A stretch of 62,780 bases of DNA, the filler included, from Dugesia japonica (Eukaryota), in assembly GCA_001938525.1 (NCBI GenBank). It is 6 parts of 6 records of this genome, joined end to end, with 100 filler letters (N's around TTAATTAATTAA, not from the genome) between each part and the next. Parts side by side here need not be neighbours in the genome. Positions count along the whole stretch, not along the records: positions 10,821 to 20,005 come from MQRL01521262.1; positions 20,106 to 32,095 come from MQRL01480009.1; positions 32,196 to 41,549 come from MQRL01609804.1; positions 41,650 to 53,094 come from MQRL01194477.1; positions 53,195 to 62,780 come from MQRL01579262.1; 1 more part is not named here. The stretch is one strand, 5' to 3'. Below, piece by piece: positions 1-62,780 of the stretch. Each line of letters begins with the position of its first letter. Positions within the stretch are counted from its first letter, which is position 1. Below the pieces are notes generated by a model. The model was not told the DNA's origin. It searched no databases and saw nothing but the letters and a program-made list of their open reading frames with translations. The translations under genes were made by a program, and so were the position numbers.

Positions 1-195
1 TTATTATTATTATTGATTATTATTATCATTATTATTATTAATATTATTTTATTATTATTATTATTATTATTGATTATCATTATTATTATTACAATTATTA
101 TTGTTATTATTAATATTATTATTAGTATTATTATTAATATTATTATTAGTATTATTATTAATATTATTATTAGTATTATTATTAATATTATTATT
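1..195. repeat. degenerate (ATT)n microsatellite
   Basis: Direct reading; explains the spurious Ile/Leu-rich ORF 13..207. Confidence 0.95.
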
Positions 196-387
196 CATTT
201 AAAGTAAAAGCTTCGATCAAAATTTTTGTTTTTTTTTATTGATATTTGATAACAATTCACAAGAATTGTTATCAAATACCAATATAAAAAACAAAAATTT
301 TGATCGAAGCTTTTATTTTAATGAATTCTGTAAAACGATCAATGGTTATGTCCAACAATTATTCTCGCAATAATTGTAATTGTAAAA
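193..387. mobile_element. palindromic Penelope-like (pLTR-derived) repeat, copy A, ribozyme centre deleted
   Basis: Hairpin aaagcttcgatcaaaatttttg...gataacaattc/gaattgttatc...caaaaattttgatcgaagcttt, plus tail aacgatcaatggttatgtccaacaattattctcgcaataattg shared with copies at 12109, 26780, 39741 and 51040. Confidence 0.75.
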
Positions 388-2955
388 TTATTATTATTAT
401 TATTTATTGAACATTTTGAAAGTCATAAAATAATTAAATATTAATTATCATATGCAATGATATATTTTTATTTCTATTATGAAATATTCACAGATTCTTT
501 CCAAAATCAATCTTTATTACAATGAATATTCAATTTTTTTAAGTTTGAATACTCACTAATTTTATTTTTTTTNNNNNNNNNNNNNNNNNNNNNNNNNNNN
601 NNNNNNNNNNNNNNNNNNNNNNNNNNNNNNNNNNNNNNNNNNNTTTGTATAAATTATATTTTTTCCTTGCCATTTGAATTATTTGGATTTTATATTGTTA
701 TCGTAATTTTTAAATGATTTATTCAGCTTGTGTGTGTTTGTGTGTTCAAAATAATGAGACAGAAAAATTGAATGTTTGTATTATGGAATTATGTATAAAT
801 TTGTATTTTATACTTACACTCAGAACCCTGATTAATAGGCAGTTGACAGTTGATCTAATTAACTAATACAAGTTAGCTTTATTATACTGAATCAAACAAA
901 TCAGAAGCAGTGAACATTTAGTAATTATTTACGAAAATACTGAGATTGTCAAGTAAATAATTAAACCGAGTGAATCGATCGAATCTTCAGTCATGGTTGA
1001 TAAATTAGACATTTTATAGTCTTGTGGGATATATCTAGTGAATTACCCCTAGGGAAATTTTTTCTCAATTTTGTTGCTTTTATCTATTGAAATTCCAAAA
1101 TAAAATCCTTACAGTTTTCCTTGATATGCTAGGGTATGATTTGGTATTTATATTGTCTACTTTTGCAATTGTAATGAGATCAATATAATAAATAAGTACG
1201 ATATTAATTAAAAATGCAAATTTGAATTTGTTGGCATTGATTTATTCTTATAATAATAATAATAATAGATTATTACTTTACCGATAATCAATCCCACTAG
1301 CAATTTTACAAACAATTGTAAAGATATTGTAAAATTGGTAATTTTTTACACAACGTTCTTANNNNNNNNNNNNGAAATAATCAACAAAGTTATTTGTATC
1401 CAATGGTTTAATGTTTTCTTTCGTTTAAGTCGACCATGAAAACAGTAAATCGGTTTAACAAGACTAGAAAATAAAGTTAGATAAATTCAAGAATTTTAGG
1501 AAAACTTATTGAAATCAATCAATTATTTAGTTTATTTAGAATAGTTTCAATGCCATTGAAAATTTGGTCGAATAAATATAAATTTAAAATGGTAATTAAT
1601 AAATAGAAATNNNNNNNNNNNNNNNNNNNNNNNNNNNNNNNNNNNNNNNNNNNNNNNNNNNNNNNNNNNNNNNNNNNNNNNNNNNNNNNNNNNNNNNNNN
1701 NNNNNNNNNNNNNNNNNNNNNNNNNNNNNNNNNNNNNNNNNNNNNNNNNNATGGAATACTGAAAGAAATCATTATAAAATCAGTATTAAGAAACTGAAAA
1801 TTATCATATAAAAATTGAGAACTTAAATGATTTATGAAGAAAGAAACATATTAATTAATAGTGTGTTCAAAAAGTTTTCCTAAAATTTGTGGAAAATTTT
1901 AAAATTTTATAAATGTTCGTTATTTATGTTATGAATGTTATAAATAATTATCATCTAAATATTTTGATAGGTTAATAGCAACAATCAATTGATTCTCGAT
2001 CATTACAATTGCCACTCTATTAATGGAATATTTTCATTGTATTCTGTGTATTGATTACATTAAATAAGTGGGTTATATAGGCATTTTCTATTAGTTAATA
2101 TTCATTATAATACCGCATGATTGATTGAATAGCTCAAAGTGGAAAATTACAAGAGAAGTAGATGCATGTCTATAGCATTTTATCTGGTTATGGTTCTGGA
2201 TGATTGTTATTATTTGAATGTCTATATCATTACTTTGATAGATTTGTCAATTATTTTCTTCTAAGTCGAGAAAATAACTCCAATATTTCTTCTTTTCAAC
2301 TTAAATTACTATCAGACTAATTATTTAGGGCTTTCTATTTCCGATTCGATTTTTCTAGACTTTGTTGTGTGTTGACTTTATAAAAGTTAAATAAATTCTT
2401 TTAGTTTTCTCGTAAATAATTGAAATGTGTAATTATTTATGGATTAAAATAGTTTGTGTGCGCGTGCGTATTGGGGATAGAATTGGTGTATGAACTATCT
2501 TAATACCAGTATTCGATTTCATTTTATGATGCTATGATTTAATATTTGTATATTTTAAAATACGCATAGACTTCATTGCACATTTGTTTATCATCAATTC
2601 TGAAAATTTAATTTATTTTATGCGGTCGTTTTAATATTTTCGGAAAACATCAATTTATCATAATAATTTTTCAATATTAATAAAGTATTATTTAGATATT
2701 TTACCAAATAAATAATCGATTGCATTCACTTTTATGCTTTACATTGGATACATCCAACTCTTTTTTTACACGGTAAATACGTTCCCCAGAAAACCATGTA
2801 AAAGAATACATGCTACACATATTAAAATTGGGGATTCGTCCTACAACTGTAAAAAATTACATATTTTTCCAAGAAACCGTGCAAAAAAATGATAATTATA
2901 TGTGTAAGCCCGATCATTTTTATTGCAAAATAAAATTAGTATTGCATTGTAAATT

Positions 2956-3264
2956 CCAGAGCCGTAGCTAGGGTATTTTGATCCCGGGGACAAACGTACT
3001 TATTTGCGCTTCCCCCGTCATTTTTTTCAATTTATGAGACCGTTTAATTTTGTTCAATACTGATCTCTATGCTTTATGTACATAAAGGCTATAATTGTAT
3101 GATCTAATTTGCTTTTACTATTTCTTCTAATTCTGCCTTTAGGGCATCCTATGCCCTTGGAAATGGTAATTTTCTGTCGAGCTCAGCTGTGGTGATAACG
3201 GTTATATTCACACAGCTGTGCTGTTAGTGTAATTCTTAGAAATATCTAATATTACTACCTGAAA
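2956..3264. mobile_element. hAT-like DNA transposon end/remnant
   Basis: cagagccgtagctaggg resembles hAT-type termini; a weak minus-strand peptide (VITTAELDR) resembles the hAT dimerisation motif. Confidence 0.35.
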
Positions 3265-3857
3265 NNNNNNNNNNNNNNNNNNNNNNNNNNNNNNNNNNNN
3301 NNNNNNNNNNNNNNNNNNNNNNNNNNNNNNNNNNNNNNNNNNNNNNNNNNNNNNNNNNNNNNNNNNNNNNNNNNNNNNNNNNNNNNNNNNNNNNNNNNNN
3401 NNNNNNNNNNNNNNNNNNNNNNNNNNNNNNNNNNNNNNNNNNNNNNNNNNNNNNNNNNNNNNNNNNNNNNNNNNNNNNNNNNNTTTTTTTTAATTTTCTA
3501 TGGCAAAGAAAAAACTTTTCTTTCGAAGATTGTTAAAGATTTAAAGAAGACTTAATTAATATTTTAATTAATTTGAATTTAATCCAAAAATTAACATTCA
3601 GAATGATTTGAGTAATAAAATTTATTCAAACTGTTTAGATAATTATGATTGCTAGGATTCCCTTTAGTGGATGGCGTTATCAGTTCTATTTTAGGGGCTC
3701 CGTTTGAATTATAATGTTACAACACTTACAATTTGAAATTCCAAAAAAATTCAATAAAATTGGTAAAAAAAAATAGAAAATAATGCCCCTTAACATATTT
3801 TAAACCAGGGTCTACCAAAGTCTATATTGAGCACCCGAATTTTTGGATGAGTCATAC

Positions 3858-4586
3858 TACTGTGTTCAAAAAGTAATTTGACTTTTTAAATAATACACAA
3901 ACCATTTATTTTATTATCCAAATTATTTTTGTTTCCTTCAAAATAATCCCCCTCATTTCAACACTGACTTAAATCTGGTTCTTCGAAGTGGTTTCTTTAA
4001 TCGATTGAACACAAAAAATCGCATGACGACATATCTGGATTATGTGGTGCTTACGGAGCAGTATTTGTTGAATATTTGTTGAGAAGCTCACAAATGATGA
4101 TTGTATTATGAAAAATGAGTTTTGCTGTTAAACACTTCAAGTCTAAAATATCAGTTAAAATTACCTCTTCCAACGATTTATCATTACTTTGCTTTTAATT
4201 TCTTTGGCATTTTCTTCAGTTATTGATGCTGATTAACGATCAGAACGATGTAATATTTAACAATGTTACCATCTTTGACTCAATAGCTACTATCTCAGAC
4301 TAATTTTTTCGAATCGACGCTGATTCGTTTTTTTACGGATTTAAATAAAATCATGTTGCAAGAATTGCTTGGCAACTCTTGATTATAAATAAACTGCGAA
4401 CTTACGCGTTTCCTATATATATNNNNNNNTGTGTGTGTGTGTAATAATGCATTGAAAATTGCAAAAAAGTAGCGTCAAAATGTCACAACCCATTTGAAAT
4501 TAATATCACTTTTATCGACCTTATAAATTTAGAAAACAATAGCTTCAAGTTGTTATAGTAATTACTGGTTTTTTTGGAATAGTGTA
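3858..4586 (-). mobile_element. internally deleted mariner element
   Basis: Minus strand near 3935-3955 encodes EGDYFEG, a typical mariner transposase C-terminus; imperfect inverted ends tactgtgttcaaaaagtaa / ttttggaatagtgta. Confidence 0.6.
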
Positions 4587-4939
4587 ATGAGTGATCATAT
4601 TGAACAAAGAAAATTTATTTTTGAAAATTGTAATTTATTTGTTCATAATTTAAATGAAGTAATCAATAAACCACTTTTTTGACAAGGTTTTGTAATTTAG
4701 AAAGTTGAGAATATTTGAAATATTGGGGCAAATATAATAAGATTACACTCAAAGGTTATGAGGCTTGTAAGAATTGCTTACTCTANNNNNNNNNNNNNNN
4801 NNNNNNNNNNNNNNNNNNNNNNNNNNNNNNNNNNNNNNNNNNNNNNNNNNNNNNNNNNNNNNNNNNNNNNNNNNAAAATTTTTCAATTTAATTTATATAA
4901 TTTATTATATATTGTATTCTATTAAATTGTGTTTGAAAC

Positions 4940-5490
4940 TTTTAAAATATTATTTTTTAACGCGACATTTTTTCAGCAATTGCGGGGTTATTTTAGAACA
5001 TTCATTTGAAATGAATTCCATTAGTTGATCTTTATTGTAAGGGTTTTGTTTGTATACTTCAATTGTTAAGTAACTCCAAAGAAAAAAAATTTGGCGAAGC
5101 CAAGCCTTGGGATCGTAAATACCATGCAAGAGGACCACTCCGTCCGATCTCGAGTGATGGAAAATTTTCATTAATAAATCTCCGAACATCTACCAACAAA
5201 TGTGGAGGAGCTCCGTCTTGTTGAAACCAAGTCTTCTGTAACAGTTTCTTTCGTTTTAGTAACGGAACTAAAAATTCTTTTAACATATGTAGATAATCTT
5301 CTACTTTAATGATATCTTCTGGGAGAAAGTAAGGCCAAAAAAATTCAATTTCAGATATACCAATCCAGACATTCACTTTAAGTGAAGTGTGAACTTTAAC
5401 TGATTGAGCTGCATGCTTTTAGGTGTATAATATTCGACATTATGACGATTTACGACACCTTTAAGAAAAAACGTTCTCTCGTCAGAAGTA
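4940..5490 (-). pseudogene. Tc1/mariner-superfamily (maT/rosa-like) transposase fragment, frameshifted
   Basis: NVWIGIS, WFQQDGAPPH and IGRSGPLAWYLRSQGLASPNFF/LWSYL match the WPPRSPDLTPLDFFLWGYLK-type DDD transposase; split across ORFs 5059..5376 and 4950..5189. Confidence 0.85.
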
Positions 5491-6216
5491 CGATAGAATT
5501 AACAATAAAACAAAATAATCTATGGCAAATTCCAATAATCTTTTAGTCATTGAAAATGCATTTAAAAATTTCGAAAAATATTTTTTTTATTTATTTTTCT
5601 AAATACAATGTAAAAATTAATAAGCTCAATAGTTATATTTTATAATATGTGTTTATGTGATATTAATCAGTACTGATTTGGATAAATGGAAAATATTAGA
5701 AAATAACTAGCAAACAATTATATTTTATTAAATGAGAACATAAAACATTCCGTGTGTGACATATGCCCAACCCGAGTCCTTGGTATTTTATTTGAGTTTC
5801 TAAAAATAATGACTACCGAGTATAATTTAAACAGTAACACTTATACTTTATATATTACCAATTAAAATAATTAATCTACTGATTTATTAGTCTACTTTGA
5901 AATTGGTTTTAAATTTATGAATTTGTATTATTTATAATGTAATGTAATTGTGTGTTGAAAATGGGTTAAATTAGCCTATTTGGTGATGACTAGAATAAAT
6001 CATCTTATTTAAATTTGTAAAAAACAGTATCATGTAAAATTCACACTTGATAGGATTATGCCAAATTAATAGTGTATTATTGACTTTGTAAAAAGGAAAT
6101 ATTTAATCCAAGTCAATCATTCTAATAATTATTAGATATGCCAATAGCGATAAATTTTATAATTTTGTATTTTATCTCTGAAATCATATATTTATTGAAT
6201 TCACAGTAATTTCAGA

Positions 6217-6480
6217 CATTTATTATTATTANNNNNNNNNNNNNNNNNNNNNNNNNNNNNNNNNNNNNNNNNNNNNNNNNNNNNNNNNNNNNNNNNNNNN
6301 NNNNNNNNNNNNNNNNNNNNNNNNNNNNNNNNNNNNNNNNNNNNNNNNNNNNNNNNNNNNNNNNNNNNNNNNNNNNNNNNNNATTATTATTATAGTATTA
6401 TTATTTTACTATTATTATTATACTATTATTATTATATTATCATTATTATTTTATTATTATTATTATTATTATTGATTAAT
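6217..6480. repeat. (ATT)n microsatellite interrupted by a gap
   Basis: Direct reading. Confidence 0.9.
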
Positions 6481-8761
6481 TGATTGAATGTTTGATAAAA
6501 TTTAATATTCGTCCAGTTTGTAGCCTGTACAGATGGTGCTTGATTATTTACTTTTGACTGGGCATTGTTTAATCTTATCTATATTTATTTATTGAAAAAC
6601 CTTAATAAATGCGCATTTATGGATTTTGACAGATGTGGTGTATTATTCTTTTTGAAATATCACACGCCTTTACCGTTTTTAGTAAATAAATCATAAATCT
6701 TATATAAATTGTTTCTATATCAACAAATTCTTCAGATATTTCAGTTATGATTTATGGTGTATACATAATTGCTGTACAACGATAATCTTATAGATTATCA
6801 ATTCCAAACATCAACAGAGGTAAAAATCCAACTTTAGTTGTTTGGTTGCGGAGTTTTTTTTTGGTTGTTTGGGTTTGTGCATGATGGAATTAATTGTTTA
6901 TGTTAGAAAAATGGTGTTATTCTTTAATTATTGATATTATTATAGAAATTATTATTATTATTAGTTATCAAGGATTTATTAATTATTTCGGAAGCATTAA
7001 GTTATGATTGGAAGAATTCAGTGAAACCCGAAAACCTTTTGAAACATTTATTAATTGCATATTATTTTGTTGAATTTACTACTGACGCGTAAAACGGTAC
7101 TTTTTTCCGCAGATCTAAAATATATTTTGCATTGCTACGTACAAGAATAGTTGCAATATGATAAATTGTTTTGTTTGTTTTAGCCAAGAATATAGTTTTT
7201 ATGTATTAAGTTATTTGTGGACATGTGNNNNNNNNNNNNNNNNNNNNNNNNNNNNNNNNNNNNNNNNNNNNNNNNNNNNNNNNNNNNNNNNNNNNNNNNN
7301 NNNNNNNNNNAATAAATAGCTACATTTTACGGGAAAATATAGCTAAACCTTTCAATATTTTAAAGAAATGAAATAACAGTAATAATGAACAAAATAAAAA
7401 CAAATTGAAAAACATAAAAATTAAATCGGAACGTTGGAAAACTTAGTAATAATTATAATGCAGATATTATTTAGTAAAATTGTGAAATACAAAAGATGAA
7501 TCTCTACAGAGTCTTATTGGCTTTATCATATAACTTGTTAGCGTTCACTTCTTGTTCTGACTGTATTTAACTCTTTTATTTTCTTCTAATAATGAAGAGA
7601 TTTTGTTGTGATTGGCTCTCCTACATTTTGTTGATTTGCCAAAGAGTAATAAAAATTCGAGTTCTAAAATCNNNNNNNNNNNNNNNNNNNNNNNNNNNNN
7701 NNNNNNCAATCAACAAGTATCTAATAAATGAATAACAAGTGTCAAATATCCTCTAATGGTTTTTCTAGGAGTGGTCAGATATGAAACCATCTTATCTACA
7801 TTATCTATCCCAAACATCGATTTACTATAATCACACCTAACATTTATCGTTTCCTTTTCATTTATATTTGTCACAAAAGTCATTTATATTATATTTTTAG
7901 TAATTAAAAATACATATCTTTTGTTTATTTTCAACAATCTCTAGTCAGAAATACATTATGAAGTCACATACGCATACCACATGTACACGTCAATATAACC
8001 TATAAACAACAGTTCAAAACGTAAGACCACGCTTTGCAATTGTAAATGAAACTTTTTTATAAGCCGTTACTCAATATGAATTTAGTTACTATAGAGTTCG
8101 TCGAGAAATGCACTTTTACCAGCGTCCGACATGTGTCATTGATCTGTTTCAATGAACCATGTAGCGAACGTGTTAAGCATTTAATCTCTGAAAATGAATT
8201 ATTTATTAGAAAATATTATCCTATAGTAAAATCGGCAGTATTCGTGTTGACTGAAAATGTTCCAAATCATCATGTAATCAATTATCAAATATTAGGATTA
8301 TGGAATTACTAACTGAATTGTAATTTTCCACTTGTGTGCACTCTGAAAAATCTTTTTTTGCAAATTTTTATTTCTATGAACCAGTTGAATCTTAGATTTA
8401 TATTTCGTAGACAATTTATATTATTAATTATGCTTCATATAGACAGATGTTTTCTGAAATGATTGTGCCATATAATAAATAAATGTCAAACTGTTTTACC
8501 AAAATATGATATCACTCTATATTCAGATTTCATATTAATTTCTATCAGTAATTCAATTGTTATGTTATGTTTTAATTTGCTTTTTTAAAAATATATACCA
8601 TATTTTTATAGACTTTTAATAAATATCTACTTGTGCATCTCCATTTATAATTTCATGTTGATCAATCAAATATCGGTGCTTTTATAGATAATTTGAGAAT
8701 ATATATATTTATATGCACATTGGGTGTAAATTGATAATTGTTTAATTATATATTATTTCAG

Positions 8762-9465
8762 CTGAGAAAATAGCTGGAGAATACACTTTGCAAATTATAG
8801 CATCTGATAAAACACTAATTAATGCTACTGGATATATATTTTGTAAGTTTTTGTTATTTTGTTTTTCTCTTGCTAAAATAACTATCGTAAAATAACTGAA
8901 AATATTGTTTTTCAGCTCCCCCGTTTCTTCAAGAATTTCAAGAATCAAAACGGTCTACCGAAGGTGGGAAAATAGAAGTTGCGTGTACAAGTTTTTCGTA
9001 TCCACTTGACTTAGAAGAACTCACCTGGAGTGAAGTAGTAAAACGTGAAGCAGATAAAAATTATAGACTTTCTAAGTCTAATAACAGTACCAAATTTTCT
9101 GATGTAATTGTATGGGATGTGCTAAATAAACGAGATGCTGGTTATTATAAATGTGAAGCTAGGAATAAATATGGCAACGATTCGGTTATTATGCAATTAC
9201 GAGTCAAAGGTGCGTTACAACTTTATCAAGATTTTTTAATTGATTATTCCCTTTTCTAGACAGACTAGCCCCATTGTGGCCTTTCATCGGGATTGTGATA
9301 GAAGTTATCATTTTACTTGCTGTAATTATATTTTACGAACGCAAAAAATCCAATACCAAAACTGAGGAAATCGAACAAAATCCAACGCGCCAATCTCTAC
9401 TTGCTGACACCAAAAGTTCAGAACTTAACGAAGGGGGACTCCGTCACAGAAATCCAGTTGATTAA
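8762..9465 (+). CDS. bsg: basigin/neuroplastin (CD147/EMMPRIN family) Ig-domain membrane protein; 3' exons 8762-8842, 8916-9209, 9260-9465; upstream exons not identified
   Basis: GT-AG introns 8843-8915 (73 nt) and 9210-9259 (50 nt), all phase 1. Spliced frame is open: EKIAGEYTLQI...SPPFLQ...VACTSFSYP...LTW...DAGYYKCEARNKYGND...[34 protein letters not shown]...LRHRNPVD*. LWPFxGIxxEV with an intramembrane Glu is the basigin-family hallmark. Confidence 0.92.
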
Positions 9466-9691
9466 CTATTTATTATTATTTTCGAATATGGTGTTAGCAA
9501 CAACATTCCGCAAGAGCCACTTCTGCTGCAGTCATTCCTAACCTTTCTTTCTCTATATGTGTGATTGTGTGTTTGTCGCTCAAGCTGGCCGCGTATCAGT
9601 TGATCGGCGATTCTGCATGCTCAAATCTATACTGTGTGTTCATTTGCAATCGGCTGATCTTGTATAAATAGAGATTACATCGCAATGTGCA

Positions 9692-10055
9692 TATTATTAT
9701 TATTATTATTATNNNNNNNNNNNNNNNNNNNNNNNNNNNNNNNNNNNNNNNNNNNNNNNNNNTATTATTATTATTATCATTATTATTATTATCATTATTA
9801 TTATTATCATTATTATTATTATTGATTATTATTATTGATTATTATTATTAGTATTATTATTGATTATTATTATTGGTTATTATTTATTAATATTATTATT
9901 GATTATTATTATTGATTATTATTATTAGTATTATTATTGATTATTATTATTGATTATTATTATTAATATTATTATTATAATTATGATTATTATTATTATT
10001 GATTATTATTATTGGTTATTATTATTATTGATTATTGTTATTATTATTATTAAAT
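9692..10055. repeat. (ATT)n / (ATTG-ATT) microsatellite downstream of the basigin-like stop codon
   Basis: Direct reading. Confidence 0.95.
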
Positions 10056-10720
10056 ATTTATGCTTTACATGTATAAATTATCGATTTTCTTCATTTTTAT
10101 TGAGATAACAATACGTATATATGTTGCTAGCTGTGTTTCTATCTTTATATTTATTGCTACATAATAATCTATTGATCTTTGATTTCTTAGCTCTCCATAA
10201 TTCTAGTAGATCATGTCCAGTAGAATTTTGTTAAGTTTCAATTTACACTATTACTATTACAATTATTATTTTCATAAAATAAATGATATGGAAATCGGTT
10301 TATTTTTTCAAATTTTTTTTATTTATGTAATTTTTTTAGAAAAAGAAAATATGAAGTGTATAATTAAATGTTTTAGAGATTGCTAGCAAAATCGATGGAA
10401 AACAATTTATTTTCAATGAAAACACTACTAATTTCAGACAAAATTTCTTCATTTCATTTTGGCATAAAATTCAGCAAGAACTTTGTGTTCAAGCTTAATA
10501 TTAATAATCTTAACAGTTATCTACTCTGAAATGAACGCTGGTAAAATTAATTTATTCATCTCATTGGTAATATTTTGAATGTAACAAAAATCATGATAAA
10601 CGTTCATGTAAAGTCAACAAGTGCGGTAAAAAATCAAAACTGTAGGATTCAGTATACATACATAAATACTATCACTATCCCAGCATTTTGGGATTGGGAA
10701 ATTACACGGGATCCTGGATT

Positions 10721-10820
10721 NNNNNNNNNNNNNNNNNNNNNNNNNNNNNNNNNNNNNNNNNNNNTTAATTAATTAANNNNNNNNNNNNNNNNNNNNNNNN
10801 NNNNNNNNNNNNNNNNNNNN
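10721..10820. other. artificial scaffold spacer N44-TTAATTAATTAA-N44
   Basis: Same 100-nt spacer at five positions; the 12-mer has stops in all six frames. Confidence 0.93.
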
Positions 10821-11087
10821 GATTATTATAAGCTGAAAAACAACAGTTTATGTGGGAAGACTAACGAGAACTTGATGAAACGATTTAATATTAGATTGTG
10901 TAATAATGAAAAGAGGTTGATCATCTATAGTAGCAAGCCTCAATTCAAGGACACCATTGGAATTGCAGACAATCTAGTCACAGTTTTAATGGATAAGGAT
11001 GTTGTCACATTGGACAGACCATCTTATATCGGTCAAGCAGTCCTTGATTTATCAAAGTTAAGGATTTATAAACTACAGTATGAATAA
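10821..11087 (+). pseudogene. Polinton/Maverick protein-primed DNA polymerase B fragment
   Basis: DYYKLKNNSLCGKTNENLMKR (motif B KxxxNSxxGK) ... TLDRPSYIGQAVLDLSKLRIYKLQY matches the pPolB pattern KPIYVGFxILDLSKxxMYxFHY; truncated before the YTDTDS motif. Confidence 0.85.
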
Positions 11088-11139
11088 TACGACGACGAAT
11101 AATAACTTGAAAATAAATCTATATAAAAATAAATAGGTC

Positions 11140-11288
11140 GTTACCATAGTTACCAATAACCTTGACCTACTTTTCCTTGACCTTGGCCTACTTTCAAAGT
11201 ACATAGCAACGACCTTGACCTACTTTTCCGGTTGCAATGGCAACGACCCCACCCTCCCTCTGTCCTTGACTCCTTCCTTCCCACTACT
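11140..11288. repeat. Polinton terminal inverted repeat (right end)
   Basis: Repeated ccttgacctacttt and catagcaac/atggcaac motifs; ends in ACTACT (reverse complement AGTAGT), the typical Polinton terminus; adjacent to pPolB. Confidence 0.75.
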
Positions 11289-12108
11289 TTATAATCATGT
11301 GTTTTTAGTGAAATTTTTAATTTCTAAATTTTTTTTATATCATTAGTAAATGTTTTTTTATAAGTATCAATAAAAATAATTTTTTTAAAGGAAAAATAAA
11401 AACTTAATATCTTTTTTAAGTTCAAAAATAACATTTAAATAATCATGTTTCTATATATAGTAATGCTCATTAAATGAGAAGAATATGTAATTCTGCAAAA
11501 AATTCAGACATTTAAATAATAAATAATACGTGAAGTTTTACACGCCAATTAAAAATTATTGTTTTTTATTTAGCGATTTTAATTTTTAATAACAAAAATA
11601 ATGTGTAAAATATTTTTATGCTAATTAAAACAATAAAAATAATTTGATAAAAAAAATAATATTTAAGGCTCATCATACTTTCATGGAAAAAATTTTACAA
11701 GTTATGGTATGAAAGTTCATGCCAAAGGGGTGAAAAATCACAGTTTACATTTGTTGATATAAACATTCAAAAAAACTGTAAATAATAAATTTTTCTTATA
11801 ATATTTTTAAAGAAATAATGATATTTGTGATATTATTGCTATGTTAATGTAAAAAAATAATGTTAAATAATAAAATTTCAATATTTATAATATCTTTATT
11901 CGCATCTAAAATATCGAATTGAAAATAATGAAAATAAGTATCTCATATTCATGATAATCATATTAAAATTTAAATAANNNNNNNNNNNNNNNNNNNNNNN
12001 NNNNNNNNNNNNNNNNNNNNNNNNNNNNNNNNNNNNNNNNNNNNNNNNNNNNNNNNNNNNNNNNNNNNNNNNNNNNNNNNNNNNNNNNNNNNNNNNNNNN
12101 NNNNNNNN

Positions 12109-12250
12109 GCGAGAATAATTGTTGGACATAACCATTGATCGTTTTAAAGAATTCATTTAATATAAAAGCTTTGATAAAAATTTTGGTTTTTTTATTGATA
12201 TTAGATAACAATTCGATATTTCGACCTTGTCTTCGTCAGGAAACTAATTG
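12109..12250 (-). mobile_element. Penelope-like repeat copy B with hammerhead core at 12209-12245 (minus)
   Basis: Minus strand reads agtttc-CTGACGA-aGACaagGTC-GAAA-tatc-gaattg; core intact, stem I partly decayed. Confidence 0.7.
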
Positions 12251-14054
12251 AATAATTTACCATCTCACTGTACGATAACTCAGTAGAAAACCCAAAGCTA
12301 TGATTCGCTAAATCTTTAACGGGACATAGAATTCATAAAATTTCTGTAATTCACAATTAGCGAACATTCTAGAAGAATTATTGTTTATTACTATTGCGTA
12401 GAATTCATCAAGAATCTCGTCAGTAATCTAAATTCAAAACTCAACACCTATTAATATCAGACAATCGGAATCCAGTTACACTCACCGGAGGAAATGGAAA
12501 GTCAATTTTATTTCGTTTTCGTTATAGAAACCCATGCAAGATAGTTTCATGCATGTTACAGAGCTTCCTATCCTCCGTTTAAATAGAAAAGAGCCGGGTT
12601 TTAGCATCTAATGATGTTCTCCTTCCCGTCTCTTCACGAATGATGCATGAGAATCAAGTCTGAATAGTTTATTTTGTGTATACATAATATAGTTTTATCA
12701 TAATCAACTATCGGCGATTTTATTTAATCCATACGGTATTTAAAAATTTAATTATTGCTCATTTAATCTTAAACATCATTTTCGACTCATGACCAGAAAT
12801 TGTAATCCGGATACAGTATTTAGTTTCACTATTTAATTTTAATTCTTTGTTGAGATCACATAACACACGACAGCATTACATACATAAATAAATCAAGCCT
12901 CAAAAGAATCAATACAGATCCAGAGTTTCAAAATAACAATCAATCATCAATCAATTTTATTTATTTATATAGGAAAACAACTACATGATATTACTATACT
13001 TATACGTTTTTGCTTAAATATATCAGATATATAATATTGTATCCACATACACACAGGGGTAAAATCAACACCCGTAAAATAACAAACGTATACTATTTGT
13101 TATAGTTATAAAACATGAACCATAAAATCACTTTGTTGAGTTTAAATACACAACATCTTTATATTTAATCATTAATGAATTTTTATTTGAATATGATATT
13201 TACTTTTAATTCTTTGTATTTAACAATTTATGCATTTTTATTCAAATTATGATGATCAAAATATTTAGTTTAATCGCTTCGCGGTTAGCCGTTTATGGAT
13301 CTTAAATTTAGTTGGGAGGTTTAATTTTGCAATTGAATTTTATATTCAGTGAACCATGAGCTTTAACCCTTGATATAATTTTATTTCTCTAAATTTTCAC
13401 TACAATAAGTATGGTCTTAATTGTTTATTTCTCGTTGCGATAGTCAATTCTAAATGACAGATCCAAATATTCAACAATCACCATGGTTCATAATGGTAAG
13501 GATTAAAAATTGAAAGTTTAAAGAAGAAAATGTTATAAAAGATTTAAAGAATTTTTTAAAATATTTAAAAACGTTTAGTATTTTAAAAAATTTGAAGATT
13601 TGAAATTTCGTTTCATAAATAAAAGTTTATTGAATTTAATGAACTTTTCGGAAAGTTTACCTGTAACTAACAATGAGGTTTAGTTTTGCACATTTGTTTA
13701 AATTTTCAGGAGCTCTGATAGTCAGATATAAATTCGATTAAACGTTTTTCACCAAATCAGGCGAGGCAATGACAAATTGACTTTAACCATTCTTAATAAT
13801 CACCGGGTATCCATGATTTTTATGCTAATAGTACGATAGCAAAATAAATTTTGTTATATCAATCCTGAACTGAATTATTCTTGTTAACTTCGTTATACTA
13901 GGAGTGCGATATTAAAATTTTGTTTTTATATAATCAATAATGATTTGGATGATTATTATCAAGATCATAATGTTAGTAATACGAGATTAATATTGGTCTT
14001 ATTATAATCAACGCTGATTTAGATCATGATTTTATAAAGACCGATTTTTTATAT

Positions 14055-14568
14055 AGTTATGGTAGCAGTTTCTGCTTAGAGTTTATGACGATTCCCCTTC
14101 AAGACCGCATACTACGTTCTTAGATATTTATTGCTCATTGTGAGAAACGGGTTAAGAATAAAATATTGAATGAAATAAAATAAAATAGGTGTTTTAATAT
14201 TTCGCAAGAAAGACGGAATTTAGTTGACAGTATTTAGAAAATAAAAAATAATATAATATATCTGTTAGAGATTAATTGTGAAGTATTTTAATTGATTAGC
14301 GATTTAAAGTATACCCGACGATTGTGAATACCTGACTTTATTGGAGATTACCTTTGAATTTAGCTACTTTGGCTTTCGTGTGGTAATTGTGATTTTTATT
14401 ATATTTTAAGACTTAATCATTATTAACGTTTATTGTAATTTTCGAGTAATTTTTAGTAAATTTAGAAAGTAATTATTGTTCAATTAAAGTTAAGATTGCA
14501 TTATAATTGTAATTGAGTTAAAATAAAAGTATCAAATCTTGTTAATTATTTACTGTTGCTTAATAACT
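14055..14568 (+). mobile_element. solo LTR (AGTTA...TAACT) with ATAT target-site duplication
   Basis: Inverted termini AGTTAT/ATAACT, ATAT on both flanks, AATAAA at ~14522. Confidence 0.7.
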
Positions 14569-14639
14569 ATATAATAAATATTAGTAACAATTATTATTTG
14601 TTATCTTATTATTTAATACTTTTCGTTCAACTTTACCTC

Positions 14640-15560
14640 CAAAAGTATGACCGAAGTTGCACTATCATCTAAGATTCATTAAATCTTCCCTTAACTAATT
14701 ATTCACTTTTAATATTCTTCCTTAAAAATAGCACGAGTCGCTTTAATAGTTTTCTTTTAGAAATAGAAACAATAATTTGTGAGGCATCGACATTAATAAT
14801 CCTCGACTGGTTTCGCTCCTGATACAATATCATAATACAACAATTTCAGTACCGTTACTTCGTCTTGTCGAGACAGTGCTGCTATAACTATGTACTTGGT
14901 ATATTAATCTATCATACCAATATATATATATTTTCCTTCCTGATGTTTCTCTCAACGTTCCACATCTAACTATCCAGTGTTTCCGCTAGACGACCTGCTA
15001 CCTCTTCCTTTGTCACACCCGTCGAATTTTTTGTTCTCTAACAATGTTCGCAACTTTGAATAACTTCTTTGATCTTGTCAACCCATTAAACCTTCGGCCA
15101 TTGTCTTTTAATGTAATCTGTTGATTTTTCTATCCCAGAGTGACACAATAGTTTGTGTATCCTTGAAAATTCATTATTACACGATTCTCGTCTTAATCTT
15201 CCCTTTAGTTACGATTTCATGATACATCTGGCACAGAGTACAATTATCACACCCAGGTTGTGATAACATATCTTCATAAATGAGCAATTCACCTTTTCTA
15301 TAAAAAATTCCATGTCCAAGCTGCTCAAATAGTTCCTCCCTTTGAAATTGTAGCGTTACTGTTCCTAACATGAAAGTGATGGTTTTATGGTCCAAACCCA
15401 AAAATGTGTTGAAAATTTATTCCTCCAATAACATCTGGATACGCACTTTCCCCTACTATAAATTCAACTTCTGCTCTATTATATTATATTATAATAGATA
15501 TATAAATGCCTCTGCGGCCATAACATTTTTAGCACTTAAGCTCGTTTATTCACCAAATTA
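14640..15560 (-). pseudogene. Ty3/Gypsy pol remnant (RNase H C-term, integrase zinc finger)
   Basis: LDHKTITFML...YRKGE...CDNCTLCQMYH and IHKLLCHSG on the minus strand; many stops. Confidence 0.7.
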
Positions 15561-16990
15561 ATTCTAACTTTTCTACAGATCTGCTCTCTCCAGGTAAAGG
15601 TCCGTCAGAAGTTAATGATAATTCATTTTGTGAGATGGTGTGCGCATAAAGCTAGGTAACAATGTGATTGGAGAGATCGACGAGTAATTGGTGGCCGTAG
15701 ACATGCAATGTGAAGAAATATAGTGGTCAGTTTATTTTTATTTCTTGTTACTTAACATATTTGCTATCATAAACTTTGGCTAAATTACTGATTACTCTGG
15801 TGAGAAAACATTAACAACCAGAAAGTAATTTTAATTTTATTTTATTATGACATAGTAGGAGCATTCCAAATGGCAAGTTTATAGTGCTACGTTTTGAGTG
15901 ATTGAAAGGTTAAAATCAGCTAATTGTAACAAGAAGGTTGAAAGTAAATTGATAGAAACCCAATATCCACGATGACCAATAAAGATTATCCAAATCTCTA
16001 TTAATTGTTTCAATTAATAAAGATAATGTCAATAAAATTATAAAAATGTTTATATGATCATTGATATCGAATGTTGAATTGTTTTGCCTCTTGGAGCAAT
16101 TGAATTTTTATTTTTAAAAGATGCTATAGTTTGTAGGTATGTTTATGTATATTTATTATGTACATGATGTGTATGCATGTATTATGTATGTGATGTATGT
16201 GTATTTAGTATGTTTGTTGATGTGTGCGTAAATATGTGTATACTGTATCTGGATACCAGATCCCAGCACATGTTTAGAGAACGATAACGTTATGTACATC
16301 CGATATGCCCTTATTTTAATATTAAATTATGCTCATTTGAAAATGTTTGCCTTCCCCTTGCTTCAGTGCTTCTCTCTTTTTATGAGAAAATGATACCAGA
16401 GATTGGAAGAGTATTTTAGTTAATTTATTCAATAAACTACTTATAATAATATTTTATCTAATTTCCTTTAAGCAAAAAATGACATCTTCTGTCAACAATT
16501 GTCAGACTCTTAAAATAGGTTAAATACCCACCGATTATATTTAAAATGATATCGCCATATCATAAAATGACAATTGCCGAATTATAAAATACGGAAATGC
16601 TAAACCTACCATATACAAATGGTTAACAAATGCAATAATTAGTGAATTTAATCAGCAATTTTTTATTTTTCACTTATCCGTGGGTGAAAAATATTAGTGT
16701 AAACGATACTGAAATATGAGTTTAAGTCCAAGTTAGAGTATTAATATTGCTATTCCTCATCAAAAAAAAATAAAAAATTTAAANNNNNNNNNNNNNNNNN
16801 NNNNNNNNNNNNNNNNNNNNNNNNNNNNNNNNNNNNNNNNNNNAACTATCGCACGGAAATACCGCACAACTTAACTAAGAAATGTCAAGCTCAATTACTG
16901 TTTTTGTGGATACGAGTGGAATTAGTCCCATAGTCGCGATATAACCGCGAAAGTCAAACGATTAGGAAACCAATTATTCATTTGTGTTTG

Positions 16991-18233
16991 ACGTAGGTTG
17001 TCTTTTAAGTTCTGCATATAGCCATAAAAATAAGACTAAAAAACTCAAAATGTTTTATTGCTTTTCAAAATATTCTCAACTAGATTAATACACACTTGCA
17101 TGCGTTAAAACTATCTGTTAAAACAATTAATGCACTCATCACATGTGACGGCCGAAATTTCCATCTACTGCCTCTTCCGGTGACTGAAACCGTTGATCAC
17201 AAAGTAATTCTTAATCTTACGGAACTTAAAGAAATCATTGGGACTCAGAAAAGTACTGTACGGAGGATGATCCAGTAACTCGATGTTTTGAGAAGCTAAA
17301 AATTTAGTGGTCATTCGAGCTGTATGTGAACTGGTGAATGATAATTTTGCGTCTCATGTTGGTTTTTCGGAGTACTGAAAATAATTCTGGCAGACAAACT
17401 GTTGTATACCAATGCAGTCTTTGTATTATGATTTTGCAGAGCGATTGCGGCGACATAGCATATTTTTGCGACAAAAATTGCCACCATCGTCTTTGACACA
17501 TTACGGGAACGGATAACTTTTGTTGGATTATCCTCATTTTGAAACACCTAAACAAAAGATTGAGGCTCGTATGAGTAAATCCAAAATTCGTCACCACTCA
17601 CAATGCTGTAGTTATTTTTTGAGCTTCGATTGTTAAACCTGGTCAACGTTTTTCGACACCAATTAACACCAGCCATTTTCTGTTATTTGGTTAGTAGTTG
17701 TGTGATCAAATGGGAAACTAATTTTTGTATACCCAATTCTTCATGCAGGATTTTTTGCTATGAGGTCTTTGAAATTCCAAAGTAAAACTCCGACCCACGA
17801 TATGTTGCATTTCAATCTTCCTTGATTAGATGACGCGAAGAATCAATATTTTATTTGATTACCACTGTTTTTGGTGCACCATTTCTTCGGTAATCTGTGA
17901 GATTAGAGCGTCCACGTTTATAGTTGCGCGGAATTCTCGACTAATGTGATACTTTATCCCCAAAAAGATAAATCATTTTGGATCGACATTGTTCTTAAGA
18001 TAATTTTCTTCGATAATTATAGAAAACTATTGCCCGAAAATTTTCTTTGCCCAAATAAATTTTTTCTGTTTATTCGGATTTTAAAATAAACACTGCTAAT
18101 AAATGAATCGATACATTTAAACAAAATATTGAATATCAATTACTTAAATATTGGTGTGTGCTTAAAATTCTCAAATTTTATTATCCGAAGCTTATATGCG
18201 GTCATATGCAGAACTTAAAAGACAACCCACGTA
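16991..18233 (-). mobile_element. mariner element with TIRs and decayed transposase
   Basis: TIR acgtaggttgtcttttaagttctgcatat (16991) vs atatgcagaacttaaaagacaacccacgta (to 18233); minus-strand SGDEFWIYSYEP, PTKVIRSRNVSKTMVAIF and EYFEKQ. Confidence 0.88.
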
Positions 18234-18883
18234 AAAAAGAGCCTACAATACTTTAATTACGGACCATCACTTTTAATTTGATAGCAGAGTATTATAACTT
18301 TTATTTCTTTAATATGGTGTAAAAGTTGTTTCAATTTACATGATATGAAACACTTTCAAAATATATCGAAAGAACAAATATTATCCAATGATATTGACGA
18401 TACTAAAATTTAAATAAAACCGCGAAAAAAAGAAAAAAAATTAGTCGACATGTTGAAAAGCATAAGAAAGAACTTTGCTAGAAACTGCTTTGTTGAAGAT
18501 ATACCTATTGAGATTACACAAACACAAACAATTACCCAAACATAACAAACAAATAAATGATCAATCAATCAATTCTCAATCAATAGTCAAGTCTCAAAAG
18601 AAACAGCGGCAGTGGACATTCGAGTTTTGTGTAATTCGTTTCGAGATTGTGTCTTCATAATTCAAACACTTTATAATTTGCACTTTGTTCATTGACTTGA
18701 ATTTTATAGATCATTGAATTTAACTTTTATTTTATTATTTTTATTGTTATTTTGACTTGAGTTTTATTGATCATTGAATTTTACTTTATTATTACGGTTG
18801 ATATAATTATTTTATTAGAACAATAAAATATATACTATTTCATTAAAATAAAGAAAAGGCTTCGATTATAAACCTATATATAC

Positions 18884-19110
18884 TGTTGGGGTTCCACCTG
18901 AGTTAATGGAGATAGAAAAGTTTGACTGGGAGAAAAGACAGTGGACCCCTCTCAAGAAAATAACCTAAAGTCCCTAATTTAGGCTTTCAGTGCAGAGCGG
19001 TTGACCCCAAACGCTTATTTGGAGTTCAGACTCCTACACCTTTAATTCGGGTTCAAGATTTTCCCACTCTATTCAAATTTATGGAGACAAAGACATGATT
19101 TACAAGCATT
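18884..19110 (-). mobile_element. putative LTR end (R/U5) terminating in ...GGAACCCCAACA
   Basis: Abrupt GC-richer block starting TGTTGGGG on plus, the same octamer as the LTR-like start at 62236; on minus it follows an AATAAA. Confidence 0.5.
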
Positions 19111-19114
19111 TATT

Positions 19115-19920
19115 TTACAAAACATTATTAGACCCAGGGTCAAGCCACTGGGCTGAATCGTCATTCGAAAAGTCAAATGCGGCCTCATCATCATCACTGT
19201 TCCACCTTATCCATGTCTCTAAATCGAGACGGGTGAACAAGTCAGTAATGTATTGTCTTAAAAAATTTAATTTGTTGATGAGTAAGTTGTCTGTGCGGCT
19301 TGCTAGTTCAGCTTGCTTCTTATTTACTCTCTCAAGCTTATTAATGAGGATATTTCTCTGAGTCAAGTGCCGGAGTAGTGATCGTTCGACAATCTCCATA
19401 CTCCAACGATGGTCTGGCATAACTAGAACAGAATTATCATTGAAGTAATGGTCAAGGCATATTTGAAAATAGTAGTAAAACAATTTTATTTAATCATTAC
19501 ACAGAACAAAATTATTGCATTAAAATCAAGGAAGGCATCCAAATCCACTTTTGTCGTCGTCTCTAATGGGAATAACTCAACAAAATATACTAAATCAGTT
19601 TCGTCAGGAGACAATATCTGGTCGGGAGCACAATATACCCATTCAACTGTTTACGGCGCGAACTCTCTCTCACTACAACAAATTAAATAATCGTAAGAAA
19701 ACTATAATAAAGCAAAGCATTATAAGATAGTTGTCAAGGTATCATGATATCGCTAGCTGAAGTGTAGATGTCTTATGAGAAACTAAAGTCCAAACTTGTT
19801 GTGGATAATGCTAGGGCGGGGGTAACACTTAAACAATATTATCCGGTCCAGGAATAAGGGTCGTCGGTAATTGTGAAAGAATCATAATATCCCGGTTATG
19901 AAAATTGATTCTAATGCATC
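19115..19920 (-). pseudogene. decayed multi-exon gene of unknown function (coiled-coil, acidic tail) next to or inside the putative LTR
   Basis: Exon ~19501-19672 (ttgttgtag acceptor, GTAATG donor at 19500) joins in phase 0 to ICLDHYFNDNSV...DPGSNNVL* (ORF 19115..19483); this acceptor reads CAA rather than CAG; in-frame stops upstream. Confidence 0.5.
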
Positions 19921-20005
19921 CCTTATAAGAGCAAAGTTAATTGTGTTAGTAATAATTTCATAATATATATAATGAATCAAAAGGAGAGAAAATATATTAA
20001 TAAAT

Positions 20006-20105
20006 NNNNNNNNNNNNNNNNNNNNNNNNNNNNNNNNNNNNNNNNNNNNTTAATTAATTAANNNNNNNNNNNNNNNNNNNNNNNNNNNNNNNNNNNNNNN
20101 NNNNN
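20006..20105. other. artificial scaffold spacer
   Basis: N44-TTAATTAATTAA-N44. Confidence 0.93.
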
Positions 20106-20804
20106 TAACTCTATCTATTTAAGTTTGGTATTATCTTTCGGTGATTTTAAATTTAGTTTTTCAATATTTTACAAAAGATAAATAATCAAAAGTTAGTAAC
20201 ACACTGTGTAGTAAATTATTTTCTAATGAAATTAAGTTCGTAATATAAATAATTAATAATAAAGTTTAATAATTTATTATAGTAGGTAGTTGTGAGCACT
20301 CTGAGACAACTGACAAATACTCTTTGTCCCTTTTGAATAACCTGGTCTATCGACTTTTACCGACTTGAATTATTTTTGACTGACAACACACTTTAATAGC
20401 AAAAGAAACACTGTCATCATCAATCATTTATTAATTACAATTTTATTATAAATTGAAAAACTGAATCAGAAAAGTTTTAATATTCAAACAAATATGTGCA
20501 ATAATTATTTTTATTATTTTCTCGAAATATTTTAAATTTTACATATTTTATAAACATTTCAATTGCGCGTATAAATTTGAAATGAAACAATTCAAATATT
20601 ATTCTCACAATCTTTTGATCTTTTCAGCATTTCTTTCAATAGTCCTATACAGATCATCTCGAACCAGATATCTTCGGTCATGTATCTTTTTTACTCTAAG
20701 AAAGGACCTACAAAACGATCCCGATCCTTTTTTTTGTTTCCTCCTTGATACGCCCTGCATCTCCAATAGCGAATGTTCTCCTGGTTTGGTACGTAACCGT
20801 AGGT

Positions 20805-21095
20805 ATATTGTCTACCTTCTCGGACTCGAGTTGTCTAGGCTAAAACCACCATTTTCTGCCGATTTTTCTATAAAACACGGTTTCCACCTGTAGTTTTCTG
20901 TACTATCGCTTGCATCATAAATTCAATCACTACTAAAATTTCTGCCCACTACTTTGCGTTTTTGTCTGCTATTGATTCTCTAATCATACCTTCTCGGACT
21001 CTAGTTGTCTAGGTTGAAACCACCTTTTTCTGCTGACATTTCTACAAAACACCGTTTCCACCTGGAGATTTTCTGGAATTTGCGTTTTTGTATGA
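20805..21095. repeat. ~175-bp tandem duplication
   Basis: accttctcggactc(g/t)agttgtctagg...accgtttccacctg occurs twice (~20813 and ~20988). Confidence 0.8.
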
Positions 21096-21099
21096 TATT

Positions 21100-22810
21100 G
21101 ATGCACTAATCCAGTCTAAGTGTCTAATCAAAGTCTAATCAACTTAAGTAGTGGATCCAATTTTGAAACTGTGCCATTATAGGTTTCTTCGTATTTAACA
21201 TAAACGTAATTGCCTTATGTTCAGTTCGTAGATTGAATCCTCGCTCATATAAGTAGTGACTGAAATGGTTACAAAAATAGAATATCGACAGCAATTTCTT
21301 TCTAGTTATCCAATACCACAATTCGTGGTTATTCATTGCGTAAGATCCATACGCTATCACCCTTTCTATTTCCATTGTTGTCAATTTGTGATAATACAGC
21401 ACCAATTGTATTGTAGCTTACATCCGTATCAAGTATGAATTCTCTTCTGACATCCGGAAACACTAAAATTGGTGACTTCGTTACCGCTTCTTTCATATTT
21501 CTGAATGAATTTTCGCAACTGTCTGTTCATATTAACTTCCTATTATTTACACTGCATAGTTTTTCTAGTTCTCTAATCTTCTTTGCGTAATCCTTTATGA
21601 ATCTTCTGTAATAGCAACATATCCTCAGAAAACTCCTCAATTTTTACCCGCATTTTGGTCTTTCGTATGTCTGTATTACAACCAATTTTGCTGGATCGGT
21701 CTGTACTCCTTTATCACCTATAATATGTCCCAAAGGTTTGATCTCTTTTCTTTGCAATGGACATTTTGACTGGCTCAAACGTAGCCCTGTTTGATGTATT
21801 TTACTAAATACTACATCCAGTGTTTTGTAATGCTCTTCCAAGTTTTCTAAATATATTAAAATATCGTCTAAATACACAGTTGTTCCCTTTGTATTAGGAT
21901 TTAAATACTTCACGAGTTCCTAGAATGTCCCAGTTATATTGAAGCAGCATTGACCTGACTTTGTTGAGAAGGTTGTTTTATCTTTTGACTCTTCATCTAG
22001 GTCTACTTGATAGTAGGCATTACCTTAATCTAATGAAGTGAAGAATGTTGACCCACCCAATCTATCCAGAATCTCTTCGACATTTGGCATCGGAAATGCT
22101 TGTCTTTACGTAATAGCGTTCAGCTGTCAAAATCCAGGCAGAGATCAATGTCTTTCTTTTCTTTTTTCCTCATACATATCAGCGGGATGTCCCATTTTGA
22201 ATTGCACTTTCGTATAATTCCATTTTCAAATAAATAACGTACCCCTTCGTTTATCTTATCTTCTAAGTTCATAGATGTCTTCTGGGGCTTAAAATTTATA
22301 GATTCGCTTTTTGTTGCTATTTTATGTTTGACCAGTTTTGTGCATCCTATGTCCCATTTATCGGCCATAAAGATATTTGAATGTTTCCTTATCAACTCAT
22401 TGATTGTGTCATTTTTCAATTTATTTATTTCAATCATAGTCTTTTTGATATATTTCTTTATCTGTAATAATCCTTCCAAAATACGGCTCGATATTACAAA
22501 TCCGATCTTGATTATCTTTTCCTGCTCTATCTATCTAACTTAGTTCTAATCAAAAACTGATCTGCAACTCAATGCCACCAATTATGCTAAGGATTACCTT
22601 TTCCACAACTATAAAATAAAATCCATCTAGCCACATTGCCGATCCTTACTTACACCTCAATTCTTTATTTGGTACATAATGAACTATCGTTAGCGCACCG
22701 TAGTCTACCCTTGGTTTTTAATAACGGGACATCTTTGAATTTGTTAAGCACATCCATACCCATCATATTAATTCTTGCTCTGGTATTCAGTAGGCATTAA
22801 AACTCTATGT
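21100..22810 (-). pseudogene. Ty3/Gypsy pol remnant: protease, reverse transcriptase, RNase H
   Basis: CLLNTRARIN (decayed LLDTGA); WDIGCTKLVKHKI...LCLDF; TTVYLDDILIY...LGHII...VQTDPAK; RVIAYGS...LRTEHKAITF. Confidence 0.93.
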
Positions 22811-23366
22811 TTTGGATCTTTATCGCAATACTCGGTCTACACTACATTATATCATATCTAACCACACCTTTTCCCAATTCTCCCACTGTTGGTTCCACTA
22901 ACGTTTCCAAAGTCAAAACCTCTATTTCTCATCTAAAAAGAAACCATTATTTTGTATTGTCACAATACAAAGCTGCACATTTAGAGAAGTTTAATCATAA
23001 ATTAAGAGATGCAATGAAAAATCTTTTGTGAATTTAGGAAATAAAACACTAATCAATTGCAACTTAAGAATTTATTGAAGTCATTGGCGTTAAAAAGCCA
23101 AAAATAAACAACTTTCATAAGCAAATGTTCATATATAGTAAAATGATTGAGCCAATAAGTGTAGAAGATGTTAATGTTTCTCTCTTGAAATCAGTATGGT
23201 TAGAAAAGTGATTTTTGAAAAAATTTATTCAGAATTTTGAAAATAATAATTAAAACTCAGCATATATGTAATCTATAGTTTGAAATATGTAGTAACCAGA
23301 TAAGATTATGAATTATGGAATAATACTTGACTAATTCAAAGAAATTCAAAATCAATTGTATACAAT

Positions 23367-25967
23367 AGTTATATCATTTAAAAAATTATATAAAGTTTTA
23401 AAATTGTTATTATTAAATGATATTATTTGTTTAAATAATTCATTATTAATAAATAGTTTTTGTTTAAATAAATAATTATGTAAAGTTTAAGTCTTTTAAC
23501 TAACAACCACGCCAAAATAAGCGTATTGATGAAGAAAAAAAAGATGATCACCAGAAGATTTTTGTAAAGCTTCCATCTTCAAAACAAGAATTGCTTATCC
23601 CAAAATCAAGTTTCTTCGAGGATTCATCTGCAGCAGCTGATGAATGGGTTCAGATGACAAAATAATCTGCTGCGTTTAACTAAATGTAGCTATCATTCGC
23701 GTTTGATATGTTAATGAGACGAGATGAGAAATAATTATGGGTGGAAAATGCAAAGAAGATGTAATTTTGACGAACAAGATCTGCGGAAATGGTATCGTGA
23801 GTCATTTGTGATTTCAGAGACACTGGTGGATAAAATAACACTTTTATCGAAGATCAAACAAAATCCAACTGAAAAGTATTGTAATTTCGAATTAATACAA
23901 TTAGCGCTAAAGGTGTAGAGACAAATGATGAAACCATCAAAATAATTCAAGAAGCCGTAATGCCAAAATTCGCCACGGAAATACGAGGTTATTAGAATTA
24001 ACAAATTATTACATACGTTTCATAAAGTACTATGCTTTACTTGCAGCACCATTGTATATATCGACAACAGGACAAGAAAAGAACATTGAATGGACAAAAG
24101 AATGTGAGGATAGTTTTCAATTTTTGACGATAAAATTGCTCTGATTTTGACTTTCCTAAATAACAGTGGCGAAATGATATTTGATACTTATGCTAGTTTT
24201 AGAGCAATTGGAAAGGTTTTGAGTCAAATAACGAATAATGGATTGGGACGGGTCATAAAATGTGGTTCTCAAACTTTAAACAATCACGAAAAATGATATT
24301 GTGTTACTCACAAGAAATTGTTAGCTCTGCATGAGTTTATGATGTATTTTAAACATTATTTGTACGGCAAGAAATTAAGAGCAAGAACAGATCATAAAGC
24401 ATTAATTCTTATGACGAAGACTAGTAAGCCCATTAGTTCTCAGTTTCAAACACGGATAGCAAATCTAGCAGAATTTAATTTCAATCTAAAATTGCGAAAA
24501 GGAGCAGCTCATAGAAATGCTGATGAACTTTCAAGGATAGGAGCGAGTCTTTGTACCCAATGTTTAACTATACATCAAGATGCCAAAAGGGAACGATCTC
24601 GAGTTAAAAGCATCAACACTTTAGACAAAACAAACTTTGATAGAAACCATATTAAAGAAGTACAGAGAAACGATCCAATAACATGAGAAATCATTGAATA
24701 TATTGAAAATGGAATGATAAATAATAAGCTGAGCACAATGATGACCAAAAGCAAATATTTTTCCATACTTGATTATCAATGAAAGATACAAGAAAAGAAT
24801 AATACTGACAGGAAAATCGATACCCGACCTTATAGATTTCATACACGATGAGTAATGTTATGTCAGAGGTCAAAAATTGACGGAACATTTGAGTGTAAAT
24901 TATATTTAAAAAAACGCAAAGAAATGTAGAACATAAACTAAAAAAGTTTATGATATGTAACATGCGTAAAACTTACACTGGGTGAACAAAGAAAATTCTT
25001 ATTCCAAGAACAGAATTTGAACCATTAGAACAGGTTATTATGGATATCGCTTACTTTCCAGAAGTGAAAACCAAAAGGAATTATGTTCTCGTCTTGGTTG
25101 ACAGGTATAGTATGTTATTGTCATTCGTAGCGTTAAATAGACAAGATGAAACATCGGTAGTTGAGGCAATAAAGGAAAACTGGGCATTAAGTTTTGGTAA
25201 GCCAAAATCATTTTTGAGCAACAGACCAAAAACGTTTTAAGGAAAGTTAATGTGGTCACTTGCAGGGTAGTTTGAGATTCAATAACATCATATTCCACAT
25301 ATCAACATCAATCTAACGGTTTAGCAGAAAGAAATATTAGAACACTGTGAGATATGAAGGTAACAACAATAACGAATGGCTGCTCGAAATCAGGTTGGGA
25401 CAAATTACTTCCACGAATTCAGTTTGTTATGAATGCAACACAAAATATCGATTGGCTCATCTCCTTTTATTATATTTGGAAGAAGAATAGTCTAACACGG
25501 ATTGACACAAGAAGGAAATCTGAAACACGAAGAAAAAAAAACTGGCAGATGAAAATTTACAGAAAAAAGCTTAATAATTAAAAAAATACGAATGTGAAAA
25601 GCGAAAGTCCAGACATTTTGAAAAAGGAGAAAAAGTATTAGTGAAAGTAGACCCGCAAAAGTTAAAGAAAGAAGGTTACGGATATGAAGGTACTTACAAA
25701 ATTAGTAAATTTTTAAGTTCACATCAAGTTTTATAGGTTATGCAAGACTGCTTAAACCCAGAAGACTTGAATGGCTGAAAAATATCGAAAATGAAAATTA
25801 GTAAGAGAAAAGGAGAGAGAGAGCAGTTATATAACATTACTAAAATGATATAAAGTTTTAAATTCTTTATTATTAAATCTCATTATTTGTTTAAATAATT
25901 CATTATTAATAAAAAGTTTTTGTTTAAATAAATAATAATGGAAAGTTCAAGTCTTTTAACTATAACA
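23367..25967 (+). mobile_element. internally deleted Ty3/Gypsy element with two ~140-bp LTRs (23367-23507, 25825-25967)
   Basis: Direct repeats starting AGTTAT; PPT aagagaaaaggagagagaga before the 3' LTR; gag remnant jumps to RNase H (FKHYLYGKKLRARTDHKAL...HRNADELSR) and integrase (MDIAY...VLVDRYS...HQSNGLAERNIRTL). Confidence 0.9.
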
Positions 25968-26779
25968 AAATTTGGAAACAACATCCATTTACCACAACTT
26001 GTATGTAATACTTTTTATTATAGTTAAAATATCATGTATAATTGTTGTATGAAAATAAATGTATTATGAAAGCCTATTATTTTAATTGATATATACTAGG
26101 AAAATTTAACAATAATAATCCTTGGTAAAAATATCATAGTGAAACTCTAGCCGCTGGTCATACAAAAATCAACACATCAGTCAAAAATAATTTAAGTCGG
26201 TTGAAGTGAGTGAACCAGGTAAGATGGGTATAGATGAGTCAGTCAGATTAAATTTGTTCAGGTGAGTAGGTCAAGTAAAATGAGTTTAGGTAAAAATAAA
26301 TCAGTCAGTCAAAAGTGGTTGACCAGCAGAAGGGTTACTGGTCAGCTGTCTTAGAGTGCTCACAACTATCTACTATTACTTATTCCGACACTCAATTTTA
26401 TTAAAAACTAAATTTTTCAAGATTTTTAAAGTAAAATTTCTTAACTTTGCCGTAAAGAGGGACATACATTATTTTTATTTGTTTTTATAGTGTAATTTGA
26501 CCTCGTGAAAGTTACCACCTGCTAATTTTAAAATGTTTAATGCTAATTTTTTATTTTACTACTACAAACTATATTTCATAAGATAAATAATTATAAAATA
26601 CAAGTATTTAAATATTTAAATATCTCAATTCCTATTGGGTGAGATTATTAATTAATAATTATTTCCTCATAAACCATTTATTCACTTTATAAGAAAACCT
26701 AAAAATATAAGTTAATTTAATATTTTTAAAGCATTGAAGAAATCAAAAGGTTCAAGGTTGATGGCGCCAGCCATAATAG

Positions 26780-26845
26780 TTTTACAATTACAAATATTGC
26801 GAGAACAATGGTTAGACTTAACCATTGATCGTATTTTAATGAAAG
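26780..26845 (-). mobile_element. Penelope-like repeat copy C (tail only)
   Basis: ttttacaattacaaatattgcgagaacaatggttagacttaaccattgatcgt matches the family tail. Confidence 0.65.
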
Positions 26846-27516
26846 GTTAATTTAATTTAATATTTTTAATTTTTGGATTTCTAATTATGAACTTAGTGAA
26901 TAGATTTCTCTAGGTTTCTGAAATGAGATCTACTACCCTTGATAAATCATAATATGTGAATATATAGAAATAAATTATCAAACGTTTTCAAAATTGTTAT
27001 GAATGAAATATTTAAACAATAACTTTCATAAGGAATTATTCTACGAAACAAATATTTGATGTATAATCGTTACGGTTAATTTAAACGTTTTTCGAATTTT
27101 AAATTCTATAATTTTTTAATTTATAACTGAACTTGAAGTAACATAAAGTTATAACTCCATGTTAAAGTTGTTGTGAGCACGCATGAGATCATTAAGAATT
27201 GTGTGCCATTTGTCGTATATTTTCTAATTTCTTCTTTAAAACCTTTTTGTATAATTAGCTTGAATTGTTAAATATTTTTCATTTATTTTTTGTAAAAGTT
27301 AATAACTTAATTTCATACCTTAATTTTTATTATAATTAATTTGTATTTGAGACTGGCATTGTAAATTTCTAGTATAAATATTCAATTATGATTATTATCA
27401 AAATTCCCAGATGCTGACAATAAATATGTGCTTTTCCTATTTCACAGTTTGCTACACGATAACTTACAACACAGCTTCAATCTAATACGATTAATTGCAA
27501 AATTAATTGCGGTAAC

Positions 27517-28045
27517 TATTGGGTTGTCGGAAAAGTCATGACACATTTTACTGTTTAAAAAGTATATTTATTTATATGAAGAATATCAATCAATAATATA
27601 TTGTACATTTCATTCAATAATGTTTTGCCATCTTTCAGCGAAATTCATAATACATCGACCATAGAAGGATTTGTCTTTATTGGGAAAAAATCAGAACAAG
27701 GTGTTGATTCATAGTCTCACCTGAATTGAAGTTTTCATTATTCAAGGAGTTTTGAGGAGAGCGCAATAATTGGAAGTCTGGTGAGTATAGTGGATGTGAC
27801 AATACATCTCATTCAAGCTCCAACATTTTTTGACAGGCAATTAAACTTGTATGTGGTTTCGTGTTGTCGTGATGCAATACAACTACTTTACGCATACCGT
27901 ACATTTCCGAATTGATTGTTTGGCTTATTGAAAGAAGCTCAAAAGACAGAACACCTTTAAAATTCCACTACATGATAGCATAAGCTTCTTTTAATGAGTC
28001 TCAGCATGTGATTTCTCTTGAGGCGTATCATCTCACCGGGACAAA
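27517..28045 (-). pseudogene. mariner transposase C-terminal remnant with terminal repeat
   Basis: TIR-like tattgggttgtcggaaaagtc; minus-strand LHHDNTKPHTS and VLSHPLYSPD. Confidence 0.85.
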
Positions 28046-28049
28046 GGCA

Positions 28050-28560
28050 GTTATTATTCTGGAAAATAAAATCATATACTGGTCATGCAACATAACTATT
28101 TTTCAGGTATTTGGCAAATTGTGGTCCTAAAAAAAAGCGGTTTTGAATCTATATAATTTGAGATGGAATTTTGATCATCATTAATTGTTTCGAACTATGA
28201 ATAAGCCAAGTGATTATTGTGATATCGGGAATATTAATTATCCGATGACGCCATGTCAGGTGAGTAAGCCAAATAAGAGAGAACTGTCAAACCCAATAAG
28301 GAAATTTGGTTCATAGTGGTCTTCGCTGTATGTGCTCGGGCATTATCATTCAGAAGAAAGACATGCATCGAATTATAGTAAACGATCAGTTAATAATCGC
28401 TTCAAGAAACTATTGTTTTTCTCATGATTAGTGAGCATGTGGCAGATACTAACCGAATGAACTTCTTTGAGTTCACGAAAAACTCAAATATCGAGCTTGT
28501 TTATGTATCCCAGTTTTTTCAAATAGTCATGAATTGGTGAATGGTAGATGTTCAAAACAA
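28050..28560 (-). pseudogene. second mariner transposase remnant
   Basis: Minus-strand LNDNARAH and VLSYLAYSPDMASSD (cf. HPPYSPDLAPSD). Confidence 0.75.
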
Positions 28561-30183
28561 CTATAGAAATTATATTGACAAAAAAATTGAATTAATTGTA
28601 AATGCATTAAGCGAAATAAACCCCAACAAACTATTATATTAAATGATTTTATTTATTCTACTTTTAATTCTAACAAAATAACATTATGCCGATAATAACA
28701 TGCGTGATCATTATTTTCGAGCAAGAATGAAATGTTATGAAAGTTACGAATTAATTCAGATTCGTTATTAGATTACGATCTTTCAACTAGTTTATTGTGA
28801 TATTATTATTATTTTATATATATACTGTTAAAAGTTTAATAAGTTTTTAATTTTATCTACAAAAAAATGTGTATCTATGTGTGTGCTTGATGCGTATTAT
28901 TTTTCCAACCTTTTTCTATAATGTAATCACTTATAAAACTTTTAGTAACATTTCATGTATATAAATCTATTTTACTTATATTATAGGCGGCCAATCAGAA
29001 TACAATAAATTTTTATAAGGTTTGTATTTTAATGAAATTTTTCACTTATTAAACTTTAAACAGTATATTATATTAATTTATTATATACGAAAATATCAAA
29101 TGTCAATAATCATTGCTTACAATAATTATTTAAATTGAATTAAATAAAATCTAAAACTTTGAAAAATTAGACAATTAAAAATTTTGAATTAAAATCTTAA
29201 TACAAACAAATCTTGTCAACGGCCGGGAAAATATAGTATTTAATTAAAATTTGAATCAAAAGAAAACTGATTAGTCTTAAAAACCGATACAAAAGATTTT
29301 TGAAATTAGAAAGATTTAGTATCAAGTGGAAATTTAAAAAGAATATACGAAATTCGTGAATTTTTCTATCGCCAAATGATTGTAGAGCTTCGTTAAAAAA
29401 ACTGTGTAAACCGATCCTTTTAGAGGCTTAATTATTATATAAGAAGAGAACGAGTAAATAAATACAACCCATAAATTATATTAACGAAAAACTAATTCAA
29501 TTTCTTAATCCTTACTCAATTAAAAGAAAGTTGAAGAAGAAAAAAATCCAATCCTAGAATCATATAATAAAAAGGATCAATACAATCCTAAATTCCAATC
29601 TATCTACAGGAGGACAACTAAAGTTTTCAGTGCTCAAAAAAACTAGTAGTAATAAAATTTAATGTTTAATAAATTTTATTCTGTAATATTGCTTAAATAA
29701 ATATTTTGGAACTTAAAAATTATTGCGAATAAACCAAAAATGAAAAAACAACAATAGATTTAACAAAACAAGTATATAGTCACAGCATTCGTCCAAAGTG
29801 TTCCTTTTGGTGACTATCTTGGGAACAACAAACCTCTACTATAGTTAAATTATCGAAATTAAAATAAAATAAGAAAAAGCATAAAATAGGATAATATTTA
29901 AAAAGAACTCAACAAAACTTTGAGGAATAATTCTTTCCATTTTGCAAACATTTTCTCGACAGGATTTGAAAACGATGAACATGTTGAAAAGAAGATATGT
30001 TGATGCATACGTTCACAAGTCTTTTCTTCAACAGAAAACGAATGATAAATCCACACATTATCCATTTGAAATACTTCATTTAAATATAAATTTAGTTATT
30101 TTGAACGATAAGTTTTAGTTAATTCCTACACTGTTGAAATAAAATGAAAAACTATATAAAGATTATATATAAAGTATTTATAT

Positions 30184-30640
30184 ATGGGCGTCCGCAGGGG
30201 AGCAAGGGGGACCATTTGCTCCCCACTAGATTTTGGTAATATTTTACAAAAATAATATCTTTTGATTGTTAAATGAATTATGTAACATGACTTCATGGTT
30301 ACTATTCTATGTAAAAAGGTCAATTTATTTACGTTCTCTGGCTAATGTTACAATATATATATATATATATATAAAGTAATTAAAAGCGAAAGTAAACAAT
30401 CCGGCGTCTCAATGGGTAAATCCCAAAGCAGAGGATTTGCTGTCATAAAATTCTTAATCTAAATTTCGAACTATTTATATCAAACTTATTTCAGAATAAT
30501 GTATCAAATGCAAAAGCACTGGCGGTGTGGGATACACTTCAGACACCACTGGGCAAGCTTACGACGCTTTCTGTGCATACCCACTAATCATTAGGGTGCC
30601 GAGGCAGCCTCATTTGTCTCCGTCCCAACAATTTAAAACT
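30184..30640. mobile_element. hAT-type MITE remnant
   Basis: Terminus atgggcgtccgcaggggagcaaggggg and GC-rich internal ccactgggcaagcttacgacgct, resembling common non-autonomous hATs. Confidence 0.55.
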
Positions 30641-32095
30641 TATTAATTTTTTGATATTAAATCATTAATATAAACTATTCAGGCAATAATTTATTAATAA
30701 AAAAAACATTGAATTATTTAAATGAAATATTAAAAATTTTCTAAAAGTGTTCTAAAAAAAGAAAATATATTCTAAATTATTATTTGCAAAATTTATAATT
30801 TTAACAAAGTAATGAGTATGTTAAAATTCAAAACAGTTTTCAGTAGAAGGTAAGAAAAAAATATAAAATTTAAAGTAAGAGAAATTATGTATTTTATTTG
30901 AAGGAAGTAAACGATTTACAAAAAAAAAATAAAATGAATTACAAATAAAAAAATTCACCGGAAATTCATGTATCTGAAAATAATTAAAAAAACAAAAATT
31001 AAAAATAAATTTTAAAATTTTAATTGAAATTTCTTTCACGATTAAATTACATAAAATAAAATAATTAATAAATTAATTTTCCACCAGTTAATTGATGATG
31101 ACCACAAAACGAAAGAATGAAATTAATTTAAATTTTGGTTATTGAAAGAAATTTTCTTTTTTTTACATTTTAGAATAATAGAAATAGAAAAAAAAATAGA
31201 AATTTTTGAAATCATAGAATACTTTATATGATTTAAATTTTTGATGAAGCTCACAAATCATACAGTAAATGTTTTTCATTGAATTCGTATGTTTTATTTG
31301 TTTTTATTATAAATCTGTCTCACCTGAATTCATTAAAAAAGNTCTATTTTGTGTTATAAAACTAAATAACCGGAACCAAAATCGTTAATCTTCAAATCAA
31401 ATATTTGGTTAACTCTAAATTATTTTTGAAATAGTTCTGAATAATTCATTTCTAACCGCAAAATCTGTGGTATGACAATTATCTATTTAAATTTTATTTT
31501 CGTTTTCAATTACAAATTTTTTATAAACAATTTTACTTATTAATCATTTTATTTATCCATGATTTTCGAACAGGGAAAAGTTTGATCGTTTTACTACTGT
31601 AATTAAATAATTGTTCATTACTTATTTTTAATTAGTGAAAACTTACGAACACTTAATAAATGAAAATTTAATTTGAAAGATTCTCGATTTTTTTTTTCAA
31701 GTGTAACATTATTTATTAATTCCATTTAAAGTAGAATAAATTGAAAACATTAGATGAATCACTGATGGACAAAGAAATTCTGTTTAAAAATCACAAAATT
31801 AATCAGTGGAAAAAAATTTGAAATACAATTAAATACTGCACTAAAAATTTTATGCATGCTTCGTAGGAAAATAAAATTATGAGTTTAGATTTACTGGATT
31901 TTAATATTATTTATCCTTATAAAAACATGTTTTACCTAGTAAATTTAACGATAATTGTCATGTTGTAACATGATTTTCGAGTGCACATATAATATCTGAT
32001 TCAGTCAACAAAACATTCAATGTATACATGTTATCAGTAATTTTTATAAAACAAAAAATTAATGTGTTAGTTCAAGCAGAAATAATAATGCAAAT

Positions 32096-32196
32096 NNNNN
32101 NNNNNNNNNNNNNNNNNNNNNNNNNNNNNNNNNNNNNNNTTAATTAATTAANNNNNNNNNNNNNNNNNNNNNNNNNNNNNNNNNNNNNNNNNNNNA
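32096..32196. other. artificial scaffold spacer
   Basis: N-TTAATTAATTAA-N. Confidence 0.93.
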
Positions 32197-33453
32197 TTGT
32201 AAATTTCAGATTTACATGCATGATAATGTTCAAATTTATTTTTAGATATAATGTTACCATTAATATGGCGGATGAAAAAATAGCTATGCGAGTGATTTTG
32301 GGATTCTTATGGAAAAAANNNNNNNNNNNNNNNNNNNNNNNNNNNNNNNNNNNNNNNNNNNNNNNNNNNNNNTGTTTCGTTTTTTAGAAATCTTTGAAAC
32401 AGAAATATAATAAATTTTTTATAAAAGAATCTGATTGAATGCAAAATTAACAAAAAAATCAGGACATTCCTACATCTCCTTCTTTTTGAGTTAGAAGAAA
32501 GATTTGAAAATATGCAAATCTGATATTAAAATAAAATTTATAAATTTAAATTAAGATTTTGTTAATAAAAAAAAATAGAAATAAATTTGTAATTTTAAAG
32601 ACAACAAAATAAACTTAATTTAAACGTTTTATAATTCTTTGCCGACTCCGACTTCGTGTAATATCTACAAATTGTAACACCACTACATCAAAGTTAAATT
32701 ATTTTACAAGAATAACACCAACGAAATAAATGTAAAATTTAAAACAAACCCGATTTTAAGCGCGACAAAAAACGATTCAAATTTCTGCTTNNTTTTATGA
32801 TTTTCTATGAATATTTTTGTAGTTTAAATAAAAAATATTTTCTTCAAACAAATAATTTTTAAAAGCAAAAAAAATACGCTTCGAATTTGAAATCAACATT
32901 CAATCAGTTCATTAGTGAATGTAAACAAGCGATTTCATTTTGTTTCATTTCAAAATTCTGAATAACAACGAAATCCATTTTAATTTCACATTTAACATTT
33001 AAGTTAAATTTTATTATTTCTCTGATATAATTCTCAACAAATATGAGAATATTTAATAGAATTTCTAAATGTGTTTATAGGATTTTCAAATGACCGCCCC
33101 GACATATTTTTTAGGTCATTTATATAAATATATAACCTAATTTAACAACTGTCGAGTAAAATTATACAAAGATTTTTATTAATATACCTGAGNNNTACCT
33201 GAGGCGGATCCAGACCGTTTTATAAGGGAAGGGCTATTTAAACAAATACTTATAATAAAAAAATATCATAATATTTATATTAATAGTATGAGTTATTATT
33301 AGTTAGTACTATTAATTGCTGCTATAATCAATATTATAAATTAGAAAATAATATATTATTGTAATAGCCTATAATAAAAAGATGAAATGCTGTTTAACGA
33401 CAGAATTGTTTGGATTTATTTGTGACAATGAAGAAAAAAAGTCTGTTGAAGTA

Positions 33454-33874
33454 CAGTGGAAACTTTCAAGAAGTGGCCACTTTTTTGGAGGTGGTCACCA
33501 TTTTACAATTTATGGTAAAAAACTAAATTTATTAATAAATCAGAACACAAAATGAATATTAAAATGTTTATTTGAATAAATACCCAATAAAAGGATTTCT
33601 TTTTTCTATGTTTCATTCAATTTTCCTATAATTCACTTTTTAAAATTTCCACATATCTAATTTATTTAAACAAAATAAATTTTCTATTATTTTCTATTTC
33701 TAAATAAAATTTTTTTATTTAATAGAAATTATTTTATAGAAGTGGTCACTTTTTATTAATAATTTTAAAGAATTTTGAGTCTAAAATTTAAGAATTTCAT
33801 TATACTTTTAGAAGTGGTCAATTTTATAGAGGTGGTCAACAAAATAGGGTGGTCACTTTTGAGAGGATCGACTG
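33454..33874. mobile_element. pogo/Tc1-type MITE with TA target duplication
   Basis: TA|cagtggaaactttcaagaagtggccac ... gtggtcacttttgagaggatcgactg|TA; subterminal agaagtggtca repeats. Confidence 0.8.
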
Positions 33875-34015
33875 TATATATAATTATTCATAATATCAAA
33901 GTTAGTGATGATAATTGTAGAATTATTATTAATAATTCTACATTAAAATAAAAATTAAAGTTAAATGATATTTGTTTAAATATCATGTTTGTGATAATAA
34001 TAATTATTTCAAAAA

Positions 34016-35455
34016 GTGTTACTTAATTTAATGTTGAACACAACATCTGGTGTCAGAAATAACAGTGACAGTTGTAATCACTGCACGTTAAGAATTCCAC
34101 CGTTTATGCGCAATGTCAAACTCTGGTTTCTGCAAGTGGAGAACTCTTTCAAACTNGCCAGGATTACTTCAGAATCGACCAAATTCCAACATCTAATATG
34201 CAATTAGCCAGTGAAAATTCTCGAAGAACATGCAACATCTCTTAAATATTCCGGTGATCGCAGCTACACCGATTTAAAAAATGCTCTTTTGGAGAAATAT
34301 GGGTTAACTCCGCAGGATGCAATTCAAAGATTTTAGAACATCCAATTCTTGGATGAAAAATTTCCTTCTACTGCTCTACGAAAACTCCAAGCCTTTGTCA
34401 AATGCTTTGACAGGAATGATGATTTGGAAACTAATGTTCTTCTCAAAACCAATTTGAATCCATGATGCTTGCCGATATTCGAATTTTGCTACTTTGCAAG
34501 AATTTTCTGACCTTATCAGAAATGGCGAAATGTGCTTATAAGCTCATCAAGATTTCAAATAAAAGAGCGTCGAGCTTGTTCAAAGTGCAAGATAATTTCA
34601 TTAAAAAATTAAATAACAGCAACAATTATGAATTGAAATCGAAACCATCCGATCAATTATGCTTTTNNNNNNNNNNNNNNNNNNNNNNNNNNNNNNNNNN
34701 NNNNNNNNNNNNNNNNNNNNNNNNNNNNNNNNNNNNNNNNNNNNNNNNNNNNNNNNNNNNNNNTAGAACCAAGCACTGTTTCCTCAACAAGTGTTTATAC
34801 AACACTAAACTCGTGCAGGCATAAATTTATTTTGTTGATTTTTATATTGAAAAACCAGCAGTAGCATTCCTTGTTGTCAGGGGAGCTTATAAAAGTATTC
34901 TTCCAAAGAAAATGTTTAAGCTGGCTAGCATTTCAAATCACTCATTAGTGTCTGAAACAAACGATCCAATATCAAGTTATGGTCTCAGAACACTTTCTTT
35001 CAGAATCAGTAACCACANCACCCCAATGACTTGGGAATTCATTGTTGCAGATGTATCCACACCTATATTGGGTGCTGATTTCTTTGCATATCACGATGTT
35101 GATAATAACTGCAACAGTAAATGCATATCATTTTTTATTTTCGGCTGAACTATACCTGGACATTCTAGACAATATGATATGATAATTGCAAATCAAGTGA
35201 TAAAAAATGATCATTTTAATATACAGATGAATATTAATTCGAAAGGTAATCTATTAGCACAAAAATCTCGACGATAATTTGGAGACGAATTCGATGCAGT
35301 AAAAACAGAATTCGATCGTGTTCTAAGAGCTGTAATAATTCACCCTAACAACAGCAAGTGAGCCTCACAACTTGTTGTCGTTAAAAACAAGATGGATCAT
35401 GGAGACTCTGTGGAGACTACAGACAATTAAATGAGCTAACCATACCAGATAAATA
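34016..35455 (+). pseudogene. Ty3/Gypsy gag-protease-RT remnant
   Basis: LRIPPFMRNVKLWFLQVENSF...ITSESTKFQH (gag); FLVVRGAYKSILP and WEFIVADVSTPILGADFF (protease); DGSWRLCGDYRQLNELTIPDK (RT). Confidence 0.92.
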
Positions 35456-35505
35456 NNNNNNNNNNNNNNNNNNNNNNNNNNNNNNNNNNNNNNNNNNNNN
35501 NNNNN

Positions 35506-37021
35506 GGGGGCTCTACCATTGGAACGAGAAAGAAAAGTAATTTATTATTTATTTCTTATTTATGTTATAATTATTCGTAAACTGATAAACGGAAAACTGG
35601 GGTGATGCTCATCACTTGCTGGCTGGGCTGGTATTGGTGATCATTACGATCCAGAGATCCAACCATATGATTTGAAAGTTATTTATGCTCATAATAGATA
35701 TGATTTGAAAGTTACTTGAAATTACGAATTGAAAACTTATGATAGAGTTATTATAGAAAATACGGAGGAGATAGTAATGATTAATAAAAGAGATAAACTA
35801 GTATTGGCAATAAGGAAATGGATGATGTGGTTATAGTTAAATCATTACATTGTTAGAATACGGAAGACAAATTTAAATATGTTAAATGATATTAGGTGTG
35901 GTGGTTGAGTCTCATCTTAATTTTAATCTAATGTTAATGTAATATATCAATTATTCATGTCGTTGAAAATATTAATCAGGTGTTTATTTTTTCTTATTTT
36001 ATTGCATTATAATTCATAAATCATTCATATTTTAAATTTTTGTTTATGATTTTAATTTGGTAAATGCAAGGTAATCTTTTAGAAAGATTATATAGTCGAT
36101 GGATCAATCGTCATTTGAAGGGTAATGGGTCTCTGGAAGTATAATAACTGAAGGAACTATCAAGATGAAATTTCACAAGATACAAACTACTTAATGAAAG
36201 AGGGTGATGGTGACATGTCACTAATGTTATGATAATACCTAATGTTATGATATACCTAGAATACTTAAATCCATCACGAAATCGGTGGAAATCAACGAAT
36301 GGCAACAGGATCGGGAGATGGAATTAGTATCTCTACTGATTCGAGAAACGGAGCTGAATAGACATCAACAACATCTCATCCGGACAATGCGGGCGACGCA
36401 AACGAAAGCCGAGGAATACGCCAAGTTATCAGAACGATTATCAACCAATTACTNCTACCATTAGACGAGACAGAGAAAGATACAGCAGTATGACTATTAT
36501 TTCATCAGTGATATTTTGTTAATCAGCATTATAGTTTCACTCTTATCCTTTTGCGTTTTTATTGAATAATTATACAGAACAAGTTTACACCATCACAACA
36601 AAAAGAGAGTAAACTCGATAATGAAATATTCTTAATCTTTAATTATAAACCGCTTATAAATTACATTAAAATTGCGAACTTAAAAATATAACGGATATTA
36701 TACTTCTCAATAATTTCAGTGTCAAAGATAACAGCAGATACATCAATGGCCGATATTAGAAAGAAATGGTGTTCCATCCAAATAAAATTACAAGCAAAAA
36801 TTGTCGAACTACAGAATAGGAACTCCACTCTACACGTAAAGAACGATAAACTTAAGGAGTGAGATCTTGCTCTGTCGCAATCATATCAGGCGATGGCTGA
36901 CATTATCAAGGCTTATGCGGACAGAGAAGGAGTTCTGATAGCAACAGTAAGAACATTAACACAGGTATCCAGACCAAAAAAAAGAAGAAATAGAGGGGAA
37001 GTCATCGATTTGGACGATTGA
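35506..37021 (+). pseudogene. decayed multi-exon coiled-coil gene of unknown function upstream of a PPT/LTR-like boundary
   Basis: GC-richer blocks bounded by intron-like AT-rich GT...AG segments; peptides IPRILKSITKSVEINEWQQDREMELVSLLIRETELNRHQQ and KITADTSMADIRKKW...RPKKRRNRGEVIDLDD*; AATAAA at ~37038. Confidence 0.45.
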
Positions 37022-37168
37022 ACGATTTGTATTTAAAATAAAGTTTAGTTATAAGAAATGGTTGCAATTCATAATTTATTAATAATAAATCGAAATCGAA
37101 CTAAATCAGAGCCAATGAAGCCAAAATTGAAAGTATAAGACGGGATACAGCATAGTCCCACTGAATTC

Positions 37169-37420
37169 GGGAATGGGGGATCGTGTTGCTAGAGAAAGCA
37201 ACGCAAATTTCTGGGGTTACTAAGTATCACCCTTCAAACAGAAATCAACATTAAGAGAAGGAAAAATTTTAATTATAAAAATCAGACGAACAACAATCAG
37301 AAACAAGAGAATCAAGAGAAAGTGTCNACAAGAAAGAAATCAAAAAAATAATCAAAAACCTCGAAGTTCAACATATTGTTATAAAATGAAAAAGCCATTC
37401 AAAAACGGAAAACAAATTCA
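37169..37420 (+). mobile_element. putative polypurine tract (37169-37180) and LTR start (TG at 37184)
   Basis: ttcGGGAATGGGGGAtcg|TGTTGC; shares gaacaacaatcagaa with the LTR-like sequence after 62236. Confidence 0.5.
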
Positions 37421-38024
37421 TTTGAAAAAAATAGTTGGTGTAATAAAAAGATATAAAAATTGACTAAATCAGTAAAATCAAAAATTAATATTTTAGTTGT
37501 TGATTTGTGATTTTTAAACAAAAACGTTTTATAAAAATCTTTAATTAAATCTTAACTTGAATTTTAACTTTTAACAAATTATTTTTCAACATTTAAATTG
37601 TTTGTAGTAATTTGTTTAAAGTACTTTTGTAATGATAATACAAATGAAAGAAAACAAAAAAATTTTTTGATTAATATACGCAGATAAGACTTAATTTAAA
37701 TTTTATACAATAAAACAACATCAAAGCATAGAAAATTCTTTATTTTTTAAAATAGTGTAATTATATAAAACATTGCTAATTTACCGACTTAAAAATTTAT
37801 AAGTTGCTTTTTATCGAACCTACACTTTTGTCAGTGTACAATATTTAATAGTAAATTACGAATAAAATTTTACTGTAATAAAATTTAAATGAAAAATATA
37901 AATCAATGTTTTTTCTAAAATTGTGAAAAAATAAATTTTCAAACTAATTTTGTAGTTGTATGTAATTAATCATTTACAAAAAGTTTGATAAATATATTAT
38001 GAATTATACTATCATAATTCAGTA

Positions 38025-38670
38025 GAAATCTGTAAAATTCGGTGACAAAAAGACTGGCTTTTCTCATGCCTAATATCAATGAGATTATGGATACGTTGGA
38101 CGGAACAAGGTATTTCAGTTTTATTGATTTTGGGTGTTTTATTACCAGGTAGAGTTAGATGAAGAATTCCAATGAAAAACAGATTTCTCCACAAAGCAAA
38201 GCAATTATTGTTTTAACCAGATACCTTTTAGGATCTCTGCGGTGCTATAGTTATTTCAGGAGGCGAAAGATGAAAGTGATTGAGGTATTAGAGAGTACTA
38301 TGGTATATTTAAATGATATATTGATTGTCTAACAAGTGTCAAGTCATATATCAAAATATTGATTTATGACAAGGGTCTGAAGATAATTTTTGAGCCAGGC
38401 TTAAGATTAAATTTGAGAATAAAGTTTCCTGGCATATTATTGGTGAGAAATGATCCATGCAAGATAAAAGCTATAAAAACATTCGAAAGGTCAAACTGTT
38501 ACACTGGTTTTATGTTGTTTTGAATTGTGCAAAGAATTTAATCTAGATACTGATGCTAATTTTGACACAGTTTTAACAGTAAAATTTCAGGGGGAAAACA
38601 ATGGAAAAGCAAGAGTCATTGTATATGGATCGCATTCCATGACGAATTATGAAAAAAGCTTTTACATCAA
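38025..38670 (+). pseudogene. Ty3/Gypsy RT-RNase H remnant, heavily deleted
   Basis: MPNINEIMDTLDGTRYFSFIDFG, VYLNDILI, LDTDANFD, RVIVYGSHSMTNYEK; similar to the 21100-22810 remnant. Confidence 0.85.
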
Positions 38671-38935
38671 TAAATAATTTTTGAAAAAGTTATTGTTTAT
38701 ATATTGGTTCAGAGAGATTCTTTTAAATAAATCGTATGAATTCAAGTTTTAAAATTTATTTGGAAAATGTTTTTACAAAAACTTCAGTGTAAACAATTAC
38801 AAAAAATGATAATTAAATAATTACAATTTCCAAGTGATTTACTCATCAATATTTCCTTTTGTATAGTTAATTTATTTAGGATGTCAATTTAATCTGAAGA
38901 AACTAATAATGCAAATTACTAATGTATAATAATAA

Positions 38936-39600
38936 AAAGGTTGCCAACCATTCTTTATTTTAATGGACAGTCCTTTAACTGAGCTTTATAGTCCATGTCC
39001 TTTTTATGAATTTAGAAAAGACGTCAATTTTNNNNNNNNNNNNNNNNNNNNNNNCCCTAGAATAGTAAAGTATTAAAACAAACTAAAAATTAAATAATTA
39101 CTGTAAAATAAACATTTGCGCACCTCATTCGTTTGTCATATGTGTTTATATACTGGCCCTGTTCAAGTTTCCAAAAACCAAAATTTTTATAATGTACTTT
39201 AAAACGTGGTTTTAAATTTAAGAATATTTTGTTTTTATTTTTCATCAAATTTTACAAAACGTTTTTACAAATTTTTAACTTAAAAATAAATAATATTCAA
39301 CAATTTTGATATTAAAAATCTATTTTTAAATGGCTTGGTTATAAATTTGAAATTTATTTGAAATTTTTCGATTCATTTAATAAAAACGGTTAAGCCACTT
39401 AAAAAATAATGCAACATAAAACAAAAAATATAGGTTTCTAATTTTTAATCTAAAAGTAAATTATAAAACTATTAATGTTCAGTAAATAGTTTTTTTTATT
39501 GATAAATCATTGAACCCTCGATAAAGGAAAAGAAGCGTATGTGTTCATTTAACAATAGGGATGCCAACCATCCTTTTTTTAAAGGACAGTCCTATAACAT
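38936..39600. mobile_element. two copies of a hAT-like MITE end (TAGGGATGCCAACC)
   Basis: aggttgccaaccattctttattttaatggacagtcc (~38938) and tagggatgccaaccatccttttttttaaaggacagtcc (~39556). Confidence 0.55.
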
Positions 39601-39843
39601 GTGAATTTATTTTTGATGAATTTCTTTTATTAAAATTTTTCAGAGTTGACACAAATGCTTAACATAGTGTGAAATTTAGTTAAAATAAAAAATTATATCA
39701 CGAAAACTATATTAATACCAAAAATAATTCATCTGAAGGACAATTGCGATTATTGCGAGAATAAATGTTAAACGTAACCATTGATCGTGTTTCAGAATTC
39801 ATTAAAATTAAAGCTTTGATTAACATTTGTTTTTTCTATAATT

Positions 39844-39880
39844 CAATTCTATATTTCGACTTTGTCTTCGTCAGGAGTTG
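39844..39880 (-). ncRNA. minimal type I hammerhead ribozyme, opposite-strand partner
   Basis: Minus strand CAACTC-CTGACGA-AGACAAAGTC-GAAA-TATA-GAATTG; one stem I mismatch. Confidence 0.7.
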
Positions 39881-39897
39881 ACTTTTTGAATTGAAGT

Positions 39898-39934
39898 CAA
39901 TTCCTGACGAAGACAAAGTCGAAATATAGAATTG
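39898..39934 (+). ncRNA. minimal type I hammerhead ribozyme (Penelope-type)
   Basis: CAATTC-CTGACGA-A-GAC(aaa)GTC-GAAA-TATA-GAATTG: perfect 6-bp stem I, CUGANGA and GAAA cores, 3-bp stem II, minimal palindromic stem III. Confidence 0.75.
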
Positions 39935-41549
39935 GTATCAAAAACCAAAAAAACAAATTTTGATCGATGCTTTCATTTTAAATGAAATCTGATGGATTTC
40001 TGATTTTTTTTCATAAAAATAAAAAAGATTAATTTTAATTTTCTTTAGAAGTATAAACTGGTTTTCAATAATAAACGGAAATGAATTTGTTTTTCAATTC
40101 ATTTTCTCCTTTGATCATCTAATTCCATCAATATATATATATAGAACAGCAAAATTTAAAGAGAGATTGTAAACGAGACAATAACAAATCCATTCGAATA
40201 AATTCATTATGCTCGTTTACACGTATCAGCCTGTTTCTTTTCATTTAAATTGCTGAGATGAAAAGAATCTGCTGCTTGTTCCATTAAATACAATCGTATT
40301 TACTAAATCATGAAAATTTAAATTTTCTAGATTATTTGAAAGTCTTTTTATTTAAGACCTTTTTTTAAATTTATAAGAGCTATAATAAGTACGTGCAGGA
40401 GTAATAATAAAGGGAAATAACTATCCATGACAATTCTGATTTCAAATTCAGATCTGAAGAAATCTTTTAGAAATTCTTGAGAACCAAGAAAACAGACCTT
40501 TCTGGTAATAAAAATAAAAGACGTAACAATAGTAAAAAGTAAAAAAAATAAAATGACAATAGATGTTTTGAAAAAAGAAATAAATAATAAATCACCACCT
40601 TTCAAACCATTTCATATTGCTTAATAATAATCTTAGGTTAAACCATTCTAGATTTCATATTTATAGTCAAAGTAATGAGGAAAGGCGTTTTTTCCCCAAA
40701 GAAATGTTTACATTTAAATAAATAGATTAATTCGTTTTCAAAAAAAGTTAAGTCAATAATTGAAAACCTAAAATTCTAGTTAATTTCTGCAATCTAGAAA
40801 AAAGTCAATTCTGTTATTAGAAAAGAGAAAGAATTTCTTTCATCAAAGGTTGCACATCGATTTAGTTAATGTGCCAAATAAGCTCAGTAAATGCGACGCC
40901 AAATACTGGTAATACGCAAAATATCGGAAATCAAAATCCAATATCTATGAAATGATTACAAAGAAAATTAGATGGAATAAGAATATCATCCGTAAAATCT
41001 GTAGTACTCAAACATATCGAGCTGTTTTCAGACATTGAACACCGTACAGAGTTTTATGGATCGTTCAAATGCTAAAAAGTTGCTTACAAAAAAACACTGA
41101 TATGACAAAAATTATTAAGTAAAACTTGTTCAGGTTTCCATGATAAGAAAACCCAAATTTANAGTTAATAATTAAAATAAACAGTTCGAAGGATNAATTT
41201 GTAAAAAATAGCAAATTATTCTAATTAGTCTTCTCAAATCAGCCTAATTTTAATAAACCAGGTTTAAAGTGAACATTTCTGACAAAAAGACACGAAAATA
41301 TAGATAATTTTGCTTCCAGAAAAATGATATAATTTCCTCAGTTATATCAGATTATTATTTAAAATATTTATAAATTAAAATAAATTTTCAAAATAAAACA
41401 AAATTTTATCAAAATAAAATTAGAATTTTTAATAGGTGATTTTATATTAAGTTGCTGGATTCTCTTTTTTATTTGAATTTTATCTCTATTCTTGTTTAGT
41501 TGATTCAACGAAAGACATAATTAACTTCTAATATTTTTAATCTGATTTC

Positions 41550-41649
41550 NNNNNNNNNNNNNNNNNNNNNNNNNNNNNNNNNNNNNNNNNNNNTTAATTA
41601 ATTAANNNNNNNNNNNNNNNNNNNNNNNNNNNNNNNNNNNNNNNNNNNN
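41550..41649. other. artificial scaffold spacer
   Basis: N44-TTAATTAATTAA-N44. Confidence 0.93.
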
Positions 41650-43059
41650 TATTCGTTTGCAATCATTAACAATTGTAATCAATTTGGGACAAGTTATCAA
41701 TTTGTATAAATTAGCAAAAATAAGATCGAATATTGATTATCTTTTGAAGAGTTTACGATGTGAATTATGTGACACAAATATAAATACATATATAACTATA
41801 AATACATATATTATTTAAATTAATTAGTTAATTAATTATATCCCTAATAATAATAATACAATTATTTGATTATAATTAATTGATTATTAAATTATTACCC
41901 TTATTTAATTTAAAATGCTTGACTTTTAATCTTTTAATTATTTTTAGTCAAATAATTATTTGTAGTACTATATTTTAACTAAATAAAATGGAAATTGATC
42001 GACATATTTATTTTGAAAATTATTTAAATAGTTTATTATTTATAATACTAAATTTTAACTTTGAATTTTTCAAAGGTTTCACGTTGAAGATTGTAGAAAT
42101 ACAAATTAGATTTTTTAACGAAAATTTTACTTTTTTGAAATAAGATTTTAGATTTATGAATTAATTTTGGAATTATAATTTTGAAAAAAGAATTAAACTT
42201 TTAATGCAATTTTGAAATAAGATTTTTATGAATATGAATTACTTTTTAGAATTATAATTTCGATATTAGATTTAGACTTTTCTTTATTATTGTTATTGCA
42301 CATTTATTATCATAATTAACGAATTATTAATATTAATCATTTATCATTATTAATTGATTATTATTGATGAATATTTCCTTGTTAAATGTATTATTTTATT
42401 ATTTTTTGATGATTTTTTCCTTGTTAGATTTATTATGAATTTACTATTATTATTTGAATTTATTATAATTTGATTATATTATTGTCCTTATTTAATATTT
42501 TAATTAAATTAAATACATGCATTGGATTTGATAATAGTGAGTGGGAATTCCATGTCATTTTGCGGATCCGTGTCTAGTCAAGTATTGACGATGATGACTA
42601 ACTGTTTTTATTTCATAAAGATAGTTGTAGTATTGTACATTTATGACCGAATGTGAACGGTTGGAATCATTGCTACCGAAGATGCACATATTGTAATCGA
42701 GCTTAACATAGTTAAAACTACGCAAGCTGATTGACAAGTTCATAAATGAACTGACTCAATTGGAAGCTAACAGTCTTGAGCGTTATCAATTTGAGACTGG
42801 ATGGGAACAGTCGGACTAATAGCTCGACTGTAATACTCGGATGAGGTAATGCAATGATATGGGAAAAAACAAACTATTATTGAAAATAATGTATGAAAAT
42901 AATTAACTATTATTTAATTATTTGCTATTTATTTAATAATTTAAAACATTTGTTCTTTATTTACTTTTATTTATCATCTTTTAACTATAAGTGTTAATAT
43001 TCAATGGGAAGCGACTAATGTTGAAATTTTAATTTGACCATTTCCAATGAAATTTTCTT

Positions 43060-45360
43060 ACCAAATAGATTATCACTAGGAAATTCCTTAACAAATAGAC
43101 CGTAATGGACTGAAAATTGATCTCATTGAGTAAAATATTCAACTAAAATCATTGAAAACTAACTGAATATAATAAAAAATAACCAATAATTACCCCTAAT
43201 TAACTATAAGTAACTAGCTGAATATACTAAAATTAGCAATTATTGCCTCTAATTAACTATAATCAACTTTGTTGATGAAATTTTCAATAAAGTTTTTCGA
43301 TAAAGTTTCGATAAAGTTTTCTCTAAAACATAAAATTTATTAACATTTTATTATTTAAGGTCAACTAATTTTTATGTTACCCGGAGTGACTTGTATTTTT
43401 ATCATATGAGATTAACCTATTTAAATAAAATAATTGACCAAATTATTCTTACCAAGAAAATTATTACCCAAATTAATCGAAAAATAACCCTTGTGAATAT
43501 ATAATTGACCATAACCATTCATGGTTTGAGTTCCATCAACCAAACTATGAGCACTTTTAACTAAACTCTGAGCACTGTCAACCAAATTCTGACAGCTGTG
43601 AGTAAATAATTGACCAGAAATTAATCAACTTAACTATTTCTAAAGAAATAATTGACCAATTTGCCCTAAAATTACCCAAACTGACCATTACTAAGTAAAT
43701 AATTGACTGAATTCATAGAACAAATAATCCTTGTGGGCAAATAATTAAATAAGTTTGTCCATACCAAGAAAATAATTGACCGACATTACCTAAACAATGA
43801 ATATAATTCAACCAGACTGATGAAAAATTTGACTGAATCACCCAAAAGAAACCCAAACTGATCAATCACGAGGAACATTTGATCAAATTAACCTAAAACC
43901 ATCCAAGTTTTCCGAGATTTGACCTAACCGATGAGAAATTTGGTCAATATTAGCTAAACCGAGTAAATAATTGACTAAATTGGTAAAAACTGACCCAAGA
44001 TGACCAATCTGGTGGAAATATCAAACCAATTCACCCAAAAATTACCCAAACCAAGCAATTCCAAAGAAATATTGGACGAAATTTATTTGAACCAACCAAA
44101 AATTGACCTCATTCGATCTCACCAAGAAAACCTTCAACTAATTTCACATAATCCAATAAAAATAGACGTTATTCCACCTCACCTAGGAAATTTTGAACAA
44201 AAACTACCTAAAAACAATCAAAAACCTTTCTCATTCGACCTCACCGAATAAATTCCCAACTAAAACCACAGGAAAATACATAGCCACTTAATCCTATTAC
44301 GTAAAAATCTCGACGATGAAATTCGTCTTATTACATAATTTGTGTGCAAATAATTTCCTAACTAAATACACATGGAAAATCCATAGCCACTTAATCCCAT
44401 TTCGTAATATTACCTAATATGATATCATTTTTGAAACTTCCCAACTAAATGTATTAGGATTAAATTTAATTACGTCACGGAGGGGGGGGGGTTACTGAAT
44501 ATGAGCTGGCTATATGCGCTATTATCTATCTACTACCAAATTCCCCAAAAATTTCCATTCCCGAGGAAAACGTTTACTGAATCATCCAAATATTACCCAA
44601 ACTTTCCATTCCCGAGGATGTTTTCAACCAGTATTTCCTAAATCACACAAAATTTGACCAATATTGCCAAACCTGAGTAAATAATTAGCCAAATTGTTCA
44701 AAACTGACCCAAATTGACTATTCTCGATGAAAATTTCCAACCCAAATCAACCATTTCTGAGAAAATATTCAAAAAAATCATCCAAAACTGACCAATGTGA
44801 GTAAATAAATGACTAAGATTGTCCAAACATTACCCAAACTAACCATTCTCGAGTAGATAATCAACAAATTTTGCCTAAACCGAGTAAATAGTTAAACAAA
44901 TTTTTTTTAACAGAATCGTCTAAAAATCAACAAAATTAACAATTCTCGAGGGAACTTTCATTTGAATCGTTTAAAACGAACTCAAATTTACTATTCTCGA
45001 GGAAATAATTTTCCAAAATGCTCAAAAACTACCCAAACTGATTTTAGACAAAACATACTTAAACCCAATCAAAAATTGACCTTATTTGACCTTACCGAAA
45101 TAATTTCCAACTAAAAAGCCTGAAAAAATTCAACTGCTTAAAAAGCCTAAAATATTTTCCCAAATAATTACAGGGAAAAATAGTCTCAATCATCTTACAT
45201 AAAATTTCACCGAAAAAATTAATCTAATGACATAATTTGTGTGCAAAACTTTTCCCAACTAAATACACAGGAAAAAATAGCCTCTCTTAATCCTATTACT
45301 TAAAATTCACCGACGAAATTAATCTCATGAAATAATTTATGTGCAAATAATTTTCCCTGC
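43060..45360. repeat. degenerate A/C-rich modular repeat array
   Basis: Recurring aaataattgacc, acccaaactgacc and attctcgag motifs; ~105-bp higher-order unit repeated at ~44260-44400 and ~45150-45355. Confidence 0.8.
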
Positions 45361-45379
45361 TGAATGTGTGCAGAGGCTG

Positions 45380-46850
45380 TGCTGCACTATTCTACTACTC
45401 TGCTGCATTTCCAAAAGACATTCTATTGAAACAATATTACCCTTGTTTGGTCGAAAAAGCTGCCTTCTCTTGAGAATCTACACCAAGTTCCACTTGATAA
45501 TATGCGTCTCCTAAGTCTATTTAGCAAATATATTCTGTACATTTTAAAGCATCCAGCGTTTTGTCCACATTTGGCATAGGAAAAGCTTGTCTTTCTGTTA
45601 TTGCATTGAGTTGTCTAAAGTCTAAGCATAATCGTAAATCATTTTTTTCCTTTTCCTAAACGCAGATTAATGGCGTATTTCATTGATAAATTGATGTCTG
45701 GATGATACTGTTGTCATATAGAATCTTTATGGCCTTTTTAATCTTCTCTTCTGTATTAATTGGTTGACGATAAGGTTTTATGTTGATTGGATCTTCTTTA
45801 GTGATTATTCGATGCTTCGCTAAGTATGTGCATGCAATGTCTAATTTGTCCTCCATAAATACATCCTTATTATTCTGAATAATCGCAGTCAATCTATGAT
45901 CATTGGTTATTTCTAGAATCTGCATCACATGTCTCAATCGTTCACCCGTCTGTATTTGCCTTCTAAATTTCGCCTCGATGTTGCAAACAAATCTTTCTAT
46001 CCTGCACTATTTTTGAAGATGAAACTCAAAAGTATTCTGAAATTCCACTTCACTAATTAGATCTGGGATTAGTTTCTGTACTATTATAAATGTTACTTCC
46101 TTGCACACGCCTGAAACTACAACTTACACACGTGTGCCCATAACTCTGGCATGTTCAACACTGTGATTTTGTTCTTTTTGTGTCTCTCTCGATATTTTGT
46201 CTCTTCTCTCCGGTACGTTCTGCAAGTTTTACATCTGCGTAACTCTTTACAACGTTAATAGATTCTCTTCCTTCGATTTTTTCTACTAATATGTTTCTTT
46301 TATATCTTATACTTTCTCAGGTTTTTGCATGATTATCTCTTTTTTTGCTTTTCATTATCTGCACAAATTATTAGCATTTTTAATAAGAGTTTTTTTTTCG
46401 ACAGCTCTCTATTTGCTAAACTTTTATCGACTAAATCTTGCACTATTTAAAGAACACCTCGAGTTCTTCATCACCAAGATTCTGCAAATCTTTTATTACA
46501 TCTCTCTTGCTCTCAAAAGCTAATTGCAATCTCTCTCGATTTCAGTCCGCTTTCTTCAATGTTTTCACACATGCTTTCATTAAATCTTCACCAAGCATAA
46601 AATGTCATCAAACGCTCCTGTTCTTTCGTTATAACGATTTTCTTCGCCTCAAAGTATATTTCACACCGTTTAATAAACTTCTCTAGATCATCGCCTCTGC
46701 CAAATAATTTTGGCAACAGTCTCTCTGTGATTGCATCGGTGTTTACCGCTGCCACCATGTTAGATGAGTATGAAGTACTCATCGGATCATTGATGTCAAA
46801 ACTCATTTCCATAAAAACTTTATTCACAAAACAAAACCATATCAAACACT
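45380..46850 (-). pseudogene. Ty3/Gypsy gag-protease-RT remnant
   Basis: LLPKLFGRGDDLEKFIKRCEIYF (gag); DIACTYLAKHRIIT...PINIKPYRQP; LRLCLDFRQLNAIT (RT). Confidence 0.9.
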
Positions 46851-47249
46851 ATTTGTTTATTCAAACAAATTAAAATTATTTGTTTCAATGATGATAATTT
46901 TTCAAATATTAAGATTTTACACAAAATGTTTACTTTATTATTAAATTGTCATTTAAAATTTTAAAACAAATACTCATACATTATTTAATTTTTCATCTAA
47001 AATTTAAATATTTTAAAATAAAAAGATTTTCTGAAAAATGATCTCTAACAACACAAAAATTTAAACTCAGTTTTCAAAACATACTCACTAAAAGTGTATC
47101 AAAATTTATAATCAAATCATCTATTCAATAGAGAATTTTACGTTGAGTAGGAAAGACTTAGTTAAAAGTCGTTAGTTAAAAAATAAAATGAAAAATAACA
47201 CAGTTCTTTTGAAATAAAATTACTATAAAATTTTTTTGATAAAATTACT

Positions 47250-47373
47250 AGCTATGATGAAAATGAGAATGTTACTTTTAGAAATCGAATTCATCGAATT
47301 CATGAACCATATTTAATAATACCTTGTGGAGGCGGACGATCAAAATACATAATTCAGTTTTTTTACAAATCAT
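47250..47373 (-). pseudogene. Polinton/Maverick major capsid protein, N-terminal fragment
   Basis: MICKKTELC / FDRPPPQGIIKYG (frameshifted) resembles the CxKSELDLFxxPPTQxxIxxG start of Polinton MCPs; expected position after the core gene. Confidence 0.6.
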
Positions 47374-47626
47374 TTTTCAAATATAGTTCCATAGCCACTC
47401 ATTTGTTTGTTAATAATTGAATGTTTGCGTTTTACTCGAGCACATTTGAGTTTTGATTCATTTGTAATGTTGTCTTCTGTCATTTATTTCAATTGTACCA
47501 AAATGTCTAAAGATTAACAAAGCAAATCAACCTTTTGTTTGCAACCATCCTGATCCATAGTATTCTTCTACAAAGTATGGCAACTATCCACCAGCTTGAC
47601 TAGTACTATATATCAGGATTATACAT
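47370..47626 (-). pseudogene. Polinton small core (pVII-like) protein remnant
   Basis: QAGG*LPYFVEEYYGSGW resembles the QxGxG..F.G..YQ.GxG motif; C-terminus YGTIFEK* overlaps the next ATG. Confidence 0.55.
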
Positions 47627-49063
47627 TTAACTTTCGAAAATGTCATGTTAAATGAGATTTTGAGTCTTGTGCAAAGAATTCTCCACTGTTATCACTTATG
47701 TGGATTTCAATATTGTTTATACACGATGGAGAAATTGGATTTTCAACAATTATTAATACTTTTATTTTTTAATACTTTTCCAATCATACAGATGTCAACA
47801 AAGGAACACTAACATCATCAACTATATCAGGTTTAACAATGGTACTATAGATGAACATTTGCTGATGAAAGTACAACAATTTCGGTTTATTAAGTACCGT
47901 AAATTCAACACTTCTTAAAAATGCGTTTGTCTGACTAATACAGAGGTTTTGTTAGGATTTTATCAAATTTCACACTTTTAATATTATCTAATAATGAAAG
48001 TCTGAATGATTCATCCATAAAATAAAAAAAAAGCTTAGATAAAAAAAAATATATTTGTAAAAAAATTCAAATTTCTGACACTTGTCTTCTTCAGTAATTA
48101 TTGAGAAAATTTTTAATTATTTGAAAACAAAATATATAAATTTTTTAATTATTGTAATTATTGAGAGAATTTTAATTATTGAAAAAAAGTTTTTTTAAAG
48201 TATTGTAATTAGTGAAAATTTTTCTGAGAATTCTTAATTATTGAAAAAAATTATAATTATTGTAATTATTGAAAATCAAGTTAATCTCATGTTTTTTCTG
48301 CGAAGTTTAGAAATATAGCCTGTTCTTAATGTTTTCCAGGTAATATGATGATTTTATGGTTTATTTTGAAAGTGTTTGAAGACTTCACTTTCTTTCTGTC
48401 TTAGATGTTTTTGAATTCTTGTACGAATGGTTCTGCATGATTCTCTTTTATATGTATCCTTACATAAGATGAAGATTTTTAAATATAATATAAGAATTTT
48501 CAGTAAATTATTTATCAAACTCATCTTTTTCTTTTATGTACAAATCATCTTTAAAATTAATGATTTTTGTAGTTTCTATCAAATTTTAATAATTTTATTT
48601 TTATGGTTTCTATAGAATCATTGGTTATTAATGTTCGGAAGTGAATGAATCAGTTTTAGACTGTAATATTATCATTTAAATTATTAAATTCAAATCGTTT
48701 TACATCCTCAAGATTCTCAAATTTCAATAAATGACCATTATACTTTGATTAAATATGTGGGTATTCTTTTCCAGATATTTGAAATATATAATATTCATCA
48801 TCAATAACACTCAATCATTTTTCTTTATTGTCAATTATTACTAGTATTTCCTTCAGTTCATTCTTTATTATTACGTATTAAATAATAAACTTGCTGTTAA
48901 ATAGAAAGGTTTAGTATAGATAGGTGAAATCCATAAAGGCTACTTCCCTTTGACTATCCACATAAATTGAAATTTGAAGCACGACAATGAAATTACTAGC
49001 ATTGTTATCTGGATTAATAAGTAAACAACTATTACTCAGTAATAGCGTATAGAAATTGTTCAT
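47619..49063 (-). pseudogene. Polinton/Maverick minor capsid (penton) remnant
   Basis: N-term MNNFYTLLLSNSCLLINPDNNASNF...REVAFMDFTY; C-term MFIYSTIVKPDIVDDVSVPLL...IEIHISDNSGE...LT*HFRK; interrupted by an AT-rich tandem repeat at ~48095-48275. Confidence 0.8.
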
Positions 49064-49069
49064 TTTGCT

Positions 49070-49965
49070 CCTTTTTCTTCTTTGTTTAATTTACTATTTA
49101 CGATGTTGATATCCATATTGAATTTTCATAGCTATGCTACTTTACACATGATTGTTTATCCTTTCCTATTCTTTTTGACCATATAATCTTTTCTATTATA
49201 AATACTGTATATTGTGGAATTACTTATAACTCTTGGTCAATGAATTTTCCAACAATGATAATTTCTTCATGATCTTTAATCGCATATATGATGGGTTTCA
49301 GTTTGATGTTGATTTTTGATATTTAAAACTCTTCATCAATTCAATTACTATTGAAATTCATGATGAATAGTGAAGCTTATATTTTTGAGATTCTAACTTC
49401 TTCACCAACTTTATATTTTAATTTCTTGTTTGATTTTGGTTGTTGTTTAAAAGCCATAATTTTAATAAATTATCAGCTAATGTATCCACGGGTTTTGCTC
49501 TTTTTAGTCCCTTTTATGATTATAACCATCGATTAGTTTTGCTAATACATGTATTCAGGTCTTATTACCAATATGTACAAAGTAAGCTTTCAATTCATCT
49601 CTCAATCTTCGATTAAATATTTCTAAATATGGAGCTTTGTACTAAGAAAATACAGAAAAATAGTTTACTTTGGGGTGTAAAATAATATTCTTGACTTTTG
49701 AGTTGAAAGATTCCTCACCCAAATAAGTTTGCAAATTGTTTGAATATGTTGAAACATTGACTTAATCGCAGTTTTCATTTCATTAGAATATTTAGTTTTA
49801 CAGAAATATCTCTTGAAAATCTGCTAAATACTTGTTAAAATATACTTTTATCCCTTATTAAGTCTCAAAAAAGGTATCATTTCCATCAAACTCATTTGCC
49901 ATAAATCATCAATATCAAATGTTTACTCGATATAATGTCGACTTTTACAACGACTTGGTATGAAG
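49070..49965 (-). pseudogene. Polinton/Maverick retroviral-type integrase + chromodomain remnant
   Basis: DIDDLWQMSLMEMIP, KYILT, EIFNRRL, KYKVGEEVRISK, PIIYAIKD...GKFIDQEL, FIIEKII; many stops and frameshifts. Confidence 0.85.
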
Positions 49966-50249
49966 CACAACGGTTTATGTTGGAAAATCCCTGTTAAGAT
50001 GAGAATGAATTTATTGATTAAAATTATCTTTTCTAATTGATAATTTATTTCCATTAATGTTTTATTCATGAACAATTATATATTGATAGTAACAAGGTAT
50101 TCATTATCATTACATCGGGACAACTATTGATTTATTATTATCATCTTAATTGTTTTCAATTCCAGATTAATAACTTTTAATAGCCTTTTAATAAATATTA
50201 TAAGGTTTTCCATACTGTCTGGGTCACCCAGGGCCCAGTTCACATGTTA

Positions 50250-50550
50250 CCCTACACGTTCCGATATTTCGCGACATACAAAACGTGCGTAAATTGTAGT
50301 GTTGCATTATGTGTAGAAGTGTGATTCCGCCGGTTTTCCGAGGTATTCCAATCATTTAGACGTCTTCATTATTCATGGAGCTCTGTTCCTCACACCGTGT
50401 GCTATCGACTAGAACAAGCATTAATGCGATAGAGAAATGTCTGGTGACTACGGCGGGTCGAGTAAGACTTCGTATTCCAGCTTTTTTACAATTTCTTCTA
50501 CCAGTTTGCAGCATGAGCTCGAGTGTTGTCATGCTGTGAGTTCTTGACTT
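50250..50550 (-). pseudogene. mariner (Mos1-like) transposase fragment
   Basis: Minus-strand QHDNTRAHAA / KLEYEVLLDPP*SPDI...IAHG. Confidence 0.8.
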
Positions 50551-51039
50551 AATTTAAATATTTTATTTTATTTTATAAATTATTTTTACCAACCATTCAA
50601 CTGGACTAATAAATAACACGAATTATGCTCCAGATTTTAAGAATTATATGAAAAATATAATGAAATCAGGTGTAATTTGTTGATTTTATGAAATGTCCAC
50701 TTTTTATTCTATTTATTATTAAAAATGTATACTTTTTATTCTAATTATTATTAAAAATGTATACTTTTCACATAATTTAACTTGTGAAATTTGAATTTAT
50801 GTCTTTAATTATGATTTTATTGTTTCCTTTACGATTAATTTGATGACTATTAATTAATGATGAATTAAATTTTTGATGATTAGTTTAATAAATACAATTA
50901 ATTTAATCACAAATTTAATGTTATCAATTTAAATTTGATACTTATAAACCTTATCATGGATCAACAAAAATAAAGTACTTGCTTTTTCAATTTACTTAAT
51001 CAAAGATAAAGATTGTTGTAAATTTTGAACAATGTTTCA

Positions 51040-51285
51040 AATTTCATTTAAAATTAAACCCTCGATCAAAAAAATTTTTTGTTGGTTTTTTGAGATTGAC
51101 TTGATATTTCGACTTTGTCTTCTTGAGCAAAATAGTCAATTCCTAACGAAGACAAAGTCGAAATATTGAATAAATCTCAAAAAACAAAAAAATTTATTTT
51201 TGGTCGAAGCTTTGATTTTAAATGAATTCTAACGATCAATGTTTACGTCTGACAATTATTCTCGCAATAATTGCAATTGTAAAAT
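51040..51285. mobile_element. palindromic Penelope-like repeat copy E with mutated hammerheads
   Basis: caattc-CTAACGA-agacaaagtc-GAAA (51137 onward, core G>A), inverted partner at ~51100-51125 and family tail. Confidence 0.75.
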
Positions 51286-51299
51286 GTTTTAAAAGTTTG

Positions 51300-51440
51300 T
51301 GTCATTTTCAACGATAATTAAAAAATTTATGGAAATTTTCAACGATGATTAAAAAGATTGTGGATATTTTGACTAGTTTTAAAAAAGTTCATGTAAATTA
51401 TCAATGATTTTCAAAAAGGTCTAGTAAATTTTAGAATGAT
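51300..51440. repeat. 31-bp tandem repeat (~4.5 units)
   Basis: Units like ttttcaacgataattaaaaaatttatggaaa; inverted related copy at ~56697-56830. Confidence 0.75.
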
Positions 51441-51978
51441 GTTCCCATTCCCATTCCCATGATGTTCCCTATGTACATAGGATTTTGAAACAATTATTGA
51501 CTTTTATGAAATTTCCGATTATTTGTAATGAATACTGTGTAATTTCATATAAATTTTATATATTAATATGTAATTTCATAGAATCTGTATCGACTACTAT
51601 GAAATTTCAGATAATTTTAAAAAAACTTACTAAGAATGAAGTGAAACTTAGTTTAAATAATAAATAATTGAATAGGTATTACTTGCTTGCCCCTGTGTTA
51701 GTCTAAGTGTTGGAAATATCAATAAATCCTAGTGGTATCTACTTACAACAATTGTTTTATTGAATATATCTGGTTTATTGGTTTTATATTCAATGATAAA
51801 ACCAATAATTTAATGATAAAACCCATATTTTCAGGATAATAACCATATTCATATAACATGTATTTTCCATTAAACCTTAATTCTCAATGTTGAGATGAAG
51901 TAGTTTTAATGATGAATCAAGCATTTTCTATGTTAAACTATTATTTTCTAACAATGTAAGTCTAAATAAACCAATTTT

Positions 51979-52138
51979 AACATTTGGTATTAATGATTTA
52001 TGGCAAATGAGTTTGATGGAAATGATACCTTTTTTGATAATTAATAAGGGATTAAAGTATATTTTAACAAGTATTTAGCATATTTTCAAGAGATATTTCT
52101 GTAAAACTAAATATTCTAATGAAATGAAAACTGCGATT
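51979..52138 (+). repeat. inverted duplicate of Polinton integrase segment 49764-49923
   Basis: Near-identical ~160-bp reverse complement. Confidence 0.9.
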
Positions 52139-53094
52139 TACGTTTCAGTAAACAATCCAAAGAAAAAAGAAATCAATAAAACAAAATTAAAAAGATATTA
52201 GACAAATAAATTGGATTCTTTCTCTTAAATTATTCTAAATTGCAGATATATAAATTTTCAACCGAAAAATAAAATAAAAAACAAAATTTTGTTTTAATTT
52301 TTCAATTGATATTCACAAAATATATTTCAAATTAATTTTACAAAAATATTATTTTCACAAATTCCAACAAATATTTATAAATAATTTTAGTTTTAAATTT
52401 TGTTGTTATCAAATATTGATTTTGCATTTGATTAGCATTTGATTATTTAGGATTACTATTTTTGGATTATTTATTTGATGGAACAAAATTAGATCATTTC
52501 TTCCTGTTGGTTTATTCCATCCTCGATAATTGGGATAATCATCTTGTTTTACTGTTTCACTTGTATCAACCCGTCCATTCATCTGATTGAATATATCAAT
52601 TGTGATGGCATGCTTGAATGGCCGCAAAAAATCTTTATCAAATTCTCCTCTCATTAATAGAAAACAAACATTAACAAAATCATAACCAATCCACACACTC
52701 AAATACATTATATACAATATCATAAGTTTTAGAGTTACACTATTTAATATTGTAACTTTTTTATTATTAAAAATTTCTGTATTTTTTTATTTTTTTTATG
52801 TAAATTAATTTTTAATGGTTTTTAATAATTATTAAGTTAACATTTCTGTTATAAAGTATATATATATATGAAAAATTTTAGATATTAAATCAGAGAAGAA
52901 ATTATAATAATATTACCTATATTAAACAACTTTTAATCGTTAATTTACCAACTAATTTGTTTCAATTCCATTTAATACATTTATTTTAAAATTTATTTTT
53001 AATTTAAGATTATCATTTTTCTAATACTTTTATTGATTATACTATTGATTTTTAAAAGAAAATTTTGTTTTCAAGCATTTTTCAGGAAATTTTT

Positions 53095-53194
53095 NNNNNN
53101 NNNNNNNNNNNNNNNNNNNNNNNNNNNNNNNNNNNNNNTTAATTAATTAANNNNNNNNNNNNNNNNNNNNNNNNNNNNNNNNNNNNNNNNNNNN
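53095..53194. other. artificial scaffold spacer
   Basis: N44-TTAATTAATTAA-N44. Confidence 0.93.
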
Positions 53195-55299
53195 AAGATC
53201 TGGATTTTTGGGGACACCAGATTCAAATTCATCGCGGGGTTTTACCAGGTCAATTACCCTACTCTAAATTTCATATAAAGATTGACCCCCTAGTTTTAAT
53301 CATATAAAAAGTCAACCCACCCAGGGTAAAACCTTAACACTAGAATAAACTTCCAGTTTGAATGCCTCAGGCTTTGAAGATTCAACTATAGATTTCAAGA
53401 ACTTAAATATTTGTACCTACTCTCTTTAATATTTTCTCTATGCCTAATTGAGTCAAGCAAAACTCATCTGAAGAAGTTAGCAAATTTCATTTTTTTCCAA
53501 AATTCAAAAATCAAATATAATTACCTACTAAGGCATTTATAAAATTAATTACTAGCATTAAACATAAAAATATTAATATATAAGTGTTTGAAATAAAATT
53601 TGAATTCAACCCACTCGTGTCGGTAAATTTTGAAAATGTGGGGCCCGTGAGTAAAACAACGGACATTTTTCGGGTCAAGGAGGCTGGTTCGGGTCGCGGT
53701 TATTTATTGAAGTCCCTATCGATCATCAACAAAATATTATAGTTGCTTTATATTCCCTTTTAATTTCCAATTTCAATAATTAACACTATAAAATGATATA
53801 CATGAATTGTACATATTAACTGATGTCCCTATACAAAATTAGTATTGTAGGAGTGCTAGAAATAATCAAATACAATAAACTTTGATTAATTTAAGTATAT
53901 TGATAAACATGTGTGATAAACAGTAATTTAACATGTGAGACACAACCTAATATGAATTTATTTCATTTGAATATTTGCTTTATCTGTATTAACTGAAGCT
54001 TACTATATAATGAAAGAAAAATTTGATTAAATTTTTATTGGAAAAAAGGTTGGAATTTATCTATTCCCTGAAATTATGTTTATGCAAACAATTTTTAATT
54101 ATTATTTATTACATAATATTTCACATAATTGTGAAACCCTGCAATATAATAACGGAGGTCATTAATATTGAAAAAATTAATTACTCATTACGTTTGTATA
54201 ATATTATTAAAATATATGTGTAAAACATTTTATCCAGCTTTGAAATATTATAGTTACAATATTTTTATTAAAAAAACGTCTCTTATCCTTAATTTTAGAA
54301 AAAGTAGATCACGGAGGAATTTTACTGACCAAAGTAGATTTTATGTAAATATTAGTTGACAATTATTGTTTGATTATTGTTTCTTTAAAAGCAAGAATGT
54401 ATTTAATTAACTTTTGTATTTAATGAACCGGTTTTTGTCTTAATAGGTAGATCATGTGAAATTCATATTGGCTAATATTTTCATTAACCCATGATCATTA
54501 ACTCTATCATGATAGCCATCGAATTGTTTACATTTACCCTGTATTTTTGTTCATCTATTTTCAATTGTATTTTCAATTATTTATTTAATTAATTTTTGTT
54601 AATTTTAAAAATGATTTTTGGTATCTTTTTCTAATCAAATTGTAAAAATCGTCAAATCGTACGATTTTTAATGAGATAGAAATTACAGGTATTATTAATG
54701 ATGTTTATTAAAAATTCCTGAGTAGTTTAACTGGTTAAACTTAATAAACCGTTGTTCTAACTTCCTTACTCGTGCATATATATGAATAAATTTGAGTAAT
54801 ATTATATGTCATTATTATTATATATTATTATAATATTGTATCTATTAGCGAGAGACCGAATCGACGCCTATTTGTAGAGCCGTTTCTATATGTAAAATCG
54901 ATTGAGGGTATTCAATTATTCTTATGAAGTAGATAGATGATGGCGCATCAGCCTAACTCTCCCCCCACATAAGCTCAGAAAATTTGGGCTGAAGATTTTT
55001 TGCTTTTTTGTAAAAAATTTTAAAAATCGTTTTTTGTGGTCATTTTTTGTTTCAATTAGGTCACATTTGGGATCGTTGTGATCGTAATGTGATGACAAAC
55101 ATGATTATTGCTTTAAAAGTTTTGTGGTACGTTAATTCGAAGGGATTTTCTAAAAAACTGAAAAAATTAAAATAATAATATTACATTGATAAAAAATTAA
55201 AACTATTAAAATATTGCTATGGTAACACATGTAAAATTTTAATTTTCAAAAGTTTATAAATTTAAAAAATAAAAACATAAATTTAAATGACAAGACTTT

Positions 55300-56120
55300 A
55301 TCACATAGGAATTACTGTATCCCCATGGTTTTACCGTAGCACGTAAGCTTTAAAACACATGGGTTTACTATATTCATTGGCTTTATTTAAACACATTGAG
55401 TTTACTTTATTATGTGGTCTTTACTGTGTCACATAAGCTTCGTTGAAACACATTAGCTTTACTGTGTCACATTGGTTTACTCTATCAATTGGCTTACTCT
55501 ATACATTGGTTTACTGTATCACATTAGCTTTACTTTAACACGTAAACTTTACTGTGTCATATAAGCTTCATTGAAGCACATGGGGTTTTACTGTATCCTT
55601 TGACTTTATTGAAATATATGGGCTTACTATGTAACATTGGCGTACTCTATCCATTGGCTTACTGTGACCATTGACTTTAGTGTAATACTGTGATACATAT
55701 CCTTACTATTTATATTGATTAATTGAAACTCGTGGGTTTTACTGTATCACATCAGTTTTCTGTACACATTTGCTTAATTTATACACTTGTTTACTCTATT
55801 TACTGGCTTTCTATATCCCTTCTTAAACTCTGAAAAATTTATGAATTAAGGGAATTAATGGCAATTTAATAAAATTGGTCTATATTATTACATTGTTTTC
55901 TGCGATATTACTATAACCGTTAGTCTACTATTTAAATACAACTGTATTACTTTATCATATTGGCTTACTGTACTAACATGCTTAATCTATTCATTGGTTT
56001 CACTCTATCATATTAGGTTACTGTACTTATTTGCTTACTCTATCCATTAGCTTTGTATATACAGACGCATATAGACTTTGTTGTGTCTATTGATTAATGG
56101 ATTGATTTACTGTATTTACT
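55300..56120. repeat. degenerate ~17-18-bp minisatellite (cattggcttactgtat)
   Basis: Dozens of ttact(g/c)t(a/g)t / cattgg units. Confidence 0.85.
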
Positions 56121-56379
56121 TTGAAAAAAGTTTTATATAATTATGTAATTTGATTACATGTATCCTAAGTTGTAAGATGAAATAGATTATGACTATAGAA
56201 TCTTGTTAACCATCAGTAAACATTCGAATGAGCTTAGTGTTTATTTTAATGAAAATAGTGACTTTTGCTTTTTTCCATGACTTCCGTAAAATATTAAATG
56301 GATAAGGTGACTGTATTGCTTAACTTGAACGAGTAGATTAAGATGAATGACAGCATTGAATGCAATATGTAAGTCAAAT

Positions 56380-56510
56380 ACGTAAATGGATTGAATATAT
56401 AGGTTTAATGAATTTATCGGGTTTATTAAATGTACTAGGTTTATTGGTTGTATTTGGTTAATGAATGTATCATGTTTAATGATTTGAACTGGTCTATATA
56501 GAATGTATAC
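56380..56510. repeat. degenerate 18-bp tandem repeat (ggtttaatgaatgtatc-like)
   Basis: About six units read directly. Confidence 0.7.
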
Positions 56511-57439
56511 AAGTGTTTTCCTTTGTAATATTAAACAATTTCTGAAAGATTTGACGTATATACACGAAGAACAAATTTAAGAAATTTGAAAATATTACAT
56601 TTGATGCAAACAATTAATTTAAACAAAAAATATTTAAAATGTTAATATAATTAATTAATAGTTTTAATTAAAATTTTTTAAAATGAATAGTAGGCATTTT
56701 TTTAAAACTAGTCAAAATTTCCACAATATTTTTAATAATTTTAATCATNNNNNNNNNNNNNNNNNNNNNNNNNNNNNNNNNNNNNNNNNNNNNNNNNNNN
56801 NNNNNNNNNNTGGTTAAAATTTACATAAACTTTTCTATAATAATGACTCTAATACTGACAATTGACTATATACAATCTAACAATTATTCACTAAATTAAT
56901 GATATAGACAAAAAGGTAATATTTTATTTAAATTATATTAATCAATTAATTATAGTTTTTAGAAATAGTTCTTGAGATATTGAACTATCAGTTCCCAAAT
57001 CTTAAGAATGATTCAGTATACTGGGCACCAGGAATATACTGGTACAAAATAAAGCAGTGTACAGGGTTTGATATTGATAAATTGATAAAAAATATACTTA
57101 GATGAAGAATTAAATTCCTTCAATACATATGACTGCTGCGCACGATTAGGACTTGAAAGGATAATACAATTTAAATAAATATTAATCATTACTTTAAAAC
57201 CAACTTTTTACAAAGTTTAAATGATTATATAATTTCAATTGTGCAATCTCAATAAAAAATTTCAATAAAATAATTTTAAGAGCGATGTTGAATCCGTCAA
57301 CTGAACATTAATTTTAGGATTGAATGCCCTTATGAACAAAGCTTCGCACATCACTCTCTCCCAATAATTATTAAATCCAAATTATTAAATTAATTAATTA
57401 TTAAATAATTATAATTATTGGTTTAAAATTTTAATGTTT

Positions 57440-58005
57440 ATCACTTTGAACCCATTTTGAGTTCATTTTCTATATTTTGTCGCCAATTTCAAGTGATTTT
57501 TATCCGTTTTTCAGTCCGATTTTCATCATTTTCGAGCCGATTTCTACCATTTTCGGGTCAATTTCCACCATTTTAAAACTTTTATTGCTTATTTTATCCT
57601 GTTTTGCTCACTGTTACCCAATTTTGCCTGATTACAATTTGAAATCAATAAGGTTTCAACATGAAAAAATAAGAGTTTTATCTTGTAAAATATAGGAATT
57701 CCTTTCAATAAAATCATTCACAATTTGCCTTCATCTTCGCTTGATCCTGGGTTCCTTACTTGCTTATTGGCAAACCTGTGCGCACTTTGGTTTTCATGGG
57801 TTTCTTTTTCTTTTAAATACCAAAATAATTGGTTAGTAAAATCAATCTTTTGACTATAATTTATGCCTAATTATACGGTTTCGTTATTGAAAATATGAGT
57901 TTCACTATTGTAAAATAATGGACTTATCGTATAAAATAATAGACTTATCATAGAAAATAAAAGCTTTACCATTAGGAAATATGAGTTTGGATATAGGAAA
58001 TATTT
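57440..58005. repeat. two degenerate 21-bp tandem arrays
   Basis: ccattttcgagccgatttcta-like units (57480-57575) and aaaataatggacttatcgtat-like units (57890-58005). Confidence 0.7.
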
Positions 58006-60952
58006 AATAAAGTAAATATAGTCACTAATTATACTGCATTTATTTTATATATAGTCCTTTAATATGCTTCTTTTGTTTATGTTGTATCCCTTCTCACTTA
58101 ATTTTCGACCATTTTCTCCGACTTTTAGTCATTTTTTTAATTTTTTTTTTTCACCATTTAATCTAATTACTTAATTTCTACTTATTTTCCAATATTTACC
58201 TTTATTTAGTCATATTTGTAGTCATTTTTCAACATTTACCCTATACATCTATATTTTTCTCTAATTTTTGTTGGATCTTAATCTTTTAAATAGTAACATT
58301 TAAAGATAAAAATAAACATTAAGACTTAGTGATGGTGAGAAAAAGCTAATATGACACGTTTCTTATTTAAAATAATATAATAATTTCAATATATTTTAAT
58401 TGTCTGATAATCCGATGAGTCATAAAAAATTTTTAAGGGTTTGTGATGAGTCATACAGTACCCCTAAATTTTTTGGGGGGTTTCATGGGGTACCTCCAAT
58501 TTTTTTTAGAAAATTTTGTTTTTAATTTTTTTTTAAATTTTTTTTTATATATTTTTTTTTTAAAAATTGTTTTTTAATTTTTTATATAAATTTTTTTTAT
58601 AGATTTTTTTTATAAATTTTTTTTATAGATTTTTTTTTAAAATTTTTTTTTTTTAATTTTTAAAATTTTTTTTTGTCTTGCCTATTTTTGAAATTTTATT
58701 TTTTAATTTTTTTTGTTTTTCGATGAGTCATACTTTTCTCGAAAATTTTTCTATGTCAGAACAAAGACATCATATCCCTCCCTAAAGATTTAAAGAGAAA
58801 ATTTATTGACTCAATCTATCCTGAGTCAAATAAAAAATGATGTTAATTATGTTATTAAAATTAATGTTAATAAATAAATTTTAGTTTACTAAATTGTTTT
58901 CTTTTTTTTATTAATCATTATAGCAAAAATGTTTTATTTTAACAAAAAAAATTATAAAAGTTTATTCCCAAAAAAAAATTAAAAGACACAAAATATATTA
59001 TAACTGACTTGAAAACATGTCACTTGTATCAGTCATCTCATTAGGATTCTAATGAAATCAAGTTTAATACAATTTAACAGAGAAATGATATCAAAAACTT
59101 TTTTTTAAAAATTTGAAAGTTCTTTGTTCTTTGTTTTTCAATTTCCTTGTAAAGCATGCATTTTTTGATATGGGTTCTTTAAAGAATAAATAGGTAGTTT
59201 ACATTTCTCTATCGATTTTTATCAAAATATTTTCAAACATTTTATAATTTCGTGTCTATACATGGTTTTTTATATTTAAAATTTAAAATATTTAAAAACT
59301 TCTCACCAATACGTCAGATTGAAATTCGGTGATAGTACTAATGTCCATTATCTAAATACAATTCCAACGATACCAAGTTTGTCACCATAGCATGTATATA
59401 TGCGTTTTAAATTCAATTTTTAAAATTTAAAAATGTCTTTGTGATAGTGCGCCACTATCTAACTACTCTAACAAAACTACATTTTTAACTATAAAAAAGC
59501 GTTTTTTGAATATAGTCCTTTAAGCAATGTATATATACTTATGAGATAACCAGAAGAATCTAAAGTTTCAGCGGAAAAAAATCAGAAATAAGAAATTCAA
59601 AGAAGGAAAAGAGTAATAAAAGCTTTTATCAGAACAAAGAAAATAACGAATAGAAATTAGTTCATTAGGCAAAATAAGAAAATCATGTTGAGTTAGTTAT
59701 TAAAGAAAGAGAAAATTATTTAAATGAATTAAATAGTGGAAGAAAAACGACGAAATTAAATTAATTCTAGACCAGAAAATAAAAATGAACATTAAATTAA
59801 TATTTAAGAAGAAAATAAAATAAATCATATGAATTAAAATGATTTATTTTAAAGAAGAGAATTAAATTTTTACAAAAATTAGAAAAATGAAGGTTTCTAT
59901 CAATTTAAAATTAACAGTTAAGATAATTAATGTCAAGAAAAAATCTGGGAGTTCAAAGTTAAAAAATCATAGCGAGACTAGGAAAGAAGATACAAGAGTC
60001 TGAAGGTTGACCAACCAAACGATAAAAAATGAAAAATTAACATACTTACTTGAAAAGTTTTTAAATAAAAATGAAGACATTTATCAAATAATAATTTTAA
60101 AACAAATATATTTTGAAATTAAATTGAATCAAATCTAATACAATATTAATTTAAAATAGTAGATAAATTANNNNNNNNNNNNNNNNNNNNNNNNNNNNNN
60201 NNNNNNNNNNNNNNNNNNNNNNNNNNNNNNNNNNNNNNNNNNNNNNNNNNNNNNNNNNNNNNNNNNNNNNNNNNNNNNNNNNNNNNNNNNNNNNNNNNNN
60301 NNNNNNNNNNNNNNNNNNNNNNNNNNNNNNNNNNNNNNNNNNNNNNNNNNNNNNNNNNNNNNNNNNNNNNNNNNNNNNNNNNNNNNNNNNNNNNNNNNNN
60401 NNNNNNNNNNNNNNNNNNNNNNNNNNNNNNNNNNNNNNNNNNNNNNNNNNNNNNNNNNNNNNNNNNTATTAGGTTCATGAATAATTCGTTAGAATTTCAA
60501 TGAATGAAAGAATAAATTTATATTACAAGTTGATGCTTAATTGGTTAATTAACCACATTTGAAGGTCCATTGTCAAAGAAATTTTTATATTAAGGTTAAA
60601 GTATTTGAATAATTAACCAGTTATTAATTGTAAACTATATATTCAGTGTGAATTATAGGGCTGTCCGAACTTATGCACCTCAATAGAAAAGTAGACACCG
60701 CAGTCACTATGAAAGATATAGCCAAATAATGAGGCATATGTGACATTTGGTACCAAGAAAATTAAAATAAAAAGGTTTATGGGCAATATAAGTTTATAGT
60801 GGAAAATACTATGTACGATAACATAGCATTAGAAGAAGGGGGACAAGAACTCTCGCTATCAATTACCAAATAAATATATAAAATATATATATGTATATAT
60901 GAATATATGTGTAACTATGTATAACTCTTATTAATTGTTTTCTTTTTAGAAA

Positions 60953-62038
60953 ATGGATCCTGAATTAGCCGCAAGAAAGATTCATTTACGCAATACATGT
61001 AAAATAATTCTATATGAAAAACATCGCGTCCTAAAATACCCATTAAATTACGGTTAGGATAATGTAGGTAAGATTATTTACTATTTATCCGAAGATGCTG
61101 AATGCCCTATTTGTTACGAATACCCAGAAATGCCACGAATCTTCGAATGTGGACATTATTTCTGTTTTAACTGCATACTCAAGACTTTCATTCTCTCCAA
61201 TTAAAATCTAGTCCCTTGTCTAGTTTGCTGTTCATGTAGAGTAGATGCTTTCCATCCTAAAAGAGTGTCCTTCATAAAGATGCCACCCCTAAAAATAGGA
61301 CAACAGCTTAGTATGATATTAACCCTCAAAGTTCCCTTCAATAACTGCACAAGAATTGCACATCACCTGCCCCTATATTATCAAGAAGATATTCTCAAAT
61401 TTGGTGACCTGGTTGGTAAATATAATAATATTACTATTCAGAGAGATGTCCTCTCAATCAGCCAAATACAGAATGACCTGTGCACAACCAGAATAACAAA
61501 TCACCCGAAAAGGGATAAAGACAATATGCTGCTACGCCTCAACAACGAATTAAGAAGATTCAACAACAGAATCAAGATACAAGACATATTCGAATTCGTC
61601 AAAAGTTTCTGCAACAATAAAAACGCTTCCCAATTCAACCTCCTCCGCCACTGAGATATATTGTCACCCCAGCTATATTACCAAACTGACCGTTATCATA
61701 ACCTCTACATTAATTATGAACAACAACAGAAAATACTCCAATCATCAATACTTAAAATACCTTACGAATTCGTGGTAGAAAAAAAATCAATAAAAACAGA
61801 AATTGTACAGACCTGTCATTCAGTTTTGTACACAGGGCAAAGAATCATTATCATCTCAATTGACATTATTCGTTCTATGGTACTTGAAAATCTACCCAGA
61901 TACGCAACCCTGTTTAAACATTATGATGAAACCTTGAGAAAAGAAAAGAGAGAACAACTGAAACTAAAAAAGATAGCTAATCACTGTAAACAATCGAAAA
62001 AAAAAGAACCAAAAATTTATAACTTGACCAAAAAATGA
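60953..62038 (+). pseudogene. divergent intronless RNF10/Mag2-like C3HC4 RING E3 ligase with in-frame stops
   Basis: One frame from ATG 60953: LRNTCKIIL...YG*DNVGKII...ECPICYEYPEMPRIFECGHYFCFNCIL...PCLVC...KIGQQLSMIL...LYYQTDRYHNLYI...LRKEKREQLK. This parallels RNF10 (ANCQF...WDFVEQV...CPICLYPP...CGHIFCWACIL...VGDTITMQL...FYQAEDGQ...coiled coil). Stops at 61055, 61202, 61652, 62036; no frameshift; tttttAG acceptor 3 nt before the ATG. Confidence 0.7.
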
Positions 62039-62198
62039 CAGCCCTTAGAAAAATTCTCAAGACCTACATCTCCATATCCCACTTTACCACAAATCGAAGA
62101 GGAATTTAACCCATGTATATTTAATGAACCCTGCAATAATCAAATACCCTCGGGATTAGACGATATGGGCTGTCCATGCTTTACCCTATTTCTTACTC

Positions 62199-62420
62199 AA
62201 GATGCGGGTGCATCTTCTTTCGGAAGGGGGACATTTGTTGGGGAAAACCAAAATCCAAATATGACATTCACATGAACACACTCAAAACAACTCGCATGCA
62301 CACATACAAACATAATCAGAACATCCAGCACCTCAACTAACCTACCCAAGATCAACAGAGAACAACAATCAGAATCCAAGATCATTATTCAATTAATTAG
62401 TGATCAACTCCCAATGTGAA
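62199..62420 (+). mobile_element. putative hairpin + polypurine tract (62222-62231) + LTR start (TGTTGGGG at 62236)
   Basis: AAGATGC-gggt-GCATCTT hairpin, then ttcGGAAGGGGGAcatt|TGTTGGGG, the usual Ty3/Gypsy 3' junction layout. Confidence 0.55.
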
Positions 62421-62780
62421 CAATTAATTTGACTATTAATCTGATCAATTCCAAATGTGAACAATTTAATTTTAATTTGTGATTTGAATTTTCAACATTT
62501 TTTTATTTTTATAATATTGTAAAACAATTTTATTCTTATGTAAAATTTCAACATTTTATTTTTAGAATATCGTAAATATGAAAAATTAGGGATTCGAACA
62601 TTTATGTGAAATTTTAAAATATTGTAAATAATTTGTGAATTTTATAATTGATTTCGATGTTGTAAATAATTCGTGAACTTTATAATTAGAACTGATTTTG
62701 ATAACGTTTATAATTTTTCGACAATTTTATTAATAATTGTCGTTTAAATATTAAATATTTATAATTATTGTTGTAATTCT

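Follow-up and report, generated by a model that had tools for sequence, protein, structure and literature searches.

The window analysed here, a stretch of 62,780 nucleotides of Dugesia japonica (GCA_001938525.1), is joined from six parts by spacers that start at 10721, 20006, 32096, 41550 and 53095, which places three sites, here called B (18884), D (37184) and F (62236), on different scaffolds. The initial annotation had inferred that they bound related large LTR elements, possibly a gene-carrying family, whose accessory-gene slot varies, and the motifs it had located were all found in place. The 15-mer GAACAACAATCAGAA has exactly two copies in the window (37288 at D and 62360 at F), and TGTTGGGG occurs at 18884 (B) and 62236 (F). 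A further copy of TGTTGGGG, on the minus strand at 28621, was missing from that annotation. At F, the following features were identified:

60701..60856, plus strand: repeated upstream stretch, probably the end of the element's preceding part (summed contig depth 283-441)
60937..60949, plus strand: pyrimidine tract and AG resembling a splice acceptor, 3 bases before an ATG (sequence)
60953..62275, plus strand: RNF10-derived C3HC4 RING gene, intronless, N-terminally shortened and with a Cys-rich tail (Pfam, HHalign, relatives)
62198..62215, plus strand: 7-bp hairpin upstream of the purine tract (fold z -2.9; 2 of 200 shuffles as good)
62222..62231, plus strand: run resembling a polypurine tract, within that bin of the F element which is shared most widely (sequence)
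62236..62780, plus strand: probable start of a 3' LTR (TGTTGGGG), A/C-rich and then T-rich, ending at the window edge (sequence)
62360..62374, plus strand: the 15-mer GAACAACAATCAGAA (sequence)

The F gene scores above the Pfam cut-off for zf-C3HC4, and the best full-length relatives of its protein are P0001 (E 2e-28) and P0002 (E 2e-16), followed by RNF10 proteins; these relatives came from a full HMMER search, and a word-index protein search passed none of 1771 candidates. HHalign against an RNF10 alignment gave 99.94% (E 6e-37) over 333 columns, i.e. a core reaching beyond the RING. As judged by sequence homology, the F cargo descends from RNF10. The host N-terminal region is absent, as the match begins at column 124 of the host profile; the RING runs from residue 51, and its ligands (C51, C54, C66, H68, C71, C74, C89 and C92) are invariant in five of five aligned rows. 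Solved structures match the RING only, the predicted fold of P0002 is poor (pLDDT 41), and P0002 gave no match in viral_contigs. In a FastTree phylogeny of 30 hand-picked rows the three cargo proteins of this type form one group (support 99), a grouping that may be false given the long cargo branches. The copy in the window has in-frame stops at 61055, 61202, 61652 and 62036, and its frame crosses the junction to 62275.

The acceptor-like arrangement before the ATG, from which splicing may be proposed, also precedes the relative in L001, and F and this relative share the N-terminal trimming; the AT-rich stretch upstream of the acceptor (60857-60934) has low shared depth. Among 160 RNA reads at F, none was at least 99% alike, two were 95-99% alike and most fell below 95%, on both strands, and they contained neither a spliced joint across F nor piles of starts or ends, so that they allow no call of strand, start or splicing.

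The relative in question, P0002, is intact, 24% identical to the F cargo and encoded in L001 (6.1 kb), where it starts 250 nt behind an ORF for an integrase plus membrane tail; an RNase_T-like (exonuclease-like) ORF is next. The RING gene of L001 is followed by a 330-nt spacer and then a further ORF, not by an LTR. The integrase groups (support 94) with 11 polyproteins, and in this clade P0132, P0135 and P0136 carry a Monjiviricetes fusion domain ahead of the protease (in P0136 between gag and protease), while P0128 and P0129 carry ankyrin repeats. The env argument rests on the former three, P0141, P0161 and P0163 being labelled by presence of the fusion domain alone. Since the gypsy integrase immediately ahead of the relative belongs to a clade with the hallmarks of Burro, F probably represents a Burro-like LTR element at its 3' end; to this extent the initial annotation was right to see a large gene-carrying LTR element here and to name Burro for comparison. 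An env in frame in a gag-pol polyprotein was absent from the window, the 9.6-kb scaffold of F yielded no pol remnant, and 60701..60856 had no Pfam match below E 0.1. None of the Burro accessory domains (MATH, BIR, BCL2, ankyrin and Ubi2) was found at F, D or B in the scanned frames. A MATH ORF does lie on another scaffold of the window, unlinked to these sites. Against viral_contigs, the Burro-like alignment returned a single locus from 45 stretches, a distant pol (28%).

Repetition in the genome was established for F only, by many diverged contigs in two sequencing runs. These variants reach up to 30 contigs per site and a summed depth of 20-2670, compared with 6-9 for window-identical contigs. 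At 80% likeness, depth is 611-2668 in the three bins preceding the junction and 99-340 after it, with a roughly 20-fold drop, from about 2660 to 108-138, directly past the junction; the bin with the 15-mer is locally deeper (322/289 vs 138/108). Of an LTR one would expect no fewer copies than of the interior; the reverse is seen here, so that the drop counts against F as a 3' end, although copies after the junction are possibly hidden where diverged LTRs fall below the 80% limit. Certain contigs lack most of the RING gene, with joints at 60832-61962 and 60982-62046, the 3' end being more widely shared than the RING body, and one F-family contig skips 62260-62359, so that the distance to the 15-mer varies within the family. 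Furthermore, the frame of the RING gene continues across the tract, so that codons may account for the G-run; in the 500 nt past the stop no ORF of 70 codons starts.

At D, a different set of features was found:

34040..34045, plus strand: ACAACA, resembling an LTR end (pattern scan)
34048..34058, plus strand: TGGTGTCAGAA, resembling a primer-binding site (pattern scan)
34070..35520, plus strand: decayed gag (DUF7041) of a small gypsy element, protease-like stretch and RT start, broken off at about 35520
35521..37183, plus strand: cargo-like region of short decayed frames, chiefly 36299-37021 (translation)
37169..37189, plus strand: junction, a G-tract and then TGTTGC at 37184, with no significant hairpin (sequence)
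37288..37302, plus strand: the 15-mer common to D and F (exact match)

The gag domain was identified with E 1e-12 and the RT piece (35385-35450) with E 5e-4, while the protease-like stretch and the break point are presumed from motifs read by eye. The frame at 36299-37021 has six stops, of which four fall in its AT-rich, intron-like middle (36488-36718), and the region closes with a coiled-coil-like part bearing both basic and acidic motifs. None of 150 candidate homologues matched the D cargo (a weak blank), and the best Pfam hit reached only E ~0.1. An integrase end was also considered for this region and found no support in profile or phmmer searches with 120 pol polyproteins. No match links the 5' LTR end of D with the DNA past its junction, shuffles scoring as well in 30 of 300 and in 62 of 100 cases.

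Two features were recognized at B:

18884..18891, no strand assigned: TGTTGGGG where GC content changes in a step; a chance 8-mer or possibly the terminus, at either end, of an element (sequence)
19115..19420, minus strand: open 101-codon ORF with an acceptor-like AG before it and AATAAA directly after the stop (translation)

By chance, 0.27-0.64 copies of TGTTGGGG are expected in the window, and three are seen. GC content steps from 0.14-0.22 to 0.40-0.50 at 18884, which suggests some element boundary at this position. The terminus said to be the same shares only this 8-mer, and the G-tract, hairpin and 15-mer are lacking at B; the purine tract immediately 5' of the TG terminus is present at F and D and absent at B. 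Hairpins had been reported before the D and F junctions, which holds for F but not for D (z +0.53; 143 of 200 shuffles as good), and B has no significant hairpin either (164 of 200). The B ORF had no Pfam match and no usable Atlas match (a weak blank). It points toward the 18884 motif, being downstream and antisense, whereas the D and F ORFs are upstream and sense; consequently, the cargo does not share one position and orientation. Nor is there an LTR alignable at all three sites, since B matches neither of the others (290 and 109 of 300 shuffles as good), and the three cargo proteins of F, D and B are mutually unrelated (158-409 of 500 shuffles as good).

The likeness claimed for the D and F junctions exceeds chance in the G-tract, TGTTG and 15-mer, but nothing else aligns. 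The shared 15-mer has P ~0.002-0.004. Under six Markov models, 1-13 of 3000 simulations produced an exact shared word of at least 15 in 200-nt windows, as did 21 of 20000 pairs drawn at random across scaffolds. The 250-nt alignment score was reached by none of 300 shuffles, and G5 runs followed by TGTTG were seen in 2 of 15 cases vs 0.13 expected. The match past the junction is a single 27-column block, 12 of 100 shuffles score equally well over 580 nt, and there is no alignment of the 150 nt 5' of the two junctions (195 of 300 shuffles do as well). The window holds five other isolated cross-scaffold 15-mers with at least four G+C. At 62223 and 62230, where the F tract has G, nearly all aligned relatives have another base, so that the D/F likeness is partly private to this copy. 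The composite junction motif had one match in viral_contigs, within a phage gene, which was dismissed as chance.

On balance, we consider it reasonably likely that each site is what remains of a different mobile element in this AT-rich genome, F being a decayed 3' end of a Burro-like Ty3/gypsy element with RNF10 cargo, D the 3' end of another LTR element, at most distantly related to that of F, and B separate. The order at F would be that of the last accessory gene, hairpin, polypurine tract and 3' LTR start of a large element. Host RNF10 would have been captured as an intronless, N-terminally trimmed copy and retained in diverged elements of the clade. Expression of the cargo might use a subgenomic RNA spliced at the acceptor that precedes the ATG. 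The protein, with all eight zinc ligands kept, might be a RING-type E3 ligase or a decoy in the RNF10 pathway, and might ease translation of the element's very long RNA. D may retain a similar tract and one short LTR motif, while B would be a boundary of its own and not the same slot.

By comparison, it is quite improbable that the three sites are all instances of a single family of large LTR elements in which the accessory slot varies. Such a family would account for the tract, TGTTG and 15-mer shared by D and F, for a 15-mer spacing that varies inside the F family as well, for an F 3' end shared more widely than a RING body that contigs skip, and for the acceptor-plus-ATG anatomy at F, D and B, but the skipping contigs are equally well deletion derivatives and no alignment extends past 27 columns. 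In addition, the D cargo has G over C in most parts, as against C over G in the coding sequence of F and L001, the gag upstream of D is DUF7041 as against Retrotrans_gag in the only Burro-like polyprotein with a scored gag, and B has no tract and the opposite geometry. A single family whose slot varies is not supported; modular cargo at the level of the clade is. The narrower idea, three swappable genes in one family, fails and adds little.

F may also be Burro-like cargo with an internal junction, i.e. the end of the RING gene and a spacer before the next ORF, its likeness to D being a small motif or chance. The depth falling after 62260, the frame running through the tract, the spacer and further ORF in L001 and the chance phage match agree with this, but hairpin, purine tract and TG coincide at the most shared spot, no 70-codon ORF follows, and D has a like arrangement; we regard it as unlikely. 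That F belongs to a processed pseudogene or host RNF10 paralogue family without a retroelement link, its motifs being background, seems very improbable: scaffold F has no pol and the integrase link depends on a single relative at 24% identity, but no host RNF10 among 114 matches of the HMMER search is as close to F as P0001 or the element-borne P0002, and F shares the trimming and acceptor with its relative and exists in many diverged copies.

Beyond the favoured reading of three different remnants, a broader scenario is offered tentatively, as possible though rather less likely. An env-bearing Burro-like clade would have captured RNF10 once and kept it as a spliced gene in a modular cassette behind the integrase (<30% identity between elements), beside an exonuclease-like gene in one lineage and overlapping the 3' LTR in another, and it would act on uS3 ubiquitination or 40S turnover in favour of the element's own translation, with D and B as related modules.

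D resembles the small gypsy elements with a DUF7041 gag, which we take to be the CsRN1-like clade, in its gag, primer-binding-site-like sequence and RT start, but differs in that 1.7 kb of cargo-like, unrelated DNA takes over where the RT breaks off, and in a 5' LTR end that mismatches the DNA past the junction. As to F, an AIR1 label usually reflects gag zinc knuckles. The AIR1 label in the Burro review mentions a RING (PMC6431247). Burro (GYPSM1) comprises giant gypsy-like planarian LTR elements with env in frame in the polyprotein and ankyrin (PMC6431247); their size (>30 kb, with an internal region of up to 25 kb) and polyprotein are beyond view in the window. The cargo listed in the review, mostly inside the polyprotein, is AIR1, Smc, MATH, BIR, ankyrin, BCL2, Ubi2, dUTPase and midasin (PMC6431247). 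Apoptosis- and ubiquitin-related domains are already known from giant planarian elements. Judged by the hallmarks described there, F is Burro-like in that its relative's integrase groups with polyproteins with env ahead of the protease and ankyrin, in its ubiquitin-related cargo, and in its many decayed copies, as reviewed for D. japonica (PMC6431247). It differs in the RNF10-type gene behind the integrase, none being named in the portion of the review drawn on here (PMC6431247). The literature consulted showed no link of RNF10 to retroelement cargo, and the original 2018 Burro annotations may already include the ORF.

The bdelloid LTR elements Juno, Vesta and TelKA likewise have extra ORFs (ORF3), family-specific and typically on spliced messages, with exonuclease cargo as in L001, but their cargo is env, GDSL esterase, DEDDy exonuclease or coiled-coil/TM (PMC5408684), and the word RING is absent from the text of that paper. 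Host RNF10, whose yeast counterpart is Mag2, monoubiquitinates uS3 on stalled 40S subunits (PMC11604940). F shares with it the C3HC4 RING and the 333-column downstream core, but about 90-120 residues at the N-terminus are missing, as is the host tail, in whose place F has a Cys-rich one, and F is intronless, repeated, only ~18-24% identical and, in this copy, broken. Direct handles on host translation surveillance are, in the literature consulted, so far described mainly for herpesvirus deconjugases. A captured ribosome quality-control E3 would be a direct retroelement handle on host translation surveillance, an idea that is testable because an intact natural relative, P0002, exists.

The gene beside the junction at 62236 (locus F) descends from RNF10.

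60953-62275: RING gene, intronless, with four in-frame stops

A word-index search with its protein gave no matches; the full search returned 114, the top two of which (P0001 and P0002, its best full-length relatives) cover about 350 residues at 27-28%. Eighteen of the 114 matches were looked up, and the named ones among these are RNF10 of flukes, a mite, a sea slug and a tardigrade. A profile built from the three cargo proteins, set against 16 RNF10-like matches, scored 99.94% over 333 columns, the match beginning past the N-terminal region of the host protein, and the zinc ligands of the RING are all retained (8/8). In a FastTree tree of 30 rows the three cargo proteins cluster together (support 99), next to trematode RNF10s; since the branches are long, a flatworm donor is only suggested.

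The genomic context of this gene type comes from a metagenome scan, in which one locus was recovered, L001, bearing the P0002 gene. It consists of an integrase C-terminus with a membrane-anchored tail, 250 nt, an intact RNF10-like gene preceded by an acceptor-like AG, and a 717-codon frame (L001:3723-5876). The latter had no Pfam match, and is probably a second captured gene in a Burro-like element; the resemblance of its residues ~130-330 to RNase_T/DEDDh exonucleases (Atlas 0.93) is a lead. The integrase clusters (support 94) with the best 11 gypsy polyproteins, to which it is 38-69% identical in local alignment (45-69% for the ten closest). Among seven scanned polyproteins, a fusion domain (Monjiviricetes) lies ahead of the protease in three (in P0136, between gag and protease), and two carry ankyrin repeats. 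Furthermore, in L001:700-1804 and in P0127-P0137 the integrase continues in frame into a long tail with a terminal hydrophobic segment, which in P0128 and P0129 contains ankyrin repeats and an aspartic-protease domain.

Reads were compared with 60467-62780 at an 80% likeness threshold in four runs. The two contig sets gave 1723 and 1669 records, many of which belong to another repeat, unrelated and of very high copy number, that immediately precedes the F element (60467-60700, summed depth >100,000 in both sets). Across the gene itself, variant-bearing contigs numbered up to 30 per site, and summed depth, which does not equal copy number, was 20-1700 compared with 6-9 for window-identical contigs; F is therefore a single diverged member of a repeat family. 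Some contigs omit most of the gene. RNA reads (141 and 19) were nearly all <95% alike and fell on both strands, with no splice joints seen among them; relatives are weakly transcribed.

The initial annotation had joined F with the 37184 junction (D) and the 18884 site (B) into one gene-carrying LTR family with a variable accessory slot. All of its motifs are in place, and the combination shared by D and F exceeds chance: with each model, 1-13 of the 3000 simulations produced a shared word of at least 15 nt, as did 21 of 20000 random pairs, and TGTTG followed G5 runs in 2 of 15 cases against 0.13 expected. The likeness ends there: 12 of 100 shuffles align equally well over 580 nt, and the 150 nt upstream of the two junctions do not align with each other. 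The junction hairpin is significant at F but at F alone. Since the composite motif also turned up once by chance, inside a phage gene, it is not diagnostic by itself. Depth at F peaks at ~2660 over 62183-62260, drops to 108-138 in the next bin and is locally higher again at the 15-mer, a pattern consistent with a conserved hairpin, tract and terminus followed by a fast-changing U3; on the other hand, the excess expected of an LTR is missing, which weighs against that reading. All in all, F is probably an LTR terminus.

Upstream of D lie an LTR-end-like site, a PBS-like site and a DUF7041 gag, as well as the first part of an RT. The RT ends abruptly at about 35520 and gives way to 1.7 kb of short, decayed cargo-like frames, for which no homologue was found and which are mostly G-over-C, in contrast to F and L001. 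The 5' LTR end of this upstream element has no match in the DNA past the junction. The preferred reading of D is as the 3' terminus of a separate element, one fused to the small gypsy or inserted into it, and an LTR terminus here is slightly favored. The third site, B, shares only an 8-mer (0.27-0.64 expected by chance), with neither tract nor 15-mer, and its ORF is placed differently.

19420-19115, minus strand: ORF of locus B, on the other side and strand relative to the 18884 motif

A GC step suggests that some element has a boundary here. On the minus strand the sequence could be taken as the right end of an LTR, the ORF being followed by a poly(A) signal, and the boundary may also lie inside LTR-like sequence of another element; that B is an LTR terminus is somewhat doubtful. 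The adjacent 18505-18860 (plus strand) is A/C-rich and then T-rich, in a style resembling the DNA past the F junction (equalled by 4 of 100 shuffles). A single family with a variable slot spanning B, D and F is improbable, with the earlier observation partly confirmed and its interpretation partly supported.

Decayed transposons are abundant across the six unlinked, spacer-joined scaffolds (GC 20-33%). Base composition, together with the Burro-like relatives and the RNF10 matches from flatworms, suggests a planarian host. A short palindromic MITE-like repeat family occurs in five of the six (263-394, 12109-12242, 26773-26886, 39740-39992 and 51037-51285). Paired direct repeats of ~140 nt (23366-23506 and 25824-25968) enclose a decayed gypsy RNase H/integrase remnant; 23366-25968 is a small element without cargo whose LTRs are short, and it is nested next to a pol remnant in inverted orientation (21046-22500). 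Decayed frames at 47700-50200 (minus strand) and 51979-52138, presumably Polinton-type integrase-like with a GIY-YIG-like piece as judged by eye, are accompanied by a 160-nt inverted duplicate (96%). Degenerate arrays of short repeat units fill 43500-45330 and 55340-56060 (units of ~17 nt in the latter). An Ig-like domain followed by a transmembrane segment at 8900-9465 (plus strand) appears to represent host gene exons, basigin-like by eye. A frame with a TRAF-type MATH domain (52409-52786, minus strand; Pfam E 2e-5, below cut-off) is either a host TRAF piece or element cargo, Burro being a MATH carrier.

Descent from RNF10, retained ligands, repetition and, in a relative, a position behind the integrase are all established for this gene type. 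A processed RNF10 message may have been captured by the element and could then be expressed through splicing, by analogy with rotifer ORF3s, for which PMC5408684 describes this mode. RNF10 monoubiquitinates uS3 and frees stalled 40S subunits, according to PMC11604940, and the cargo might act on this pathway as an E3 or a decoy. Such action on the ribosome is a tentative proposal, and another ubiquitin target is just as likely.

No report of RNF10 as retroelement cargo was found in the literature searched, nor is it described in the accessible portions of PMC8532177, PMC11410931 and PMC6338049; the original Burro paper, review supplements or Repbase may annotate it. The L001 clade matches the hallmarks of Burro, the giant planarian gypsy-like LTR elements, as given in PMC6431247, i.e. 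a fusion domain ahead of the protease and ankyrin repeats. As no named Burro sequence was in the comparison, this likeness is one of architecture and not of membership. Giant cargo-bearing LTR elements as such are already known from planarians.

Follow-up and report, generated by a model that had tools for sequence, protein, structure and literature searches.

The window analysed here is a 62,780-nt stretch of Dugesia japonica DNA (GCA_001938525.1), and the locus described lies near its end, downstream of a gap at 60171-60466 that the first-pass annotation had noted and that is present in the sequence. The following features were distinguished:

60467..60658, no strand assigned: very high-copy repeat beside the gap, forming the 5′ bound of the element remnant and lying outside the RING unit
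60665..60870, plus strand: upstream element sequence with a depth similar to that of the ORF (206-490), perhaps what is left of the end of an earlier ORF
60926..60949, plus strand: acceptor-like site, with a pyrimidine tract at 60938-47 and AG at 60948-49
60953..62264, plus strand: ORF derived from RNF10, which in the family has about 436 codons, with stops here at 61055, 61202, 61652 and 62036
61103..61228, plus strand: C3HC4 RING (aa 51-92), its eight ligands kept and one in-frame stop inside it (codon 84)
61241..61987, plus strand: post-RING part of the RNF10 core, comprising a beta segment, the YYQ segment and the start of the charged helix
62114..62173, plus strand: C-x5-C-x12-C cluster (aa 388-407), a predicted zinc finger
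62199..62243, plus strand: hairpin, purine run and TGTTGGGG, corresponding to codons 416-431 of the ORF, so that coding sequence is more likely here than the beginning of an LTR
62265..62640, plus strand: indel-rich repeated sequence after the ORF, probably non-coding (3′ UTR, spacer or diverged LTR)

The RING frame had been described as intronless and free of frameshifts. It is indeed a single plus-strand frame from the ATG at 60953 to 62416, but it is broken by five in-frame stops (codons 35, 84, 234, 362 and 441); after 62264 the next stop stands at 62273. Five stops in 488 codons are far fewer than the approximately 32 expected, and none of 5000 shuffles reached so low a number. The stop at codon 362 (62036) is poorly shared, with 10 contigs (205 of 228 in depth) carrying a different sequence there, and the segment 3′ of it holds the conserved Cys cluster of the family. 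No RNA read matched this copy itself. The copy at 60953 is dead and decaying, and belongs to an intronless gene family with many copies that descends from RNF10.

The RING of the frame matches Pfam PF00097 with 26.7 bits (cut-off 21, E 5e-6). The similarity to RNF10 outside the RING, on which the earlier assignment can be judged, was recovered with a profile of the host proteins past the RING (aa 102-173 of the frame, 11.4 bits, E 8e-6, equalled by none of 300 shuffles); the RNF10 profile was built from 48 of 107 matches. The best match of the frame was the protein P0002 (E 1.9e-16, aa 13-342), for which a structure search in the Atlas placed RNF10 in the top row (TM 0.61 over aa 1-325), and the top named matches were the RNF10 proteins of Opisthorchis, Leptotrombidium, Elysia, Calicophoron, Trichobilharzia and Hypsibius. 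Direct hhalign comparison with host RNF10 covered aa 34-133 only, starting about 17 aa before the RING; the pre-RING host profile was not significant (E 0.11 and 0.16), and the long N-terminus of RNF10 is absent. PDB sequence searches with the frame returned RING domains only, in word-index protein searches none of 2373 candidates and none of a further 235 matched, and scans of viral contigs and genome contigs revealed no relative. The frame derives from RNF10, and its similarity extends beyond the RING.

Seven intact, intronless relatives of 404-446 aa, all with an N-terminus cut to about 50 aa, define the family to which we compare this copy. They are 44-51% identical to one another (107 of 450 columns invariant), and every one of them retains all RING ligands, the Pro of CPxC and the Lys after the last Cys. 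They match the post-RING host RNF10 profile with E 4e-15, and hhalign joins the family and host RNF10 alignments over 280 columns (probability 99.9, E 2e-36). The 60953 frame aligns to the seven-member alignment (A4) over aa 11-398 with a probability of 99.6, and to the family profile with 98.5 bits, which is no closer than a host RNF10 at 97.6. The family profile scores 26.8 bits on aa 97-233 of the frame (0 of 500 shuffles); taken alone, aa 234-361 (470 of 500 shuffles) and aa 363-440 were not significant against it. The C-x5-C-x12-C cluster occurs in all seven relatives and in the 60953 copy, as opposed to 0 of 118 other proteins. It arose by chance in 0.27% of 20000 shuffles, and in 0.01% if a preceding [FY]N was included. 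In the relatives a His follows four residues past the third Cys (C-x5-C-x12-C-x3-H), a position occupied by Thr in the 60953 copy; no CCCH family of Pfam was among the matches listed for the cluster, and an Atlas search with the Cys/His tail gave no usable match. FastTree places the 60953 copy as sister to the family (0.95), and a mixture-model tree groups the two with a support of 73, joining long branches; the branch to the family amounts to 2.8 changes per column, and the 60953 row moves elsewhere in the tree once the family is removed. The family itself joins trematode-type RNF10s (FastTree 0.91; 92 in a quick mixture tree computed without the 60953 copy). A flatworm donor of the captured gene was considered and is not established, as the mixture tree that includes the 60953 copy leaves this link open.

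The sequence is repeated, as had been anticipated: 628 contigs of run X4 match over 2036 nt, 495 of them less than 95% alike. At single positions 16-28 distinct contigs are found, mostly 80-95% alike, so that this is not a single-copy host orthologue, the many-copy status being read from diverged contigs rather than from chromosomal dispersal. Summed contig depth reaches 1e5-8e5 within 60467..60658, compared to a few hundred past 60700, and loose ends lie behind 60658-59 in all three DNA runs and in the RNA run. The flank at 60665..60870 is repeated along with the ORF; it showed no Pfam match in the three plus frames and no similarity to the pol frame of the relative L001. One contig each in X3 and X4 joins 60832 to 61962. 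Beyond the ORF, copies differ by indels at 62261-62498, diverged RNA reads map to 62261-62355, a single 225-nt contig of depth 66 covers 62413-62639, and 62265..62640 contains no AATAAA.

That an RNF10 paralogue is carried by a retroelement, as the first-pass annotation proposed, could be read for L001, whereas no pol is linked to the frame in the window. Positions 2-1804 of L001 match the integrase of Ty3 Gag-Pol (E 8e-14), and the RING ORF begins 250 nt downstream of the end of the integrase frame. It is followed by an ORF of 717 aa, giving at least two accessory ORFs; an acceptor-like AG precedes both downstream ORFs and, in the case of the RING ORF, lies directly before the ATG. L001 starts inside the integrase, behind which a membrane protein is fused (model pLDDT 34.5, unusable). 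Single-sequence folds of part of ORF4 and of the post-integrase ectodomain had a pLDDT of about 35 and no Foldseek match at E <= 0.001, and neither protein matched Pfam or the PDB; a resemblance of ORF4 to a DEDD exonuclease and of the ectodomain to fibronectin III domains is an impression that no match supports. Element context was read for one of the seven relatives, L001 being 27% identical. In the window, the gap and the other repeat interrupt the element, and the 60953 ORF has neither pol nor gag nor an LTR linked to it; no LTR pair was found for the RNF10 region in the window or in L001, both of which end early. Capture of RNF10 by an LTR element is thus supported, through this one relative, because it stands behind a Ty3/Gypsy integrase with its own acceptor-like AG. 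Relics of Gypsy pol also occur elsewhere in the window, 15-40 kb away and unlinked to the RNF10-like ORF.

The acceptor-like AG at 60948-49 does sit 3 nt before the ATG at 60953, as reported; the pattern of a pyrimidine tract and AG before an ATG occurs at three places in the window, both strands counted. RNA junctions into this AG, proposed as a check, were not seen among the 141, 11 and 13 reads of three runs, two of which had no reads over the 5′ end of the ORF.

The layout originally proposed for this locus makes the RNF10-like ORF the last gene of an element, followed by a polypurine tract (PPT) at 62222-31 and a 3′ LTR that starts with TGTTGGGG at 62236 and overlaps the last codons. The motifs themselves exist: GGAAGGGGGA occupies 62222-31 and TGTTGGGG 62236-43, a G-rich purine run followed by TGT is found once in the window (125 kb over both strands), and a 7-bp hairpin spans 62199-62216 (folding z -0.35, with 71 of 200 shuffles as good). 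The listed copy differences within the run (62223 and 62230) exchange purine for purine, one contig match stops at 62241 and three contigs diverge behind 62248, and the relatives end 23-25 aa past the third Cys, near the TG of this copy, all of which agrees with such a layout. The position, however, was misjudged. The junction seemed to follow the ORF by about 200 nt because the codon-362 stop appears to end the frame, and it falls on codons 424-431 of that same frame. Summed depth across the site drops from 4637 to 831 and then 279, whereas 5′ and solo LTRs would raise it; no site of many molecule starts is listed, nor is there a loose end before 62236 among the nine listed out of 195. Four bases outside the purine run precede the TG, the proposed LTR comes with no AATAAA, no CCCCAACA and no second LTR in the window, and L001 lacks TGTTGG and has its 717-aa ORF in that place. 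As it lies inside the frame, as most other copies differ at the codon-362 stop, as depth falls and as L001 has another ORF there, the junction at 62222-62243 is probably not a true one, and we consider an LTR starting at 62236 unlikely. Separately, TGTTGGGG at 18884 and CCCCAACA at 28621 were tried as an LTR pair and formed none.

The copies might also be host retrogenes or passive cargo: retrocopies of RNF10 could have multiplied through duplication, or been spread by a DNA element or a non-LTR one, with the L001 integrase irrelevant to them. The missing pol, the unrelated high-copy repeat on the upstream side and the weak tree link to the L001 family would fit this view, against which stand the derived N-terminus and the Cys cluster common to the integrase-linked family, the upstream flank repeated with the ORF, the many 80-95% identical copies with internal deletions, which resemble a decaying element family, and the acceptor before the ATG, not to be expected of a plain retrocopy; we regard it as improbable, more so than the LTR layout. 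We favour, with a probability of roughly 0.6, the reading that the locus holds a dead copy from a gene family descended from host RNF10, which likely travels behind a Ty3/Gypsy integrase and is likely expressed by splicing; intact members are predicted to act on the 40S as retargeted ubiquitin ligases. Its parts differ in strength. It is likely that the lineage of the 60953 copy rides in the same kind of Ty3/Gypsy element as L001 and, almost to the same degree, that the intact protein would be an active E3; with slightly less assurance, intact copies would be spliced into the AG at 60948-49 to yield a protein of about 436 aa.

Host-enzyme capture by LTR elements is already known for GDSL, DEDDy, AlkB and MATH domains. 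According to the accessible text of the respective reports, bdelloid LTR retrotransposons carry GDSL and DEDDy ORF3s (PMC5408684) and an orchid Ty3/Gypsy element an AlkB demethylase (PMC9289625). Like these, the RNF10 family is a host enzyme encoded as a separate ORF, in L001 downstream of the integrase; it differs from them in being a ribosome-surveillance E3 and, in L001, in the presence of at least two accessory ORFs, and the word RING is absent from the text of PMC5408684. The giant planarian Burro/GYPSM1 elements are likewise Ty3/Gypsy elements with ubiquitination-linked domains (MATH, Ubi2/SUMO-like); they are characterised by one giant polyprotein in which env stands between gag and pol, and by LTRs several kb long. 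In the accessible parts of their description (PMC6431247), Burro has its extra domains in or upstream of the polyprotein, RING appears only within the label AIR1 and no RNF10 is named; we therefore found no evidence for the suggested link to Burro, which is set apart by description, not by sequence. Platyhelminth GAG-ENV-POL errantiviruses are also flatworm Ty3/Gypsy elements, errantiviruses being marked by an env gene of gB or F type; the accessible text of PMC13524379 gives six Smed entries, for none of which an LTR was called in the extracted 14.5-18 kb, which leaves room for post-pol genes, and names no RING, RNF10 or accessory ORF, whereas the RNF10-bearing element is known from the integrase onward, with neither env nor RT in the sequence. 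RNF10 is not mentioned in the accessible text of PMC8532177 and PMC12823453, and no report of an element carrying RNF10 was found in search listings of the open-access literature.

RNF10 of animals and Mag2 of yeast share the C3HC4 RING, the RNF10 core and the charged helix with the captured family; they measure 500-900 aa, whereas the captured family is intronless, many-copy and about 440 aa long, with an N-terminus of about 50 aa, the SFA/FPxL tail mostly gone and a new C-x5-C-x12-C-x3-H. As stated in the accessible parts of the sources, RNF10 ubiquitinates uS3/uS5 and requires its RING to do so (PMC11604940, PMC12008924), its mode of 40S recognition is an open question (PMC11604940), and the FPxF motif of human RNF10 is needed for full uS3/uS5 ubiquitylation (bioRxiv 10.64898/2026.08.26.747346). 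Strict FPx[LF] is found in 10 of 42 hosts, whereas the 60953 copy and all 7 relatives lack it, a weak test because so few hosts carry the strict form; [ST][FWY]A is found in 31 of 42 hosts, 1 of 7 relatives and not in the 60953 copy, whose YPTL is a relaxed match given by 15% of shuffles. By its motifs, the family retains the RING and the RNF10 core and is mostly without the RACK1-docking tail motifs.

How an intact ligase would act can be read in two ways. Tentatively, it would engage the 40S through the RNF10 core and ubiquitinate uS3/uS5, with the Cys/His finger replacing the RACK1-docking tail, so as to act on ribosomes on the element's long RNA or to compete with host RNF10. Alternatively, and with somewhat lower probability, the same captured ligase may have been retargeted off ribosomes and would degrade a host restriction factor (e.g., a silencing protein), or serve as a decoy for E2 or host RNF10. 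Viruses are well known to encode RING ligases that destroy restriction factors, which provides a precedent; the loss of most RACK1-docking motifs, the gained finger and the long family branch would suit this, but the entire RNF10 core is retained beyond the RING (280 aligned columns), and this retention suggests that the substrate surface still matters. Rather doubtful as a whole is the boldest form of our preferred reading, in which a Ty3/Gypsy lineage, probably of flatworms, captured RNF10 and swapped its tail for a zinc finger, and the spliced product ubiquitinates the 40S, bending host ribosome quality control towards its own RNA. If true, retroelements would act directly on ribosome surveillance, through a mobile-element-encoded ribosome E3 ligase. 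No RNF10 structure was found in a PDB search beyond RING domains, and a family with RING and core kept, tail lost and finger gained would be a natural truncation experiment on 40S recognition by RNF10, its value lying in the intact relatives since the 60953 copy is dead. As a lead only, an SSFGRG sequence can be aligned with the host SFA motif.

The + strand frame opening at ATG 60953 extends over 488 codons without a frameshift and is interrupted by stops at codons 35, 84, 234, 362 and 441, where about 32 stops would be expected; 0/5000 shuffles gave so few. The only Pfam match above cut-off is a C3HC4 RING, at aa 51-92. The frameshift-free RING frame reported in the first-pass annotation is thus recovered, but with five in-frame stops. 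The splice acceptor proposed there is present as acceptor-like sequence, a pyrimidine tract and AG at 60938-49, 3 nt 5' of the ATG, a pattern occurring at three places on both window strands. The codon-362 stop is covered by a difference-free 316-nt contig and is genuine in the DNA of the window copy, while 10 contigs of the DNA run X4 (205/228 depth) differ there. At codon 35 every aligned contig differs, and this stop may therefore be private to the window copy or an assembly error; the remaining two internal stops have no entry among the variants listed. The majority-difference positions in the frame (the best-supported 40 of several hundred variants) fall 15, 16 and 9 at codon positions 1, 2 and 3, and the lack of a third-position excess is the expectation under neutral decay of the window copy, which is a decayed RNF10-derived gene.

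Word-index protein searches with the window frame returned zero matches. An exhaustive search gave 107 hits, headed by P0002, an intact protein of 445 aa (E 1.9e-16, frame aa 13-342); the named matches among them are RNF10s. Similarity to RNF10 outside the RING, on which the first reading depended, is supported by a post-RING profile from 48 RNF10-like hits, scored by P0002 at E 4e-15 and by the window frame at 11.4 bits (E 8e-6; reached by 0/300 shuffles), a test tilted in favour because its hits were chosen by the window-frame query. A search with P0002 and the window frame added six intact proteins of 404-446 aa, encoded on metagenome and read-assembly contigs and sharing 44-51% of their residues with P0002. 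The alignment of this family matches that of host RNF10s with a probability of 99.9 across 280 columns. In structure, the Atlas model of P0002 gives a TM of 0.61 against RNF10 models.

The window frame aligns to the family across aa 11-398, and to host RNF10s only across aa 34-133. A short N-terminus and a C-terminal N-x-C-x5-C-x12-C cluster are common to the window copy and its relatives (8/8), with a His after the cluster in 7/7 relatives; the spacing C-x5-C-x12-C occurs in the C-terminal half of 0/118 other proteins. FastTree supports the link at 0.95. Against a close link stand the family-profile scores, nearly equal at 98.5 bits for the window copy and 97.6 for a host RNF10, the non-significance of two window-copy segments tested alone against that profile, and an IQ-TREE support of 73 in which long branches meet. 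The window copy is treated here as a distant family member or sister lineage; the family is apparently undescribed, and the window copy a real, decayed member of it.

For copy number, contigs of public runs under the same species label were aligned to 60665-62700. Run X4 yielded 628 contigs (at least 99% identity, 53; 95-99%, 80; 90-95%, 183; below 90%, 312), some of them with internal deletions, and at many individual positions 16-28 distinct contigs overlap; summed contig depth does not equal copy number. The DNA runs X1 and X3 behave in the same way, and the locus is plainly one among many diverged copies. RNA reads also aligned (141, 11 and 13 from 25%, 6% and 25% of runs X13, X12 and X16). 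Relatives of the window copy are transcribed, weakly; none of these reads is at least 99% identical to it, and no splice junctions are listed among them, including those anticipated into the AG at 60948-49.

The first-pass annotation placed the RING gene in the env-like position of a putative LTR element. This layout is found in L001, the 6071-nt DNA of one relative and the only one examined at the DNA level, although the RING gene is not last there. The first ORF of L001 (2-1804, 5' end open) matches a Ty3 Gag-Pol integrase (E 8e-14) and continues in frame into a membrane protein fused behind the integrase: a hydrophobic, signal-like stretch at aa 247-265 is followed by a beta-rich region, a presumed ectodomain, and by a transmembrane segment at aa 533-551. 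The RNF10-like ORF begins 250 nt past this frame, an AG directly abutting its ATG. It is followed, behind an acceptor-like site, by a 717-aa ORF (3723-5876) with zero Pfam, PDB or viral-contig matches, so that the element has two accessory genes. One relative thus ties the RNF10-derived family to a Ty3/Gypsy integrase. The 200 nt 5' of the acceptor in the window are repeated together with the ORF (depth and one joining contig) and hold no pol similarity, and the element remnant is severed at 60658 by a very abundant repeat and a gap. Over this repeat (60467-60658) the summed depth reaches hundreds of thousands, and its RNA reads come mainly from one strand.

The conclusion of the first-pass annotation is largely right, but the junction motif that supported it is probably coding sequence. 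A polypurine tract and 3' LTR start had been proposed at 62222-62243, where GGAAGGGGGA (62222-31) is followed by four other bases and TGTTGGGG (62236-43). The motifs exist, as does the hairpin at 62199-62216, but the predicted fold of the 111-nt region enclosing the latter is no more stable than that of shuffled sequences (z -0.35), and the purine run together with TGTTGGGG makes up codons 424-431 of the RNF10-like frame. The family frame most likely ends near codon 437, beyond the motif, given that the codon-362 stop is variable, that the Cys cluster occupies codons 388-407 and relatives terminate 23-25 aa past the third Cys, and that contigs reaching 62261 all carry a one-base length difference there. 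No indels are listed inside the frame, and several are listed 3' of it. A genuine junction is unlikely. In its favour, the motif occurs once in the window, variants of it in other copies remain purine and some contigs diverge directly behind it; against it, the motif lies within the frame, and no second LTR, CCCCAACA or AATAAA follows in the window. Summed depth across the site falls (4637, 831, 279), which counts against an LTR start, expected to lift depth through 5' and solo copies. The 11-mer GAAGGGGGACA stands both at 60835, 5' of the acceptor, and at 62223; this may be chance.

Env-type ORFs are expressed by splicing, and the transcript of the element would likewise be spliced into the acceptor of intact copies. 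Their product would have an intact RING: the RING ligands, the CPxC Pro and a Lys following the last Cys are retained in 7/7 relatives, positions important for E2 activation. On stalled 40S, host RNF10 ubiquitinates uS3/uS5, and overexpressing it leads to 40S degradation (PMC11604940, PMC12008924); a preprint shows that full activity requires an FPxF RACK1-docking motif and not an S-x-A motif (10.64898/2026.08.26.747346). FPxF-type and S-x-A motifs are nearly absent from the element family, a new predicted finger, the Cys cluster, taking their place. Retention of the whole core would suggest that the 40S surface is kept, and loss of the tail that targeting is changed. The preferred reading is that the element-borne protein may be a retargeted 40S ligase (probability about 0.4); slightly less likely, it would act as a decoy or as a ligase against some restriction factor of the host.

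LTR elements with additional enzyme ORFs are known from bdelloids (PMC5408684), orchids (PMC9289625) and Burro (PMC6431247), and the RNF10-like cargo resembles these. No report of RNF10 in a mobile element was found in the open-access literature searched (Repbase and subscription papers excluded). The accessible part of a catalogue of flatworm env-carrying Gypsy elements does not include accessory ORFs (PMC13524379).

The window also holds the following repeats:
21142-22530 (-), 24297-25527 (+), 45683-46006 (-): remnants of Ty3/Gypsy pol in a decayed state, with RT, RNase H and integrase-like parts
49764-52138: element whose inverted ends (160 nt) are 96% complementary, one palindromic repeat inside
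193-394, 12109-12253, 26773-26897, 39740-39992, 51037-51285: fold-back repeat family, five copies

A 136-nt direct repeat (23367 and 25825, 88%) flanks the pol pieces at 24297-25527. Frames at 5062-5418 (-) and 17307-17597 (-) presumably represent Tc1/mariner transposase pieces, judging by motif, and have no Pfam matches; inverted arms of 33 nt, at 16987 and 18204, enclose the latter. Gaps of 44 N occur in five pairs, 12 bases apart per pair (10721, 20006, 32096, 41550, 53095), and are likely a masking or assembly artefact. A MATH-domain frame at 52412-52786 (-) (Pfam E 2.4e-5) may represent an exon of the TRAF type or else cargo of an element, as Burro carries MATH, and an immunoglobulin-domain frame at 8900-9256 (+) (Pfam Ig_3, E 2.5e-6) is probably a host exon.
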